Source of the DNA: an uncultured Holophagales bacterium
GTDB lineage: Bacteria > Acidobacteriota > Thermoanaerobaculia > Multivoradales > UBA5704
Assembly: GCA_963842525.1 (NCBI GenBank)
Contig: CAWJGT010000019.1
Span: forward strand, 320,001-384,000
Length of the DNA: 64,000 nucleotides
Reading direction: 5' to 3'
The translations under genes were made by a program, and so were the position numbers. Below, piece after piece: positions 1 to 64,000 of the stretch; position 1 is the stretch's first letter; each line of letters opens with the position of its first letter. The notes beneath the pieces were generated by a model. The model was not told the origin of the DNA. It saw only the letters and a list, made by a program, of their open reading frames with translations, and ran no database searches.

Positions 1-27
1 GAAGAGAGGAGGGTCGGAACACGGGAT

Positions 28-732
28 TTGGGCAGGTTGGCGAAAGCGGCCTCGGCGGCGCAACTCATCAGGGCCCTGCCCAAGATCCTGGAACGGTTCA
101 AGGCGCGGCGCCAGGAGCTGTTGGCCCGCGGTGGAGGCGACTCCTATCCGCAGGCCGGGGTCGCCGAGCTGCTCGACTCCACCGAGGCCTCTCTCCAGAA
201 GGAGCTCAAGAAGAAAGACTTCGCTCCCTTGCGCGATTACGCCGCGGAGGTCTTCGACGAAGCGCGCAGCGGTCTCGGGTTCCCAACCAAAACAGCTCTC
301 CGCTCCCTGCCCGTACCGCGGGCGACGGTCGCTTCGCTCCACCTCAACCTGGCTCCGGAGGCCACGAGCTCCACGATGGAACGCGGCCTGGTCGACCTCT
401 TTGTCGGCCCGATCGAAAGATTCCTGGATGATCTCGTGAGGCGGGCTCAGGGAGACGATCTCACCGTCGCTCTCTGTGTTGTGAGCGAGCCACCGAAAGC
501 GACGGTCTCGCTACGCTCGCCGGGCGGCCGGAAGATCGATCCCACGAAAACAAACGGCAGGTTCATGAGCCTCGTGCGTGGCAACTACTTCTATGCAGTG
601 AGCAAACGGGGCTTTCGGAAGATCGAGGAACGGATCAGCATCTATGACAAGAAAAACCCGGTCCTGAGATGCGATCTGAACGATGGCGAGGTCTGTGGAG
701 TCGAGGATGGCTGGCCCAAGGACTGCCGTTAG
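28..732 (+). CDS. Hypothetical protein, possibly 5'-truncated by the window edge; C-terminal PEGA-like beta domain
   Basis: 234-aa ORF. C-terminal VVSEPPKATVSL...GNYFYAVSKRGF resembles PEGA/prealbumin-like folds. Its stop overlaps the start region of the next gene. Confidence 0.5.
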   Translation: MGRLAKAASAAQLIRALPKILERFKARRQELLARGGGDSYPQAGVAELLDSTEASLQKELKKKDFAPLRDYAAEVFDEARSGLGFPTKTALRSLPVPRATVASLHLNLAPEATSSTMERGLVDLFVGPIERFLDDLVRRAQGDDLTVALCVVSEPPKATVSLRSPGGRKIDPTKTNGRFMSLVRGNYFYAVSKRGFRKIEERISIYDKKNPVLRCDLNDGEVCGVEDGWPKDCR

Positions 733-1718
733 CGGCTCCGGCCGCACGGCCTCCCCTCTCCGCCGCCTCGCGCTGACCTTCGTGGTCGGATTCCTCCTGG
801 GGCTCGCTCCCTTCTTCGTCTGGATCCTGGACCCTCTGACGGATCTTATTCCTCAGAGCCTGCGCAGAGGCCTGATGACAACGACCGCTTTGCTCGGCGG
901 GTTGATTGCACTGACCGCCCGCAGCGGTGAGCCGTTCGGCCGCTCTGGCCGCAAGGTGCTGAAGGTATGGGCGGTCGCGGCCTTGGCCGGCCTGATCCTG
1001 CTGACCTACTTTCAAACTCTGTTCATCGTCCCGGTCCGGCTGTGGAGCGGCCAGGCTTCGGAGGTGGTCGTCGCAGGGAAGAGGCTGACGGGCTGCCCGT
1101 GCGGCAAGGATGTTTCAAATCAAAAGTGTCTGTCCGAGCTCAACCTGGATCCACTCGACATGGATCAATGCTGGGAGAAGCTCCCGGCGCCAGTGGAACC
1201 GGTTTGCCTGGACCTTCGGCTACCTGCTGTTGGTCGGAGGAGGCCAGTCCTTCCTGGGGCTGCTCTGGGGCGGCAGCTTCAGGCGATCGCGGACTGTATC
1301 TCAGCCTACTGCCGGCGCGGCGCGCACTCTTTTCCTCAGCTACTCACGGGTCGACCGGGATTTCGCCGAGCGCCTCGCGGGCGACCTGGAGAAGAGCGGC
1401 ATCACGGTCTGGTGGGACTCCTGGGAGATGGAGGTCGGAGACTCGCTTCCCCGGAAGATCGAGGAGGCGGTTTCCCGCAGCGCCTGGTTCGGGATCATCC
1501 TTTCGCCCGACGCGGTCGCCTCTCCCTGGGTGCGGGCCGAGCTCGATCTCGCGCTCACGATGGAGATCGAAGGCGGGCTCACCATCCTGCCGATCCTGCA
1601 CAGGCCCTGCGAGCTTCCGCTCTCGCTCCGCGGCAAGGTCTGGGCGGACTTCACCGCCTCCTATCAGGAGAGTCTGAAGTCTCTCCTGCGCCGCCTCGCT
1701 TCAGAGCTGCGACCGTAG
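707..1718 (+). CDS. Multi-pass membrane protein with C-terminal TIR domain (one frameshift near 1170-1185)
   Basis: Hydrophobic helices in the 683 frame continue in the 1110 frame into LFLSYSRVDRDFAERLAGDLE...VWWD...VGDSL...IILSP.AV.SPWVRAEL, a typical bacterial TIR with the conserved Glu. Confidence 0.8.
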
Positions 1719-1755
1719 CAGCGCGGCGGCGATCCCGTCGTGTATTGTGGAACCG

Positions 1756-1995
1756 TCAGGCCGCCAGGGCTTCGCCGGAGACCTCACCGGGAGTTGGGGG
1801 GACCGCCGCCATCTGGCGCAGGCGGCGGGGCGTCTCGTCCTTGATGTGGACCGCGGACGGGCGGTCCTCTATCTGCCCCTCACCCCGGCTGTCCAGCGCC
1901 ACGGCGATTCCGGCGACCACCAACGCGAGGAGCGCCAATCCGACGATCCACGGCAGCATGCCGCGGCGCTTGCGTTCGATCCTGATCTCTGTCAC
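1756..1995 (-). CDS. Small single-TM membrane protein
   Basis: GTG start behind an AAGGAG RBS. Sequence (M)TEIRIERKRRGMLPWIVGLALLALVVAG is a basic stretch followed by a TM helix. Confidence 0.6.
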   Translation of the reverse strand: MTEIRIERKRRGMLPWIVGLALLALVVAGIAVALDSRGEGQIEDRPSAVHIKDETPRRLRQMAAVPPTPGEVSGEALAA

Positions 1996-2179
1996 GTGCG
2001 TCTCCTTTCTCCCGGTGCGATCCCTGGCAGCGTCGAGCTCGCTCTCACACGCGAGGGGGCTTTGCAAGGTCCGGGCCTGACCGGGAGAGGGGGGATCACC
2101 CGATTAGATATGCCAGCGGTGTTCAGGCGGTCTCATTGGTTCCACCACAGAGGGGAAAGGGTTTCAGGGATCGCCAGTT

Positions 2180-2230
2180 GTGACCACCTTCGGCCAGTAA
2201 GCGTGGAGTTGTGTGACCCGGGCGTGACCC
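2180..2230 (+). repeat. Candidate integrase arm-type binding repeats (left end)
   Basis: GTGACCA 2180, GTGACCC 2213, GTGACCC 2224, directly upstream of the integrase ATG. Confidence 0.55.
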
Positions 2231-2251
2231 AGTTATGCTATACTTACGCCC

Positions 2252-3565
2252 ATGAGCTACAACATCAAATTTGAGGATCGCACCCTGCGCGGTCTCCGCG
2301 TTCCCGATGGCAAGGACAGGCAGGAATGGAGTGATACTGTGGTCCCGGGACTTCGCTTCCGCAAGAGCGATAAGGGTCATGGCGCCTTCTCCGTCGTCTA
2401 CAGGGTCAAAGGGCAGGAGAGGCAGGACCGCCGGACGATCGGGCCCGTCTCCCGGGTCTCGGTCGCTCAGGCTCGGGAGGAGGCCCGGCAGGACCTCATC
2501 GCCGCCAGCTCAGGGCAGGGTCCGAAGAAACTCCGGACGGCGCCGCCTGTGGGACCCGAGGTGCCCGAGGCACCCGAGATGACGTTCGCCGAGCTCTTCG
2601 AGCTCTATATGGAACGCCACGCCCGTGAGAATCTCGTGACCTGGCCCGAGATCCAGCGCAAGATCCGCAAGGATGCGCTTCCCATCATCGGCCACATGCC
2701 GGCCGGGGAGGTGCGCAAGAGCCATCTCCAGCTGGTCATCGACCGGCTGATGACCGGAGGGCACGCCGTGACCGCTCGCGACCTGCTGATCGCGATTTCG
2801 GGAATCTATACCTGGGCCGAGGGGCGAGAGCTCGTCGAGTACAACCCTGTCCTGCGCTTCCCCTATCCGAAGCCGGCGCAGCCTCCGCAGCGCAGGAGCT
2901 TGGCCGACGACCAGCTCCGGACGTTGTGGTTCGCGCTCCTGGAGATCACCGACCATCCGGCGGCCGGCCAACGGGCGTCCCGGCGCAACGGGCGGTTCAC
3001 CTCAAGCAGGGATTTGTTGACCTTGGTGGTGCTGACGCGGCTCTCGTTGGGCCAACGCACCACCGAAACGGTCGGTATGCGCCGCCAGGACCTGGAGGCT
3101 CAGTGGTGGAATCTGCCGGGCTACATCGGGCGGCGGCGGTACACAAAGACGGGACGGGATCACCGGGTGCCGCTGGTTCCGCTGTGGAGCGAGTATGTGC
3201 TGCCGCGCGTCGAAAGGCTGACTGCCGGGCGGCCGTATGTCTTCGCCAGCGATCGGCGGGAGGACCGGCCGCTCAGTGCGTTGTCCATCGGGACCTTCTG
3301 TGCGCGGGTCGCCTCCAAGATGGGGTTTCCCTTCGTGGCGCGCAATCTGCGGACGACGTTCCTCACCTCTATGGCTCGGCTTGGGGTGCCACAGGAGGTC
3401 CGGCGGCGTCTGGTCAACCACAGCGATGGGACCATCGAGACGATCCACTGCAACCTTTATGACTACGACGCCGAGAAGTGGGCGGCCGGACTGCGTTGGG
3501 ACGCCCATCTGCGCAGCATCTTCTACGGCGAGACGGCTCGGGTGGAGCCTGCTCAAACCGCCTAG
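2252..3565 (+). CDS. P4-like tyrosine recombinase/integrase with N-terminal arm-binding domain; catalytic motifs degenerate
   Basis: N-terminal EWSDTVVPGLRFR...RRTIG...VSVAQARE arm domain. Catalytic R (GQRTTE), K (TKTG) and VNH present, but HxxR reads RNLR and the expected YN reads CN. Confidence 0.9.
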   Translation: MSYNIKFEDRTLRGLRVPDGKDRQEWSDTVVPGLRFRKSDKGHGAFSVVYRVKGQERQDRRTIGPVSRVSVAQAREEARQDLIAASSGQGPKKLRTAPPVGPEVPEAPEMTFAELFELYMERHARENLVTWPEIQRKIRKDALPIIGHMPAGEVRKSHLQLVIDRLMTGGHAVTARDLLIAISGIYTWAEGRELVEYNPVLRFPYPKPAQPPQRRSLADDQLRTLWFALLEITDHPAAGQRASRRNGRFTSSRDLLTLVVLTRLSLGQRTTETVGMRRQDLEAQWWNLPGYIGRRRYTKTGRDHRVPLVPLWSEYVLPRVERLTAGRPYVFASDRREDRPLSALSIGTFCARVASKMGFPFVARNLRTTFLTSMARLGVPQEVRRRLVNHSDGTIETIHCNLYDYDAEKWAAGLRWDAHLRSIFYGETARVEPAQTA

Positions 3566-3906
3566 GCAGCCCAATCACGCCGGCCCTCTTAAGGGCTGCT
3601 GCGGTCTGCTGACGTTTTTCATTGGTTTTCTCTAGATCCAGAGGGTTATGACGCCTTCGTAAGGCGAGGCGCCCTGAGAAAGCTCAGCGGAGCCCCGAGG
3701 GATTCCGGTGCTTCGGGCGGTGCTTGCGCCTCTGCGGGTCGCATGGCCGCCTGGACAACGTGCAGGGGCGGCACTAGCTGCTCCGGACGCAAGGGGTGTA
3801 CGGCGGGAGCCGTCCCCTTCTCCCCTCTTACCCCGCCGGGCTGGGTGGGGGAAGGTTGAACGGGCCGCCGGAGAGCAGGTTGCTCTCCGGGGCGCAGTTG
3901 AGCCTT

Positions 3907-4320
3907 TCATTTCCGCCTCGTCCTTTCTCTGTAGGTCTGGTCGAAGGGCACCGGGATGGTGCCGCGGGTCAGGGTCGAGCCAATGTCCCAGTGCCGTTTG
4001 CAGAAAGCGAGGAGGGGTTCGTCGAGGGTGATGATGGTGGCGCGGTCGTCTTCCTGGCGAGCGATGATGACGTTGTAGAGGCAGGCGATCCCCCGGTCTC
4101 CTAGGACGTGGGTGAGGTCGTCGATCACGAGGAGATCGGCGATGCAGTCCTGGTGGGCCCGGGTCTTGGTCTCTTCTCCGAGGAAGCCGAAGAGGGCATC
4201 GACGAGTTGGGAGGCTCGCCACTCGGCGGCCGTCTGGACGTGCGGGAGCCTCTGCCAGAGGAGCTCGGCGGCGAGCATGCTCTTTCCTGCGTTTCCTACA
4301 CCGTGCAGGACGGCGTCCCA
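3907..4320 (-). pseudogene. DnaC/IstB-like ATPase (helicase loader) remnant
   Basis: Reading in frame upstream of the 4278 ATG gives Walker A LHGVGNAGKSMLA; Walker B LLVIDDL; C-terminal LYNVIIARQEDDRATIIT. Confidence 0.7.
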
Positions 4321-4499
4321 GGCGCCCGGCCTCCGGTCCAGGGAGGCTAGGTCGTGACCGAGGACGTGAGGCAGGCGTTGGAGGTCGGTGCCTCCGGCGA
4401 GCCCCCGGGGGTGGGCGGGCTGGAGGGCTTCGGCCAGAGGGGCGAGGAGATCCTCTCCCGCGATCGGTACGGCGGCCCAGGGGGCTGCAGGAGGTGGCG

Positions 4500-5045
4500 G
4501 CTGAGATGGTAGGGCGGGTGGCGGGGGGTAGCATCCCGAGATCGCTACGCGGGCCGAAGGCAGCGCCCTGCGGTGCCGGAATGTTTTCGAGGAAGGCCTT
4601 GAGCAGGGCTTCGGGGTCTTGCTTTTTGTCTCTCTGGCCGGCCCGGATCTCTCGTTTCCGCCTCTCGGCGTCTGCCTTGCAGTGAGCGAGGTATCTCTCC
4701 CAGATGACGATCTTGAGGGGAGAATCGGGCAGGGAGCGCCAATGCCTGGACCAGCCGGCGATCTGGCTCGGGTTGTTGGGATGGTTGTAGCGGATGCCGT
4801 TGGTCAGGAAGATCAGGCCAGCTTTCCAATCGACTTGGACCAAGCCTTCGGGGAGCAGCTCAGCAGAGCGGTCGAGGAGTGCTTCCGGAGGCCATTCCAA
4901 GGACTCGGCCAGCGCCGCGGCGCCGATACGGATGACCCCGGCAGCGGACCAAGCTCCGGGCAGATGAGGAGGTGCTTGAAAAGTCCCCGGCCGGAGGGAG
5001 GCTCTGGAGAGAGGGCAAGGACTTTCGCGTCTCCGTGGATTTGGC
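4500..5045 (-). pseudogene. Phage replication initiator (replisome-organiser-like) N-terminal remnant, frameshifted
   Basis: Joining two frames gives IHGDAKVLALS..PPSGRGLFKHLLICP...PG/VIRIGAAALAESLEW...GLVQVDWKAGLIFLTNGIRYNHPNNP. Adjacent to the DnaC-like gene. Boundaries approximate. Confidence 0.6.
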
Positions 5046-5285
5046 TGCAGGAGGGGTTCGGAGAACGGTTTCCGGACGGTGGCGGACACCGTCCGCGCGC
5101 GCGTGCGCGCATCTATCTACTCATTCTCAACCTGGATACTGAACAGGCAGTCTCAGAAAGATAAGCCTTTTCGCGCGCGAGGCGCCAGCCCGCGAGGGGA
5201 GGGAGAAGGGACGGACGAGCACGGACCTCAAGGAGGGCAAGACCACCCCAAAGACCAGCAGGAGCGGACGGCCGGAGTCTTGTAT

Positions 5286-6668
5286 TCAGGCAGAGAGGAA
5301 CCGGCCCTCCTTGTACATCTCCCGCTGCACACCCTGGAACAGGTCGGCGGCGCGAATCTCCTGCGGATCGCGGACCACGGCCTTCAGGCAGGCATAGCGC
5401 AGCACGTTGACGATGCTGCCGCCCGCCAGCTCGTGGTCGCGGGCCAGCTTGCCCAGGTCCACGCCGGCAGCGAGACGGTAGGGCTTGTCCTTGAAGTTGT
5501 CCTCCCACAGGCGCAGCCGTTGCTCGGCGTCAGGTATTGGAAAATGGACCATGGCCTGGAAGCGCCGGGCGAAGGCCTCGTCGAGGTGCGAGCGGAGGTT
5601 GGTCGCCAGGATGACCAGGCCCGGGAAATCCTCGATGCGTTGCAAGAGATACGACACCTGCTGATTGGCGGCGCGGTCGTTCGCATCCCGCGACTCCGTG
5701 CGCCGGCCGAAGAGCGAGTCGGCCTCGTCGAAAAAGAGGATCCAGTCCTGGTGCCGGGCGTGATCGAACAGGCTCGCCAGGTTCTTCTCCGTCTCGCCGA
5801 TCCATTTCGAGACGACTTTCGACAGGTCGACACGGTAGACGGGGCGGCCCGTGGCCTTGCCCAACAGGGAGGCGGTGAGCGTCTTGCCGGTGCCGGGCGG
5901 GCCATAAAAAAGGGCACGGAAGCCCGGCTTCAACCGTTTGGCGAGCTGCCACCCGTTCATCAGCGTCTCTTCGTGCCGCACCCAGGCAAGGATGTCCTCG
6001 ACCTCGTCGCGCGACGGCGGATTGAGCACCAGGTCGTCCCATTCGTACGGTGTGGTGATGCGCTGCGCCGGGAACTCCGGGCTCAAGGGCGGCTGGTAGG
6101 AGCGCCCGGTGGTGAGCCGCTCGACATATTCGGCGGTGAGCTGCAGCCCCGCGGAATGCCACGGCTCGTCCTGGTGCCGGTGATCGAGCCGCAGGACGTT
6201 GTGTACATAGAGAGCGTGCTCGTGGCTGAACAGCTCGTAATAGCGCAGCCGTGCCGCGACGTCCTCGCCGGCGAGCAGGAACAGGGCGGTCTCCGCCGAG
6301 GGGAGGAAGCCGCCATGCGAGACTCCGGTCAGACCGCCGAACTCCGTGAAGCGGCGGTCGAGCGCCCGGTTCTGGATGAAGAACACGTCGAGCACGTCCG
6401 GCCGGATGTGCGGGATGAAGCTCAGGACGAGCACCAGCCGCCCGGCCGCTCCCAGGCCGAACCGGTGCACCACGTCCGCATAGGGGGAACCGGCCGCCGG
6501 CAGCGGCGGCGGCGCGAAGGCTTCCAGAGGATCGCCGGTCACCTCCTCCTGCCCGGCGTGCAGCTTCATCCGCAGCTCCAGGACCGCCCGGAACCAGGCA
6601 ATCTCGCGCTCGATGACATCGGCATTCGTGGCGTTCGCGGTCAGACCGGCAAGGTCGTCTGTGCTCAT
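5286..6668 (-). CDS. eCIS AAA+ ATPase (Afp15/Pvc15-like)
   Basis: GPPGTGKT Walker A, VDLSKVVSKWIGETEKNL, FFDEAD Walker B, ATN sensor, AFARRF. Last gene of the CIS operon. Confidence 0.95.
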   Translation of the reverse strand: MSTDDLAGLTANATNADVIEREIAWFRAVLELRMKLHAGQEEVTGDPLEAFAPPPLPAAGSPYADVVHRFGLGAAGRLVLVLSFIPHIRPDVLDVFFIQNRALDRRFTEFGGLTGVSHGGFLPSAETALFLLAGEDVAARLRYYELFSHEHALYVHNVLRLDHRHQDEPWHSAGLQLTAEYVERLTTGRSYQPPLSPEFPAQRITTPYEWDDLVLNPPSRDEVEDILAWVRHEETLMNGWQLAKRLKPGFRALFYGPPGTGKTLTASLLGKATGRPVYRVDLSKVVSKWIGETEKNLASLFDHARHQDWILFFDEADSLFGRRTESRDANDRAANQQVSYLLQRIEDFPGLVILATNLRSHLDEAFARRFQAMVHFPIPDAEQRLRLWEDNFKDKPYRLAAGVDLGKLARDHELAGGSIVNVLRYACLKAVVRDPQEIRAADLFQGVQREMYKEGRFLSA

Positions 6669-6672
6669 GGGC

Positions 6673-9025
6673 TCACCATGCTACCTGAAGAGGTTGCGGC
6701 ATCCAGCGGTGGAAGATCATGGACAGACTCCAGGGGACTTCGTCGACCAGCACGTCGACCGTCTTGCGCTGCACCCGCAGCTTCCAGCCCTCGGACGTCC
6801 TCTCCAGCCGTCCCTCGCGCTGCAGGAAGGTCTCCTGCAGGCCGGCGACCGAGGTGTTCTGCACGATCGTCCAGTTGGCAAGCAGGGAGCGCAGCAACGT
6901 ATCGCAGACCTCCCGTTCCCACTCGGTCGGCGCGATCTCGAGCGCGACGGGCGACTCCAATGGCAGGCCGCAGAGGATCTTGTTCAGGGCGAGGGCCGGC
7001 TCCGGGCTTGCTGTACAGCCATGGATCAGATATTGCAACAGATGGACGGCGCGCGAGGCCGTCTCAACATCGCGCAGTCGGACCTTGCCTGCCGCGTCCT
7101 CGCCCAGCAGGTCCAGCATCTTGAAGAGGTGCGGCAGGAAGGCCCCGGCCAGCACGAGGCCGGCGTTGTCGACATAGAGCGGCTCCGCCTCGTCCCCGGC
7201 CTTCGCCTGCCGTACCGGAGGCCGGTTCTCTCGCCGCTTGCGGGCCGGCGGCTTCCAGAGCGCCAGGAGGCGCGGCCGGCCGTGCCGCAGAGCGGCTGCG
7301 GGCGCGCATGACCGCCCGCGGCCGCCCGCCGGCCGGCGCTCTCGAACAGCCTCGCGCCGGCTGTGGCACGCGCGGACGCATCCCCCCGGTAGCGCCGGGC
7401 CACGTGCTCGAAGAACTCCACGGTGAGCCGCTCCACCGAGACCTGCCCTCCCTGGACGGCGGGCCAGGACCTCCAGCAGGAAGCTCCAGAACGCCCGCCG
7501 GCCGGTGAGCGCCGGATGGCCGGGCGGAGCTGTCTCTCCCCAGGCCGCGGACAGCACCTCGGCGGCTTCGAGCAGCGCGCGGTGCCGCCGCGGCGCCAGC
7601 TTTTCGACCACCCGCTCCAGGGCGGGCTCGGGCAGGAGCTTCATCCACCGCTGCCGCAGCCGCCGGTCCGCCGCATGGCGGGCGAGGAAGTCCGCGGCGC
7701 CCACCGTCTCGTCCGGCCTCCCCGGGCACCCGCGGTCCGCACCGCCGCGAGGAACGTCTCGTCGCCGGCCGGCCCGCCCACGGCTTCGCGCAGCAGGAAG
7801 CGCTCGACCACCGCGGGCAGAGGGGACGGGAACAGCTCCTTGAGCAGCCGGTGATAGGAATCCTCCATCAGCCTGGCTCCCTCGTGAACGAGCAGGGCCT
7901 CGCCGAGGAGCGCACGGCGGACGCGCTCCTCGGGCCGCGGCCGGTAGGGCGCCGGAATCCGGGCGAAGAGGTGCAGCAGCGCCTTGAGCGTCCTGGCTTC
8001 CGTCGGGCACAGGCGGTCGAGCGCGCTTTCGAAAAGCGCCTGCGGGATCGACCCCACCAGCTCCGAGCGCCGTTCCGGCTCGCTGTGGAAGGCGGAGATG
8101 AGCTGCTCCGCGTCCGCCGGGGCCTTACACCCGCCCCAGGCCCAGCTCGCGCACCAGGTCGCCCACCACGGCCGGCAGAGAAGAGCGAACGGAGCGTCGG
8201 GCTGCCGTCCGATCCAGGCCCTGGCGCAGCGCCGCGAGCACGTCCGCATAGTCCAGACCCTCGCGAGCGGCGATGCCCCGCAGCACCGAGCGCACGAAGC
8301 TCCGGCGGTTGAATTGCGAGCCCGGATCGCGCACCAGATAGGCCTGCGCCAGCAGCCAGAGGACGCGCGACAACGCTCGCTCGGAGAGCGGCACCACCGG
8401 CTCGCCGCGGTGGGCCTCGCGGATGTGGCCGATGTAGGCGATGATGAGCGCCGCGTGCTCCGGCGCGAGGAGGCGGACCAGCTCACGGAGCCCCCGCTCC
8501 CGGAGCTGGAGCACGATACGCTCCAGCACCCGCGTCTCGCGGCCCAGCCGGAGCATCACCTCGACGATCCCTTCCGGATCGCTCGCCGCCATCTCCAGCA
8601 CCAGCTCCTCCAGCGAGAAAGCCGAGCGCTCCGGCACCCAGAAGGGGAGTGTGCCGCGAAGCAGAAAGTGCTCCAGCAGCTCGCGCTGCACCGCCTCCTC
8701 GGACCGCGAATGGCCCGCCTCCGTGGCCTCCTCGCCGATCTCCCCCAGCGCCGCCTTGAGAGACCGGCGCAGCTCCACCTCCAGCCGCTCGACGACCGCC
8801 TCTTCGAACCCGGTAAACGGCACGGTGCCGAGGTCGATTTTCAGCTTCGCGATCCGCGCCTGTCGTCCCGGCACGTCGATCTCGTCAAAAACCCTTTCGA
8901 TCACGGGCAGCGGCCCGTCGGCGGTTGAAGTCCGAGAGGCGCGGCTGGAGGGCCAGTGCTACGGCCTGCGAGGGGGTCTCAAGGTCGAGGGTCTGGTGGC
9001 GGAGAGTGTGGTGGAAGGGGTTCAT
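6673..9025 (-). CDS. eCIS tape-measure protein (Afp14-like), several frameshifts
   Basis: N-term MNPFHHTLRHQTLDLE..IAKLKIDLG..FLLRGTLPFW. C-term YVDNAGLVL..FLPHLF..LNKILCG..LQETFLQREGRL..VPWSLSMIFHRWMPQPLQVAW. Confidence 0.85.
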
Positions 9026-9031
9026 GAGCGC

Positions 9032-9541
9032 TCAATTCTTTCCTCGCAGTGCCCTCGTCCCCGTCACTTCCGCCTCCCGTTCCAGGCCCGCATCGTCGTT
9101 GATCGCTGTCTCTCGGACCTGCATCGTTGGCCGCACCCGGCCCTGCATCTGCTGCACGACGTGCCGGCCCTCATGCGGCAGGTGTCGCTGCTGTCCCGGC
9201 GCGACGTGGATGTCCTGCCCTGGGTGTAGGCATGGGCCTGAATTTGCGCGGGCTTGGGCGAGTTGTAATGAACCCGCACGTCGGAGAGGTCCATGCCGAG
9301 GGGTGCCCAGGCCGGTCTTGAGACCGTCGCTCAGGCCAGTCGAACTTTCGGCTCCGGTCGTGCTGTTCACCGCCTCCCGGAGCTGAAGGGCGTTCTGGAC
9401 GCCACGGCTTTGATTCGCCGCCTCTTCCCAAGCCGCGAGCTGGCTCACTTTGGGACTCTGCACCTCCGCGGCTTGCGGGGGGGTGCCTTTGAGTGCTTCG
9501 CTTGGCCAGCTGGCGCGCTTCTTCTTTTTCCGCATGCTCAC
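9032..9541 (-). CDS. Stand-alone DUF4157 (eCIS core) domain protein, two compensating frameshifts
   Basis: TGLSDGLKTG / MDLSDVRVHYNSPKPAQIQAHAYTQG / DIHVAPGQQRHLPHEGRHVVQQMQGRV..NDDAGLEREA; HExxH present. Confidence 0.85.
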   Translation of the reverse strand: MSMRKKKKRASWPSEALKGTPPQAAEVQSPKVSQLAAWEEAANQSRGVQNALQLREAVNSTTGAESSTGLSDGLKTGLGTPRHGPLRRAGSLQLAQARANSGPCLHPGQDIHVAPGQQRHLPHEGRHVVQQMQGRVRPTMQVRETAINDDAGLEREAEVTGTRALRGKN

Positions 9542-9553
9542 ATGCGTAGCACA

Positions 9554-11626
9554 TCAGGGTTCTCTCCTTTCTTGCAGAAAATGGCGCAGGGCTGCGGACG
9601 TGTCGATGATCCGTCGCCGGTCCTGCTCGCGCAAGGCGCAACGCCAGGCCCGGTCGAGGCTCTCGAAGTCGCACATCTGCTCAGGGCTCAGGAAACAAAC
9701 GTCCACCACGACATGCGGGGGCGGATACTCGCGGATCACCTCGCGGGCGAAGCGCCGGTAGTCCTCGTTGCTGTCCGGCGGCGCCGAGAGCACGACGGTG
9801 ATGGTGAAGCTGTAGACGAAGGCGGGGTCCGCATTGCGGAAGCGGCCGAAGCGCAGCAGGTTGTGCTCAACGGCATGGAAGTGCTGCTGCGCATCGAAGG
9901 CGCTCATGCCGAGTTGGATCCGGCTCTTGATCTCCAGGCCGGCGACGTTGCCGCGCGAGGGACGCTCCAGATAATCGAACCCCCGGCCCCGATTGTGGGT
10001 GCTGGCGGTCAGGTGCCGCAGCAGGGCCCGCTTCGCCCGCATTGAGAAGGCTCCGCCCGTGTCGGCGTCCTCCTCGCCGCACGGGGTGAGGTCCCAAGAC
10101 GGAAGAGCGATCGAGGTCCTCGCCATAGAGCGCCAGCAGAAAATCCAGGAACCGGCTGCGCCGCGCGACGAAGGAGCCCTGGCCTTGGACGATCTCCGGC
10201 AGGCCGCGCCGGTATCCCTTCTTCGCCCCCCACGAGCAGCGGCTCGATGTTCGGCACCGCGCGGTCCAGGTATTGGATAGGAATAAGTGCTAGGAGCGTC
10301 CTCCGCGGTGGAGAAGAGGTCCCGGACGTGCGCCAGTTGGGCGAAGAAGTTTGCCATCAACTGATCGTAGACGAGCAGATAACCCTTCAGTTGCTTGGCT
10401 TGTGCCTTGCGCGCGGCCGTGGCATCACCAGCCACTCCATAGGCGTTGATGCCGTAGACGTTGGTGTATTGATTCTGGATGGAGTAGTACCGCGTGACGT
10501 CGTGGTATTTTCCTTTGGGAAAGCCGGCATACTCGACATATTCCGCGGCCAGGGGGTAGATGCGCCGCTGGTCCGCCCACAGCCTGGCGAACTCCCGCTC
10601 GACCCGCGCCGGATTCGGCTGGATCTCGATGCCGTTCCTGTACAGCTTGATGCTGAAGCTACTGCATTTTCCATTCGGCCGGGCGTCGAGCTGAAGGATG
10701 CTCCGACGCGGCACCTAAGATTATATCGTTTCCGCTGTAGGCCCGTGAGTCGTTGGCCACGGTGATCTTCACGCCACGGAGGCTGGCGACTCCCGCGCTG
10801 CGCGCGATGACCCGGACGTTGTCCTGCACCGGGATCGTCTCCGCCTTGGGTCTGAAGCTGTTGGTTCGCAATGAAACCGTTGTGAAGCAGCGGACCGTCG
10901 ACCCCCTCGGACGGGGGTACGCCTGCGTCGACGAGGCTTTTCAACGACTGGCGGCGCAACTCCGGGAGCGAGGAAATTGGCGACGTTGAAGAGGATGCCC
11001 GCGGCAGATTCGTCTTGCGGGCGGGCGTCTCCAGGATGTTCACTTCGGCCTTGACCGTGATGCGTACGGCTGCAGGACACGGATGGAACGGACATCCTCG
11101 CCCAGGTTGCGGTGGCGGCAATAGAGGCGCCGCACCTCATCGCGCTACTTCCGCTTCGGCGCTCTCCCGGCGGCGGGCACTCCGGTTCCAGCCTCTGCAT
11201 GTAGTAGCCCGAAATCCCAGAGGCCTTGAACGCAACGTTTGGAGGTGCCCGCACTTGTGGGGCGTGGGCCAGACGTTGGCGATCTCCGGAAGGCGATCCA
11301 CGATGAGCTTGCGGTAGTCGTTTTCCGTGACCGGATTGCACGGGAAGATCCGTTTGGCGGGGAACAGCGCCTGCCGCCGCGGGTCGATCTTGCCAGTGAT
11401 TGGATCGATGAGCAGATCTTCCAGCGGCAGCTCGGCGCGATAGGAGTCGGCGAGCGCATAGCAAAGCTGCTCGAGCGTGGTGACGCCCGGACCCGACCGT
11501 TGTAATCGGTCCAGACCTCGCCCGCGAGACGCTGGGACGATCCAGGTGCCTTCAGCCTTGAGAAAGGCGTAGTCGAGGCCCGGGTTCAAGGGCTCTTGCG
11601 GATTGACGGGCGACGGGTTCAGTCAT
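9554..11626 (-). CDS. eCIS baseplate protein (Afp12-like), heavily frameshifted
   Basis: Fragments GLDYAFLKAEG..PGVTTLEQLCYALAD..PVTENDYRKLIVD; YYSIQNQY..YGI..RKAQAKQLKGYLLVYDQLMANFFAQL; VEHNLLR..YSFTITVVL. Confidence 0.75.
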
Positions 11627-14600
11627 GAGAGTCCCGTTGCCGGCCCGTGAGGCGTCATGATTACATGCCCGGCAGCCGAGGTGAGGAAATACCACTCCGG
11701 CCTCACCGGGGGGTCGTACGAAAACGCGATCGATTCGAGGGCGGCCAGCGTACGGCCGGGTCTGTACGAATTCGGAGATCTCGTCCTCCGTGGCGTAGTG
11801 TCCTTCCTTTGCGGCATGCCGCGTCGTCGTACCAGGGCGAGAGGTACTGCACGAGGTCGGCGTTGAGCTTTGCGATGTCTGCGCCCGGATCGTCGTCGTT
11901 GGAAGGTCACGGTGGCGGTCACCTGGATGCGGACGTATTGGGGATTGACCACGTGGAGGCGGACGAAGGGGCTGGTCCTGGCTTCCAGATATGCCTGGAG
12001 GCGGTGGAGCAGGTCGGCCGGGGCGAGCGGTGTCGTGGGGTCCTGCACCTGCGGCTTTCCGCGCCGGGAACGACCACCACCAGCACGTCGCCGGGGGCGT
12101 TGCCGTGGACGGTGTTGCGGGCCAGGGCCTGCACCTTCCACACCTCGGGAAAGCGCTCCAGGACCAGGCGTTCGTAGTCCCAGGCGAGGATGGCGCGGTC
12201 TTTGTGGCGCAGGCGCTCGCCCAGGCGGATGTCAAGGCTGCGCCGGTCTTCCGGTGGCCGGCCGCCGAAGGACTCCATGGGTTGATCGATGGCGGCGATG
12301 CCCGCGAGGTCCTGGACCGAGGAGGTGATGGTGTGGGCCGGCAGCGGCTCGCCCGAGCTGCCGCCGCCCTGCCGGGTCGCGGTCAGCACGTGAGGATAAT
12401 GCCGGCCGTGCGAGGGAAACCCGGGTCTTGTGCCACGGCGGCGCGCAGCCACCGGAGGCCGCCGGGAAGGATGGCGTCGTTTGCAGGGTTGAAGGCCGGC
12501 AGGCTCGAGGGTAAGGATGCCGGAAGTCTCCAGCCCGTTCGTGGTGTCGGAAAGGATTTCCGCCAGCGTTAAAGGCTGCCAGGGATTGGCGGCGTCGGCA
12601 GAGAGGCAGCTCCAGGCCACGGGCGGCAGGCCCGATGCATTGCCTCCTGCCGTCATCTGGAAGAGCAGGCTAAGCTTTTGCGCCGGCGCGAGGCCCGAGA
12701 AGCCGAGGTACAGGTTTCCCGGCTCGGGCAATTGCGGCAACAGGGAGACGCCGGTCGGTGCCGGCCGAAAGCCCCCGAAGGGGAGGAGGTGGAAAAAGCG
12801 GCCGTTGGACGGCTCGCCGGCTCCGAGTGTGCAACAGGTCGAATACGTGAGGGTTACGCTTTGCGCCTGCGGCAGCCACGGCTCGTTGGGATATTTGAGC
12901 TTTTTTCGGGTTCGGCTTCGGGCAGACGTCGGGAAGGTCTTCGATCACCGCGTGGAGCACGTTGAGGGTGTAGAGGTCGTTACCGAAGGCGTAGCTCGGC
13001 TGGGTCAGCTCCAGCCGGATGGCGCTCGCGGCGGGGTCGTAATACGGCGGCACGGTATGGGTGCGGACCTCGAGGTGGTCGAAGACAGTGGCGTCGCAGA
13101 GCTTGCCGTCCGGTTCGGGAGGAGATGCGTTGCAGTCGTTCGTGCGGAAAAGATACGGTGGCTCCGAGCAGGGGGCAGCCTGGAGGGTCCAGGCACCGGG
13201 TTTCCGGATGCTCCAAACGCCGCAAAACCGGGCGTTGTTGAAGAGATCGGAGTCGTGTTTGCGGTTCAGGTCCAGGACATAGTCGCGGTACCAACCTTTG
13301 AAGCCGTCGTTGTTCGGCGGCAGGCCGAACCAGCGGACGGTGATTTTCAGGTTTTTGGGGACCTTGGCGAGAGTTCGCGTGGCGGATCTCCAGGTACGAT
13401 TCCCGGACCGGCACGGCGCCGAAGAAGGGGAAAGGCGAGCTGGGATCGATCTCGCCGTCGGTGTTGGCGAGGGCCAGCTCCGGCAGGCCGGTGACGTCGG
13501 TCCGGATCTCGAAGGACGCGGCCTTGATGCCGTCGAGGAGCGAGAGCGGATAGACCTCGGCTTTGGTACCGTTCGAGCGGGTGAGCGTGACCGGCTGCTG
13601 GCGCAGCCAAGCCGCGAAGGTCGGCAGGGCCGGATCAGGGTTCGTTCCTGCGAGCGCGGGGTCTTCCGGCGCGAAGGGCACGATGGACGGCACGGCGGCC
13701 GGCAGATCGAAGGCGAGCGTGAATCCGTCCCAGGACTCGGGCGTGAGGACCTCGTAGTCGTCGAGCCGGAACCAGCCGGCGGCGGTGGAGAGATCGATCG
13801 CGAAGGCTCCCTTCAGGACGTCCCGGAAAGCCTGGGCCGTAGCGGAGTCGTCGGTGTCCAGCAGGAGCCGGAGCGTCTCTTTCGCGGCCTCGGTGTCGCC
13901 CACGACGGTGATCTTGACGTGGCGCTCGCCGCCGGTCAGCAGCAGGTACTCGGAGGCGAGGGCGAAGCCCAGCGCGGCAGGCTCGGCCCCGGCCGCCGTG
14001 CCTCCGAAGGTGGGCCAGGGCTCGCCGCCCGGCACGATCTCGGCAGTGAGGATCTGGCGGTTCACAATGGCGCCGTCCGGCGAGCCGGGGAGGAGAGGGT
14101 CCGAGAGCACGCGCAGGGCGCGAATCCGGTCGAGGCGAGCGGCGGTGACGGTGAGGCCGCGGTCCGCGGCGTAGAGGACGTCGTTGCCGCCGGCGTCCTG
14201 GCCGGCCGGAAAGAGAGTGCCCTGGGGGACGTTGGCCCGTGTTTCGTCTTCGGCCACGTAAAGGTCAGGTAGACGTTGTCGGGGATGCCGGCAGGCGGCG
14301 CGCTCGGAGGACGTCGTCATAGTAGAAGCGGAGAAAGCGGGAGGAGAGGGTGTTGATCCACCTGTGCCGTGCGGAAGATCGGCGAAGGCGATGTAGAGCG
14401 CGATCTGCGGCTTGTGCCAGCCTTCGGCGAGCGTGGCGGGGACGGCCGTCCGGGCGAAGGATTGGAAGTCCGCGCTGCCGTCGAGCAGGGTGTGGAAGAG
14501 CGCCGTGACTGCGGTAGGGCGTGATCGATCCTGCGGTTGCCGGTGGCGCCGGATAGATCGAGCTGTCCGGGCCGACGAAATCGAGGTCCCAGAGGGGCAG

Positions 14601-15166
14601 GAAGCCGCAGTAGTCGAGACCGATCGGCTGTCCCAGGGCCGCCGGCCGGGCGGCCCCCAGGTCAAAGCCTTGAGCCGGCGCAGGGCCTGGCCGAGGCCGC
14701 CAACGCCGCCAGTTATTGTTGCTTCCATCTCCTGGAGAGCGTTCTGCGCCGCCTCGCTGTGCGGCGAGCAGGCGAGCGCGCGCAGCCAGCCGTCGCTCTG
14801 CCGGGCGAGCGCGAGCACGGCGGCGAAGACCTCCCGCAGCAGCGAGAATTTGCGCTCGAACGAGCGCTCGGCCGCCGTCTCCCGCACGAGCGCGGCGAAA
14901 GCGGCTTCGCGGCCCGCAAAGTCCGCGGCGCCGATCGAGGCGAGGACCATGGTGGGATCGGCAAGAAAGAATTCGACCCAATCGCCGTCCGGCTGGTCGC
15001 GCAAGTCGTAGAACTGGACCAGGCGGCCGAACCGGACAGCGAAGTCGAGCAGCTCGGCAAGAGATCGGCCGTCCACCTGCGCCCAGGCGGCGTCGAGCGC
15101 GCGGCGCCAGCGGTCATGCTGGCTCGGGGCGCTGTTGAGGACGATCTTGCCGGCGTGCGGGTCCAT
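11623..15166 (-). CDS. eCIS baseplate J-like protein (Afp11-like), heavily frameshifted
   Basis: DGRSLAELLDF..DGDWVEFF, HKPQIALYIAF, GFALASEYLLLTGGER, GNLYLGF..LSLLFQM, SFGGRPPE..RLGERLRHKDRAILAWDYERLVLERFP. Confidence 0.85.
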
Positions 15167-15171
15167 GAGCG

Positions 15172-15596
15172 TCAGCCTTCCTGCGCGACCAGGGTTCCTT
15201 CCTGGAGATAAAAGGGATACACGAGGTTGCTCCGCGCATTAGTCCGGCGGACGGTGTACGAGATGGAGATGAGGACAAGCCCGGCGGTGGTGGCGTCGAG
15301 GTCACGTCGACCTCGCCGAGGTCGACGCGCGGCTCCCAGTCGACGATCGCCTGGCGGACGGCCTCGGCCACCTGGGTTTTGAAGCCGGTGGTGACGTTGC
15401 GAAAAACGAGCTGCCAGATCGCGCAGCCGTACTGCGGCAGCATGATGCGCTCGCCCAGCGCCGTCGACAGCAGGATCCAGAGGCTCTGCCGGACGTCCAC
15501 GTCGTCGCTCGCCATCTCGACGCTCGCCGCGGGGCGCGAGAAGGTGGGCGGGAAGGCCCAGCCGGTGCCGAGGATCGATCGATCGAGAAGTTTCAT
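15172..15596 (-). CDS. GPW/gp25 baseplate wedge protein (Afp9-like), one frameshift
   Basis: ILGTGWAFPPTF..DVRQSLWILLSTALGERIMLPQYGC..WEPRV, continuing in the other frame as YTVRRTNARSNLVYPFYLQEG. Confidence 0.9.
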
Positions 15597-15601
15597 CGCG
15601 T

Positions 15602-15901
15602 TCAACCGCCGATCATCACGAGAGGAAAACCGAGCAGGATGGTGCTGCCGTGCGCGGTCTTGTCGCCCATGCGCGCGGCCGGCAGGCCCATGATCTTCAC
15701 CGTGGACGAGCCCTTGATGACGGCGTCCGGCGGACCGATACAGATGGCGAGGTCGCCCACCTTGGCGGCCGGCAGGCCACCGATCAGGACGGTCGGCGCA
15801 CCGGGGCCGACGATGGGCCCGCCCACGTGCGGGATGGGCGGCACGGCCGGGGTCGACAGCGGGCACTGGTGAAAATCGGTGATGCGGGCGGCGGGTGGCA
15901 T
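15602..15901 (-). CDS. PAAR spike-tip protein (Afp10-like)
   Basis: PAARITDFHQCP..PHVGGPI..PAAKVGD..PAARMGDKTAHG. Confidence 0.95.
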   Translation of the reverse strand: MPPAARITDFHQCPLSTPAVPPIPHVGGPIVGPGAPTVLIGGLPAAKVGDLAICIGPPDAVIKGSSTVKIMGLPAARMGDKTAHGSTILLGFPLVMIGG

Positions 15902-15921
15902 GGGAACCTCCATTGTCTCCA

Positions 15922-17721
15922 TCAGTTGATCTTGACCAGAGCGCCCTTGACGGTGAGCAGCCCCGAGGCGCTGAGCTCCGCCATGCCGCTCGCCTTGGCC
16001 ACAAACTGTCCCTTGGCCTTGTGCTCGATCTGCAACCCTTCCATCGAGGCCTTGGCCTTGGCAATGGCGGCGAGGTTGGCGCCGGCCTCGATCTTGACGT
16101 TGCCTTTGGCCTTGAGCGTCAGGTTCGAGCCGCTCTCCAGGACGATCCCGCTCTTCGACAGCACGACGCTGTTCTTGTTCTTGTCGCGGATCGCGACCTC
16201 GCCTGTCTTGTCGTTGAGGGTGATCGTCTGCTTGCCGGGCGTCCTGATCTCCAGGACCTTGTCCTTGTCATCGAAGGTGATCTCGAGCTTCCCCTTGGTG
16301 ACGATGGCTTTCTTGCCGTTTTTCTCGTCGGGCGGATAGGGTGGCGCGAGCTTCTTGCTGTAGACACTGCCCAGAATCACGGCGTAGCGCGGGTCCTGGT
16401 TCATGAAGCCGACGATCACCTCATCGCCGGTTTCGGGGAAGAAGACCGCGCCGCTCTGGTTCGAGGCGTAGAACGTGCCGAGGCGCGCCCAGACACCCTT
16501 TGCGTCATCCTGGAGCAGCGGCAGGGAGACCAGCACGCGGAATTCGCCTTCCGGGTCTTTGGCAATCTTTTTGACGATCCCCGTCTGCAGGCCCTTGACC
16601 GGCGGGAGCTGGCCCGAGGCGTCGGGCGCCGCGATGCCCGGCGTCTCGCTCGCGAACCACTGCGCCGACAGGCCGAAGTCCGCGGTGGTGAGCCATTCGC
16701 CGTTCCGGATGTTGTGCTGCACACAGCTGATCCAGGCTTTGCCTTGGAAATGCGGGCCGAGGCCTGCGAGCTCGAGGGTCTTGCCCGGCTGCGCGAGCGC
16801 GCTGCCCTGGAAGCGTACGAAGCCGCGGATCTTCGACAGCTTCGCCTTGAGGAGCTCCGCCGCGGACCAGTCCTGGAGCGCGGTCTTCGCAATCGAGCCG
16901 CCGGTCTGCTGATTGAGCTTCTTGACCTTGAACACCTTGGCCAGCTCGTCCGACGTCACGTCGCCCGTCTCGTCGATGCTCACTGTGCCGGGACCGGCTT
17001 CGATCAGCTTTTGCGCGGCGACGTCCCAGGTGTAGCTCTTGATGGCCGAGGGCGCGAGCTGGGTCGAGGCGTCCATCTCGGCCTCCAGGTCGTAGATCGA
17101 ATCGCCGTACGTGACCAGCAACGCGGCCTTCTGGCGGGTGTCCGGCTCCTTGACCGTCACCTTGCCGTTGCTCACGATCACCACCAGGCCGTTCATCTCT
17201 GCGCGCGTCAGCATCAGGTCCCAGTCGCTGGCGTAGTACTGGACGACGGTCTCCTGCACGGTCTTGGTGGCCGCCACGTCTTTGGCGAGGCCGTTGGCGG
17301 CGATCAGCTTGCCAATCAGATCGCCGTCCTTGATCTTTTCGAACAGGGCGTTCTTGCGTTCCAGGGTCATTCTGATCGCCTCGTCGGTGACTTCGACGAT
17401 CAGCTTCGAGCCCTCGGTGCGGTCGATCTCGACCCCCTGCTTGACGATCACGCCTTGGAAGATCACGCTCTCCTTCTGGTTGTAGCCGGCGGCGATCGAA
17501 ACCTTGGCGCCTGGCAGGAACGTCTTGAGCCCGCTGATCGGGAAATTGCTCTCGGCGGCGTCGCCGTCGAACAGGACGAAGCGCGCTTTCGGAACCTTGT
17601 TGACGTGGCTCCACGTATCGATGGAGATCACCTGGTAGCTGCTCTGGATCGGCTTGCCGTCTACCGTGACGGTGAAGCTGGTGAGCGGCGTGTCACCGGC
17701 GAGGGGGGAGGGAGGGGTCAT
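15922..17721 (-). CDS. VgrG-like central spike (Afp8-like)
   Basis: gp27-like N-terminus (VQYYASDWDLMLTRAE), OB-fold DPEGEFRVLV..WARL..FFPETGDEVIVGF..DPRYAVILGSVY, beta-helix C-terminus. Confidence 0.95.
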   Translation of the reverse strand: MTPPSPLAGDTPLTSFTVTVDGKPIQSSYQVISIDTWSHVNKVPKARFVLFDGDAAESNFPISGLKTFLPGAKVSIAAGYNQKESVIFQGVIVKQGVEIDRTEGSKLIVEVTDEAIRMTLERKNALFEKIKDGDLIGKLIAANGLAKDVAATKTVQETVVQYYASDWDLMLTRAEMNGLVVIVSNGKVTVKEPDTRQKAALLVTYGDSIYDLEAEMDASTQLAPSAIKSYTWDVAAQKLIEAGPGTVSIDETGDVTSDELAKVFKVKKLNQQTGGSIAKTALQDWSAAELLKAKLSKIRGFVRFQGSALAQPGKTLELAGLGPHFQGKAWISCVQHNIRNGEWLTTADFGLSAQWFASETPGIAAPDASGQLPPVKGLQTGIVKKIAKDPEGEFRVLVSLPLLQDDAKGVWARLGTFYASNQSGAVFFPETGDEVIVGFMNQDPRYAVILGSVYSKKLAPPYPPDEKNGKKAIVTKGKLEITFDDKDKVLEIRTPGKQTITLNDKTGEVAIRDKNKNSVVLSKSGIVLESGSNLTLKAKGNVKIEAGANLAAIAKAKASMEGLQIEHKAKGQFVAKASGMAELSASGLLTVKGALVKIN

Positions 17722-18419
17722 GCCGGCTCCTCACCGAGCGGCGGGAAAAGGAGCTCGGAGCCCACGGTGAGCTGCCGGAAATCGTTGAGGCCGTTGATGC
17801 GCGCAACCTGGGGGTAGAAGGCGCTGCTGCCATAGATGCCGTAGCACAGGAGCGGCAGCGTGTCTCCGGCCTTGACGGTCACTACATGGGAGAGGTCGGG
17901 CGAGGTCTTGTTGGCCTTTTTGGCCAGCTCGGTCTCGTCGGTGTATTCGAGGAAGGCGGCGTCAGCCCGCGCACGCAGGGGCGTGCCGTCGGGCTTGAAC
18001 AGGGTGTAGGTGACGGCGAGCTTGGTAAGCCGGCAGCGGAAAGTGAACGTACCCCACAGCAGGCGCAGGAATTTCGGGCTGTGGATCTTGCCGGAGTAAT
18101 CGAACACCACGGCTTCGAACGCCGCGATCTGCCGGGTAATCCCGTGTTCGCCATAGGGGACGACTCCAGGCAGCGGGCTCGGCACCACGCCGGTGCCGTC
18201 GAACACCAGCTCGAGGTGGACCACCCGGGACTTCATCTTGTTGAACTTGGGCGAGCCGCCAGGGCTGCCCTGCGCCTGCACGTCGTTGTAACAGATCCTG
18301 TAGGTCCGGGTGTACTTCTCCGGATTGATCATCACCGCATACTCGCCCAGGGCCTTCTTGAAATCGCCCTTTTCGTAGGCGGTGATGACCATCTTCTCGA
18401 GGCTGCCGGAAAAACCCAT
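17718..18419 (-). CDS. CIS tube-initiator protein with LysM (Afp7-like)
   Basis: LEKMVITAY..MINPEKY..L.FDGTG..YTLFKPDGTPLRA; C-terminal LysM VKAGDTLPLLCYGIYG..VARINGL. Confidence 0.9.
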   Translation of the reverse strand: MGFSGSLEKMVITAYEKGDFKKALGEYAVMINPEKYTRTYRICYNDVQAQGSPGGSPKFNKMKSRVVHLELVFDGTGVVPSPLPGVVPYGEHGITRQIAAFEAVVFDYSGKIHSPKFLRLLWGTFTFRCRLTKLAVTYTLFKPDGTPLRARADAAFLEYTDETELAKKANKTSPDLSHVVTVKAGDTLPLLCYGIYGSSAFYPQVARINGLNDFRQLTVGSELLFPPLGEEPA

Positions 18420-18421
18420 TG

Positions 18422-18610
18422 TCATCTCCCTCGCTGGTTCCGCAGAGCCTTGAGGACACGCTTGACGCACTCGTCCACGATCTCCTCGCGGTCGAGCTCG
18501 CCGTCGCCGCACCTCTCGGTGGACTCTTCCTCGCGTTTCTCCTTTTTCTCCTCCGCCTCCGCGTCGCTCACCCGCATGTGGATGCCGATCTCGCTGACTT
18601 CCAGTGCCAT
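18422..18610 (-). CDS. Small Afp6-like (DUF5908-like) CIS protein
   Basis: MALEVSEIGIHMRV...REEIVDECVKRVLKAL, in the syntenic position between tube and Afp7. Confidence 0.8.
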   Translation of the reverse strand: MALEVSEIGIHMRVSDAEAEEKKEKREEESTERCGDGELDREEIVDECVKRVLKALRNQRGR

Positions 18611-18627
18611 CGCCGCGCTCCTTTCCT

Positions 18628-19158
18628 TCAGACCAGCCGCGCCGCGGCCTGGGCCAGCCTGGTGGCGGCCGCAAGGCCGCTGCCGAGGTTGAACCGCTCA
18701 AAATAGTTGTAGGCGAGCTCCAGCGTCTCGACCAGGATCTCATTGCGCTGCGAGTCGAGCGCTCCCACCTCCCAGCGCACCGGCCAGGCGTTGACGAACA
18801 TCCAGGCCATGGCCGGCAGGCCGTCCGGCTTGAGCAGGGTCACCAGCAGGTTCTGGGTGATGATCGGTAAAGACATGCTAGAGCCGACCGTCTGCCCGAA
18901 CCATTCGGCGAGAACCGAATCCTTGGTGACCACGCCTCGCTTGAGCACCAGGTTTGAATATCTGGCCGGCAGAGGGAGGCGATGCACGAAACGGTTCTCG
19001 CCTCCCTCTGCCACCTCCTCCACGCCGAATTCGGCCTTGATGCCGGTGACCTCCTGGAAGCTGGCGTCGATGCCGGTGAGCATGGACAGAGCCGTCCCCG
19101 AACCGAGGATATTCACGGTGAAGTTAAACGCTGCGGGGGGGTAGTACTCGGCCGCCAT
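18628..19158 (-). CDS. Phage tail-tube family protein (Afp5-like)
   Basis: YYPPAAFNFTV..DASFQEVTG..EGGENRFVHRLP..NLVLKRG..NAWPVRW..ILVETLELAY. Confidence 0.95.
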   Translation of the reverse strand: MAAEYYPPAAFNFTVNILGSGTALSMLTGIDASFQEVTGIKAEFGVEEVAEGGENRFVHRLPLPARYSNLVLKRGVVTKDSVLAEWFGQTVGSSMSLPIITQNLLVTLLKPDGLPAMAWMFVNAWPVRWEVGALDSQRNEILVETLELAYNYFERFNLGSGLAAATRLAQAAARLV

Positions 19159-19170
19159 CGTCGTGCTCCG

Positions 19171-19626
19171 CTAGGGTGCGGCCACCGTCAGGGTTTCGTA
19201 GGCGACCTCCACCGACTCGACGGCGACCTCGTTGCCTTCGCTCTTCAGATCGGTGCCGGTGATCTTGGTCGGCCAGGCGTTGTTGAGCGTCCACGTCCGT
19301 TTCGGCTCGCCGTTCTCGTCCAGCAGGTTGATCACCACCGTGCGGCGCGCGATGGTGTTCATCTTGATCTCGTTGTACCAGGCCCAGAACGCGTTGTCGT
19401 TGACGAAGATACCCCGCCGCATGGTCACGTTGCCGACCTTGCCCAGCCCCGGCATCTTGATCGGATAGTAAATGGGACTGTTGCCGTGCCGGTACTCGAT
19501 GACCTGGGTCTCGCTGTCCAGGCCGTCGACCTCCTGGAAGTTGACGGTCGCCTGGTCGTCTCCGAGCTGCACCGCGAAATGGAACTTGGGTAACGGCCAG
19601 ATTGCGTCCTGCTTTTCACCTGCCAT
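19171..19626 (-). CDS. Major tail-tube protein (Afp1-like), copy 2
   Basis: WPLPKFHF..FQEVDGL..IEYRHG..KMPGL..NVTMRRG..NAWPTKITGTDLKSEGNEVAVE; GGAGG RBS. Confidence 0.95.
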   Translation of the reverse strand: MAGEKQDAIWPLPKFHFAVQLGDDQATVNFQEVDGLDSETQVIEYRHGNSPIYYPIKMPGLGKVGNVTMRRGIFVNDNAFWAWYNEIKMNTIARRTVVINLLDENGEPKRTWTLNNAWPTKITGTDLKSEGNEVAVESVEVAYETLTVAAP

Positions 19627-19667
19627 AATGCCTCCGTTCGGGTGAGAAATTGGGGTTCTCAGGGTTC

Positions 19668-21347
19668 TCAGGCGACGCCTTCCATTTTCTGGATGAACGA
19701 CAGCTCGATGAACTCGGCGGGACGGATCATCTGCAGCGTGACCTGGACGATCATGTAGCCGTCGAGGACGTGCTGCCCGGTCATGGTGCTGCCGAGGCCG
19801 CACTCCACGCCGAACGCCTCGGACGCGGTGGCTCCCATGAGGCCGCCTTGCGACCAGAGGCCTTTCAAGAAGCCGGAGACCATGGACACCACGTTGGTCC
19901 AGGTGTTGCCGTCGTTGGGAGCGAACACGAACTGGTTGATCGCCGCCTTGATCGACTGCTCGATGTAGATGAGCGTGCGCCGGACCTGGATGTAGCGGTA
20001 ATCGTTGCTGTTGCCGTCCAGGGTGCGGGCACCCAGACCACGGTGCCGCGGCCGGGGAACTCGCGCAGGGCGTTGACGGCCTTGCCGTCCACCGGCATGT
20101 TGAGATCTTCCTGCAGTTTGTAGTTCAGCTTGAAGGTCGGCGACTCGACGGCGCGCAGGTTGACGTTGGCCGGCGCATTCCAGACGCCCCGGCTCTCGTC
20201 GGTGGCGGTGTACACCCCCGCCATGGCGGCGCTGGCCGGCAGCACGTTGTTCTTGCGGGCCACGAGGGACTCGATCTCGGTCAGGAGCGGCAGGGCGGCG
20301 GTGAGGTCCTGGTTGAGCTTTGCGTCGTCAATCCCGGATTTGCCGATGTTGTCGATGTCTTGCTGGACCTTGCCCGCCCGCCCGCCCCGCCTCATACAGC
20401 ATCTTCCGCTGCCATGTCAGAACCTCCTTCAGGTTTTGGAAGGGATCGAGGGACGGAGGGTCGACAGTGATTTCGCCGGGACGAGTCGGGACGGGTGGGG
20501 TGACGGCAGCGAGGGCGGCGGCGACAGCAGCGGCGCAGGGGTCGGAAGAGGCGGCGGCGAATTCTACGCCGCCACCGTTGGCGGACGACAACACGCCGGA
20601 GGTCCGCACGTTGGTGTAGGAGACGTCCCTGACTGGAAACACCGTAGCCTGGACGAAGGGAAAGTAGACCATCCCATAGCTGAGGTGGCCGTTGCCGACA
20701 TTCTTCCTCAGATCCTCGATCACTGGCAGCGGCTCGGCACTGGTCTTGACGTTTTGAGCACCGTAGACGTCGAGGAGGGCGACCCGGTCCTGCAGCTCGG
20801 CGCATTGATCGAGCGCCTTTTTGGCCACGTCGTAGTAGTCTGTGTCCGGAGCCAGGTTGACGGCGTCGGGGATGACGATCATCGTGGGGCCGGACTGCTC
20901 CCGGAGGACGTCCAGACCGGTCTCCAGTTCTCTCTTGGCGACCGCGGCCGCCGAACCCTCGCCCGGCCCGTAGCAGCCCACCGAGACGACGTAGCAGCTG
21001 CCGCCGCCGTTGTCGTAGAACAGCCGCATGCTGTCGTAGAGGTTGAAGGGAAGGCTGCTCCTCTCGAGCTTGTAGTACGTGTCGGCTTTGAAGTCGTAAT
21101 CCGCCTCGGTGGCCGCCTTGATGGCATACAGCGGCTTGATGCCCTTGCCGAAGATCTGGTCATATTCCGCCAGCGAGCTTATGGGGATGGCCTTGTTGAA
21201 GACCGGCTTGCCGTTGATCGTCGCTTTCTCCGTATAGCCGATGAAGCCGGGGACCGCGGTCGCCACGCCGATCACTGTCGGCGGAAAGGCCGAAAGCTCC
21301 TTGACGTAGACGCCGGGGGTCTTGTAAGGGGGGTTACTCACAGGCAC
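19668..21347 (-). CDS. Contractile tail-sheath protein, copy 2 (frameshifts near 20390 and 20030)
   Basis: YKTPGVYVKE..TAVPGFIGYT; GVWNAPAN; FAPNDGNTW..RPAEFI. Confidence 0.9.
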
Positions 21348-21390
21348 CTCACTTTCATGTTTGAAGGTTTGACAGGTCCGGCGTCCACCG

Positions 21391-21846
21391 CTACGGTGCG
21401 GCCACCGTCAGGGTTTCGTAGGCGACTTCCACCGACTCGACGGCGACCTCGTTGCCTTCGCTCTTCAGATCGGTGCCGGTGATCTTGGTCGGCCAGGCGT
21501 TGTTGAGCGTCCACGTCCGTTTCGGCTCGCCGTTCTCGTCCAGCAGGTTGATCACCACCGTGCGGCGCGCGATGGTGTTCATCTTGATCTCGTTGTACCA
21601 GGCCCAGAACGCGTTGTCGTTGACGAAGATACCCCGCCGCATGGTCACGTTGCCGACCTTGCCCAGCCCCGGCATCTTGATCGGATAGTAAATGGGACTG
21701 TTGCCGTGCCGGTACTCGATGACCTGGGTCTCGCTGTCCAGGCCGTCGACCTCCTGGAAGTTGACGGTCGCCTGGTCGTCTCCGAGCTGCACCGCGAAAT
21801 GGAACTTGGGTAACGGCCAGATTGCGTCCTGCTTTTCACCTGCCAT
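21391..21846 (-). CDS. Major tail-tube protein (Afp1-like), copy 1
   Basis: Same protein sequence as 19171-19626. Confidence 0.95.
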   Translation of the reverse strand: MAGEKQDAIWPLPKFHFAVQLGDDQATVNFQEVDGLDSETQVIEYRHGNSPIYYPIKMPGLGKVGNVTMRRGIFVNDNAFWAWYNEIKMNTIARRTVVINLLDENGEPKRTWTLNNAWPTKITGTDLKSEGNEVAVESVEVAYETLTVAAP

Positions 21847-21887
21847 AATGCCTCCGTTCGGGTGAGAAATTGGGGTTCTCAGGGTTC

Positions 21888-23480
21888 TCAGGCGACGCCT
21901 TCCATTTTCTGGATGAACGACAGCTCGATGAACTCGGCGGGACGGATCATCTGCAGCGTGACCTGGACGATCATGTAGCCGTCGAGGACGTGCTGCCCGG
22001 TCATGGTGCTGCCGAGGCCGCACTCCACGCCGAACGCCTCGGACGCGGTGGCTCCCATGAGGCCGCCTTGCGACCAGAGGCCCTTCAGGAAGCCGGAGAC
22101 CACGGACACCACGTTGGTCCAGGTGTTGCCGTCGTTGGGAGCGAACACGAACTGGTTGATCGCCGTCTTGATCGACTGCTCGATGTAGATGAGCGTGCGC
22201 CGGACCTGGATGTAGCGGTAGTCGTTGCTGTTGCCGTCGAGGGTGCGCGCGCCCCAGACCACCGGGCCGCGGCCAGCGAAGTCGCGGATGACATCCACAG
22301 CCTTGCCGCTTACCGGCACGTTGAGGTCCTCCTGCTGCGTGGAATCGATCCGGAACGTCGGCTGCATCACCGAGTTCAGGACGATGTTCGCCGGCGCGTT
22401 CCAGACACCCCTGGTGGCGTCGACGACGGTGTAGACGCCCGCCATGCCGCCGCTCGGGGGGAGCGTGTTGTTCTTGATGGCGAGGGTGCGCTCGATGTCG
22501 AGCAGCAGCGGCAGGGCGGCGGTCAGGTTCTGGTTGAGCTTCTGGACGTCAGGCGCCGTGCCCATGTTTTCGATGTCCGCGTGCACCGCCACGGCCCGCG
22601 TGTTCTTTGGGTCCTTGTAGTCTCCGTAGAGGTTCTGGCACTCCCATCCGAGGATCGTCTTCAGTTGGCCGAGCGGCACCACGTTCTTGTAGGTGAACTC
22701 TCTGGCGGACACCACCGAGGTCTCGAGGAAGGGGAAGTAGGCCATGCCGTAGTCGAGCGCGGTGTCGCCCACGTCCTCGCGGAACTGTGCGATGATCGCC
22801 TCCCAGTTGGCTTTCGTGGCATGCTGCGTGCCGTAGACGTCGAGGATGGCGACGCGGTCCTGCAGCGCTTGGCACTGGAGCAGCATGGCCCTGACCACGG
22901 CTTGAAAGTCCGCAGAGATCCAGGGCGTTGCTGCGGCGGAATCTGTCGCTGTCGGAGGGAGCAGCACCGCGTCAGGGACGACCAGCATCGTGGGTCCGAC
23001 CTGCTCCTCGGTGACAGCCAGGCCCTTGAGCAGGGCGTCCTTGCTGATCGTGGCTCCATTCGTGTAGTTCCCCACGGAGACCACGAAGGCATCGCCGCCG
23101 CCGTTGGCGTAGAAGAGACGTACGCTGTTGTAGAGGTGGAACTCCGACTCCGTGGTCCGGTTGAGGACGTAATATTCGGTCTTGGGCAAGGCGGCCGTGA
23201 GGTCGATGACCTTGAAATCGAAGGCCCCCGCGGCGATCTGCTGCGTGGTGGCCGGGGCGATGGTGTACTCCGAGGGGGCGTCCTCGCCAAAAACCGCAAT
23301 GTAGTCGGCGAGCGAGCCGATCGGGATCGCCTTGTTCTTGACCGGCTTGCCGTTGAGCATCGCCTGCGCGGTATAGCCGATGAAGGCGGGGACGGCGGTC
23401 TGCACGCCGACAATGGAGGGCGCGAAGGCCGGCAGCTCCTTCACGTAGACGCCCGGGGTCTTGTAAATATTGGTTGCCAT
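21888..23480 (-). CDS. Contractile tail-sheath protein, copy 1 (intact, 530 aa)
   Basis: YKTPGVYV..TAVPAFIGYT..PPSGGMAGVY..RGVWNAPAN..VWGARTL..YRYIQVRR..RPAEFI. Confidence 0.97.
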   Translation of the reverse strand: MATNIYKTPGVYVKELPAFAPSIVGVQTAVPAFIGYTAQAMLNGKPVKNKAIPIGSLADYIAVFGEDAPSEYTIAPATTQQIAAGAFDFKVIDLTAALPKTEYYVLNRTTESEFHLYNSVRLFYANGGGDAFVVSVGNYTNGATISKDALLKGLAVTEEQVGPTMLVVPDAVLLPPTATDSAAATPWISADFQAVVRAMLLQCQALQDRVAILDVYGTQHATKANWEAIIAQFREDVGDTALDYGMAYFPFLETSVVSAREFTYKNVVPLGQLKTILGWECQNLYGDYKDPKNTRAVAVHADIENMGTAPDVQKLNQNLTAALPLLLDIERTLAIKNNTLPPSGGMAGVYTVVDATRGVWNAPANIVLNSVMQPTFRIDSTQQEDLNVPVSGKAVDVIRDFAGRGPVVWGARTLDGNSNDYRYIQVRRTLIYIEQSIKTAINQFVFAPNDGNTWTNVVSVVSGFLKGLWSQGGLMGATASEAFGVECGLGSTMTGQHVLDGYMIVQVTLQMIRPAEFIELSFIQKMEGVA

Positions 23481-23515
23481 TCGTCACCTCATTCGTGTTG
23501 ATGGTTGATCGATCG

Positions 23516-24716
23516 TCACATGTAAACGAAGATGTCGGCATGGGCGGGCGCGTGGCGACAGCGCGACGGCACGACCCGTTGGTTGGACGCGACCGGCAGG
23601 CGGTCCACGAGCACCTGCTCGTGCGCCGACAGTTCGTGGCGGCCCCAGAGACGGAAGTTGTAGAACGACCGCTCCATGAGCGGGAGCGCTTCCTTGGAAG
23701 TAAAGCGGTAGGCCGGCTGTCCGTTGGCCAGCATCACTGGACTCGGCCCCAGGAACTCGGTCTGGGGTTGGCTTTCGATGCGCAGGTCCTCGAAGCCGGA
23801 GTGCGTGGGCGCCACGATGTAGTAGCGCCATTGGATCGACCGTCTTTCGAAGCGGAGAAGGTAGTGGACAGTGACGATCTGCGCCTGCGAGGACAGGTCG
23901 ACCACCGGATAGATCCCGTCGGACTCCTGCGTCGGGGCGGCGACCAGAAGGTCGATCAGGACGAAGGGAACGGGATAGGCCTGGATAGATCACCTCCTGG
24001 GTCGAAACAAGCGTCTGGCCATCGAGTTGCTGAAGTGTGGACTTGTCCTCGGGCAGACCGGCGAAGTCGAGGAAGACCTCGTTGCACCCGGCGCAGCGGT
24101 CCTTGCAAAGGACCTCCTCACCCGCGATGTCGAGGACCCGGACCTTCTTCACTGTCTCGGTCACCGGCACCGGCAACTGGACAGGGATTACCCGCAGGCA
24201 CTTCTCGAGCTTTTCGGGATCGAGGACCGCAGCGGCCGGCGTGCCCACAGCCTGCTCATTGCTGTAATAGAGGTTCTTCGTCGATGGATTGGTGCCGATC
24301 GGCATGTCGGTGAAGCTCACGAAATAGGGGTTGGTGAGAGCGAGGGTGAATGTCAACCGCGTCCAGCTCTGCCACCGTTGATCGGACTTGTTTCTCTGTC
24401 TCTGCCGCCGCAGGTAGTCGAGGAGGCCCTCCGCGCGCTCCTTGGTTGCGTCGTAGAGGACCGAAAAACCGGCCGCCTCGGCTCGGAAGAGGAGGCCCAG
24501 GTCTTTCATCAGCGCCGCCGACGCGGGCGTGGGCCGGCACGTGAAATCGGGGCAAACGTCCTGCGAGCCGTTGTAATAGTTGTGGCGTATGGCGACTTGC
24601 ATCAGCAGCTCGTAGAAGTATTTCCGGGCCTGGTCTTGGGGTCTCTGCCCATCGCGACCTTTCACCGAGCCCAGGATGTGCTCGAAGGCACGGCGGTTGG
24701 GAGGATTGGACGGCAT
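23516..24716 (-). CDS. Hypothetical eCIS operon protein, frameshifted
   Basis: YELLMQVAIRHNYY..DF...PT..LLFR..; C-terminal frame YLLRFERRSIQWRYYIV..RLPVAS..ADIFVYM. Lies between Afp16 and sheath. Confidence 0.7.
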
Positions 24717-24730
24717 CGGCTTCGCACGCC

Positions 24731-25351
24731 CTAAGGCTGCGTCTCCCTGTCCGCGTCGGGATCCTGGTCGGCGACGCCTCCCGGCGTCTGAAGGCCCTGC
24801 ACGGCAGGCACCTCGGCCTGCATGGCCTCGCTGACGAAGGGAATCATCCGCATCTTGTAGTAGACCGAGGGCAGGTACTTCACGCCGGCCAGGCCCATCA
24901 GATGGCTGCGATCGACCGGCTCGAGATTGGTCAGCTCAAAGCTGAGCTTGTCGATCCGCGGATCGAGGCCCGGCAGGGTGTCGCGAGTGAACGAGGCGTT
25001 CTGCTGGAAAAAGACGATCGTGCGCGAGATCGTCGACAACCCCTCGGCGTAGCTCTTGCCGGAGAAGTTGGCGTAGAAGAGCAGCAGCAGGTCGATGTAA
25101 AGAGGCGGCGCGACGAGTGCAAAGCGATTGCCGGCGATCGGCACATTCGGGTTGTAGGTGCTGATGGCGGTTTCGCGCTGGATGCCGGCCAGGAATATGA
25201 CAAGCTTGTTCTGCGCCTCGGCCACGGGGTTACCCTCCAGATCGACGAGGTCGGACAGAACCACCCAGTCGCCTTCGCGCGGCGTGGCGTTCCAGAGGAA
25301 TTCGTTCAACCGTTTCCGGATCGTTTCCAGCGTGCCTCGAATCTCGCTCAT
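24731..25351 (-). CDS. DUF4255/Pvc16 cap protein (Afp16-like)
   Basis: VVLSDLVD..NKLVIFL..PPLYIDLLLLFYANF..Y.EGL..FFQQN..KYLPSVYYKMR. First gene of the operon. Confidence 0.9.
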   Translation of the reverse strand: MSEIRGTLETIRKRLNEFLWNATPREGDWVVLSDLVDLEGNPVAEAQNKLVIFLAGIQRETAISTYNPNVPIAGNRFALVAPPLYIDLLLLFYANFSGKSYAEGLSTISRTIVFFQQNASFTRDTLPGLDPRIDKLSFELTNLEPVDRSHLMGLAGVKYLPSVYYKMRMIPFVSEAMQAEVPAVQGLQTPGGVADQDPDADRETQP

Positions 25352-25388
25352 CGCGGTTCTCCTGTGCTGTGTCGCTTCATCCTTACCA

Positions 25389-25415
25389 ATCGCAAACCGC
25401 CGGCGGGGGAAGACA
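25389..25415 (-). promoter_or_regulatory. Putative ECF promoter, copy 1 (upstream of the eCIS operon)
   Basis: Minus strand TGTC-TTCCCCCGCCGGCGGTTT-GCGAT, ending 38 nt before the 25351 ATG. Confidence 0.7.
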
Positions 25416-25440
25416 TCGGAGGCGAAAGTCTCCGCTGGCT

Positions 25441-27477
25441 TCAGCCGACACCTGTCTGCTTCTTCTGCCTCAGGATGACCCAGGTACGGATGAAGGAACG
25501 AGGTTGCTCGCGCTGTTGCTGCAAATTCTTTAATTCATCGAGATTCCGGTTCAAATAGATGCTCATAGCCCGTTGCCTACGTCCCCCGGGTGCGAGTTGC
25601 TTCGGGTCGGCATGCGTGCTGTGACCAACACGCAGAGGTTCGTTCTGCTGGAATAATTCTTTTACCTGCGATCCCTTGATATTCACATGTTTAAACAAGG
25701 CCCGCGCCACTGCCTTCTGTGTTTCACTGAGATCAGAGCGCTCGAGGTCGTTCACGAGTTGCTCGTAAGTGTACTGCTGATTGTGATCAACTCTATTTGA
25801 GATGACAGAGTTCTGTAATAGTGAGTTTACCTGCCGCCCCTCGATTTTTAGAGCTTTAAGCAAGTCGAGCGTCGATGCTTTTTGCATTTCACTGAGACTA
25901 GAGCCTTTGAGTTCGTTCACGATTTGCTCGTAAGTGCCCTGCGCATTGTCATCAATTCTCAGCTCTGAGAGGGTAGAGTTCTGTAATAGTGCTTTTACCT
26001 GCCGTCCCTCGAATTTCAAAGTTTTAATCAAGGCCAGCACCGCTGCTTTTTGCATTTCACTGAGACTAGAGCCTTTGAGTTCGTTCACGATTTGCTCGTA
26101 AGTGCCCTGCGCATTGTCATCAAATCGCAGCTCTGAGATGGTAGAGTTCTGCAAGAGTGTGTTCACCTCCCGGCCATTGATTTTCACATTGTTAATAAAA
26201 GCCCGCGCCACTGTCTTTTGCGTTTCACTGAGATTAGAGCTCTCGAGGCCGTTCACGAGTTGCTCGTAAGTGACGTGCTGCTCATCGCCCATTTGCACCT
26301 CCGGGATGCGGTGGTCATAGAACGGAGTGGCGTGCCAAATGGCAGGGTCAATGAAGCTGGCGCGTCCATATTTTGGTAGGATATCTCCTTTGATGGAGCC
26401 ATCATCGCGATTGGCAGCACGGCTCCTCTCAATTAGGTTTTTGGCCGGCTGAGGCATACGGTCTTCGTAGGCCGCATGTCCCTGATCGTCTGCGACGTAC
26501 TCGGGGGATACACCTTGGTCGGCATTGTTGTAGGTCAGGTTGACGAACAGTGTCTCGCCCACTGAGTCTTTGTGCAAAACCCCACTTCGATCAGGCAGCC
26601 GGTTGGGGTAGTAGTCAACATCAACATAGACGTCGTGCGTCCGACTGATTTCTTCCCAGTTGGCCGCTAGCCACTGAAACTGCCCGGCGCTGAATAGAGT
26701 TTGGTTCACATTGGCTTGGACTTGTTGCCGTATTCCGGCCAGCTCGGGAGGAAGAAATGCCTCTTGTACGGACGAGGCAACCTGTGGCTCGATCTTCTTG
26801 AGAGCCCAATTGGTGATTAATAGCCCGCCACCATTCCGTACGAATTCTAAACTTGCGATACGCAACGGCTTGCCCGGGTTTTTTGCAATGAAAGCAGCGA
26901 CTTGTGGTATATTGTTGAGCTCGGTCATAAGGGCCGTTTGCTGGTCAAAGAAACTTTTGCTCATTGATGCTATCTCGATGTTCGGCAGCGCGGGTTTGAC
27001 ACCCAAGGTTTCCCAATCTTTGGCTTCTATCTCGACTGTAACGGTGTCGCCCACAGATACGCCTTCAGAAATGTTTGATGCCCACCAGTCTCGTGCCTCT
27101 GTCGTCAATAGCCTAATTGGCACATCTTTTTTGTTTTCAGGATTGCCCGTGTATTCGTTCGCAAGGAGCTGTTTCAGAGCCGGGGGCAATTGGTCAGGTG
27201 TACGCTGGGCGTTATAATCGGGAAACAGCACCCGCTGCACCACCCCACTCGCACTGTGGCTGGTGTTGAGCCTGTGGCCGAGTGCCATCTGTTGTACCAC
27301 GCGCGGACTGTTGTCGATCACGTCCTTGCGCGCATTGAGCTCCATCACTTGCGGGCGATTTTGTGCCATATCCACATCAGCCGACGTAGCCTTCGCTTTT
27401 CTGGTGGAGGCCGATCGAGCGGTATGGCCTTGCTGTAACCGTTCAGGTTTAGCTTGCTCTGATGCTTGAGATTTCAT
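25441..27477 (-). CDS. Putative eCIS cargo/effector, 678 aa, with 2OG-Fe(II)-oxygenase-like motifs and four ~56-aa repeats
   Basis: Intact lower-GC ORF; N-terminal leader ending VVQR; LHKD, WHATP and RSFIRTW motifs; four TYEQ(L/I)VN.L repeats. Confidence 0.75.
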   Translation of the reverse strand: MKSQASEQAKPERLQQGHTARSASTRKAKATSADVDMAQNRPQVMELNARKDVIDNSPRVVQQMALGHRLNTSHSASGVVQRVLFPDYNAQRTPDQLPPALKQLLANEYTGNPENKKDVPIRLLTTEARDWWASNISEGVSVGDTVTVEIEAKDWETLGVKPALPNIEIASMSKSFFDQQTALMTELNNIPQVAAFIAKNPGKPLRIASLEFVRNGGGLLITNWALKKIEPQVASSVQEAFLPPELAGIRQQVQANVNQTLFSAGQFQWLAANWEEISRTHDVYVDVDYYPNRLPDRSGVLHKDSVGETLFVNLTYNNADQGVSPEYVADDQGHAAYEDRMPQPAKNLIERSRAANRDDGSIKGDILPKYGRASFIDPAIWHATPFYDHRIPEVQMGDEQHVTYEQLVNGLESSNLSETQKTVARAFINNVKINGREVNTLLQNSTISELRFDDNAQGTYEQIVNELKGSSLSEMQKAAVLALIKTLKFEGRQVKALLQNSTLSELRIDDNAQGTYEQIVNELKGSSLSEMQKASTLDLLKALKIEGRQVNSLLQNSVISNRVDHNQQYTYEQLVNDLERSDLSETQKAVARALFKHVNIKGSQVKELFQQNEPLRVGHSTHADPKQLAPGGRRQRAMSIYLNRNLDELKNLQQQREQPRSFIRTWVILRQKKQTGVG

Positions 27478-28136
27478 GACAGTTCATCCGAATCGTCTTC
27501 CGGACCGTCTTCCGTTTCAGAGGCCAAAAATCCGACGTGCTTCCAATAGTGCTCGTCGATTGCGTTTTCATTTCTTTCGATTTCATCATCATCAGTATCA
27601 ATATCCAAATAGATCCCGGGGATGTGGTAGCCCACCGTGGCCAGCTTCATCCTTAATTCATCTGATTTTGAGGGTCCACCGCCGGTCAAAGCGTGAGGAT
27701 AGTTATGTGTGATATATTTCACTACCGCTTGGGAGTTTGCATCAGTGGCTTGACTCAGCGCCGCGATCACCTCCCTCATGGCACTCAACCACTCACGATC
27801 GCCAGAGACGAGGTTTTTGTGACTGTGGGTCACGCTCGTGAAGGTACTGCCCCCCTTATGTATGTGCAAATGTGGTACACCCACGTTGGGAATGTAATCA
27901 TCGCGAACTACCCTCTGGACGACAGCATGCGGCCTGCCGTTGATCATGTCGCTGCGTTCTTTGAGCTGCGACACCCGCGGGCTCGAGTCCATCATCTCCT
28001 GCCGCTGGCGTTGTGCCACCGTTTCGGAGCGGTGATCCATATCAGACGGCCTAGCCCTCGTTTTCGAAGAGGAGGCCGGTCGAGAGGTGTGACGTCCCTG
28101 GATCTGTGCAGCTTGTGCTGGTGCTTGAGATTTCAT
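27474..28136 (-). CDS. Putative eCIS cargo/effector, 220 aa
   Basis: ATG behind a GGAGG RBS; same MKSQA...SPRV...VVQR leader as the 678-aa protein; ATGA overlap with it; lower GC. Confidence 0.75.
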   Translation of the reverse strand: MKSQAPAQAAQIQGRHTSRPASSSKTRARPSDMDHRSETVAQRQRQEMMDSSPRVSQLKERSDMINGRPHAVVQRVVRDDYIPNVGVPHLHIHKGGSTFTSVTHSHKNLVSGDREWLSAMREVIAALSQATDANSQAVVKYITHNYPHALTGGGPSKSDELRMKLATVGYHIPGIYLDIDTDDDEIERNENAIDEHYWKHVGFLASETEDGPEDDSDELS

Positions 28137-28187
28137 GATAGAACCTCCTGAATGATCCTGCCTGCGCTGCGTCGCATTACCCCCACC

Positions 28188-28214
28188 ATCGCAAACCGCC
28201 GCCGACAGGAGACA
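28188..28214 (-). promoter_or_regulatory. Putative ECF promoter, copy 2 (upstream of the effector pair)
   Basis: Minus strand TGTC-TCCTGTCGGCGGCGGTTT-GCGAT. Confidence 0.7.
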
Positions 28215-28249
28215 TCGGCGGCGAAGGTTCGTCCCCCAATGGAGCGCTG

Positions 28250-28996
28250 TCACGGTTCCAGGGTGATGGTCACCGTGCCGCCGTAGGTATTGCGCTGCAC
28301 GTTGCAGATGCGCTCGGTCTGACAGACCGGTTGCGTCGGAAAACCGGGGCAGACCGCCGGGCCGACCAGACCGGTGCAGTCCGTGCAGTCCTTGGGGTAG
28401 ACGCCGGGATTGCCGATGTTGCGGCCCAGGGGCCGGTTGTAGATTTCGCTGATTGGCGTCCCGCTCGGGCCGTAGATCCAATCTTCCCCGCCACGCATGG
28501 AGATCGAGACTTTGTCGCTGTAGCCGTTGACCAGGCTGATGTCGACCGCTTCATCGCCGAATGCCGGGTTGAGGGTGAACTCAGCGGTCGTGGTGCCGGT
28601 GGGGAAGGCCGCAGTGGGGCAGGTCGCATAGCCACGGAAGGTCACGTTGCCGCTGAGACAGGTGTTCGGGATGTCGGGAAAACGGACGGAAGAATTGGCC
28701 TTGATCGTCAGAAGGCATTTCCCCGCGTAGGGTGGGTGCTCGGATTTCGTGACCTGGGAGCAAAAGCCCCTCGCGGCGAGCTGATCGGCCGTCACCGGCG
28801 GATGGCTCTCCGGACAGGCACCTCCCAGAGCCGCCAGGATGACCCCAACCTGTACGGATTGGCCGGTCGCGTTCTTGAGCACCAGGGCCGTACGGTCCGC
28901 GGCACTGGCAGGGGCGGCAGCGAGGAGGCAGGACAGTGCCAGCAGACCAAGGCTGTGGGCGGCTCGCCATGGGTTCGATCTCGAGAGCTCTTTCAT
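28250..28996 (-). CDS. Secreted Cys-rich thaumatin-like protein
   Basis: Signal peptide ending APASAA; TTAEFTLN...EAVDISLVNGYS resembles the thaumatin TLAEFTL..D.YDVSLVDG(F/Y)N core; ends VTITLEP (cf. ITFCP). Confidence 0.7.
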   Translation of the reverse strand: MKELSRSNPWRAAHSLGLLALSCLLAAAPASAADRTALVLKNATGQSVQVGVILAALGGACPESHPPVTADQLAARGFCSQVTKSEHPPYAGKCLLTIKANSSVRFPDIPNTCLSGNVTFRGYATCPTAAFPTGTTTAEFTLNPAFGDEAVDISLVNGYSDKVSISMRGGEDWIYGPSGTPISEIYNRPLGRNIGNPGVYPKDCTDCTGLVGPAVCPGFPTQPVCQTERICNVQRNTYGGTVTITLEP

Positions 28997-29050
28997 CGTT
29001 CGTCTCCTTTGTTCCTTCAGGAACAGGTTGTAAGGCGCTTCACCCCTCTA

Positions 29051-29077
29051 ATCGCAAACCGCCGCTGGCAGGAGACA
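29051..29077 (-). promoter_or_regulatory. Putative ECF promoter, copy 3 (upstream of the thaumatin-like gene)
   Basis: Minus strand TGTC-TCCTGCCAGCGGCGGTTT-GCGAT. Confidence 0.7.
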
Positions 29078-29170
29078 TGGGCGGCGAGCAGCCGGCAAAA
29101 CGCGACGAGCCGCCTGACGGCGGCTCGGGAAGGGCGATGCGTGGTGGGAACGAGGAGATGAGAGGGCTTG

Positions 29171-29644
29171 CTACCAATCGCTTCCGTCGTCGTGGATCTT
29201 GGGGTCGTCCCAAATCGGCTGGTTGTCTGCCCCGAGGACAGCCAGTCGATAAATCCACTTGCTCTGACTTCCAAAGTTGAGGGTGACCAGGGACGTTTTA
29301 TCGTCATTCTGATCTGGCCATTTCGTGATGGCGGGCGTAACTTCACCACTTGAAGGTAGGGACCAGTGTTCTGCCACCGAAGGCAGCGGTTGGCCTGCCG
29401 CGGCAACCTGGAACCCTGCGAAGAATGGGTTCTGTGCGTCGAGCGGGCCTTCGGCGAGCGACCAGTTCTTGGTACGGAATTGGACGATCCTCGAAAGAGG
29501 AGGCGGATAGATGTTTCCGCCGGAATCCACTTGCCAGCCGCGACAGCAGTGGGTACAAGCGTACGAGAAACGGCCGTAGCGTCGATCGAAGAAGACGGTG
29601 ACGATGCAGCTCGGCGTATGGGGGGTATCTATGAGGCCTATCAT
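29171..29644 (-). CDS. Hypothetical 157-aa beta-rich protein
   Basis: ATG behind an AAGGAG RBS; MIGLIDTPH...WIYRLAV...IWDDPKIHDDGSDW. Confidence 0.7.
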   Translation of the reverse strand: MIGLIDTPHTPSCIVTVFFDRRYGRFSYACTHCCRGWQVDSGGNIYPPPLSRIVQFRTKNWSLAEGPLDAQNPFFAGFQVAAAGQPLPSVAEHWSLPSSGEVTPAITKWPDQNDDKTSLVTLNFGSQSKWIYRLAVLGADNQPIWDDPKIHDDGSDW

Positions 29645-29711
29645 GGTCGCTCTCCTTTCGTCACGGAGGCCGATGGGCGGGCCTCCGAGGATTCGGGATC
29701 CTCTCAGTTTT

Positions 29712-29738
29712 ATCGCAAGGCGCCGAAAAATGAGGACA
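29712..29738 (-). promoter_or_regulatory. Putative ECF promoter, copy 4 (directly downstream of the kinase)
   Basis: Minus strand TGTC-CTCATTTTTCGGCGCCTT-GCGAT, same 18-nt spacing as the other copies. Confidence 0.65.
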
Positions 29739-29754
29739 CACCGGCGGACGGGAT

Positions 29755-32417
29755 TCATCGAGCGCCACCGGCCTGGTGCTGGCAGAGCCCGGAGAGCCCG
29801 GGCTCCGAGTAGCTCAGAGCCTTCAGCGTGTTCTCCACAGGGCGCGCTTCTTCGAGGCGGCCGAGGCAGCGCAGCGCAGCGGCCCAGGGAGCCAGCAGGC
29901 GGCCGTCGCGGCCACCGCGGGCGAAGGGAGCGATCGTCTTTTCGGCGCGCTCGAAGTCGGCCCTGGCGGCGGCCGGCGAGCCTTCGAGGCTGCCGAGCAG
30001 CAGGTAGCATTGGCTGAGACAGCGGTGGACGTCACGATCCGGATGCCGTGACGCGGCGAGCTCCTGGAGGATCTTCACCGCGTCGAGTAGGCTGGCGCGG
30101 GCCGGCACGCCATGGGCTACCTGGAGGAGCGCGAGCTGGTAGAGACCGATCGCCTTGGTGCGGCGCCAGGCGTGAGGCGTTTCCCGGGCGAGAAGCTCGT
30201 CGATGATGCGCCGTTCGGCAGCCAACGACGTTCCGGCCTGGGCCAGGTCGCCCCGGGCGTAAGCGGTCCTGCCGAGATGGAGGTGGCTCCAGGCGAGCTT
30301 GAACTGCCAGGAGGCGTTGGCCGGGTCGTGCGCCACGAGGGCGGTGAAGAGGGCGCGCGCCTGCTCGAAATGCCCGGCAGCCGCCGGCCAATCTCCGAGG
30401 AGAGAGAGGTGGATGCCCAGGCGGCTGTGGCTGGTGCCGAGGAGGTCCCGCAGCTCGAAGCTCGCCGGCTCCGCCGCCAGCAGAGACTTTCGGATCTCGA
30501 ATTCCGCTTGCAGATGCTCGCCCGCCTCGGTCAAACGGCCCAGGTCCTGGAGCACTACGCCGACGGTGTTGTGAGTCGCCGCCATCTCGGATTGGGCCTC
30601 GCGGTTCGCCGGCTCGGCCGCGGCCAGCTCCTTGTCGTTCGCGAGGGTGGCCAGGAACTGTGCCAGCGCCGCATCGAGATGGCCCTCGGCCTGGAGCAGC
30701 GAGCCGAGGTTGCTGTGCGCGTAGGAGAAGCTCCCAACGCCACGTGAGATTGGCGGGGTCCTTTTCCACCAGGCGCCGGGAGACGTCGAGATAGGCCTCG
30801 AAGGGCTTTCGCGCCGCCGTGAGGTCGCCCTGTTGCCAGTGGACGAAGCCGACCCAGTACTGGCTCTGGCCGAGGGCGAAGAGCCGTTCGCCGTCGTCCG
30901 GCGCGAGCTCGGCCAACCGCCGGGCGAGGGCCAGCGATTCCTCCATCGGCGCCACCGCGCCTGCCAGATCGCCTTGCTGGATGCGCACGTCGCCGATCTG
31001 GTAGAGCATCTGCGAGCGGCGGAGGAGCTCGGCCTCGCTGAGCTCCTCCGCCGGCACCGCCGCGAAGTACTTCATCGCTTCGCCGCCGACGTCGTCGAGG
31101 ACGTCGAGCCGGCCCAGGGAATCGAGCTTTTTGTGCAGGTCCACCACCATGAAGCGGATGAGCTGCTCGGCCTGGCCTTGCCGCAGCTCGGCGCGCTCCC
31201 TGGCCGCGTCGGCGCGCAACGCGAAGACTGCCACGGCCACGGAGGCGACGAGAAGGCTCGCCGTTGCCGCAGCCGCCAGGCCGGCGAGGAGCTTGTTGCG
31301 CAGGACGAAACGGGTCAGGCGATAGGCGAGGCCGGCGGCGTAGGCCTCGACCACCTCGCCGTCGAGATAGCGCTGGAGGTCCGCGGCCACGGCCCGCGCC
31401 GAGGCATAGCGCTGGTCGGGATCGCGGGCGGTGCAGCGCAGGATGATCGCTTCGAGCTCCACCGGCAGGGTCGGCAGGCGCTGGCGCGGCGGCGGCAGAT
31501 CCTGATCGAGGGCCTGGCGCAGGATGGCGACCGTGTCCTGCCCGGTGAACGGGAGCTTGCCGGTGAGCAGCCGGTAGATGGTGATCCCCAGGCTGTAGAT
31601 GTCCGAGCGGCGGTCGACCGCGGCTGGCGAGGTGCTCAGGCGTTCCGGCGCGATGTACTGGGGCGAGCCTGCGACCGCGTCCATTGCGTCTGCATCTCCG
31701 AGGTCGGTGGCGAGGCCGAAATCGGTGACGAGGGCCTTGAGGTCGCCGTCGGGCGTCTGCTCGACGAGGACGTTCGAAGGCTTGACATCGCGGTGCAGCA
31801 GGCCTTCGCGGTGGGCGGCGTGGAGCCCTTCGGCGGCCTGGGCGAGGAGCCGTACCCTGTGCTCCAGCGAGAGAGTGGCGCCAGCCTCTGCCAGGGTGCC
31901 GCCGGCGACGTAGCGCATCGCGATGAAGGGCTGGCCGTCGAGCTCGCCGCTGTCGTAAATTTCCAGCACATTGGGGTGCTGCACCCGTGCCTGGACGCGT
32001 GCCTCGCCGAGGAAGAGGCGCAGGATCGCCGGATCCTCGTGGGTGAGGAGCTTGAGCGCCACGGACCGGCCGAGCTGGCGGTCGAAGGCCAGCATCACAC
32101 GTCCCATGCCGCCCTCGCCCACGCATTTCCCGGTCGTAGCGTTCGCCGGCCGGTAGCGCCGCGCCCGGCGCCGGTTCGTCGGGCCCATCGGAATCGCCTG
32201 CGGTGCCGGCCAGTCGGACGGCTGCAGGGGTGGCGAGAAACGAGTCGGAAAGGTTTTCGGCGGCGGCAAGACGGCGGCGGGCTTCGGCGGCCAGCCCGAA
32301 ATCGCTGGCGGCGAGGTCGCTGAGGTAGGTTTCGCGCTCGGCGCCGTCGAGGCCGGCGGCCATCAATACGGCCTCGTCCAGGCGCAGGTGGCCACAGGGC
32401 GCCGCCGGCTCGTTCAC
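29755..32417 (-). CDS. Membrane Ser/Thr (Hanks-type) kinase with C-terminal TPR-like domain; frameshifts near 32130 and 30730
   Basis: GEGGMGRV, VALK, HRDVKPSN, DFG, APE, SDIYSLG; TM helix LLAGLAAAATASLLVASVAVAVFAL; helical repeats follow. Confidence 0.92.
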
Positions 32418-32995
32418 ACGATGGGCCTCAGCTCTCCGTGGAGCCAGACCCGGACCGTTTTCCAGTCGCGGACCACGGTGCGCGGCGTGACTTCGAGGAC
32501 TTCCGCCGTCTCTTCGACTGACAGCCCGGCGAAATAGCGCAGCTCGACGAGCTGCTCGTGGCGCGGTTGGATCCCGGCCAGCTTGACCAGGGCCTGATGG
32601 ACCGCCAGGACTTCTTCGGGACGGCGAGCCAACGGATCGGCGATCTCCGGCAAGATCCCGTCGAGCGTCAGCGTCTCCCCTTCACCGCGTTTCTTGGACA
32701 GTTGATGACGCGCTTCGTCGGCGAGGACGAAGCGCATGGCGCGGGCGGCGACGGCGAAGAAGTGGCGGCGATCGCTCCAGTCCACTTCGCTGCCGAGCAG
32801 GCGGAGATAGGCCTTGTGGACCAGGCTCGTGGCCTCGTCCCGGGCTCCTCGGCCCTGACGGCGCAGCACGCCGCGGGCGAGGCTCTTGAGCTCGCCGTAG
32901 AGGATGTGCCAGAGCTCGTCCAGAGCGTCGCCGCTGCCGCCCTGCCAGGCCTGGAGGAGCCGGGTGATCTCGCCGGGGCCTTTGTCGTTCTGCAT
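32414..32995 (-). CDS. ECF sigma factor, TIGR02999/ECF43-like (kinase-associated)
   Basis: EITRLLQAW..ALDELW..LYGELKSLA..ATSLVHKAYLRL..DRRHFFAVAARAMR..LVELRYFAGLSVEETAEVL..RTVVRDW. Stop overlaps the kinase start. Confidence 0.92.
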   Translation of the reverse strand: MQNDKGPGEITRLLQAWQGGSGDALDELWHILYGELKSLARGVLRRQGRGARDEATSLVHKAYLRLLGSEVDWSDRRHFFAVAARAMRFVLADEARHQLSKKRGEGETLTLDGILPEIADPLARRPEEVLAVHQALVKLAGIQPRHEQLVELRYFAGLSVEETAEVLEVTPRTVVRDWKTVRVWLHGELRPIV

Positions 32996-33249
32996 CGGCA
33001 ATCGGCACCGGCGGCTCCGAACCTCCAAGCGCCCCGGGCGTCTCCAGGCACTGTTCCAGTGGTACTCCTCATTTACTGGCGGAAAGTTGCAAGAGATAAG
33101 CACAGATCGACTCCCGCGGTCAACTGGCTTATTGGAATAGTGCCATCGAAGAATGTTGATGTCGGTCGCGCGTACGCTGCGTGTTTGGGAGGGGGAAGGC
33201 TGTGAGGACGGGACACGGACTGGCACGGACGGCAAGGAGAGGGCGAGTG

Positions 33250-33949
33250 ACCAAAGCATCATTTTGATCACCGGATTGCCCGGTCGGGCGGCTTGGCGGA
33301 AATGACTGTCCGGCAATGATTTGCAGGCGAGAAAGCGTCGTGGAGCCCCCTCGCGCCCACCAGAACAGCCGAAAACGAAACAAGTTTCGCTTTTTGCGAC
33401 GCGGAAAAGCCCGCCGGGATTGAGTTTTCTCGATTTTGAAGGTCAAAAAGGCTGGTTCAAACCGGTGTGGAAAGGCAACCGCAGGAAGGTAGTTAAAACC
33501 AGTGGTCTGGTGAGGGTCGGGAGGGGGCGCCGCTGCTGGCGCGGGACGAGCCACCTGAGCGGAGGGAGAGACACGGACGGACACTCCCCCGCCCGGACCC
33601 TCACCCCGACCCTCTCCCACCCGTAGTCCCTTCCCTCCGGGAGAGGGCGCCCCCGACCAAAAAGCCGGACTGACCAAAACTCATGTTCTGATCAGTGGTT
33701 TTCCACACCGGACGGCGTCGCGGAAATGCCTGTCCGGCTTGAGTTTGCTCGCACTGAACCGTCCTCCAGACCCCCCCGCGGCCGGCTCTACCACGGAAAA
33801 CGAAACTGAGTTTCGTTTTCTGCGACGCGGAAACGCCCGCCGGGATTGGGTTTTCCTCGATTTTGAGGGGGCGAAAAAGGCGGTTCAAACCCCTGTAGAA
33901 AGGCAACCGTAGGAAGGTGGTTAAAACCAGCGGTCTGGTGGGGGTCGGG
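33250..33949. repeat. Two diverged ~275-bp non-coding direct repeats (about 33250-33521 and 33672-33949) separated by a REP element
   Basis: Shared blocks e.g. GCGGAAATG.CTGTCCGGC, GAAAACGAAAC..AGTTTCG.TTT.TGCGACGCGGAAA, GAAAGGCAACCG.AGGAAGGT.GTTAAAACCAG.GGTCTGGTG. Confidence 0.85.
33595..33647 (+). repeat. REP-like element of the CCCTCACCCC..CCCTCTCCC..GGGAGAGGG family
   Basis: GGACCCTCACCCCGACCCTCTCCC...GGGAGAGGG hairpin; same family as 51870-52024. Confidence 0.75.
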
Positions 33950-34284
33950 CCGAGGCCCCTTGCAGGGGCCGGAGGGGGGTGGGCGGGGCGGGGTGGTCAA
34001 GATAAACCCGGCAGTTTGGCGCAGCGCTTCGAAGGCATGGCTCCATCGGCCAGAGGAGCCAATCTGGCGGACCTTGTTGCGGGGGGAGGCCCGGGTAGGT
34101 GCCCGCCCCTGGTTAACATAGTGCAGTCCATTATGTTAAGGCGAAGCCCGTAGGCGGGGAGTGGCGCAGGGCGAGGGTCGGATAAAGTCGTTCATTTATC
34201 GGACCCTCGCCCGGCGGGAGGGGGAGCCGCCCCCGCCGGAGCCAGGGGCGGGCAGCTCCCGGGCCGGAGGGTGGGGGAAATCAA

Positions 34285-36295
34285 GATGGGTGGGTGGACG
34301 GAGATTTGGGTGGGCGCACCGGCGGATCGACGGCAGGCTTTCCACGACCACAGTCTCCGGGGCGGCCACCCGGCCTTGTTGAAACACGGCCGCCATCCCC
34401 ACGGCGGAATGGACCTTGAGAGGGTCGGGTGGCGGGGTGCTGCCATCGCACGGCGGTGCCCGGCGCGCGGGGCGGCGGGCTTTGCGCAGCGTCTTGTGGG
34501 GGCGCGCCTGCGAGGAAAGATCCGAGGACGCGGGTGGGTGGCGGGACGTTGCCATCCCCACGGCTGGTTGGACCTCGCGCGGGTGGCGGGACGCTGCCAT
34601 CGCCGCGGCGGCTGCCTGGCGCGCGGGGTGGTAGGTTTTGCGCCAGCGCCTCTGTGGGGGCGCGCCTTCTCGGGAACTCCGCATGGGTATGTTGCCTTCC
34701 CCACCTTCGGATGGAGCTCGAGCGGGCGGGAGCAGGTTGCGGAGCGTCAGCGGAGTCAAGCTGCGTCGGCGGAAAGCTGCGGGGACCACGAGAGCTCTAC
34801 CGCCAGAGTAGCTCCGGTCGGCGGAGCGGGTGGGCGGCTGGGTGGGCCGAGCCGGAGCTTCTCTGGCGGGGCACGGCGGCTCGCAGGCCCTCCTCATCAA
34901 ATAGGTGGGCGGCCGGGGATTGGGTGGGCGCGCCGGAGGACCGGAGGCCGGCTGTTCACGGCCGCAGGCTTCGGGGCTGCCACCCGGCCTTGCAGGATGG
35001 AGGCTCCGACTGCGAAGAGGCTGAGCGCAGAGAGGCGGGAGCAGGTTGCGGAGCGCCCCGCGCGGAGTCAAGCTGCGGGGCGGAAAGCTGAAGGGGCCAC
35101 GATGGCTCTACCGCCGATGGAGCGAGTACGCCCCCGCACGGAGCTGCATCGGCGGGGCACAGCGGCTTGCAGGCCCTCACCATCAAATGGGCGGGCGGGT
35201 GTGGAATCGGGGTGTGCGTCCTGGAGGACCGGAGGCCAGCTGTTCATGGCCGCAGGCTCCAGGACGGACACCCCAGCCTTACAGGATGGAGGCTCCGTCG
35301 GCGAAGAGGCTGAGCGCAGAGAGGGCGGGAGCAGGTTGCGGAGCGCCCCGCGCGGAGTCAAGCTGCGGGGCGGAAAGCTGAAGGGGCCACGATGGCTCTA
35401 CCGCCGATGGGGCGAGTACGCCCCCGCACGGAGCTGCATCGGCGGGGCACGGCGGCTCGCAGGCCCTCACCATCAAATGGGCGGGCGGCCGGGGAATTGG
35501 GTGGGCGCGCCGGAGGACCGGAGGCAGGCTTTTCACGGCCGCAGGCTTCGGGGCGGCCACCCGGCCTTGCAGGATGGAGGCTCCGACTGCGAAGAGGATG
35601 AGCGCAGAGAGGGCGGGAGCAGTTCGGCGGAGCGCCTGCGCGGAGCCGATCTGCGGGGCGGAAAGCTGCGGGGACCACGATCGCTGAGCCGACAGAGGAG
35701 CGGAGGTCGGCGAACCGGACGGGCCGGGGGTGGTTCGCCGACCCGGAGCTGCTCTGTCGGGGCAAGACGGCTCGCAGGCCCTCCCATCAAATGGGCGGGC
35801 GACCGGGAGATTGGGTGGACGCGCCGGAGGACCGGAGGACGGCTTTTCACGGCCGCAGGCTTCGGAGCGGCCACCCGGCCTTTTCAAAAGACGGCCGTCG
35901 TCCCCGCCGGCGGGCGGACCTCGCGCGGGTGGGTGGATGGCGTCGTCGTCCCCGCCCAGGCTGTTGGGCGCCCGGGGTGGTGGCGTGTGCGTCAGCGGAG
36001 TGGTGGGGGCGCGCCTTTCACGGGAGTCTCCGAGGACGCGGGTGGGTGGCCGGGACGTTGCCGTCGCCGCGGTGGGATCGACCTTGCGCGGGTGGTCGGC
36101 GGGGCGCCGCCGTCCCCGCCCGGCTGCGGGAGGCAACGTTTCCGGAAACGAAACTCGGCGGCTGCTACCACCGCGGCGGCCGCCTGGCGCGCGGGGCGGT
36201 GGCGTGTGCGTCAGCGATCAGGTGGGGGCGCGCCTTTTCGAGAACTCCGGGGACGCGGGTGGGTGGCGGGGAGGTTGCCATCGCCGCGAGAGCTG
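34285..36295. repeat. G-rich mosaic of ~290-310 bp degenerate tandem repeats
   Basis: Motif TTGGGTGGGCGCGCCGGAGGACCGGAGGC..CACGGCCGCAGGCTTCGGGGC.GCCACCCGGCCTT recurs near 34305, 34920, 35207, 35497 and 35811; near-identical 290-bp-offset block at about 35020-35185 and 35310-35475. Confidence 0.85.
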
Positions 36296-36324
36296 GCCGG
36301 AGAGGGGATGGGTGGGGGTGTTGC

Positions 36325-38290
36325 CGATCACTTGAATCCGTAGAAATTTGAACCACGAGGTCGGCAGCATCATCCCGCGCGAAGCGGGGTCGGTGGGGCG
36401 CCGGGCCGACGACGCTCAGAGGCTGTTCAGCCGCGCTGCCGCGGATATGCGCCAGCCGTTTCCTCCGATCGACCATGGAGCCCCCCACCTGCCAGGGGAC
36501 CCTTCCCCCTCGGCCACTCCCCCGCTATCCAGGCGGGCAGGTGAGAGGCCTTAATTTAACCGCCACGCCGGCGGCCCTCACTTCGCCCGAGTTCACCCCT
36601 CGAACGTCCTCTGCCTCTCCGACAGCGAGGGAGGCACCGCCGGCCAGGCCCCACTTGATCTCCCCTGAATGGCGCCACCCTCTATCCCTCCCGTGCCCTC
36701 GACGACCACCACCCCGCCTAGCCCCACACCGCCGCCGACCTCCTCCGCCAAGGCACACCAACCTGCCCCTCGGCCAGTTCCTCCAGCTCACTTCCATCGA
36801 GCACCCAACTAACGGCACCCCGTCTAGGCGAGGCCTCTCTCCTCTGCAGGCGGCCCTGATGTCAGAAGCGCTGACCCTAATGGAACACAGAGTTGCGCCC
36901 TCATCCCGCAAGATATAACATCAATACTGTAAAACCTCTTTTGTGGAGAATGGATGATGCGATTTCCTCCTCCCTCACGGGGGCGTAGCGACGCCCTGCA
37001 AGGCTATTTCCCCGGCGGCCGGCCCATACTTCCCGGTCTGGTGCTTCAGGCGCGCGCCGCCAACCTGACGGCCGGCGACGCCACCGCCCTGCCCGCCAAC
37101 TTCTCGCTACCGGCCCAGCGCGGCCAGGAGCTACCGCCCGCCCTGCGCGAGCACATTGAGCGCACTTTCGGCGCCAACCTCTCCTCGGTGCGCATCCACG
37201 TCGGGCCGCAGGCTTTGGCCATCGGCGCGCTGGCCTTCACCGTCGGCGACACCGTCGTGTTCGCCCCCGGCCAGTATGCCCCCGACACCCCGCGCGGCCG
37301 CCAGTTGCTGGGGCACGAGCTGGCTCACGTGCTGCAGCAGCGGGCCGGCCGGGTGCACAACCCGCTGTCCAGCCTGGCGATCGTGCAGAACCCCGCGCTG
37401 GAATGCGAGGCCGAACGCATGGGGCTAAAGGTGCTGATTGCCGCTCCGCCGCTTGAGCGGGCACGCGGCGGCCGGCGCTCGTCGAGTTCCTGCGGGGGGC
37501 GGTGCCAGGACCGCTGCGGGGGCAAGTGCGGCGGCGGGCAGGGCGCGGTGCAGCCCATGATGAGCTCCAACACCAAGACGGACCCGCTTGGCATGATGAC
37601 CCGAGGGGCCTTCAACGCAAAGGAAATGGAGCTGAACCGCCAAGGCCTCAGCCTGGAGAACATCCTCAACGGAACGCGCATACCCAAGAAGCCGGACAAG
37701 TATGGCGCGACCTGCCTGGGCTATCCGGGCGTACAGACCATCTTCGTGGGGGGGCAGCGCTACGACATTCCTTACGACCCGGCCCCTCATTGGTATGCCT
37801 GCTTCGATCCGTGGTCAATCGCCAAAGTGCTCATCGCCTATACCGGCGGGCGTATGGGCGATGCCAACGCCGCCAACTTCGCTAGCCACCGCGCCGCCAC
37901 CCCGGCCTTCTATACCTGGCACCATGTCGAGGATTACGACCCGGGGACCAACCGCGGACACATGCAACTGGTACAGAGCGCGCCGCACAACAACTGCCAC
38001 CACCGGGGCGGTGTCTGGATGTGGCAGAACCACCACGGGCAACTCTACGGCCCGTAATCCGTCACCACCCCCTTGCTCCGCTGGACGGTGGAATAGAGCA
38101 TGTAGTTGTCGTGCAGCCCCGACGCCGACAGCACCGTCACCCCACCGCAAGCATGTGGTGAACCTCTTCGCGGCAGGAGGCGGCCCCCTGTTAACTCTCA
38201 CCCCGATCCGTAGGAATTTGGACAATTCTGGCGCGGAATGATGATGCTGCTCGACCTTATGGTCCAGATTTCTACGGATTCTGGTGATCG
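36325..38290. mobile_element. Cassette bounded by ~50-bp imperfect inverted repeats, enclosing the DUF4157-WHH gene
   Basis: Left CGATCACTTGAATCCGTAGAAATTTGAACCACGAGGTCGGCAGCATCATC; right (reverse complement) CGATCACCAGAATCCGTAGAAATCTGGACCATAAGGTCGAGCAGCATCATC. No transposase inside. Confidence 0.5.
36954..38057 (+). CDS. DUF4157 plus WHH-type HNH nuclease, putative eCIS toxin
   Basis: GQELPPALREHIERTFGANLSSVRIH..ALAFTVG..FAPGQY..GRQLLGHELAHVLQQ; C-term DANAAN..YTWHH..MQLV..H..HHRGG. Confidence 0.9.
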   Translation: MMRFPPPSRGRSDALQGYFPGGRPILPGLVLQARAANLTAGDATALPANFSLPAQRGQELPPALREHIERTFGANLSSVRIHVGPQALAIGALAFTVGDTVVFAPGQYAPDTPRGRQLLGHELAHVLQQRAGRVHNPLSSLAIVQNPALECEAERMGLKVLIAAPPLERARGGRRSSSSCGGRCQDRCGGKCGGGQGAVQPMMSSNTKTDPLGMMTRGAFNAKEMELNRQGLSLENILNGTRIPKKPDKYGATCLGYPGVQTIFVGGQRYDIPYDPAPHWYACFDPWSIAKVLIAYTGGRMGDANAANFASHRAATPAFYTWHHVEDYDPGTNRGHMQLVQSAPHNNCHHRGGVWMWQNHHGQLYGP

Positions 38291-39538
38291 CCTCTCAAGA
38301 AAGTACCCAGTTTCTTCCGGCCATTGTCCGCGCCCCGGGGCCGGTTGCGACGCTATAGTTGGGGAGTCGTCCGCTTCCAGCGGCCGGAGGGCAGAGCGCA
38401 GGACGGTCCAGCCCCCGCGTGGGTGGTGGGCTTCTTCTTTTCCTTTTCCTTCCTGCCTCTTATGGCCTGCTCGTCGAGGCTTTGTGTAGCCGGTCAGCTT
38501 CCATAGCCTTGGGCGGGGGAAAGTGATCGTTCCCACGAAGGATGGAACTCGAATGGGCGGCGGGAGGTGATTGCCCCCGCGGTGTCCGGAGCTTGCGCGA
38601 GGAGGCAATTGCATCCAGCGCGGGCGGTGGAGCTGACCGTCGCCATGGACGGTGGGACTCGCGAATTGGGTGGATGGAGTGGCCGTTTTTGGGAAATCGC
38701 ATAGATAAATGGCTATGCGAAGCCCTTCTTTCCGAGTTCATAAGGCGCCCCGGGCCGAGCCCAGGCCTGCGTGCTGGCTTGTGTAGCCCGCGTGCGGACT
38801 TGCGTGCAGACCTGCGTGCGGCTCCCCCAGAGCTACAGACTTTGCGTGCGGCTTGCGCGGCATTCTGCGGCCCCCACCCCCCTCCGCTCCCTTCGGTTCA
38901 GCTCTCTCGCGGATGAAAATTTCGGCGGAACGGAACGAAACCTGAGGAAATCGCGGAATGACGAATCTAGAATTTTCTCACTAGATCTCAAATGGAGCTC
39001 GGAGCCTGCCTTCGGCGACACAGGGATGAAACAGCGTGCCACTGCCAGCCACCCGCCGCCCACTTCGTTAGAACCGGGGGGCAGGTGCCGCGGTGACCGG
39101 ACCTAGATGGTAGGCTGCCGATGTAGGCCGCTGGAGTGCTCAGCACGCGAACCGACTGGCGAGCCAAGCGGCTTGGCCACTCGATGGCCGTGGCTGGCCG
39201 CTGGCGATCCAGGCGGCTCCAGTGCCTCTGCAAGGCGCTCTACGGCGTTTCCCGGCCGGCGGCAAGGGGCACAAGGGGCGGCACAGCCAACGGGCCCACA
39301 GGCTCAGAGGAGCTGTCAAAAGGGGCTTGGCTTTGATCGGACTGCTGGAGCACGATCGCAAGCAACGGGTGAGAGTGAGGGACCCTGCCCACCGGCCGGC
39401 GATGACGCGGACGCCTTGCTCACAGGAGTCGAGCCCCCAAGCCAGCCAGAGGCATGCTCGGAGGGCCTCGGGTTCCCCCTTCAAGAGGGCCGCGATTCCG
39501 CGGCTCAACAGTCGGCGAGGTGCCCCGCGGCAAGTCTT

Positions 39539-39636
39539 GTTGACACTTTGTTACCCCCTAGTGACCCGGGAGCGCTAGTGAAAAGTGAAGACACTGAAAA
39601 CAAACAACTTACACTCAGTGCCCGGGTCTGGGGGGA
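39539..39636 (+). repeat. Candidate right end of the island: arm-type repeats, AT-rich host-factor-like motif and core
   Basis: GTTACCC 39550 and GTGACCC 39561 (11-bp spacing as on the left), CTGAAAACAAACAACTTAC near 39594, GGGGGGA 39630. Confidence 0.5.
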
Positions 39637-39684
39637 CGAAGGCGAGGCGTTATAGACTCTGCGGAAGATTCGAGGAGACACGAC

Positions 39685-40992
39685 ATGCGCTGGAGACCTC
39701 TTGGCGGGATGCTGGCGACCGTGGGAATGCTGGGGATGCTCGCTGGCGGCGGTGTTGCCGCGGCGGCGACCGATCCGGCCGGGACGGCGGCAGTGGCCGA
39801 GGCCCGCGGTGCGGAGCGTCCATTCGACCCGGTGGCGGCGACGGAAGCGTACCTGGCGCGCGTGCCCCCGGACAAGCGGGCCAGCTCGGACGCCTATTTC
39901 GAAGGCGGATACTGGCTGCAGCTCTGGGGCTTCCTCTATGGGCTGGGCGTGGCCTGGCTGCTCCTCGGCACCGGGCTCTCGGCGCGCCTGCGGGACTGGC
40001 TCGAGCGGCGGATCCGTTTCCGGTTCCTGCAGGTCTTCCTCTATGCCGCCGCCTACACGGTCCTGACGACGCTGCTGACCTTCCCGCTGACCCTCTATGC
40101 GGGCTTCTTCCGCGAGCACAAGTACGGGCTCGCGACCCAGAGCTTCGCAGACTGGATGATCGACCTGCTCAAGGGCCTGGGCCTGGGGATCGTCCTCGGC
40201 GGGTTGGCGTTCACACTGCTCTATGCGGTCTTCCGCCGGGCGCCCCGGACCTGGTGGATCTGGGGCGCCGTGGTCGCCATCGTGCTGACGGTGATCGGGA
40301 TCCTGATCGCGCCCGTCTTCATCGCGCCGCTGTTCAACAAGTACACCGAGCTTCAGGAGCCGGCGTTGCGGGAGTCGATCCTCTCGCTGGCCCGGGCAAA
40401 CGGTATCCCGGCCGAGCATGTGTACGTCTTCGACGCCTCGAAGCAGACCACGCGGGTCAGCGCCAACGTGAGCGGCGTCCTCGGCACGATGCGGATCTCG
40501 CTCAATGACAACCTCTTGCGGCGCGCCTCGCCCGCCGGAGTCGAGGCGGTGATGGGCCACGAGATGGGCCACTACGTGCTCAACCACATCTACGAATCGA
40601 TCCTCTTCTTCTCCCTGGTCTTCCTGGTGGGCTTCGCCTTCCTGCGCTGGGCCTTCGACCGGGCCGTGGCCCGCTGGGGGGAGCGCTGGAGAGTGCGCGG
40701 CATCGCGGACGTGGCCGGCCTGCCGCTCCTCGCAGCCATCTTCTCGCTCTACTTCTTCGTCCTCACGCCGTTCCTCAACACCTACATCCGCACGAACGAG
40801 GCCGAGGCGGACATCTTCGGCCTGAACGCCTCCCGCGAGCCGGAGGCCTTCGCCGAAGTGGCCCTGATGCTGGGCGAATACCGCAAGCTGGCGCCGGGGC
40901 CGGTCGAGGAGTGGATCTTCTTCGACCATCCGAGCGGCCGGAACCGCATCCTGATGTCCATGCAGTGGAAGGCGGAGAACCTCAGCCGCTAG
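39685..40992 (+). CDS. M48 family (Ste24/CAAX-type) membrane zinc metallopeptidase
   Basis: Multiple TM helices, FIAPLFNKY, DAS..T...ANV.G, HEMGH, EAEAD, DHPS..R; GAGGAG RBS. Confidence 0.93.
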   Translation: MRWRPLGGMLATVGMLGMLAGGGVAAAATDPAGTAAVAEARGAERPFDPVAATEAYLARVPPDKRASSDAYFEGGYWLQLWGFLYGLGVAWLLLGTGLSARLRDWLERRIRFRFLQVFLYAAAYTVLTTLLTFPLTLYAGFFREHKYGLATQSFADWMIDLLKGLGLGIVLGGLAFTLLYAVFRRAPRTWWIWGAVVAIVLTVIGILIAPVFIAPLFNKYTELQEPALRESILSLARANGIPAEHVYVFDASKQTTRVSANVSGVLGTMRISLNDNLLRRASPAGVEAVMGHEMGHYVLNHIYESILFFSLVFLVGFAFLRWAFDRAVARWGERWRVRGIADVAGLPLLAAIFSLYFFVLTPFLNTYIRTNEAEADIFGLNASREPEAFAEVALMLGEYRKLAPGPVEEWIFFDHPSGRNRILMSMQWKAENLSR

Positions 40993-41299
40993 CTTCCGAC
41001 CATCATCTCGGGCGGGTCCGCCCGGAACACAGCGGACCCGCCCAAGCGGACAGCGGCGCCCTTGGACCCGGGGGCCGCCGTCCTTTCTCTGTTGTCAAAG
41101 AGCCGCGCAATCCGTGGCCCTCTGCCACACGCCGCAGTGCGAGCCTCGAACACGCCGATGATGCGGTAGCCTGACATAGATGAAAGGGAGACGTCAACCG
41201 GGGGCTTGACAGTTTCATGCACCTCATGCAACCTATGCACACAACGGCGCCACTTTCGTGCCGGCTTGTTCAAGCCTCCGGGCTCAAGAGGAGAAGGAA

Positions 41300-41686
41300 A
41301 TGACTGAAGCCACCCATGCAGGGAAGCTTGGCGCACTGGCGCGGTTCCTCACCGTCCTGACCGTCAATGCGTCCGAGCTCGTTCACCTGGACGGCATGCG
41401 TGCCGAGCTCGAGGCGATCGTGGCAGAAGCGCAAGGAGCCTCGCGGGAGCAGACCGCCTCGTCGCCAGCAAGCAGGAGGCGAGCCGGAGCATCCGGGTGC
41501 TGCTCACCGAAGGCGAGAGGCTGTCGACCACAGCAGGCAAGGTCCTCCAGAAGCACTACGGCCTGTGGCCGGAGAATCTCGTGGAATTCCACCTACAGCC
41601 ATTCCGAGGCCGCAAGGCCAAGGCGCCGCCAGAGCTCCCCGTCCGGCCCCGCGACTCCCGCGGCCCTCGCGATCGACACCCTGTAG
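41300..41686 (+). CDS. Small helical/coiled-coil hypothetical protein, frameshifted
   Basis: ATG after GAGGAGAAGG; MTEATHAGKLG..NASELVHL..RAELEAIV / ASKQEASR..LLTEGERL..KHYG...ENLVEFHLQPFRGRK. End approximate. Confidence 0.65.
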   Translation: MTEATHAGKLGALARFLTVLTVNASELVHLDGMRAELEAIVAEAQGASREQTASSPASRRRAGASGCCSPKARGCRPQQARSSRSTTACGRRISWNSTYSHSEAARPRRRQSSPSGPATPAALAIDTL

Positions 41687-41779
41687 CCTCCACCCCTCCG
41701 GCGAGCGTGCCCGTCATGCTCCCTCGTGTTCCGCTCCCTCTCCGAAGGCGCCCACCGCTGTCCAAGTGTACCCAGCGCA

Positions 41780-42157
41780 GAGAACGGTATCCACGCCAGC
41801 GTAAGCTTATCCACCGCAGATAAGCTTATCCGAGCCAGCGTAAGCTTATCTGGCGTAGATAACACTATCCGGCGCAGATAACGTTATCCGGCGCGGATAA
41901 GCTTATCTACGGCAGTGTAAGCTTATCCAGCGCAGATAAGCTTATCTGGCGCAGATAACACTATCTGGCCCAGATAACGTTATCCAGCGTGGATAAGCTT
42001 ATCCGTGCCAGTGTAAGCTTATCTGGCGCAGATAAGCTTATCCAGCGCAGATAAGCTTATCCAGCGCAGATAACGTTATCTGGCACGGATAACACTATCT
42101 ACCGCGGATAACGTTATCTGGGCCAGTGTAAGCTTATCTGGCGCGGATACGCTTATC
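41780..42157. repeat. Array of ~20 palindromic 12-bp cores at a 19-20 bp period
   Basis: GATAAGCTTATC, GATAACGTTATC, GATAACACTATC and (C/T)GTAAGCTTATC cores at 41800, 41819, 41839, 41858 ... 42127, 42146, with 7-8 bp GC-rich linkers. Confidence 0.97.
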
Positions 42158-42662
42158 CGGAGCATGTGGCAGTATCCCCAGCCGATGTCCTTCATCCCAT
42201 AATACGCGCCAAGGACGACGGCGCTCTACCTCGTCAGTTACATGGAGCCGTAAGCAGGTTGTGTAGACCCGTGTCCGCTGGGCTGGGAGGTCGGCGCGTG
42301 AAGTGCTTTGAGTCGGTGCCGCACGTGGCGCACAACGATATGGGCCTCAGCGGGCGGAACCGCGCATTATGCGGTTCCCTTCCGCTGCAGGCCTGGGTTG
42401 GCCGCCCTTCGCGAAGCGAGGCCATCGCACGAGTTACCTGCCGGCCCTTGTTGCTCTTGCGGTACTTGTCGCATTTCTATCCCGCGGGCCACGATCGACT
42501 CATTTGGGCTTGGCCGAGAGGATTTCATTCGCCACTCCGAACCCCTCGATCGCCTGCCAGCTCGCGATGAGGAAACACCCTAGGGAAGCGAGACTGCATA
42601 AGAGCGTGATTCCAAACATGCAGGCCCTTGTTCTGTTCGAGGTGGTGGTGCGGGAAGAGCCC

Positions 42663-42871
42663 TGACGGGGCTCGGGCATAGAGCCTGGCGCTTCAGCGCC
42701 AGGTAGGGCATCCCCATTTTCCCTAAGCCCTGAAGGGGCGGGGGCATTCTTCGGCCTCAATCTGTGTGCTCCCACCACCGCATCGGGGCTCGCGCCCCTC
42801 GCCCGTGCCGTCGCCCCTTCAGGGCTTGGGTCAATATCGGGTCTCGGTCCTGGGGTTGAAACCCCAGGCTT
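42663..42871. repeat. REP/REPIN-like palindromic cluster (5' flank of the intron)
   Basis: CCTGGCGCTTCAGCGCCAGG, AGCCCTGAAGGGGCG, CGCCCCTTCAGGGCT and CCTGGGGTTGAAACCCCAGG hairpins. Confidence 0.8.
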
Positions 42872-44712
42872 GTGCGCCCGTGAGCGCACACGTTCAGAGA
42901 GGTGAAAGTCCTCTTCAGGCATACGCTCTCCGGCCTGTAACCGAAGGTAACTGCGTCGCCCAAAGCGAGGTGGAGAGCAACCGGAGGTGAGAGACCAGTC
43001 CGCAGGAGACGAAATCGATTCGGCCTTGTGACCCCGACGAGCCTGCAAGCCACTGGCGAAGTCTGGACCCTCAAGGGAGACCCATCGAGCTGAGGGGTAG
43101 CGTGCGAAAGCGGCGATGGGGGGGCGTAGGGTGATTGGATGCAGAATGGTCTCAAAGGACGTGTGACGTGAAGCGGGGAGACCTCGGTCGGGCAGGAGAC
43201 TTGCCGAGGAGTCAGAGTCCTCATAGGAGCTGAGAAGCGCCGTAACGGGCGTGGAGCAAAGGGGGACAGGGAGGTGGATGCGTGACGACTGGACAAGCGG
43301 AAAGCAACCGCGCGTCAGTGCCTGTAAGGGCTAAACAAGCCGGAGAAGTCCGGGGCCGGTGGCCCTGGGTGGAACCGCATGTCTGGACGGATCGCATGTT
43401 GACGGCCCTCGAAGCTGGGGTCCAAGGAGGCCAATGGTTCAGTCTGATCGACAAGGTCTATGACTCGCGCAACCTGGACTCTTCCTACCAGCGGGTCAGG
43501 CGGAACCAGGGAAGCGCTGGGGTTGACCACGTGACGGTCGCGCAGTTCAGCGCCCACCTCGGCAAGAACCTGGAGAACCTGGCGGCTAGTCTGAAAGACG
43601 GCAGTTATCGTCCGCAGGCGATTCGCCGGGTGTGGATACCCAAGCCGGGTAGCTCCGAGGAGCGCCCTCTGGGGATTCCGACGGTTCAAGACCGGGTGGT
43701 GCAAGGAGCGCTGCGCAATGTCTTGGAACCGATCTTCGAACGGGAGTTTGCAGCCCAGAGCTACGGATTCCGTCCGGGGAGAAGTACCAAGGCTGCGCTG
43801 CGTCGCGTCTCGGAGCTGCTGGAGGCCGGCTATACCCATGTGGTGGACGCCGACCTGCGCAGCTATTACGACACGATCCCTCGCCAGGGTTTGATGGCGA
43901 GAATCGAAGCGAAGGTATCGGACGGCCGGGTCTTGGACCTGGTGCGTGCCTTTCTCGACCAGGAAGTGATGGTGGGTCTGGAGCACTGGACTCCTGAGGA
44001 GGGAACTCCACAAGGAGCGGTGATCAGTCCCCTGCTGTCGAATATCTACCTGGACCCTCTCGACCATCAAATGGCCGAACAAGGTTATGAGATGGTGCGG
44101 TACGCTGATGACTTCGTGATTTTGTGCCGTAGCCGAGAAGAGGCCGAGCGAGCGTTGGCGGAGGTGGAGGAGTGGACGGCAGCCGCCGGTCTGCAACTTC
44201 ATCCCGACAAGACGCGCATCGTGGACGCCACCCAGCCGGGTGGCTTCGACTTCCTTGGGTACCACTTCGAGCGCGGCTATCGCTGGCCGAGCAAGAAGAG
44301 CCTGAAGAAGCACAAGGACACGATCCGTTCCCACACCAAGCGCACGCACGGCATCAGCCTGCGAGAGATCATCCGCCGAGTCAACGCAGTCCGTCGGGGC
44401 TGGTTTGAGTACTTCAAACACAGTCACGGCACCACGTTCAAGCCTCTCGACCAGTGGGTGCGGATGCGCCTGAGGAGCATCCTTCGCCACCGGCAAGGGA
44501 GACGAGGACGTGGCCGGGGTCAGGACCATCATCGCTGGCCGAACGCCTTCTTTGCTGAGCATGGGTTGTTCTCCTACGTCACAGCCTATGCTCAGGCCCG
44601 TCAATCCTCTAGCAGGTAAAACCACCAACTGGAGAGCCGGATGCGGGAGATCCGCATGTCCGGTTCGGAGGGAGGGGGAGCCGGGAACTCAACCGGCCCT
44701 CCCTACCCCTAT
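42872..44712 (+). mobile_element. Group II intron (ribozyme plus RT/maturase)
   Basis: 5' GTGCG at 42872; domain V GAGCCGGATGCGGGAGATCCGCATGTCCGGTTC at 44634-44666; domain VI ending CCTACCCCTAT at 44712. Confidence 0.93.
43282..44619 (+). CDS. ltrA: Group II intron reverse transcriptase/maturase, no endonuclease domain
   Basis: GSAGVD, IPKP..RPLGIPTVQDRVVQ, SYGFRPGRS, GTPQGAVISPLLSNIYL, RYADD, FDFLGY, X domain RGWFEYF. Confidence 0.97.
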   Translation: MTTGQAESNRASVPVRAKQAGEVRGRWPWVEPHVWTDRMLTALEAGVQGGQWFSLIDKVYDSRNLDSSYQRVRRNQGSAGVDHVTVAQFSAHLGKNLENLAASLKDGSYRPQAIRRVWIPKPGSSEERPLGIPTVQDRVVQGALRNVLEPIFEREFAAQSYGFRPGRSTKAALRRVSELLEAGYTHVVDADLRSYYDTIPRQGLMARIEAKVSDGRVLDLVRAFLDQEVMVGLEHWTPEEGTPQGAVISPLLSNIYLDPLDHQMAEQGYEMVRYADDFVILCRSREEAERALAEVEEWTAAAGLQLHPDKTRIVDATQPGGFDFLGYHFERGYRWPSKKSLKKHKDTIRSHTKRTHGISLREIIRRVNAVRRGWFEYFKHSHGTTFKPLDQWVRMRLRSILRHRQGRRGRGRGQDHHRWPNAFFAEHGLFSYVTAYAQARQSSSR

Positions 44713-44998
44713 TATGCCTATGCCCCTTCGGGGCTCCTCTCAATCCACGCACAGAACCGAACAAAAATGTGTGTAAGAGGGCGGTTTCAACCCGGGGTGC
44801 GGATGGCTACCAAGCCATTCCCGAGCCCCTTTCAGGGGCGATGGCACGGGCGCAATGCCGTCGGTGTGAGGTGTCCGCGACGGCGGACCGGTGCGCCACC
44901 AACCCTCGCCGGTGCCCCTGAAGGGGCTCGAAAACGAAATCGGTCTCCGCAACCCCGGGTTGAAACCCGGGGCTACATGCCGGCGCCCACAAGGGGCG
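44713..44998. repeat. REP/REPIN-like palindromic cluster (3' flank of the intron)
   Basis: GCCCCTTCGGGGC, AGCCCCTTTCAGGGGCG, GCCCCTGAAGGGGCT, CCCCGGGTTGAAACCCGGGG. Confidence 0.8.
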
Positions 44999-45067
44999 CT
45001 TCCCCCGCCCCCCGATATGTGTAACGGCATGGTGTCAACCTGGGTCGATCGGGCCAGGGGGTGAGGT

Positions 45068-46627
45068 CTACGTCAGCACATATCCCCGCGCCAGCTCCGT
45101 GTACTCCTCGACCTGCTGACGCTCCCAGCCCGCATCCCGCCCCAGCTCTTCCGCAAGCAGGCGCGCCACCGCGGGGGCGGCCTCGGCGCTGGCCCTGGCG
45201 TCGAGCAGCAGGGAGCGGGTGCGGCGGGCGAGGACGTCCTCGACCGTGCGGGCCATCTCGTGGCGGGCGGCCCAGACCACCTCGCAGAGCCGGTAGGGGA
45301 GGCGTGGATGGAGAAGACCCTCCCAGCCGGGACGCTCCCCGGCGAGCTCGTCCACGGCCGGGGCGTCCGCGCCATAGGCGGTCCCCTCCACGGGCTGGAC
45401 CTGCTCCGTCCAACCGTGCAACGGCAGCGACGCCGTGACCGAAGGGAGGTCCTCCAGACCTGCTGCCCGTGCGGCCTCGTCGATCGTGTCCTCGCCCATC
45501 TTGCGGTAGGTGGTCCACTTGCCTCCCGTGATGGTGACCAGGCCCGAGGGGGAGACGAGCAGCGTGTGGTCGCGCGCCAGGGAGGAGGTGCTCTTGCCGT
45601 CCTTCGCCGCCCGCACCAGAGGCCGCAGGCCGGCAAAACAGGAGAGGACGTCTGCCGGTCCCGGATCGTGGTCGAGGTAGCGGGCGGCGTGTCGGAGGAG
45701 GAAATCGACCTCCTGCGGCAGCGGGCGCGGCTCGGGCGACGGCTCGCTCACGGGCGTATCGGTGGTCCCCACCACCACGCGCCCGCGCCAGGGGACCGCG
45801 AAGAGGACCCGGCGGTCGTCGGTGTGCGGGACCATGATCGCGCAGTCGCCGGGCAGGAAGGACCGGTCGAGGACCAGATGGACACCCTGGCTGGGTGCCA
45901 GAAGCGGTGGGCTGTCCGGCTCGTCCATCTGCCGCAGGCCGTCCGCGAAGACGCCGGTGGCGTTGATCACGACCTTCGCCAGGACCTCGTGCTCCGTGCC
46001 GGTCTCGAGGTCGCGGACCACGGCGCCACGGATCTTTCCTTCGTCCTTGAGGAGCGCGACGGCCTCGGCGTAGTTGACCGCGGTCCCGCCGAGGTTGTCG
46101 ACCAGGGTGCGGGCGAGGGTGACGGCGAGGCGGGCGTCGTCGAACTGGGCGTCGTAGTAGAGGATGCCGCCGCGCAGCTCATGCGGCTCGACCGTGGGGA
46201 TGCGCTCCAGCGTCTCCTCGCGCGAAAGGTGGCGGGACGGGCCCAGGCCCATCCGTCCGGCGAGCAGGTCGTAGAGCTTGAGCCCGGCACCGTAGAAAGG
46301 CGCCTCCCACCAGTCGTAGTTGGGCACCACGAAGGCCAGGTTGTGCACCAGATGAGGGGTGTTGCGCAGCAGGAGACCCCGCTCGCGGAGGGCCTCCAGC
46401 ACCAGCCCGACGTTCCCCTGGGCGAGGTAGCGCACCCCGCCGTGGACCAGCTTGGTGCTGCGGCTGGACGTCCCCTTGGCGAAGTCGTGGCGCTCGACGA
46501 GCAGCGTCCGGTATCCCCGGGACGCCGCCTCCACCGCCACGCCGAGACCCGTCGCCCCGCCGCCCACTACGAGGACGTCCCAGGGCTCGGGCTCGCGGAG
46601 CTGCTCCAGCGCGTGCTCGCGGTTCAT
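45068..46627 (-). CDS. glpD: FAD-dependent glycerol-3-phosphate dehydrogenase/oxidase
   Basis: DVLVVGGGATGLG, DFAKGTSSRSTKLVHGGVRYL, DDARL, GGKWTTYRKM, EMARTVEDVLARRTR. Confidence 0.95.
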   Translation of the reverse strand: MNREHALEQLREPEPWDVLVVGGGATGLGVAVEAASRGYRTLLVERHDFAKGTSSRSTKLVHGGVRYLAQGNVGLVLEALRERGLLLRNTPHLVHNLAFVVPNYDWWEAPFYGAGLKLYDLLAGRMGLGPSRHLSREETLERIPTVEPHELRGGILYYDAQFDDARLAVTLARTLVDNLGGTAVNYAEAVALLKDEGKIRGAVVRDLETGTEHEVLAKVVINATGVFADGLRQMDEPDSPPLLAPSQGVHLVLDRSFLPGDCAIMVPHTDDRRVLFAVPWRGRVVVGTTDTPVSEPSPEPRPLPQEVDFLLRHAARYLDHDPGPADVLSCFAGLRPLVRAAKDGKSTSSLARDHTLLVSPSGLVTITGGKWTTYRKMGEDTIDEAARAAGLEDLPSVTASLPLHGWTEQVQPVEGTAYGADAPAVDELAGERPGWEGLLHPRLPYRLCEVVWAARHEMARTVEDVLARRTRSLLLDARASAEAAPAVARLLAEELGRDAGWERQQVEEYTELARGYVLT

Positions 46628-46639
46628 CGCGAGGAGACT

Positions 46640-48400
46640 CTACTGCCCCCCGCCGCTCTCGATCTGCTTCAGCCGCTCGAGGTTCTGGGCGGCCATCTGG
46701 TCCTGCGGGTTGATCTTGAGGACCCGCTCCAGGAAGGCCTTGGCCTCGGGAGTCCGGCCGGTGGAGAGGAGGAGCACGGCGAGGTCGTTCATCGCCGCTG
46801 TGTGCCGGGGCGCGATTTCGAGGGCCCGGCGCAGGTCCTTCTCGGCTGCGGTCATGTCCCGGCGGGACATCTGGACGACGCCGCGCTGGTAGATCAGGTC
46901 GGGGTTGTCCGGCTGGAGCTGGAGGGCCGCCTCGGCGGCCTGGAGCGCCTCGACGGGGCGCTGCAGAAGGAGCAGGAGCTGGACCTCGAGGAGCCGCGGC
47001 CGCAGCTCGGACGGCGAGGCCTTGATCTCCCGGCGGACCGCCTCCACGGCCTTCGCGCTCTCGCCGCGGGACATCAGGCCCAGGGCTTCCTGCATGTCCT
47101 CGCTGAGGACCGGCTGGGCCGGCGCGCTCGGCGTGGCGCCCTGGGCCGGCCCCGGAGCCTGTGCCGGAGGCGGAGCCGGAGGCGCGGCCGGCCGCGTGGC
47201 CGCCTGGACCAGCTCGTCGACCCTGGCGCGCGCCTTCTGGGCGTCGTCCTTGCGGCCGGCGGCGTCGAGGGCCTGCGCCAGCCCCTTCCAGGTCTCCTGG
47301 CCCTGCGGGTGGAGGCTCGTCGCCTTCTCCAGGTACGGCACCGCTTCCTTGGCCCGCCCGGCCTCGACCAGCAGGCTGCCGAGCTCGACCGCGATGCCCA
47401 CGGCGGGGCGCGGATCGCCGACCTTCGCAGGATCGGCGGGGATCTTGTCGGCCAGCGGCTTCAGGGTCGCGATGGCCGCCGCGGCATTGCCGGACCGCCG
47501 CTGCGCCCGGCCGAGGAGGAGGACCAGGCCCGGATGGCTGCCGGTGTGCCCCTGGAGGACCTGCAGGGTCTGGGCGGGCTCGCCGGCCGCAAGGTGGGCT
47601 TCGGCGAGGGCGCGGCGCACCTCGAGGTCCATCCCCTGGGGGTGCTTGTCCAGGAGCGGCTTCAGGACGGCGACCGCCTCCTTGCCGTTGCCCTTCTGGG
47701 CCAGCGCCCGGCCGCGCAGCAGCCGGATGGCGGGATCGTCCGCCGGCAGTCCGGCGAGGAGCGTCTCGGCCTCGTCCGGGCGCTCGAGCACCAGGGCGAG
47801 GGAGGCGGCCATCAGCCGCGCGTCGCCGTCCTGGGGGTTGCGCAGGGCCCAGGGGACGAGGAGCCCGTAGGCCTCCACCACCTTGCCCTCGCGCATCATG
47901 GCGAAGCCGAGGTCGCGCGCCGCCGGGGAGGCCGGAGCCTGGAGCGCCGCCCGGATCAGATAGGTGCGGGAGCTCTCGTTCTGGCCGACGGCCGCGGCGG
48001 CCCGCGAGGCGTTGTAGAGGACCGCCGGGTTCGCCCCCTCGAGATCGGCCAGCGGCTTGAGCACCGCCAGAGCGTCCTGCGGCCGGCTCGCTTGCAGGTA
48101 GAGGGCTCCCAGCAGCGAGCGGGCGGGGGCCGTCAGCTCGTTGCGCCGGCCTTCCAGCATCTGGACGGCGCCCGCCACGTCGCCGGCCTCGACCTTCTTC
48201 AAGGCCTCGTCCATGAGCGGATCGGCGGGAGCTGCCGGGGCGGCAGCAGGCTGGGAAGGCTGCTGGGTCTGGACCGGCTGGGCCGGGGCCGGCTGGCTAC
48301 CCGCGGCCGGCGGGTTCTGGGCCTCGGAAGCCTTCTGCTGGCCGCACGCCGGCGACCAGGCCAGGAGTGGCAGGATCAAGAGGACGCTGAGCTTCTTCAT
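46640..48400 (-). CDS. Exported TPR-repeat protein
   Basis: Signal-like MKKLSVLLILPLLAWSPACG, Pro/Gln linker, many TPR-like helices. Confidence 0.85.
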   Translation of the reverse strand: MKKLSVLLILPLLAWSPACGQQKASEAQNPPAAGSQPAPAQPVQTQQPSQPAAAPAAPADPLMDEALKKVEAGDVAGAVQMLEGRRNELTAPARSLLGALYLQASRPQDALAVLKPLADLEGANPAVLYNASRAAAAVGQNESSRTYLIRAALQAPASPAARDLGFAMMREGKVVEAYGLLVPWALRNPQDGDARLMAASLALVLERPDEAETLLAGLPADDPAIRLLRGRALAQKGNGKEAVAVLKPLLDKHPQGMDLEVRRALAEAHLAAGEPAQTLQVLQGHTGSHPGLVLLLGRAQRRSGNAAAAIATLKPLADKIPADPAKVGDPRPAVGIAVELGSLLVEAGRAKEAVPYLEKATSLHPQGQETWKGLAQALDAAGRKDDAQKARARVDELVQAATRPAAPPAPPPAQAPGPAQGATPSAPAQPVLSEDMQEALGLMSRGESAKAVEAVRREIKASPSELRPRLLEVQLLLLLQRPVEALQAAEAALQLQPDNPDLIYQRGVVQMSRRDMTAAEKDLRRALEIAPRHTAAMNDLAVLLLSTGRTPEAKAFLERVLKINPQDQMAAQNLERLKQIESGGGQ

Positions 48401-48495
48401 CGGTCGGGCTCCGATCGTTTGCACGTCTGATTCTCTCTTGGGAACGTTTTGGCGGAAGCGGGTGTTCCCGTTGTGCGCTGGCCAGTCGTGAGCCG

Positions 48496-49140
48496 TCACA
48501 TGGCTCCCTGCTCGCCATAGAGCAGCGCTGCCCGCAAGACCTCTTGCAGCTTTCCTTGCCGCAGGGCGGCCAAAGGGTTCCTGCCCTTGAGAGCTGCGTT
48601 CTCGCTCAGGAAGAAAGCCAGCTTCATCCAGGGATCGTGCTCGGCGAGGGTCCTCAGCACCTCTTCAAACCCCTGCAAGACACCGCCGGGGCCAAACTGC
48701 CAGGCGGGGAAGGCATACCCATGCCGGCCACAGTCGACGGCGAGCAACCGCCCGGCCCGATAGCGCTTGTAGACCGCCTGCCGGGAGAGGTTCAAGAGAG
48801 ACGCCACCTCCTGGATGCCGAGAGTTCCTCCTTCGGCGGTCAGGAGCCGTTGTCTCGCCTCGACGCCACGAAGCCGGGCTTCGGCCAAGGGGTCATCCTG
48901 GGTCAGGACCGCAAGGCCCGGTGCCGATTCCAGCGCTGTGAGCAGGACGCCATAGTCCGATGGAGCCGAGACAGCCTCCCGCAGGGAGGCCTCTCCCATG
49001 TGCGCCGAGAGCCGCGCTACCGCCCGCAGGGCCCGCCGGGCAAACGCCCCGCGAACGGAAGCATCGCCGGGATGGACTAGGCCACGCACAGTCTTCTCGA
49101 TCTCGTCGTCGTAGGAGGTGAGTTGAGCGGTTGCGGTCAT
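48496..49140 (-). CDS. HTH protein resembling Xre/MbcA/ParS-type antitoxins of RES toxin modules
   Basis: EGGTLGIQEVASLLNLSRQAVYKRYRAGRLLAV..YAFPAWQF..DPW...FFLSEN..L.GRNPL.AL. Confidence 0.7.
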   Translation of the reverse strand: MTATAQLTSYDDEIEKTVRGLVHPGDASVRGAFARRALRAVARLSAHMGEASLREAVSAPSDYGVLLTALESAPGLAVLTQDDPLAEARLRGVEARQRLLTAEGGTLGIQEVASLLNLSRQAVYKRYRAGRLLAVDCGRHGYAFPAWQFGPGGVLQGFEEVLRTLAEHDPWMKLAFFLSENAALKGRNPLAALRQGKLQEVLRAALLYGEQGAM

Positions 49141-49287
49141 GAGGAAGCCCGCCTTCTGGTCCGGTTGACGTTTTATCACGGACCAGAAAAATGGTAACCC
49201 GCGCTGGCGCACGACACACACGAGGCAATTGAATTTCGTCGCTTAGAATGCTATATACTCTTTATGTTCTTCCGAAGGGAGGCTCTG

Positions 49288-49695
49288 ATGAAGTCACCAG
49301 TACACATTGTAGTGCTCGTGGCCCTGCTTTTGGCGCCTGCCCTGGCGATGGCCGAGAGTTCGTCTGTGGGAACCGAGGCGAGCACACCCTTGCTGCAGGC
49401 CCTCGAAGGGGCAACCTGCGGCCAGTCGGTCGTGGAACAGGGAATCCCCAAACCGATGTGGAAGACGTGCACCGCAGACCTGGACTGCCCTGACGGGTGT
49501 ACCACGTTGCACTGCGTCGGCAATACGACTTGCGTGGTGGGCTCGACCTCAGTGACCTGTGACGGCGTCGCCACTAATTGCCCCTATCCAGCGTGCTCCC
49601 CTCCGCAGTTTTGCCCCAATAAGTGCGATTACTGCGAGTGTGTGGCCCTGGGTATCCCGATCTTTAACTGTGTGCGGGCCTACTGTTCCTGGTGA
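49288..49695 (+). CDS. Small secreted cysteine-rich protein (15 Cys)
   Basis: GGAGG RBS; signal peptide ending ALAMA; 14 Cys in the last ~76 aa. Confidence 0.8.
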   Translation: MKSPVHIVVLVALLLAPALAMAESSSVGTEASTPLLQALEGATCGQSVVEQGIPKPMWKTCTADLDCPDGCTTLHCVGNTTCVVGSTSVTCDGVATNCPYPACSPPQFCPNKCDYCECVALGIPIFNCVRAYCSW

Positions 49696-49699
49696 GCCA

Positions 49700-51881
49700 C
49701 TACCCCGATAGCGCGCGCAGCTCCTTGCTGTCGGGGTGCACGGCGAGGGCGTGCCGCAGCAGGGCGGATGCTCCCCGTGGATCGCCCAGGATGCGCAGGG
49801 TGCGGATAGCTTCGGCGTAGGCGGCGGGCGAGCCGTTGCTTTCGACCAGGCGCCGCAGCACTGCCAGGGCTTCGTCGGATTTCCCCTGCGAGGCGTAGAG
49901 CATCGCGAGGTTGGCCCAGGAGCGGGTGTCGGCGGGGAAGTCGCGGATCTCCTGCAGGAAGGCCTGCTCGGCTTCGGCCTCGCGGCCGAGGCGGGCGAGG
50001 ACGTCCCCCCGGATCAGGGAGAGGCCGGCGAACTTCTGGCCCGCGGCGCCGGTCCGCGCCAGCTCGGCAGCGGCCTCTTCGACGGTGCGCAGGGCCTCCT
50101 CCAGGTGCCCCTGCTTCTGGAGGACCTGCGCCAGGGTGAGCAGCGGAGCGAGCCGCGGCCCCGGCGCGTCCAGGGCCGCCCGGGCCGCCCGCTCGGCGTC
50201 GTCGAGCCGGTTCTGCGCCAGGGCGGTCTGCGCCAGCAGGCTGTTGGCCATGGCCGGGCTGACCGCGAGGCCGAGCTCGGCGTGGGAGCGCGCCTCGTCC
50301 AGCCGCCCCATCTCGAGCAGCAGCGAGCTCGCCGCGAGCGCGATGTGCGGCGCGCCGCCCGAGCCCTTGAGGGCCTTCTGGTAGGCGGCCAGCGACTCTT
50401 CGTGCTGCCCGAGCTTCTGCAGCGCCAGGCCGAGGTTTTCCCAGGCCTCCACCATGTTCGGGTTCGCCGCCACCAGCCGCCGGAGGACCGGCACGGCCTG
50501 CCGGAAATCCTGGCGCGCCACGAGGCCCAGGGCCCGCTCGAGGCTCCGGGAGGTCGGCGATGCGGCTCTTCGGGTCCGGCAGCGTCTCGCCCTCCCCGAC
50601 GCGGACCGTGCCGCCGGCGTAGCCGAGGGCGGCCAGCCGCGCCGCCGTCTCGGGATCGACCGCCGCCGGCGCCTGAAGCTCCCGCCGGAAGCCTCCCGCG
50701 GCCTGGCGCAGTGCCGCATAGGCCCGGCGCTCGGCGCCCAGGACGTTCTTCGTCTCGCGCGGATCGGCGGCGAGGTCGTAGAGCTCGGGGTCGGGGCCCT
50801 CGATGTAGTGGAAGCGGTCGCGGATCACCGACGACAGCTCGCTCCAGCCGAAGTGCAGCCGGGGGTACCAGGTCTCGGCATAGAGGTCGCGCGGCGCGCT
50901 CCCGGCCGGGGCCAGGAGCGACCGCCCGGACAGCGCCGGCTCGCCCTTTCCCATGGCGGGAGCCTCGACGCCGGCCAGACCGAGCAGCGTCGGGAAGACG
51001 TCGACCAGCTCGACCGGCGCGGAGACCGCCTCGCCGCCCCGCTGCGCGCCGGGCAGCTTGAGGAAAAGGGGGACCTGAAGCGCTTCGCGATAGAGGAGGA
51101 TGCCGTGCTCGTTCTCGCCGTGCTCGCCAAGCCCTTCGCCATGGTCCGAGAGCAGGACGACGACCGCCCGGTCGTAGACCTCCAGGCGCTTCAGCTCGTC
51201 CAGGAAGCTTCCCACGATGGCATCCGCCGCCGCGATCTCGCCGTCGTAGCGGTCCGCGTAGCGCGCGGCGAACGGCTCGGGCGGCGCATAGGGCGTGTGC
51301 GGCTCGTAGAGGTGGAGGAAGAGGAAGAACGGCTTGTCCTTGTCCGCCGCGAGGGTGCGCACCCAGCGCAGCGCCGCCGCCGCGGCCTCGCCCCCCGGCC
51401 GCTGCGAGGAGCCGAGCGACTCGTTGAAGCGGACCTTGACGCCGTCGTCGTAGGCGTCGAACCCGTGGCCGAACCCGGTGTCGCCCCGCAGCACGTAGGC
51501 CGAGACCGCGCCGCCCGTGGCATAGCCGGCCGCCTGCAGGATCCCCGGCAGGCCGGGGGCCTTCGCGGCGTCGTAACGGTAGCCGACGTTGTCGCGCACG
51601 CCGTGGTCCCCCGGCAGGCGGCCGGTGAAGATCGACACGTGCGAGGGCAGGGTCAGCGGGATCTGGCTGTAGGCCCGCTCGAAGAGGATCGAGTCCCGGC
51701 GCAGCGCGTCCAGGGCCGGGGTCTCGACCTTGCCGTAGCCATAGGCCGGCAGGCGGTCGGACCGCAGCGTGTCGATCGAGATCAGCACGATCGGCGCGTT
51801 GCGGAAGACCGGCGTCCCGTCCGACTTGCTGCCGCGGTCACAGGCGGCGAGCAGGAGGAGGCACAGGCCGAGGGTCCTCAC
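49700..51881 (-). CDS. Sulfatase-like hydrolase/transferase with C-terminal TPRs (frameshift near 50550)
   Basis: VLISIDTLRSD, TLPSH, FLHLYEPHTPY, YDGEI, SDHGE, HG..LY, ELYDL..DP.E. GTG start at 51881, or ATG 52028 reading through the REPIN. Confidence 0.9.
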
Positions 51882-52024
51882 CCCCCGGCCCCCTCTCCCA
51901 TCTCCCTTCCACCCCCCGCCGGGAGAGGGGGAGAACGACGAATTCAGAAATTTGAACATAGATTTTCTCCCCTCTCCCGGTGGTTGGGGAGTGCGGTTGG
52001 GAGAGGGGCCGGGGGTGAGGGTCC
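51870..52024. repeat. Inverted REP pair (REPIN-like) at the 5' end of the sulfatase gene
   Basis: CCTCACCCCCCGGCCCCCTCTCCC..GGGAGAGGGG, an AT-rich spacer, then the inverted copy ending GGGGGTGAGGGTCC. Confidence 0.85.
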
Positions 52025-52028
52025 GCAT

Positions 52029-54173
52029 CTATCCCCCGAGCTGCGCCAGGACCTGGCGCGCCTTCTGGATGTCGGCTGCCCAGCGCGCGGGCGGGGCGGT
52101 GGCCACGAACCGCGAGAGGGCCTGCTTGGCCTCCGCCACCTGCCCTGCCTCGGCGGCCGCGAGGCCGAGGTTGTAGAGGGCGTCAAATTGCCGCGGATCG
52201 ATCGCCACGGCGCGCTGCCAGGCGGCGAGGGCTCCGGCCGGATCACCCAGCCTGTAGCGGGCCACACCCAGGGTGTTCCAGGCGATGGGGAGCTGCGGGT
52301 TGAGCTGGAGCGCGCGCTCCAGCCGGACGCGCGCCCCGCCGGCGTCCCCCGTGCGCAGCAGGACGATCCCCAGGTTCTCCTGGACCTTGGGGTCGTCCGG
52401 GCCCGCCGCGGCGGCCCGCTGGAGGACGGCGAGGGCCTCGCCGTGCCGGCCGTCGTCCGACAGGGCGATGCCGAGCGCGTTGAGGGTGGTCGCGTCGCCC
52501 GTCTCCGCGAGCGGCTGCAGCACCTCGACCGCCTCGTGGGCGCGGCCGGCCTCGGCGAGGGCCAGGCCGAGCCCGCGCCGCAGCGAGGCGGTCGGGGTGC
52601 CTCGCCGGAAAGCGTCCTCCAGCACGTCGACCGCCTCGGTGTGCCGTTCGAGCTGGCGCAAGGCCAGGGCGAGGTGCAACGCGACCTCGGTCATGTCGGG
52701 CCGCTCGGCGAGGACCTCGCGGGCGACCGTCGCCGCCTGCTCGTAGCGGCCCTGCGAATAGAGCTCGATCACCTGGTGCATCTGGCGGTCCAGGCCCACC
52801 AGGTTCTTGGGGTCGTCCGCTGCGGTGTAGACCTTCCTGGCCTCGCCCGAGCCGGTGGAGTAGCCGAGGCTGCGCAGCCGCGCTTCCTGCTCGGGAGAGA
52901 CCGCGCCCTTGGGCGGTGGCCAGACCGATTCCGCCGGGAGAGATCCCTCCAGGGCCCTCGCCGTCCGCCGCTCCTCGGCGTAGAGGTTAGTCTTCTCCTG
53001 CGGGTCCTTCGCCAGGTCGTAGAGCTCCGGCAGCGGCAGCTCGATCAGCTTCCTGCGCTCGCGCAGCAGGCCGCGCAGGGGGGCCCAGCCGCGGTTGAGG
53101 CTGGCCGAGAGCGCCTCGAAATAGGTCGACGCCGCGGGGTCCGGGCTCGCCAGGAGCGACCGCCCGGGGAGGCTTTTCGGCGGATCGAGCCGCAGCGCGC
53201 CGAGGACCGTGGGGAGGATGTCCACGTGCCGCGCGGGGCGGGCGTCCCGTCCGGGCCTGATGCCAGGTCCCCAGACCACGAGCGGCACCTTCAGGGTGGC
53301 CTCGTAGGCGAAGAGGCCGTGGGTCTGCTCACCGTGGTCGCCCAGGGCCTCGCCGTGGTCGGCGGTCACCACCACCAGGGCGGGTTGCTTGCCGTCCAGG
53401 AGCGGCCCGAGCAGGGGCGCCAGGAACGCATCGGTGGCCGCGACCTCGCCCAGGTACGGCTCGTCCCGGAAGCGGCCGGCGAACGGCTCCGGCGGGGTGT
53501 ACGGGGAGTGCGGATCGTAGAGATGGATCCAGAGGAAGCGACGCTGCCCGCGGTGGGCGTTCCACCAGACGAGGGCCGGGCCGACCACCTGGTCGCCTCG
53601 CCGTTCAGCCATGGCGAACTCGTCCGGCCGCGAGCCGCGGGGGAAGCGGTCGTCGTATTCGTCGAACCCCCGGGCGAGGCCGAAGCCATGGTCGAGCGGA
53701 TAGGCGCCGACGAAGGCCGCGGTGGCCCAGCCCGCCTGGCGCAGGAGGGTGGCGAGGGTCGGCACGGTATCCGGCAGCACGAAGCCGCTGTTCTCGCGCA
53801 CTCCATGCTGGTATGGGTAGAGCCCGGTCAGGATGTTGGCGTGCGAGGGGAGGGTGACGACGTTGTGGGCGTGGGCGTCGTCGAACACCCGCCCGGCCGC
53901 GGCCAGGCGGTCGAGCACCGGCGTGGCGGCGCGCCGGTTGCCGGCGAATCCGAGAGCGTCGGCGCGCAGCGTGTCGAGTGTGATGAGGAGGACGTCGGCC
54001 CCTTCGAGGCTCGGCCCGGGGTCAAACGGCCCGGCAGTGTCCTGAGCAGGCTGATCAGGGTTGGGGACCGGGCCTGCCGCGCGGTCGCGGCAGGCGGTCA
54101 CTGTCATGAGCAGGGCGCCCCAGGCCAGCAGCAGGACGGCGAGCGCCGGGAGGCGGCGGGGGCGTGGGCGCAT
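52029..54173 (-). CDS. Sulfatase-like hydrolase/transferase with C-terminal TPRs
   Basis: LLITLDTLRAD, TLPSHANILTG, HLYDPHSPY, ADHGE, ELYDL..DP.E, TPRs. Confidence 0.93.
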   Translation of the reverse strand: MRPRPRRLPALAVLLLAWGALLMTVTACRDRAAGPVPNPDQPAQDTAGPFDPGPSLEGADVLLITLDTLRADALGFAGNRRAATPVLDRLAAAGRVFDDAHAHNVVTLPSHANILTGLYPYQHGVRENSGFVLPDTVPTLATLLRQAGWATAAFVGAYPLDHGFGLARGFDEYDDRFPRGSRPDEFAMAERRGDQVVGPALVWWNAHRGQRRFLWIHLYDPHSPYTPPEPFAGRFRDEPYLGEVAATDAFLAPLLGPLLDGKQPALVVVTADHGEALGDHGEQTHGLFAYEATLKVPLVVWGPGIRPGRDARPARHVDILPTVLGALRLDPPKSLPGRSLLASPDPAASTYFEALSASLNRGWAPLRGLLRERRKLIELPLPELYDLAKDPQEKTNLYAEERRTARALEGSLPAESVWPPPKGAVSPEQEARLRSLGYSTGSGEARKVYTAADDPKNLVGLDRQMHQVIELYSQGRYEQAATVAREVLAERPDMTEVALHLALALRQLERHTEAVDVLEDAFRRGTPTASLRRGLGLALAEAGRAHEAVEVLQPLAETGDATTLNALGIALSDDGRHGEALAVLQRAAAAGPDDPKVQENLGIVLLRTGDAGGARVRLERALQLNPQLPIAWNTLGVARYRLGDPAGALAAWQRAVAIDPRQFDALYNLGLAAAEAGQVAEAKQALSRFVATAPPARWAADIQKARQVLAQLGG

Positions 54174-54191
54174 GAGGACGGTCGAGCCGGC

Positions 54192-55160
54192 TTACAGAGC
54201 CTTCAGGAACTCCTTGACCTCCTCGACCTTGGGATGCTTCGGGTCGAGCTCGAGGAGCTTCTGGAAGTCGGCCTTGGCCTCGGCGGTCTTGTTCAGGTTC
54301 AGGTAGACGAGGCCCCGGTAGTAGTAGGCGTCCGCCAGGCTGGGGTTCTCGTGCACCACGCGGTCGAAGTACTTGACGGCGTCGTCCAGCTTCTTCTCGT
54401 TGTAGGCCTTGATGCCGAGGTTGAGCAGCGCGTTGGGGTCGACCGTCGTGCCCTGGGGGAGCTTGGCCATCCACGTCTGGGCCTCCTCCTCCTTGCCCTC
54501 GGTCACCAGCAGGTTGACGAGCACCTGGATGGTCTCGGCGTCGTCGGGCTTGATCGTGAGCGACTTCTTCAAGGTCTCGATGGCCTTGTCGGCCTGCTTC
54601 TCGTAGCTGTAGGCCTGGGCGATGCCGCGCAGGATGGGCGGCTGGAACTCGGGCTCGACCTGCGCGATGGCCTTTTCGTACTCGGCGCGCGCTTCGGCGT
54701 ACTTCTGCTGGCCCATGAGGGCGTTGCCGTTCTGGACGGCGGTGAGCACGACCGAGCGCTTGTCGTTGGCTGCCGCCTGCTCCTGGACCTCCTTCGGGAT
54801 CAGCTTGAGCGCGATGTTGACCGGCGGCGCGGGGCCGAACTCGTTGACCCTGGTCTGGCCTTCGGAAGGCATGTAGCCCTCCTTCTCGATCAGGATGCCC
54901 CAGTTGCCCCCGGCCAGGCCGAGGACGGACCACTTGCCGTCCTTGTTCGTCTTGATCGGGTCGGGACCCGGCTGGGATGCGTCGACGCGGTCGGTGCCGA
55001 TGCGGAGGGTGATCGTGGCCCCATCCACGGGGCGCTTCTGCTCGTCGGTCACATTGCCCTGGAGGCGCCCTCGTCCCGCCCACTCCTGGCTCCACGCAGG
55101 CGAGCCGAGGACGAGCAGGAGAGCGGCCACCAGAAAAGGTTGAAAGCGGCGAAGAGGCAT
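54192..55160 (-). CDS. Exported protein: carboxypeptidase-regulatory-like domain plus TPRs
   Basis: Signal peptide, GRLQGNVTDE..PVDGATI..KTNKDGKW..GNW.I..EKEGY, then TPRs; AAGGAG RBS. Confidence 0.9.
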   Translation of the reverse strand: MPLRRFQPFLVAALLLVLGSPAWSQEWAGRGRLQGNVTDEQKRPVDGATITLRIGTDRVDASQPGPDPIKTNKDGKWSVLGLAGGNWGILIEKEGYMPSEGQTRVNEFGPAPPVNIALKLIPKEVQEQAAANDKRSVVLTAVQNGNALMGQQKYAEARAEYEKAIAQVEPEFQPPILRGIAQAYSYEKQADKAIETLKKSLTIKPDDAETIQVLVNLLVTEGKEEEAQTWMAKLPQGTTVDPNALLNLGIKAYNEKKLDDAVKYFDRVVHENPSLADAYYYRGLVYLNLNKTAEAKADFQKLLELDPKHPKVEEVKEFLKAL

Positions 55161-55266
55161 GGTGATCTCCTTTGTCCGAAGCTGCGTCAACTCCCGCCGG
55201 AGGCGGGCGCTCCGCTACCCATGCAAACAACGTGCGGGCAGGTGAGTTTACTCCCGGCGGGTCCAT

Positions 55267-55299
55267 AAAAAAACCGCCGGGGTTGCCCCCGGCGGTTTT
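55267..55299 (-). terminator. Rho-independent terminator after the TonB receptor gene
   Basis: AAAAAAACCGCCGGGG-TTG-CCCCCGGCGGTTTT: GC stem with a 7-T tail on the minus strand. Confidence 0.85.
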
Positions 55300-55324
55300 G
55301 ACTCAGCTGCTCAGACAGCCGCGA

Positions 55325-58300
55325 TCACCGGAAGCTCAGACGAGCGCCGATGCGGAGGATGCGCGGGCTGAGGTGCTCCAGGAGGTGGTTGGTGGTGGCC
55401 AGGCCAAGACGGTGCTGCCGCTGCATGACCGTGGCCTCGTTGGTCAGGTTGAAGGCGTCCACGCCGATGGTCACACCGACGTCGCTGAAGGTGAACTCCT
55501 TCTCGACGCGGGCATCGATGGTGTGGATGTCGTCAAACCGGAAGTCGTCCGGACCCGGGGTCGCCGCGATGAAGCCGCGGACCGGAGCCGGCTGGTAGTT
55601 GGCGGGGAAGTTCACGCGGGTGAAGTACGGGATCGGATAGCCCTGGCGGCCCTGGAAGTTGAGGGCGAAGTTGAAGCCCCAGGGACGATCCGGCGAGACC
55701 TGGTAGAGACCATTCACGCTGTACGACCACTCGCTGTTGATGTAGACGGCGCCCTTGGAGCCCGAGCCGGTGCCCGAGCCCTGGAGGACGGGGTCACCCT
55801 CGATGTCACCGCCGCCGAGGCTGATGGAGAGATCTTCACGCTCGCTGTCCGGAACGCTGCTCCACTGCCAATCCGCCCACGTGAAGTTGCCACGCAGCAT
55901 CCAACGATTGGCAAGGCGCTTGTTGAAGACGAGCGACGCGCCCTGATACTCCTGCTCGCGGTCGCCGTTCTCGAGGAACGTGCCGCCGCGGGTGCTGACG
56001 CCGTTCCTGAGCTGGAAGTAGTTGATGACCCGGGACTCGCCGTTGGGCAGCCGGACCGTGGTGGAGACAGGCACGTAGTCGTCCCGCCGGTGCAGGCGGC
56101 CGACGCCGTTGAGGCAGGAGTTGCAGTAGGGGTCGTTGCCTTCGAAGACGAGCTGCTCCTGCTCGAGGATGCCGGTGATCTGCCGGAAGGTCAGGTTCAG
56201 GCCGACCACGAACTCCGGGCAGGAGCGCGTGCTCGACGCTGAGCAGAACCTCATCGGTCAACGGCGCATCGAGGTTCGGGTCGAGCCCGAAGGACTGGAT
56301 GAGACCGCCGGTCCGCGGGTCCACGTTGGCGCTGACGCCGAAGATCGGGCTGGTCAGGTCGGCCAGGGTGATGTTCGGGCCGGTCGAGTTGGTGTAGGCG
56401 TAGGCGTAGCTCTGCGAGCCGAGCGGGTTGAGATAGGACGCGATGCCGGTGCCCATCTGGTCCGCGAACCGCGAGTAGCTGGCGCGCAGCAGGGTCTTGC
56501 GCTCAGCGCCGAGCGCGTAGGTGAGGCCGAGGCGCGGGGTGATGTCCGTCCACTCCGGCGTCGGGTCGCTGCCGTCGTAGTTCACCGCGGGGAGAGCGGA
56601 CGGCACCAGCGAGTTGGCCGGCACGCCGACCGCCAGGTTCTTGGCCTTCTGATTGTCGTACCGGACGCCGATGTTGGCCGTCAGGTTGCCGGCCGACAGG
56701 GTGTCCTGAACGTACAGGCTGGTGTACTCCTGCTCCACCGACGGCAGAGCCGCCCGGCTGAAGGCGATCAGGTTTCCACCCGGTGCGCCGATCAGGGGAC
56801 CGTTCTGGATGACGCCGACACCCGGCCAGGTGGACCGCGAGGTCACCTCGGCATTGCGGTAGCCGGCGCCGAACTTCAGCTCGTGGCTGAGGCTGCCGGT
56901 GTTGAAGAAGTTGGAGGCGTCCGCCTTGTACTGCTCCTGCGGGCGCTGGGTCTGGTAGAGGGCGAAGCTGTGCCGCCAGGTGGCGGTCTGGTCGAGGTAG
57001 GGGGTCGGGCCGGTGGAACCGATCCCGATGCCACCCTGCGGGATGAGCTGGAACCCGCCGTTGACGACCGAGTACAGGCCCGTCAGGTAGAAGTTCGAGC
57101 TGAAGATGTGGGTGTCCTCGAGCTTGTACGCGGTCGGGTCGTCACCGAACTTCGACTGGTTCGACCGTGGTTTCCTGCGGCCGGGTGGGACCGGCGTTGC
57201 GGCCGATCTTGATCTTGTCGCTGTTCAGAGCGAACAGGGTGGCCGAGTTGCTCGGGGCGATCTGGGCGTTGAGCTTGACGTTGGCGGTCTCGAGCTCGGT
57301 GAAGTCCTTGACCCCGTTGGGGAACGTGGGCAGCGCCGGAGCGGTGCGCAGGTCCACCTTCTGCAGGCCGTAGGCGCCCCAGATCCACAGGCGGTCCTTG
57401 ATGATCGGGCCGCCCAGCTCAGCGCCGTAGTCCTTGACGCTGATGATCCGGTTGCCCTGTGCGAAGTTCGCCTGGTTCGCCGACGGACCGGAACCGTCGA
57501 AGTCACGGCCGAGGTCGGAGTTCTCGAGGCTGGTGTCGGACTGCCAGTCGTCGTCACCGAGGAGGTAGCGGCCGGAGCCGCGCCACTCGTTGGTGCCGCG
57601 CTTCGTCACCATGTTGAGGACGACGCCGCCGGTCGCGATGGTGGAGTCGCTGCCGCCGGTCGTGACCTGCATCTCCTCGAAGGAGTCGAAGTCGTAGTAG
57701 GCGGGAGAGGAGCCGAGGGCCGCCATGTCGGTGATGACCACGCCGTCCACCGACCACACAGCCTGGTCGCCGCCCGAGCCCGGGCCGACGTACTGCGACT
57801 GCTGGCCGCTCTCGTTGCCACCGACGTTGATGCGGTCGGTGAGCACGCCCGGGGTCGTCGACAGGATGGCCCAGGGGTCGCGCGAGGAGGGGATCTTCTC
57901 GAGCTCGGTCTGGCTGACCGTCGCACCCGTGCTGATGCGCCGCTCGTCCAGCAGCGGCGTCTCAGCCGAGGACCGTGATCACGTCCTCGACCGCGGCCGA
58001 GAGCGTGACCTCGATCGACGTGTTGCGACCGATGTTGATCGTGACGGCCGGATACTCGATCGTCGAGAACCCTTCCAGCTCGGCCTTGAGCTGGTACGAG
58101 CCGGGGCTGAGACCCAGGAAACGGAACTGTCCCTGGGCATTGGTGACCTGCACTTGCGGAGCACCGCCGCCGGTGACGGTCACGGTGACCCCGGGCAGGG
58201 GGCTGCCCTGCTCGTCCACGACGGTTCCGTAAAGGTTGCCGGTCTGCAACTGGGCGAACGCGGCACCGCCGCCGACCAGGAGCAGTATCGCGGCGACCGC

Positions 58301-58333
58301 CACGATCTGTCCCCAAAGGTTCGTGTTCTTCAT
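55325..58333 (-). CDS. Oar-like TonB-dependent receptor, three apparent frameshifts
   Basis: Signal peptide, carboxypeptidase-like N-domain, plug VDGVVITD..FDSFEEMQVTTGG..GGVVLNMVTKRGTN, barrel strands, C-terminal PRILRIGARLSFR. Confidence 0.9.
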
Positions 58334-58745
58334 ATTCAATAAACCTCCCATTGAGTGATTGGTGAGCCTGCCGCGAGGGCTCGCGAAGGCTCGGGACGAA
58401 ACCAGGTGCGCTGTGTGCTCAGTTTCCGAGGCGACACCTCCTTTCCCTTTCGCGGGAACCATAGGCTGCTGGGAACGACTGACATTAACGAACATGACAG
58501 CCCTGGGTCAAGCAAGGGGGGTGCCACGCCGGACAGGCATTCTTTCGCGAGGTGCAAGCTCTTGGAAACATACGACTTTGGCCCGCGGCGCGATGCCCGG
58601 CCTGGACCCTGCAGGGCCGCCCGATCCAGCCCCTTGAACCGAGGCGATCCAAAACCTTGAACCGGCTGTCGGACCGGTCCGGCAGCCCTCCCGGCAGGGA
58701 CCGGGGAATTTCCCTGGCACGTCCCCTGCTATATTGAGTTACGCC

Positions 58746-59865
58746 ATGATCCGGATGAAGCTTACTGTTCCTCTCTTCTGCCTCGGTGCTACCCTGGCAG
58801 GGGCGGCGGGGTGCTCGCAATATCAGAAGTTCGACTCGGCCGGCCACCTGCGCCAGGAGTATGCCAGGAATGCCGGGGCCGAGGTGGCGGCCAGGACCAT
58901 CGTCCCCTTCGAGCTCGACGACGATCTGCGCAAGACGCTCGAGGTCAGGGTCAAGCCCGAGCCCACCGACCTGCGGACCATCAATTCCGTGCTCCGGTTC
59001 ATCTTCGAGGACCTCGATCTCCGCTATCAGCTCACCCCCACCCTCTCGGCGGTCGAGGCTTTCCGGACGCAGCGCGGCAACTGCCTCTCCTTCGTCAACC
59101 TCTTCGTGGCGGTCGCCCGCGAGAGAGGCCTCGACCCGTCCTACGTCGAGGTGACGGACTATACGAAGTGGAACCACCGGGCGGGGATGGTGGTCAGCCA
59201 GGGGCACATCGTGGCCGGCATGTACCTGGACGGCGAGCTGCAAGACCTACGACTTCCTCCCCTACCGGCCGAAGGCCTACAAGGCCTTCAAGCCGATCGA
59301 CGACCTGACGGCCGCGGCCCACTTCTACAACAACCTGGGCGCCGAGGCCCTGATGGACGGCGACCTCGCCCGCGCCCGCGGGCTGCTGCAGACCTCCATC
59401 GGCATCGCGCCGCGGTTCAAGGAGGGGTACAACAACCTCGGCGTCTGCCTGGCCCGCGGCGGCGACCTCGAAGGGGCGCTGGAGCTGTACCGCAAGGGCC
59501 TGGAGATCGAGCCCGGCAACGCCATGCTGCTCACCAACATGACGCGCGCCTACCAGCAGCTCGGCAGGACCGCCGACGCCGAGCAGCTCCTGGCCGAGAT
59601 CGACGAGTCGAATACGGGCAACCCGTTCTTCTTCGTCTATCAGGGCGAGATGGCCCTCTCCCGCGGCGCGACCGACAAGGCGCTCGAATACATGACCAAG
59701 GCACTGCGCCTGGAGAGCGAGGCCCCGGAGGTCCAGTTGGGCTTCGTCAAGATCTACCTGGCCCTGGGCGACACCGAGAAGGCCCGGCACCACCTCGCCC
59801 GCGCCCTCAAGCTGGACGCCACCAACCAGGAGGCACTCCGTTTCGCCAGCATGCTGGGAAAATGA
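58746..59865 (+). CDS. Lipoprotein with transglutaminase-like domain and TPRs (frameshift near 59243)
   Basis: AAGC lipobox-like; TLSAVEAF...GNCLSFVNLFVAVARERG; GHI; YNNLG TPRs. Confidence 0.8.
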
Positions 59866-59991
59866 GCCGGAAACCTTTCCGGGGCCCGCGGGGACTCACG
59901 GAGGGGTGCCGCCGCACCCGATGCACCCGACCACCCCCACCCGTCGAGGCCGTACCGTAGTACCATGGCACCCTGGCGAAGGAGAGCTGTC

Positions 59992-62175
59992 ATGACTCCG
60001 TTCCGTGATGTCCGCCGTCTGTTCCCCCTGCTCCTGCTGACCCTTCTGCTCCCGTCTGCCGCCGTCCTGGCCGCCGCACCGCCGGCCCGTTCCGACAATT
60101 TCCAGGAGTCCTCCCAGGTCGTCGCGGTCGAGGTTCCGATCAACGTGGTCGACCGGGACGGCAAGCCGGTGCGCGGGCTCACCGCCGCCGATTTCGAGAT
60201 CTTGGACCAGGGGGACGCCCAGACGATCACCGGCTTCGAGGTCGTCGACCTGGAGCAGGCCGGCAAGCCCGCGCCGGCGGCTGACGCGCTGCCCGAGGAG
60301 CCCCGCACCGCGAGCGCCCGGCGCCACTTCCTGCTGTTGTTCGACCTCTCCTACTCGTCCCCGACCGCGATCCTCAAGGCGCGGCTGGCGGCGCGGGAAT
60401 TCCTGCTCGAGTCGCTGCACCCGCAGGACGTCGCGGCGGTGGCCACCTTCTCGGTCCAGCGCGGCCCCCGCCTGGTGGTGGCCTTCACTCCCGACCGGGC
60501 GCAGCTCGCGCGGGCCATCGACACCCTCGGCCTGTACAACGTGCTCGACCCGACCGTCGAGCGCGACCCCCTGCGCCTGGTGCTCGAGGCGCCCGAGTCC
60601 TCCTTCAACCCCGCCAGCGGTCCAGAGAGCGAGCTCCGCGACGCCCTGAAGGCGCAGCGCGACCAGGCCGTGCTCGAGCACATCAGGACGCTGACCGCGG
60701 TGGTCGAGCAGAACGAGCGTACCTTCGCCGCGGCCCGCATCTCCGGCTTCACCCGCGCGCTGGCGGAGGTGGCCCGGGCGCTCAACGCCGTCCAGGGCCG
60801 CAAGCAGGTGATCTACTTCTCGGAAGGCTTCGACGGCAGGCTGCTGCTCGGGCGCTCCGACCCCGGCAGCCAGGAGGCCGAGCAGGACACCCAGAACATC
60901 ATGCGCGGCCAGACCTGGCTGGTGGACAGCGACACCCGCTACGGCAACACCGGCCTCCAGAACGACGTCAACCGCATGCTGGAGGAGTTCCGGCGGGCCG
61001 ATTGCGTCATCCAGGCGATCGACATCGGCGGCCTGCGGGCCGAGGCCGGGGCGGGCCAGCGCAGCGAGAGGCAGGACGGCCTCTTCGTGCTGGCCGACGG
61101 CACCGGCGGCGAGCTGTTCCGCAACGCCAACGACTTCCGCGGCCAGCTCGAGCGCGTGCTGGAGCACACCAGCGTCACCTACGTGCTGAGCTTCGAGCGC
61201 ACGGACCTCAAGACCGACGGCTCCTACCACCGGCTGCGGGTCAAGGCGAAGAACCTGCCGGCCGGAGCGCGGCTCTCCTACCGGACGGGCTACTACGCGC
61301 CGCGGCCCTTCCAGGACCTCGACCCGCTGGAGAAGAGCCTGCTCGCCTCGGACGGCATCATCAGCGCCGTGCCGCGGCGCGACCTCGCGCTGAGCGTGCT
61401 GGCCACGCCGTTCCGCGCCACTCCGACGCGGGCCTACGTGCCGGTCATCATCGAGGTCCCGGGGCGCAGCCTGCTCGAGGGGCAGCGCGGCAACAAGCTC
61501 ACCGTCGAGTTCTTCACCTACGCCAGCGACGGCCAGGAGCAGATGCGGGACTTTTTCTCCCAGATGGTGACCCTCGACCTCGGCAAGGGCCGCGCGGCGC
61601 TGGAGAAGACCGGCATCAAGTATTACGGCCATCTGGACCTGCCGCCCGGCAACTACCGGGTGCGCATCCTGGTGCGCAACTCCGAGACCGGCCGCACCGG
61701 CATCGAGTCCCTGCGGGTGTCGGTCCCGACCTACGAGGAGGCGCAGTCGATCCTCCTGCCGCCCCTCTTCATGGAGGACCGGCAGGGCTGGGTGATGGTC
61801 CGCGAGAAGGACAGCGAGACCCTCCAGACCTCGGTGGTCTACCCCTTCACGGTCAAGGGCGAGCCCTACGTGCCGTCCGCCCGGCCCGTCCTGGAGCGCG
61901 AGCGCTCCGCCTCCCTCTGCCTGGTGGCGTACAATCTGGGGCAGGGGGACCTGGACCTCGAAGGGAAGGTGTTGGCGGCGGATGGACAGACCTTGCCGGC
62001 CGGGCGCCTGTCGCTGATCGAGCGCACGTCGACCGGCATCTCGGGCCTGGACAAGCTGCTCGCCACCTTCGACCCCAAGGGCCTCCAGGCAGGGAGCTAC
62101 GTCCTGCACGTGGCGGTGAAGAACTCCGCCACTGGACAGCAGGAGGTCAACTCGCTGCCGTTCACGATCCGCTGA
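59992..62175 (+). CDS. Acidobacterial VWA-domain exported protein
   Basis: VVAVEVP..VVDRDGKPVRGLTAADF, FLLLFDLS, GRKQVIYFSEGF, LADGTGG, YHRLRVK..RTGYY. Confidence 0.9.
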   Translation: MTPFRDVRRLFPLLLLTLLLPSAAVLAAAPPARSDNFQESSQVVAVEVPINVVDRDGKPVRGLTAADFEILDQGDAQTITGFEVVDLEQAGKPAPAADALPEEPRTASARRHFLLLFDLSYSSPTAILKARLAAREFLLESLHPQDVAAVATFSVQRGPRLVVAFTPDRAQLARAIDTLGLYNVLDPTVERDPLRLVLEAPESSFNPASGPESELRDALKAQRDQAVLEHIRTLTAVVEQNERTFAAARISGFTRALAEVARALNAVQGRKQVIYFSEGFDGRLLLGRSDPGSQEAEQDTQNIMRGQTWLVDSDTRYGNTGLQNDVNRMLEEFRRADCVIQAIDIGGLRAEAGAGQRSERQDGLFVLADGTGGELFRNANDFRGQLERVLEHTSVTYVLSFERTDLKTDGSYHRLRVKAKNLPAGARLSYRTGYYAPRPFQDLDPLEKSLLASDGIISAVPRRDLALSVLATPFRATPTRAYVPVIIEVPGRSLLEGQRGNKLTVEFFTYASDGQEQMRDFFSQMVTLDLGKGRAALEKTGIKYYGHLDLPPGNYRVRILVRNSETGRTGIESLRVSVPTYEEAQSILLPPLFMEDRQGWVMVREKDSETLQTSVVYPFTVKGEPYVPSARPVLERERSASLCLVAYNLGQGDLDLEGKVLAADGQTLPAGRLSLIERTSTGISGLDKLLATFDPKGLQAGSYVLHVAVKNSATGQQEVNSLPFTIR

Positions 62176-62294
62176 GCGCTCCCCGGAGCCCGGCATGTCG
62201 TTTTTTGGTGTCTTGTTGTTGCGTACGTGAGGGCATTCAACGCCGACGCGGTCCGCCGGAGCTTTCCGGCGGCGCGGTGCGGAAAGGGGAGATC

Positions 62295-64000
62295 ATGAGA
62301 GGAAAGCTCGAGCTTCGCCGGCTCGGCGCGCTGGCGGCCGTCCTGGCCCTGGCTCTGGCCACCACCACCCAACCAGCCCCGATGGCTGCCCAGACGTTCT
62401 CGGAATCGGCCGACGTGGTCGTCGTCGAGGTGCCGGTGCAGGTCGTCCGCGACGGCCAGCCGGTGCGTGGCCTGACCGCCGCGGACTTCGAGGTCTACGA
62501 CGGCCGCCAGAAGCAGGCGGTCACCGGGTTCGAGGTCCTGGACCTCGAGGTCGCGGCGCCCGCCGGACGGGCGGCGGCGGAGGTCCCGGCCGCCGGCCGC
62601 CGTCACTTCCTGATGCTCTTCGACCTCTACTTCGCCGAGCCCAAGTCGGTCCTCAAGGCGCGCACGGCGGCCGCCGACGTGGTCGACAAGCTGCACCCGA
62701 CGGACATGGTGGCCGTTGCCACATACACGGCCGCCAAAGGGCCGCAGATCGTCCTCGGCTTCACCTCGGACCGGCGGCAGATCGGGGCGGCGCTCAACAG
62801 CCTGGGCGTGCCGCAGATGCTCGACCGCAGCCCCGACCCCCTGCGCCTGGTGCTGGCGGACACGCAGGCGGCGCAGAACAGCCCGCAGAAGAGCGGCTCC
62901 GACCTCGGCCTGGATGTGCGCGCCGCGATCGACGAGGCCGCGGTCGATCTGGCCGAGACCCTGGCCGGCGTCTCGGGGAGGGCTCAGGCCGCGCAGCAGA
63001 AGGCGGTGATCACCGGCATGACGCGTTCCCTGGCCGATCTGGCCAAGATGATGGCCGGCGTCGAAGGGCGCAAGCACGTGGTCTACCTCTCCGAGGGCTT
63101 CGACTCCAAGCTCGTCCAGGGCTCCCTCGGCGCCAGCACGTCCGACACCGGGAGCCTGGGCGAGGACAGGCCGACGAACAGCAACGTGTCGGAGAGCGGC
63201 GAGATCTGGAAGGTCGACTCCGAGGAGCGTTACGGCGACATCAAGACGGGCAACGACGTCGAGAAGATGCTGGAGGAGTTCCGGCGCGCCGACTGCGTCA
63301 TCCAGGCGGTGGACATCGCCGGCCTGCGCGGCCAGGCGGATCTGGCCGGCCGACGGACCGGCGGCAAGGACACGCTCTTCAACTTCGCCAAGAGCACGGG
63401 CGGCGAGCTGTACGAGAACTTCAACGACCTCTCGGCCGCCATGCAGCAGATGCTCAAGCGGACGAGCGTCACCTATGTGCTCGCCTTCCAGCCCGACCAG
63501 CTCAAGGCCGACGGCGCCTACCGTCGCCTGCGCGTCGAGCTGAAGGGCCAGCCGCGCGGCACGCGCGTGATCCACCGTCCCGGCTACTACGCGCCGCGTC
63601 CCTACACCAGCCTGACCGGCCTCGAAAAGATGCTCGACGCCGCCAACGACATCGCCAGCGGCGAGGAGGCCGGCGCCATCCGCACCTCGGTGCTGGCGGC
63701 GGCGTTCAAGGTGGCCGGCGAGAAGGCCTATGTCCCGGTGCTGATCGAGGTCGACGGCCCGACCCTGCTGGCCAACACGCAGGGCACGACCCTGCCGGCC
63801 GAGATCTACGTCTACGCCATGGACAAGGGCGGCTCGGTGCACGACTTCGTCAGCCAGACCTTCGGCCTCGACCTGGCCAAGACCGGGGCGCAGCTCCGCC
63901 AGACCGGCCTCAAGTTCTTCGGCCACGTCGACCTCCTGCCCGGCGACTACTCGATCCGGGTGCTGGTGCGCAACGGCGTGACCGGCGCCTCCAGCCTGCG
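62295..64000 (+). CDS. Second acidobacterial VWA-domain protein (runs off the window)
   Basis: Read directly from the sequence: MRGKLELRRLGALAAVLALAL..VVVVEVPVQVVRDGQPVRGLTAADF..GRKHVVYLSEGF; paralogous to the preceding gene. Absent from the ORF track, presumably because no stop is reached. Confidence 0.9.
   Translation, partial: MRGKLELRRLGALAAVLALALATTTQPAPMAAQTFSESADVVVVEVPVQVVRDGQPVRGLTAADFEVYDGRQKQAVTGFEVLDLEVAAPAGRAAAEVPAAGRRHFLMLFDLYFAEPKSVLKARTAAADVVDKLHPTDMVAVATYTAAKGPQIVLGFTSDRRQIGAALNSLGVPQMLDRSPDPLRLVLADTQAAQNSPQKSGSDLGLDVRAAIDEAAVDLAETLAGVSGRAQAAQQKAVITGMTRSLADLAKMMAGVEGRKHVVYLSEGFDSKLVQGSLGASTSDTGSLGEDRPTNSNVSESGEIWKVDSEERYGDIKTGNDVEKMLEEFRRADCVIQAVDIAGLRGQADLAGRRTGGKDTLFNFAKSTGGELYENFNDLSAAMQQMLKRTSVTYVLAFQPDQLKADGAYRRLRVELKGQPRGTRVIHRPGYYAPRPYTSLTGLEKMLDAANDIASGEEAGAIRTSVLAAAFKVAGEKAYVPVLIEVDGPTLLANTQGTTLPAEIYVYAMDKGGSVHDFVSQTFGLDLAKTGAQLRQTGLKFFGHVDLLPGDYSIRVLVRNGVTGASSL

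Follow-up and report, generated by a model that had tools for sequence, protein, structure and literature searches.

An integrase island with base-exact ends as the probable vehicle of an eCIS gene cluster in an uncultured Holophagales bacterium

In a 64,000-nucleotide stretch of DNA from an uncultured Holophagales bacterium, an acidobacterium of soil, analysed here as a whole (the window), an eCIS gene cluster lies between two similar 15-bp sites. This raises the question of whether the interval is an integrated element and, if so, whether the element brought the eCIS along or received it later. Based on the analysis described below, 2081–39636 is very probably a genomic island of ~37.5 kb whose own P4-like tyrosine integrase inserted it by recombining attP (~240 bp) with a short chromosomal site (Table 1).

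Table 1. Coordinates of the island features and of the flanking host genes in the window
Feature	Position	Strand	Remarks
Left flanking host gene, small membrane-anchored protein	1756..2067	-	Probable start 1995
attL core	2081..2095	+	CCGGGAGAGGGGGGA (CCGGG-AGA-GGGGGGA); overlap (crossover) region 2089-2095
P' arm of attP	2096..2251	+	Two GTGACCC direct repeats (2213-2219, 2224-2230), just upstream of integrase start
Tyrosine integrase, 437 aa, intact	2252..3565	+	Arm-binding, core-binding and catalytic domains; PF00589, PF22022, PF13356
Xis-like (excisionase) gene remnant	3562..3634	-	Two ends kept; ~190 bp of interior missing
Decayed backbone genes	3663..5277	-	Truncated/frameshifted homologs of the IstB/DnaC-like (269 aa) and 327-aa proteins of C9; blastn
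eCIS core cluster (cargo slot 1)	5286..25351	-	AAA ATPase, tape measure (two ORFs), baseplate/gp25, spike, tube proteins, sheath, Pvc16-like; Pfam
Four cargo ORFs	25441..30010	-	No significant family match
Ser/Thr kinase with TPR and ECF sigma factor	30032..33316	-	Kinase 30032-32269, sigma factor 32414-33316; Pfam
G-rich repeat array of the backbone	33206..36343	+	Conserved, apparently non-coding
~305-nt array units (two)	33245-33546, 33668-33973
~120-nt hairpin units (four)	34885-35005, 35171-35294, 35461-35582, 35776-35896
Cargo slot 2	36475..38614	.	147-aa ORF, eCIS_core + WHH nuclease toxin, 138-aa ORF (-)
Conserved right arm (P arm of attP)	38743..39621	+	Includes GTTACCC/GTGACCC 39550-39567 and AT-rich 39577-39612
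attR core	39622..39636	+	CCGGGTCTGGGGGGA (CCGGG-TCT-GGGGGGA); overlap 39630-39636
Right flanking host gene, M48 (CAAX-type) peptidase	39685..40992	+	Pfam

Island ends and their target

The two 15-bp sites reported in the preliminary description are both present, and they turned out to be the base-exact ends of a multi-copy element family. Including the window copy, at least seven copies were found in this genome, among them four complete sister islands (C4, 40.4 kb; C9, 40.7 kb; C25, 30.8 kb; C23, 45.5 kb). Homology to six other left ends of the same genome has its boundary at 2076–2081, and homology to five other right ends stops at 39637, as does that to the right ends of relatives. All seven left ends are headed by the attL 15-mer, one of them lacking a single base. 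The target-type AGA is kept in all seven attL sites and the element-type TCT stands left of GGGGGGA in all six attR sites; because both triplets are fixed in this way, the exchange can be placed within the 7-bp GGGGGGA, which is common to all attL and attR sites of the family. The attP core reconstructed from three sister copies has a perfect 7-bp inverted repeat (CCGGGTC/GACCCGG) around T-GGGGGGA-T, and CGGGT/ACCCG is retained across four copies if the window copy is counted. The crossover with flanking inverted repeat, as proposed previously, hence fits every copy of the family.

Within the 64-kb window, the pattern CCGGGNNNGGGGGGA occurs in two places only, which are the two att cores. In dinucleotide-preserving shuffles it was found 0.09 times on average, and none of the 100 shuffles had two or more matches. 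Since the pattern was chosen after the sites had been seen, the family comparison is a stronger argument than this count. Searching the assembly for an excised circle or an attP junction gave 0 matches. Likewise, no contig from public soil metagenome sets compared with positions 1–6000 crossed 2081–2095, these sets holding at most 0.14 of the sampled words and only short identical pieces (e.g. 1898–2048, 2210–2403).

The usual attB of the family is the CCGGGAGAGGGGGGA arm (CCGGGAGAGGGGGGA followed by CG) inside a REP-like palindromic repeat. Left flanks of the six other copies correspond to the left half of a REP-like element, and intact REPs continue from this left half through the core into CGTAGCTG, matching the flanks of attL and attR. 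The same REP arrangement was observed for the island copies of G004, G001 and G002 and at six of the eleven integrase loci taken from other MAGs. The window copy itself sits in a REP-like pseudo-site between the small membrane-protein gene, whose probable start agrees with the previously given extent of 1756–1995, and the M48 gene. As noted before, no tRNA gene is present at the site; ARAGORN detected none near either end.

It had also been predicted that relatives would join the two flanking genes. Orthologs of the M48 gene were listed in 34 of 60 other genomes searched, and the small gene directly adjoins M48 in six of ten related M48 loci, including those of the same-genus genomes G001 and G005, with a gap of only ~100–200 bp. 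Together with the sister-copy boundaries, this adjacency supports the integrated element of ~37.5 kb that had been postulated. None of the loci contained the exact pseudo-attB. In the 3 kb retrieved for G004 and G019, what comes after the small gene is a REP-like element and then a different gene instead of M48. In the genomes with an empty site, the M48 gene is only 72–78% identical at the DNA level. The empty site of G001 does not have the ~25-nt REP-like core required by the reconstructed attB, and we therefore infer the exact pseudo-attB of the window copy rather than see it. Three collection scans (metagenome_contigs twice, genome_contigs) used two uninterrupted query sequences, one for the left junction and one for the right flank, and yielded 0 exact matches to a strain-level empty site, in collections that may omit the window's own records.

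Conserved TGCAA and TATAGAC motifs are found on either side of the insertion site in relatives. The idea that the insertion split an M48 promoter was dropped after a sigma-70 scan showed no promoter-like site in the empty site of G001.

Integrase, attP arms and backbone

The integrase described just inside the left end is present and intact. Pfam scores amount to 35.3 bits for PF00589 (cutoff 27.1) and 31.9 bits for PF22022 (cutoff 27), and phrog_1 integrase is matched with E 1.1e-39. At 25.9 bits, the arm-binding domain falls just below the Pfam cutoff of 27; paralogs reach 37.5–39.3 bits. Six integrase paralogs with 75–82% amino acid identity were found. Alignment to chain 4a8e_A placed Arg I (GQR), the LR of box II (LRTTF) and His III (NHS), the first His of box II not being conserved. 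This alignment ends before the Tyr. A candidate catalytic Tyr is located within NLYDYDAEKW, which may resemble a P4-type C-terminus. Three of the seven integrase copies are seemingly frameshifted; therefore, some members of the family may not be active, or alternatively the MAG may contain indel errors.

Next to the integrase, positions 3562–3590 and 3591–3634 match both ends of the 83-aa Xis-like gene of the C23 sister copy. The Xis-like protein itself had no tblastn match in the window and is present in all six other copies, where it matches phrog_66 (E 2.7e-9) and is 90–95% identical between copies, except for longer N-terminal parts in two of them. Judging from the sequence, the window copy would be unable to make its own excisionase, and may either be fixed in place or depend on the paralogous Xis-like proteins. 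Further inward, 3910–5043 contains frameshifted or truncated homologs of two C9 sister-island genes, with tblastn pieces in different frames. The phage replication remnants claimed near the left end are weakly supported; one of the two homologs gives a weak IstB/DnaC-like AAA match (NCBIfam E 2.8e-6; PHROG DnaC-like E 0.0085).

GTGACCC-like repeats inside both ends and an AT-rich motif near the right core, both pointed out earlier, are real and conserved across the family. In an alignment of seven left arms, the GTGACCC pair at 2213/2224 is invariant and the region up to the ATG is invariant or nearly so. Its right-arm counterpart (GTTACCC at 39550, GTGACCC at 39561), like the AT-rich stretch at 39577–39612, is kept in six of six right arms, and the pairs have 11-bp spacing in both arms. 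GTGACCC is not enriched window-wide (9 found, 11.0 expected). We regard these pairs as candidate arm-type integrase sites and the AT-rich stretch as a putative bending site.

The right arm shows 76–86% DNA identity to five other right ends. Its longest ORF (39107–39655) reaches only 37–52% amino acid identity, apart from one short piece with 76%, and is probably not a real gene. ORFs in the right arm and in the repeat array were treated as non-coding because their protein identity lies below the DNA-based expectation and no Pfam or PHROG family matched them. The ~120-nt units of the array form a hairpin with compensatory changes. A covariance model recovered 57 units in G000, all within arrays. 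In Rfam, no known family corresponded to the array at the gathering score, nor did one at E ≤ 1.

Sister islands range from 31 to 46 kb and have in common the integrase, the Xis-like gene, the ~3-kb hairpin-repeat array and both att arms. The order of the backbone is int, xis, sometimes a DnaC/IstB-like module, a cargo slot, the ~3-kb hairpin array, another slot of small size and, last, the right arm. No relaxase, coupling protein, T4SS, transfer or packaging families were detected in 53 window ORFs or in 121 ORFs of the four complete sisters (Pfam scan of the sisters at E ≤ 1e-5; ORFs were called with a simple GC3 heuristic that may miss small genes).

Cargo and arrival of the eCIS

In the first slot, Pfam assigned a set of eCIS genes (PF17482/PF04984, PF06841, PF19266, PF04717, PF04965, PF19268, PF00004, PF14065) comprising sheath, tube, spike, gp25-like baseplate, tape measure, AAA ATPase and Pvc16-like terminator, the tape-measure match being spread over two ORFs. 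The eCIS is cargo of the window copy only, with no paralog in the sister islands. The region at 25–28 kb has only 52–54% GC and is the sole internal low-GC patch that stands out. A paralogous kinase/sigma pair with 57–59% amino acid identity is located at 499.7–501.9 kb of C25. The toxin of the second slot (36954–38057, +) matches PF13699 and PF14414; at this position, C23 has a DUF900 hydrolase and C25 an HTH_17 protein. The eCIS machine and the kinase/sigma pair occupy slot 1 and the eCIS_core-WHH toxin slot 2 of an island that recombined into a look-alike site.

Regarding the order of events, we lean towards the eCIS having already been in the island at integration. The main alternative, rather less likely, is that a smaller element integrated first and that eCIS, regulators and toxin entered the cargo slots later, in place. 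Backbones are 76–94% identical among copies while their cargo differs completely (RHS/TOTE, BREX, TIR-STAND and Nrf/Mtr in the sisters), and therefore cargo turnover on the backbone does happen. Moreover, the orthologous eCIS clusters of G019 (G019:C6) and G056 are not located on an island of this kind. However, both slots of the window copy hold eCIS-related genes, on either side of the backbone array, so one acquisition of machine and toxin before integration is the simpler explanation, and within the island neither an IS element nor a second att pair brackets the eCIS.

It is very improbable that the match between the two 15-bp sites is due to chance or to REPs, in which case the interval would be native chromosome and the integrase gene at one side a stray. 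CCGGGAGAGGGGGGA does occur 338 times in this genome, making a single copy at 2081 unremarkable alone, and a composition scan found no sharp step in GC or skew at either island end; against this, the element-type core with TCT occurs only seven times in 9.9 Mb, six of these being family right ends, sister-copy homology starts and stops exactly at both sites, and the flanking genes adjoin in relatives. Least credible of all is a temperate prophage whose tail genes were mistaken for an eCIS: integrase, lambda-type att sites and sheath, tube and baseplate genes are present, but capsid, portal and terminase had no match in the 53 window ORFs (Pfam), the PHROG scan or the ORFs of the sister islands, eCIS hallmarks were found (AAA ATPase, CIS_TMP, CIS_tube, Pvc16_N, eCIS_core toxin), and the sister islands on the same backbone contain no tail genes at all.

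Relation to known elements

The preferred reading, an island inserted by its own integrase, resembles lambda- and P4-type islands in its arm-binding, core-binding and catalytic integrase domains, the 7-bp identity between inverted core repeats, the conserved direct repeats of the two arms, the AT-rich stretch and, in sister copies, a small Xis-like gene beside int. It differs from them in that a REP-like repeat present hundreds of times, instead of a tRNA/tmRNA or single-copy gene, serves as target, that seven islands coexist in one genome, and that transfer, packaging and relaxase genes were not found. Filamentous prophages of Neisseria integrate into dRS3 repeats via a Piv-like transposase. 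According to PMC1525189, elements of the IS3 and IS110 families (ISPpu9/10, ISPa11, ISPsy8) target REPs and share with the present family an abundant extragenic palindromic repeat as specific target; these elements are 1–2 kb in size with DDE or Piv-like transposases, whereas here a tyrosine recombinase acts on 31–46 kb with cargo.

The cargo described here has the gene set of Afp/PVC/MAC-type eCIS, and an eCIS survey reports signs of horizontal transfer around eCIS operons (PMC8213781). In the present case, the vehicle is defined down to its exact att sites, and the payload toxin sits in a separate slot beyond the repeat array. Similarly, the conjugative-element hitchhiker islands described in the abstract of a preprint (bioRxiv 10.64898/2026.01.13.699239) carry an integrase and cargo but lack recognisable genes for conjugation or a relaxase; this is an analogy only, as neither an oriT nor a helper element was identified here. 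Keyword searches of the open-access literature found no report of a REP-targeting tyrosine-integrase island or of eCIS on integrase islands, which is not proof of absence.

We tentatively propose that the family may represent an undescribed kind of tyrosine-integrase island, whose natural att site would be a high-copy REP-like palindrome with more than 200 landing sites per genome, and of which at least seven copies share one backbone with interchangeable cargo (eCIS, BREX, TIR/STAND defence, RHS/TOTE conflict systems, Nrf/Mtr respiration). In this proposal, the conserved, same-oriented hairpin array next to the right arm would not be junk but would function, as RNA or DNA, in the mobility or control of the island. 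Such a recombinase, whose short target (~25–30 bp) exists naturally in many copies, lends itself to direct testing.

The eCIS gains a defined vehicle with base-exact ends, which would explain its patchy distribution: it was not found in five same-genus genomes searched and is present in another genus and another family. A dispersed-repeat target is an escape from the usual limit of one attB per genome, by which several islands with different cargo can stack in one chromosome, and the family thereby constitutes a natural experiment in the swapping of cargo modules on a fixed backbone.

Gene content, attachment sites and crossover

The gene content of the window is based on a Pfam scan of 53 ORFs, among which no match to capsid, portal, terminase, relaxase or T4SS families was found.

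Features encoded in the window
Feature	Position	Strand	Basis
TIR protein	1110-1718		Pfam
Small ORF	1756-2067	minus	
Integrase with arm-binding, core-binding and catalytic domains	2252-3565		Pfam
Full eCIS set: AAA ATPase, CIS tape measure (two ORFs), gp25, spike, CIS tube, gp19-like tubes, sheath, Pvc16_N	5286-25351	minus	Pfam
Ser/Thr kinase	30032-32269		Pfam
ECF sigma factor	32414-33316		Pfam
eCIS_core + WHH nuclease toxin	36954-38057		Pfam
M48 peptidase	39685-40992		Pfam

The preliminary description had placed the eCIS (extracellular contractile injection system) inside an integrated element of ~37.5 kb (2081-39640) with reconstructable att sites; this was confirmed and extended, in that the ends are those of a repeated element and the flanks adjoin in several relatives. 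Both proposed 15-bp sites are borne out (CCGGGAGAGGGGGGA at 2081-2095, attL; CCGGGTCTGGGGGGA at 39622-39636, attR), and a generalised att pattern is found in the 64-kb window at these two places only; shuffled sequence gave a mean of 0.09 pattern matches, with two matches in 0/100 shuffles. As described, GTGACCC-like pairs are present at 2213/2224 and 39550/39561 and an AT-rich stretch near the right core (39577-39612); GTGACCC per se is not enriched in the window (9 observed vs 11 expected). ARAGORN likewise detected no tRNA gene near either end.

Among 61 genomes searched, the left stretch (2076/2081-2250) matches elsewhere in its own genome (G000, a 9.9 Mb MAG) as well as in G004, G002 and G001 of the same genus, and the right stretch (39502-39637) matches G004 (twice), G001 and G002. 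In local BLAST, left homology begins at 2076 in the own-genome copies and at 2080-2081 in G004, G001 and G002, and right homology stops at 39637 in three of four cases and at 39634 in one. Judged by this homology, the island ends coincide with the ends of a repeated element. A blastn search of 2000-39700 against the whole G000 genome revealed six further left ends (C4:39, C25:171214, C9:766780 on the minus strand, C27:61039, C23:154189 and C23:423051) and five further right ends (contigs C4, C9, C25, C23 and C12), from which four complete sister islands can be paired (40.4, 40.7, 30.8 and 45.5 kb); two copies are interrupted by contig ends. In all left ends (7/7), CCGGGAGAGGGGGGA leads into T(C/G)ACCCG, one copy being short of one base, and all right ends (6/6) read C(C/T)GGGTCTGGGGGGA followed by CG. 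The element-type core with TCT is limited to seven occurrences in 9.9 Mb, and the assembly contains no attP junction. Relatives of the integrase were found in MAGs labelled Holophagales, Thermoanaerobaculia or Acidobacteriota.

Left of the shared GGGGGGA, every attL retains the target-type triplet AGA and every attR the element-type triplet TCT, so that the exchange must fall to their right, within GGGGGGA; this agrees with the 7-bp overlap originally suggested. When the inner sides are joined, the C4, C25 and C9 copies give CCGGGTC-T-GGGGGGA-T-GACCCGG with a perfect 7-bp inverted repeat, and the CGGGT/ACCCG repeat noted earlier holds in the window, C27 and both C23 copies as a weaker form. 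Within the conserved P' arm (2096-2251), two GTGACCC repeats shortly precede a TATACT motif and the start codon (ATG) of the integrase and are invariant in 7/7 copies; the P arm retains TTGACAC, GKTACCC, GTGACCC and the AT-rich run in 6/6 copies. By analogy to the arm-type and bending sites of lambda-type systems, we infer that the conserved repeats are candidate arm-type sites and the AT-rich run a candidate bending site.

A dispersed REP-like repeat as integration target

On their left, the other copies (6/6) are flanked by one half, the left, of a palindromic repeat (CCTCACCCCC..CCCCCTCTCCC..), and the att core is the inner arm of this REP-like (short extragenic palindromic) repeat. In intact REPs, the core is followed by CGTAGCTG.., then by a variable loop and a mirror-image right half, and the right ends of sister islands are followed by sequence matching intact REPs beyond the core. 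The same left flanks occur in 5/5 copies of G004, G001 and G002, and both G004 right ends run into the right half of the repeat. A regular expression of left half plus core yielded 545 instances in G000 (both strands counted); the 15-mer core occurs 338 times, or 214 times when CG follows. In the window copy, the outer REP halves are absent on both sides and resemblance to the inner REP is limited to ~30 nt around the core; we therefore read this site as a secondary, look-alike site.

The triplets of 519 cores in REP context comprise 507 AGA, nine single changes, two GAG and one TCT. This TCT, in a REP outside the window (G000 C9:1673590), is the only triple change and, as a single case, may be the scar of an integration-excision cycle. 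Inside the island's own ~305-nt repeat region, 33590-33660 carries a REP-like left half followed by CCGGGAGAGGGCG, so that the element contains a degenerate target-like site of its own.

Of 13 integrase loci from other MAGs, two without left flank were dropped; a REP-type junction was found in 6/11 and a different core, ATCGTCGCCAAWGACGAT, in 5/11 (L035, L036, L037, L038 and L042). Read by eye, the latter core falls at the 3' terminus of a DnaB-like frame, and its integrases would represent a sister lineage that uses another target. The integrases behind this core are ~78-80% identical (best segment).

Conserved backbone and variable cargo

Based on blastn, DNA shared with the sisters comprises 2076-3590, parts of 3663-5277, 33206-36343 and 38743-39638, with none between 5840 and 30810. 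The eCIS structural proteins have no close paralog in any sister island, and other eCIS- or T6SS-like loci of G000 (on C3, C9 and C30) are 22-46% identical and located elsewhere. Cargo of the four complete sisters (121 ORFs, simple GC3 heuristic, Pfam E<=1e-5) includes an RHS toxin, MrfA-like helicase, PIN-TPR-GreABC and TOTE primase-helicase (C4); NrfA-type cytochrome c552, NapC/NirT, MtrB/PioB porin and P-type ATPase (C9); TIR-NB-ARC, CAP12-type TIR and radical SAM (C25); and BREX (BrxL and methylase), SIR2-TIR and nSTAND-WD40 (C23). The family is thus a shared chassis whose cargo is interchangeable. Between array and right arm lies a second, small slot, which holds the eCIS_core-WHH toxin in the window and other genes in the sisters.

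The integrase frame is unbroken in the window, C27, C23a and C25 and apparently split in C4, C9 and C23b, where MAG indel errors may be the source. In 6/6 sisters, the next gene after int, on the opposite strand, is Xis-like (83-104 aa; phrog_66, E 2.7e-9); its versions are mutually 90-95% identical, and 70-72% over the longer form of C27 and C23b. No intact Xis-like gene was detected in the window, where only its two ends (3562-3590 and 3591-3634) are left, so that ~190 bp of the interior have been lost. Region 3910-5043 holds truncated, frameshifted homologs of two C9 genes, one with a weak IstB/DnaC-like match, which lends the proposed phage replication remnants weak support.

The shared segment 33206-36343 is a conserved, G-rich and apparently non-coding array of ~3 kb with tandem units of ~305 and ~120 nt, which matched neither protein families nor Rfam. 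The 120-nt unit (21 copies, 83% mean identity) folds as a long hairpin. Its G-U pairs speak for the plus strand, and two pairs switch jointly from CG to UA in three sequences; these are close kin, so the covariation is weak. A covariance model located 57 units in G000, every one inside an array, and units in 8/60 other genomes, five of these with a left-arm match too. Wherever an array lies beside a right end, its units have the island's orientation. Sister arrays lie in L047, L048, L051, L054 and L056. Four more arrays lie away from recognisable right ends (G000 C9:34363-41587, C1:594603-597877, C20:129457-132374 and C8:102306-106800) and may be remnants or parts of other elements.

The empty site and the origin of the eCIS

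The empty site predicted from the two flanks was recovered in relatives: in 6/10 M48 loci (nine from the 61-genome search plus G005:C59), M48 has a divergently oriented gene for a homolog of the small protein as its neighbour (tblastn E<=1e-3), namely in G001 and G005 (same genus), G026, G010, G033 and G018. At the other four loci, this small, poorly conserved protein was undetected. The intergenic DNA of empty sites spans ~100-200 bp, with TGCAA and TATAGAC motifs common to the two window flanks. Two observations count against this simple picture: the ~25-nt G-rich core required by the reconstructed attB is missing from the G001 site, and after the small gene, G004 and G019 have a REP-like element and a different gene, with no M48 in the 3 kb examined. 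As M48 is only 72-78% identical in these genomes, base-level attB reconstruction is impossible; exact-match scans of metagenome and genome contig collections found no closer empty site.

Several features of the window were recorded alongside. The CIS tape-measure match consists of two ORFs (6673-8010 and 8125-8904, ~115 nt apart), and its G019 ortholog likewise matches as two pieces. A 1.2-kb internal duplication (19159-20359 vs 21379-22577, 91.5% identity) spans a gp19-like tube gene, whose two products do not differ, together with the 3' portion of the sheath gene; a second, disrupted sheath copy seems to be represented by ORFs 19865-20395 and 20328-21347, and the duplicated genes have one best match each in the orthologous clusters of G019 and G056. 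A patch at 25000-28000 has a GC content of 52-54% (surroundings ~65%) and holds a 678-aa and a 335-aa ORF, neither with a family match, which may be recently acquired and possibly target-binding parts of the eCIS. A group II intron at 43282-44712 (reverse transcriptase/maturase ORF; Rfam domain V-VI match at 44632-44712) has copies of 90-93% identity on C1, C12 and C9.

The 20-kb eCIS query matches along its length only G019 (other genus, 68-78% DNA identity) and G056 (other family), and five same-genus genomes show at most AAA-gene matches. The orthologous G019 cluster (C6:135360-158251) shares 36-77% protein identity, with no integrase or backbone homologs within 115-190 kb of that contig. 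The eCIS cluster is therefore horizontally mobile and not bound to this family of islands.

A literature search found no report of a tyrosine-integrase island targeting a REP-like repeat; REP targeting is documented for IS elements (PMC1525189). Overall, these findings confirm that the window island is an integrase island of the lambda/P4 type, that its att sites are defined to the base and that its cargo is the eCIS; it belongs to a multi-copy family targeting a dispersed REP-like repeat.
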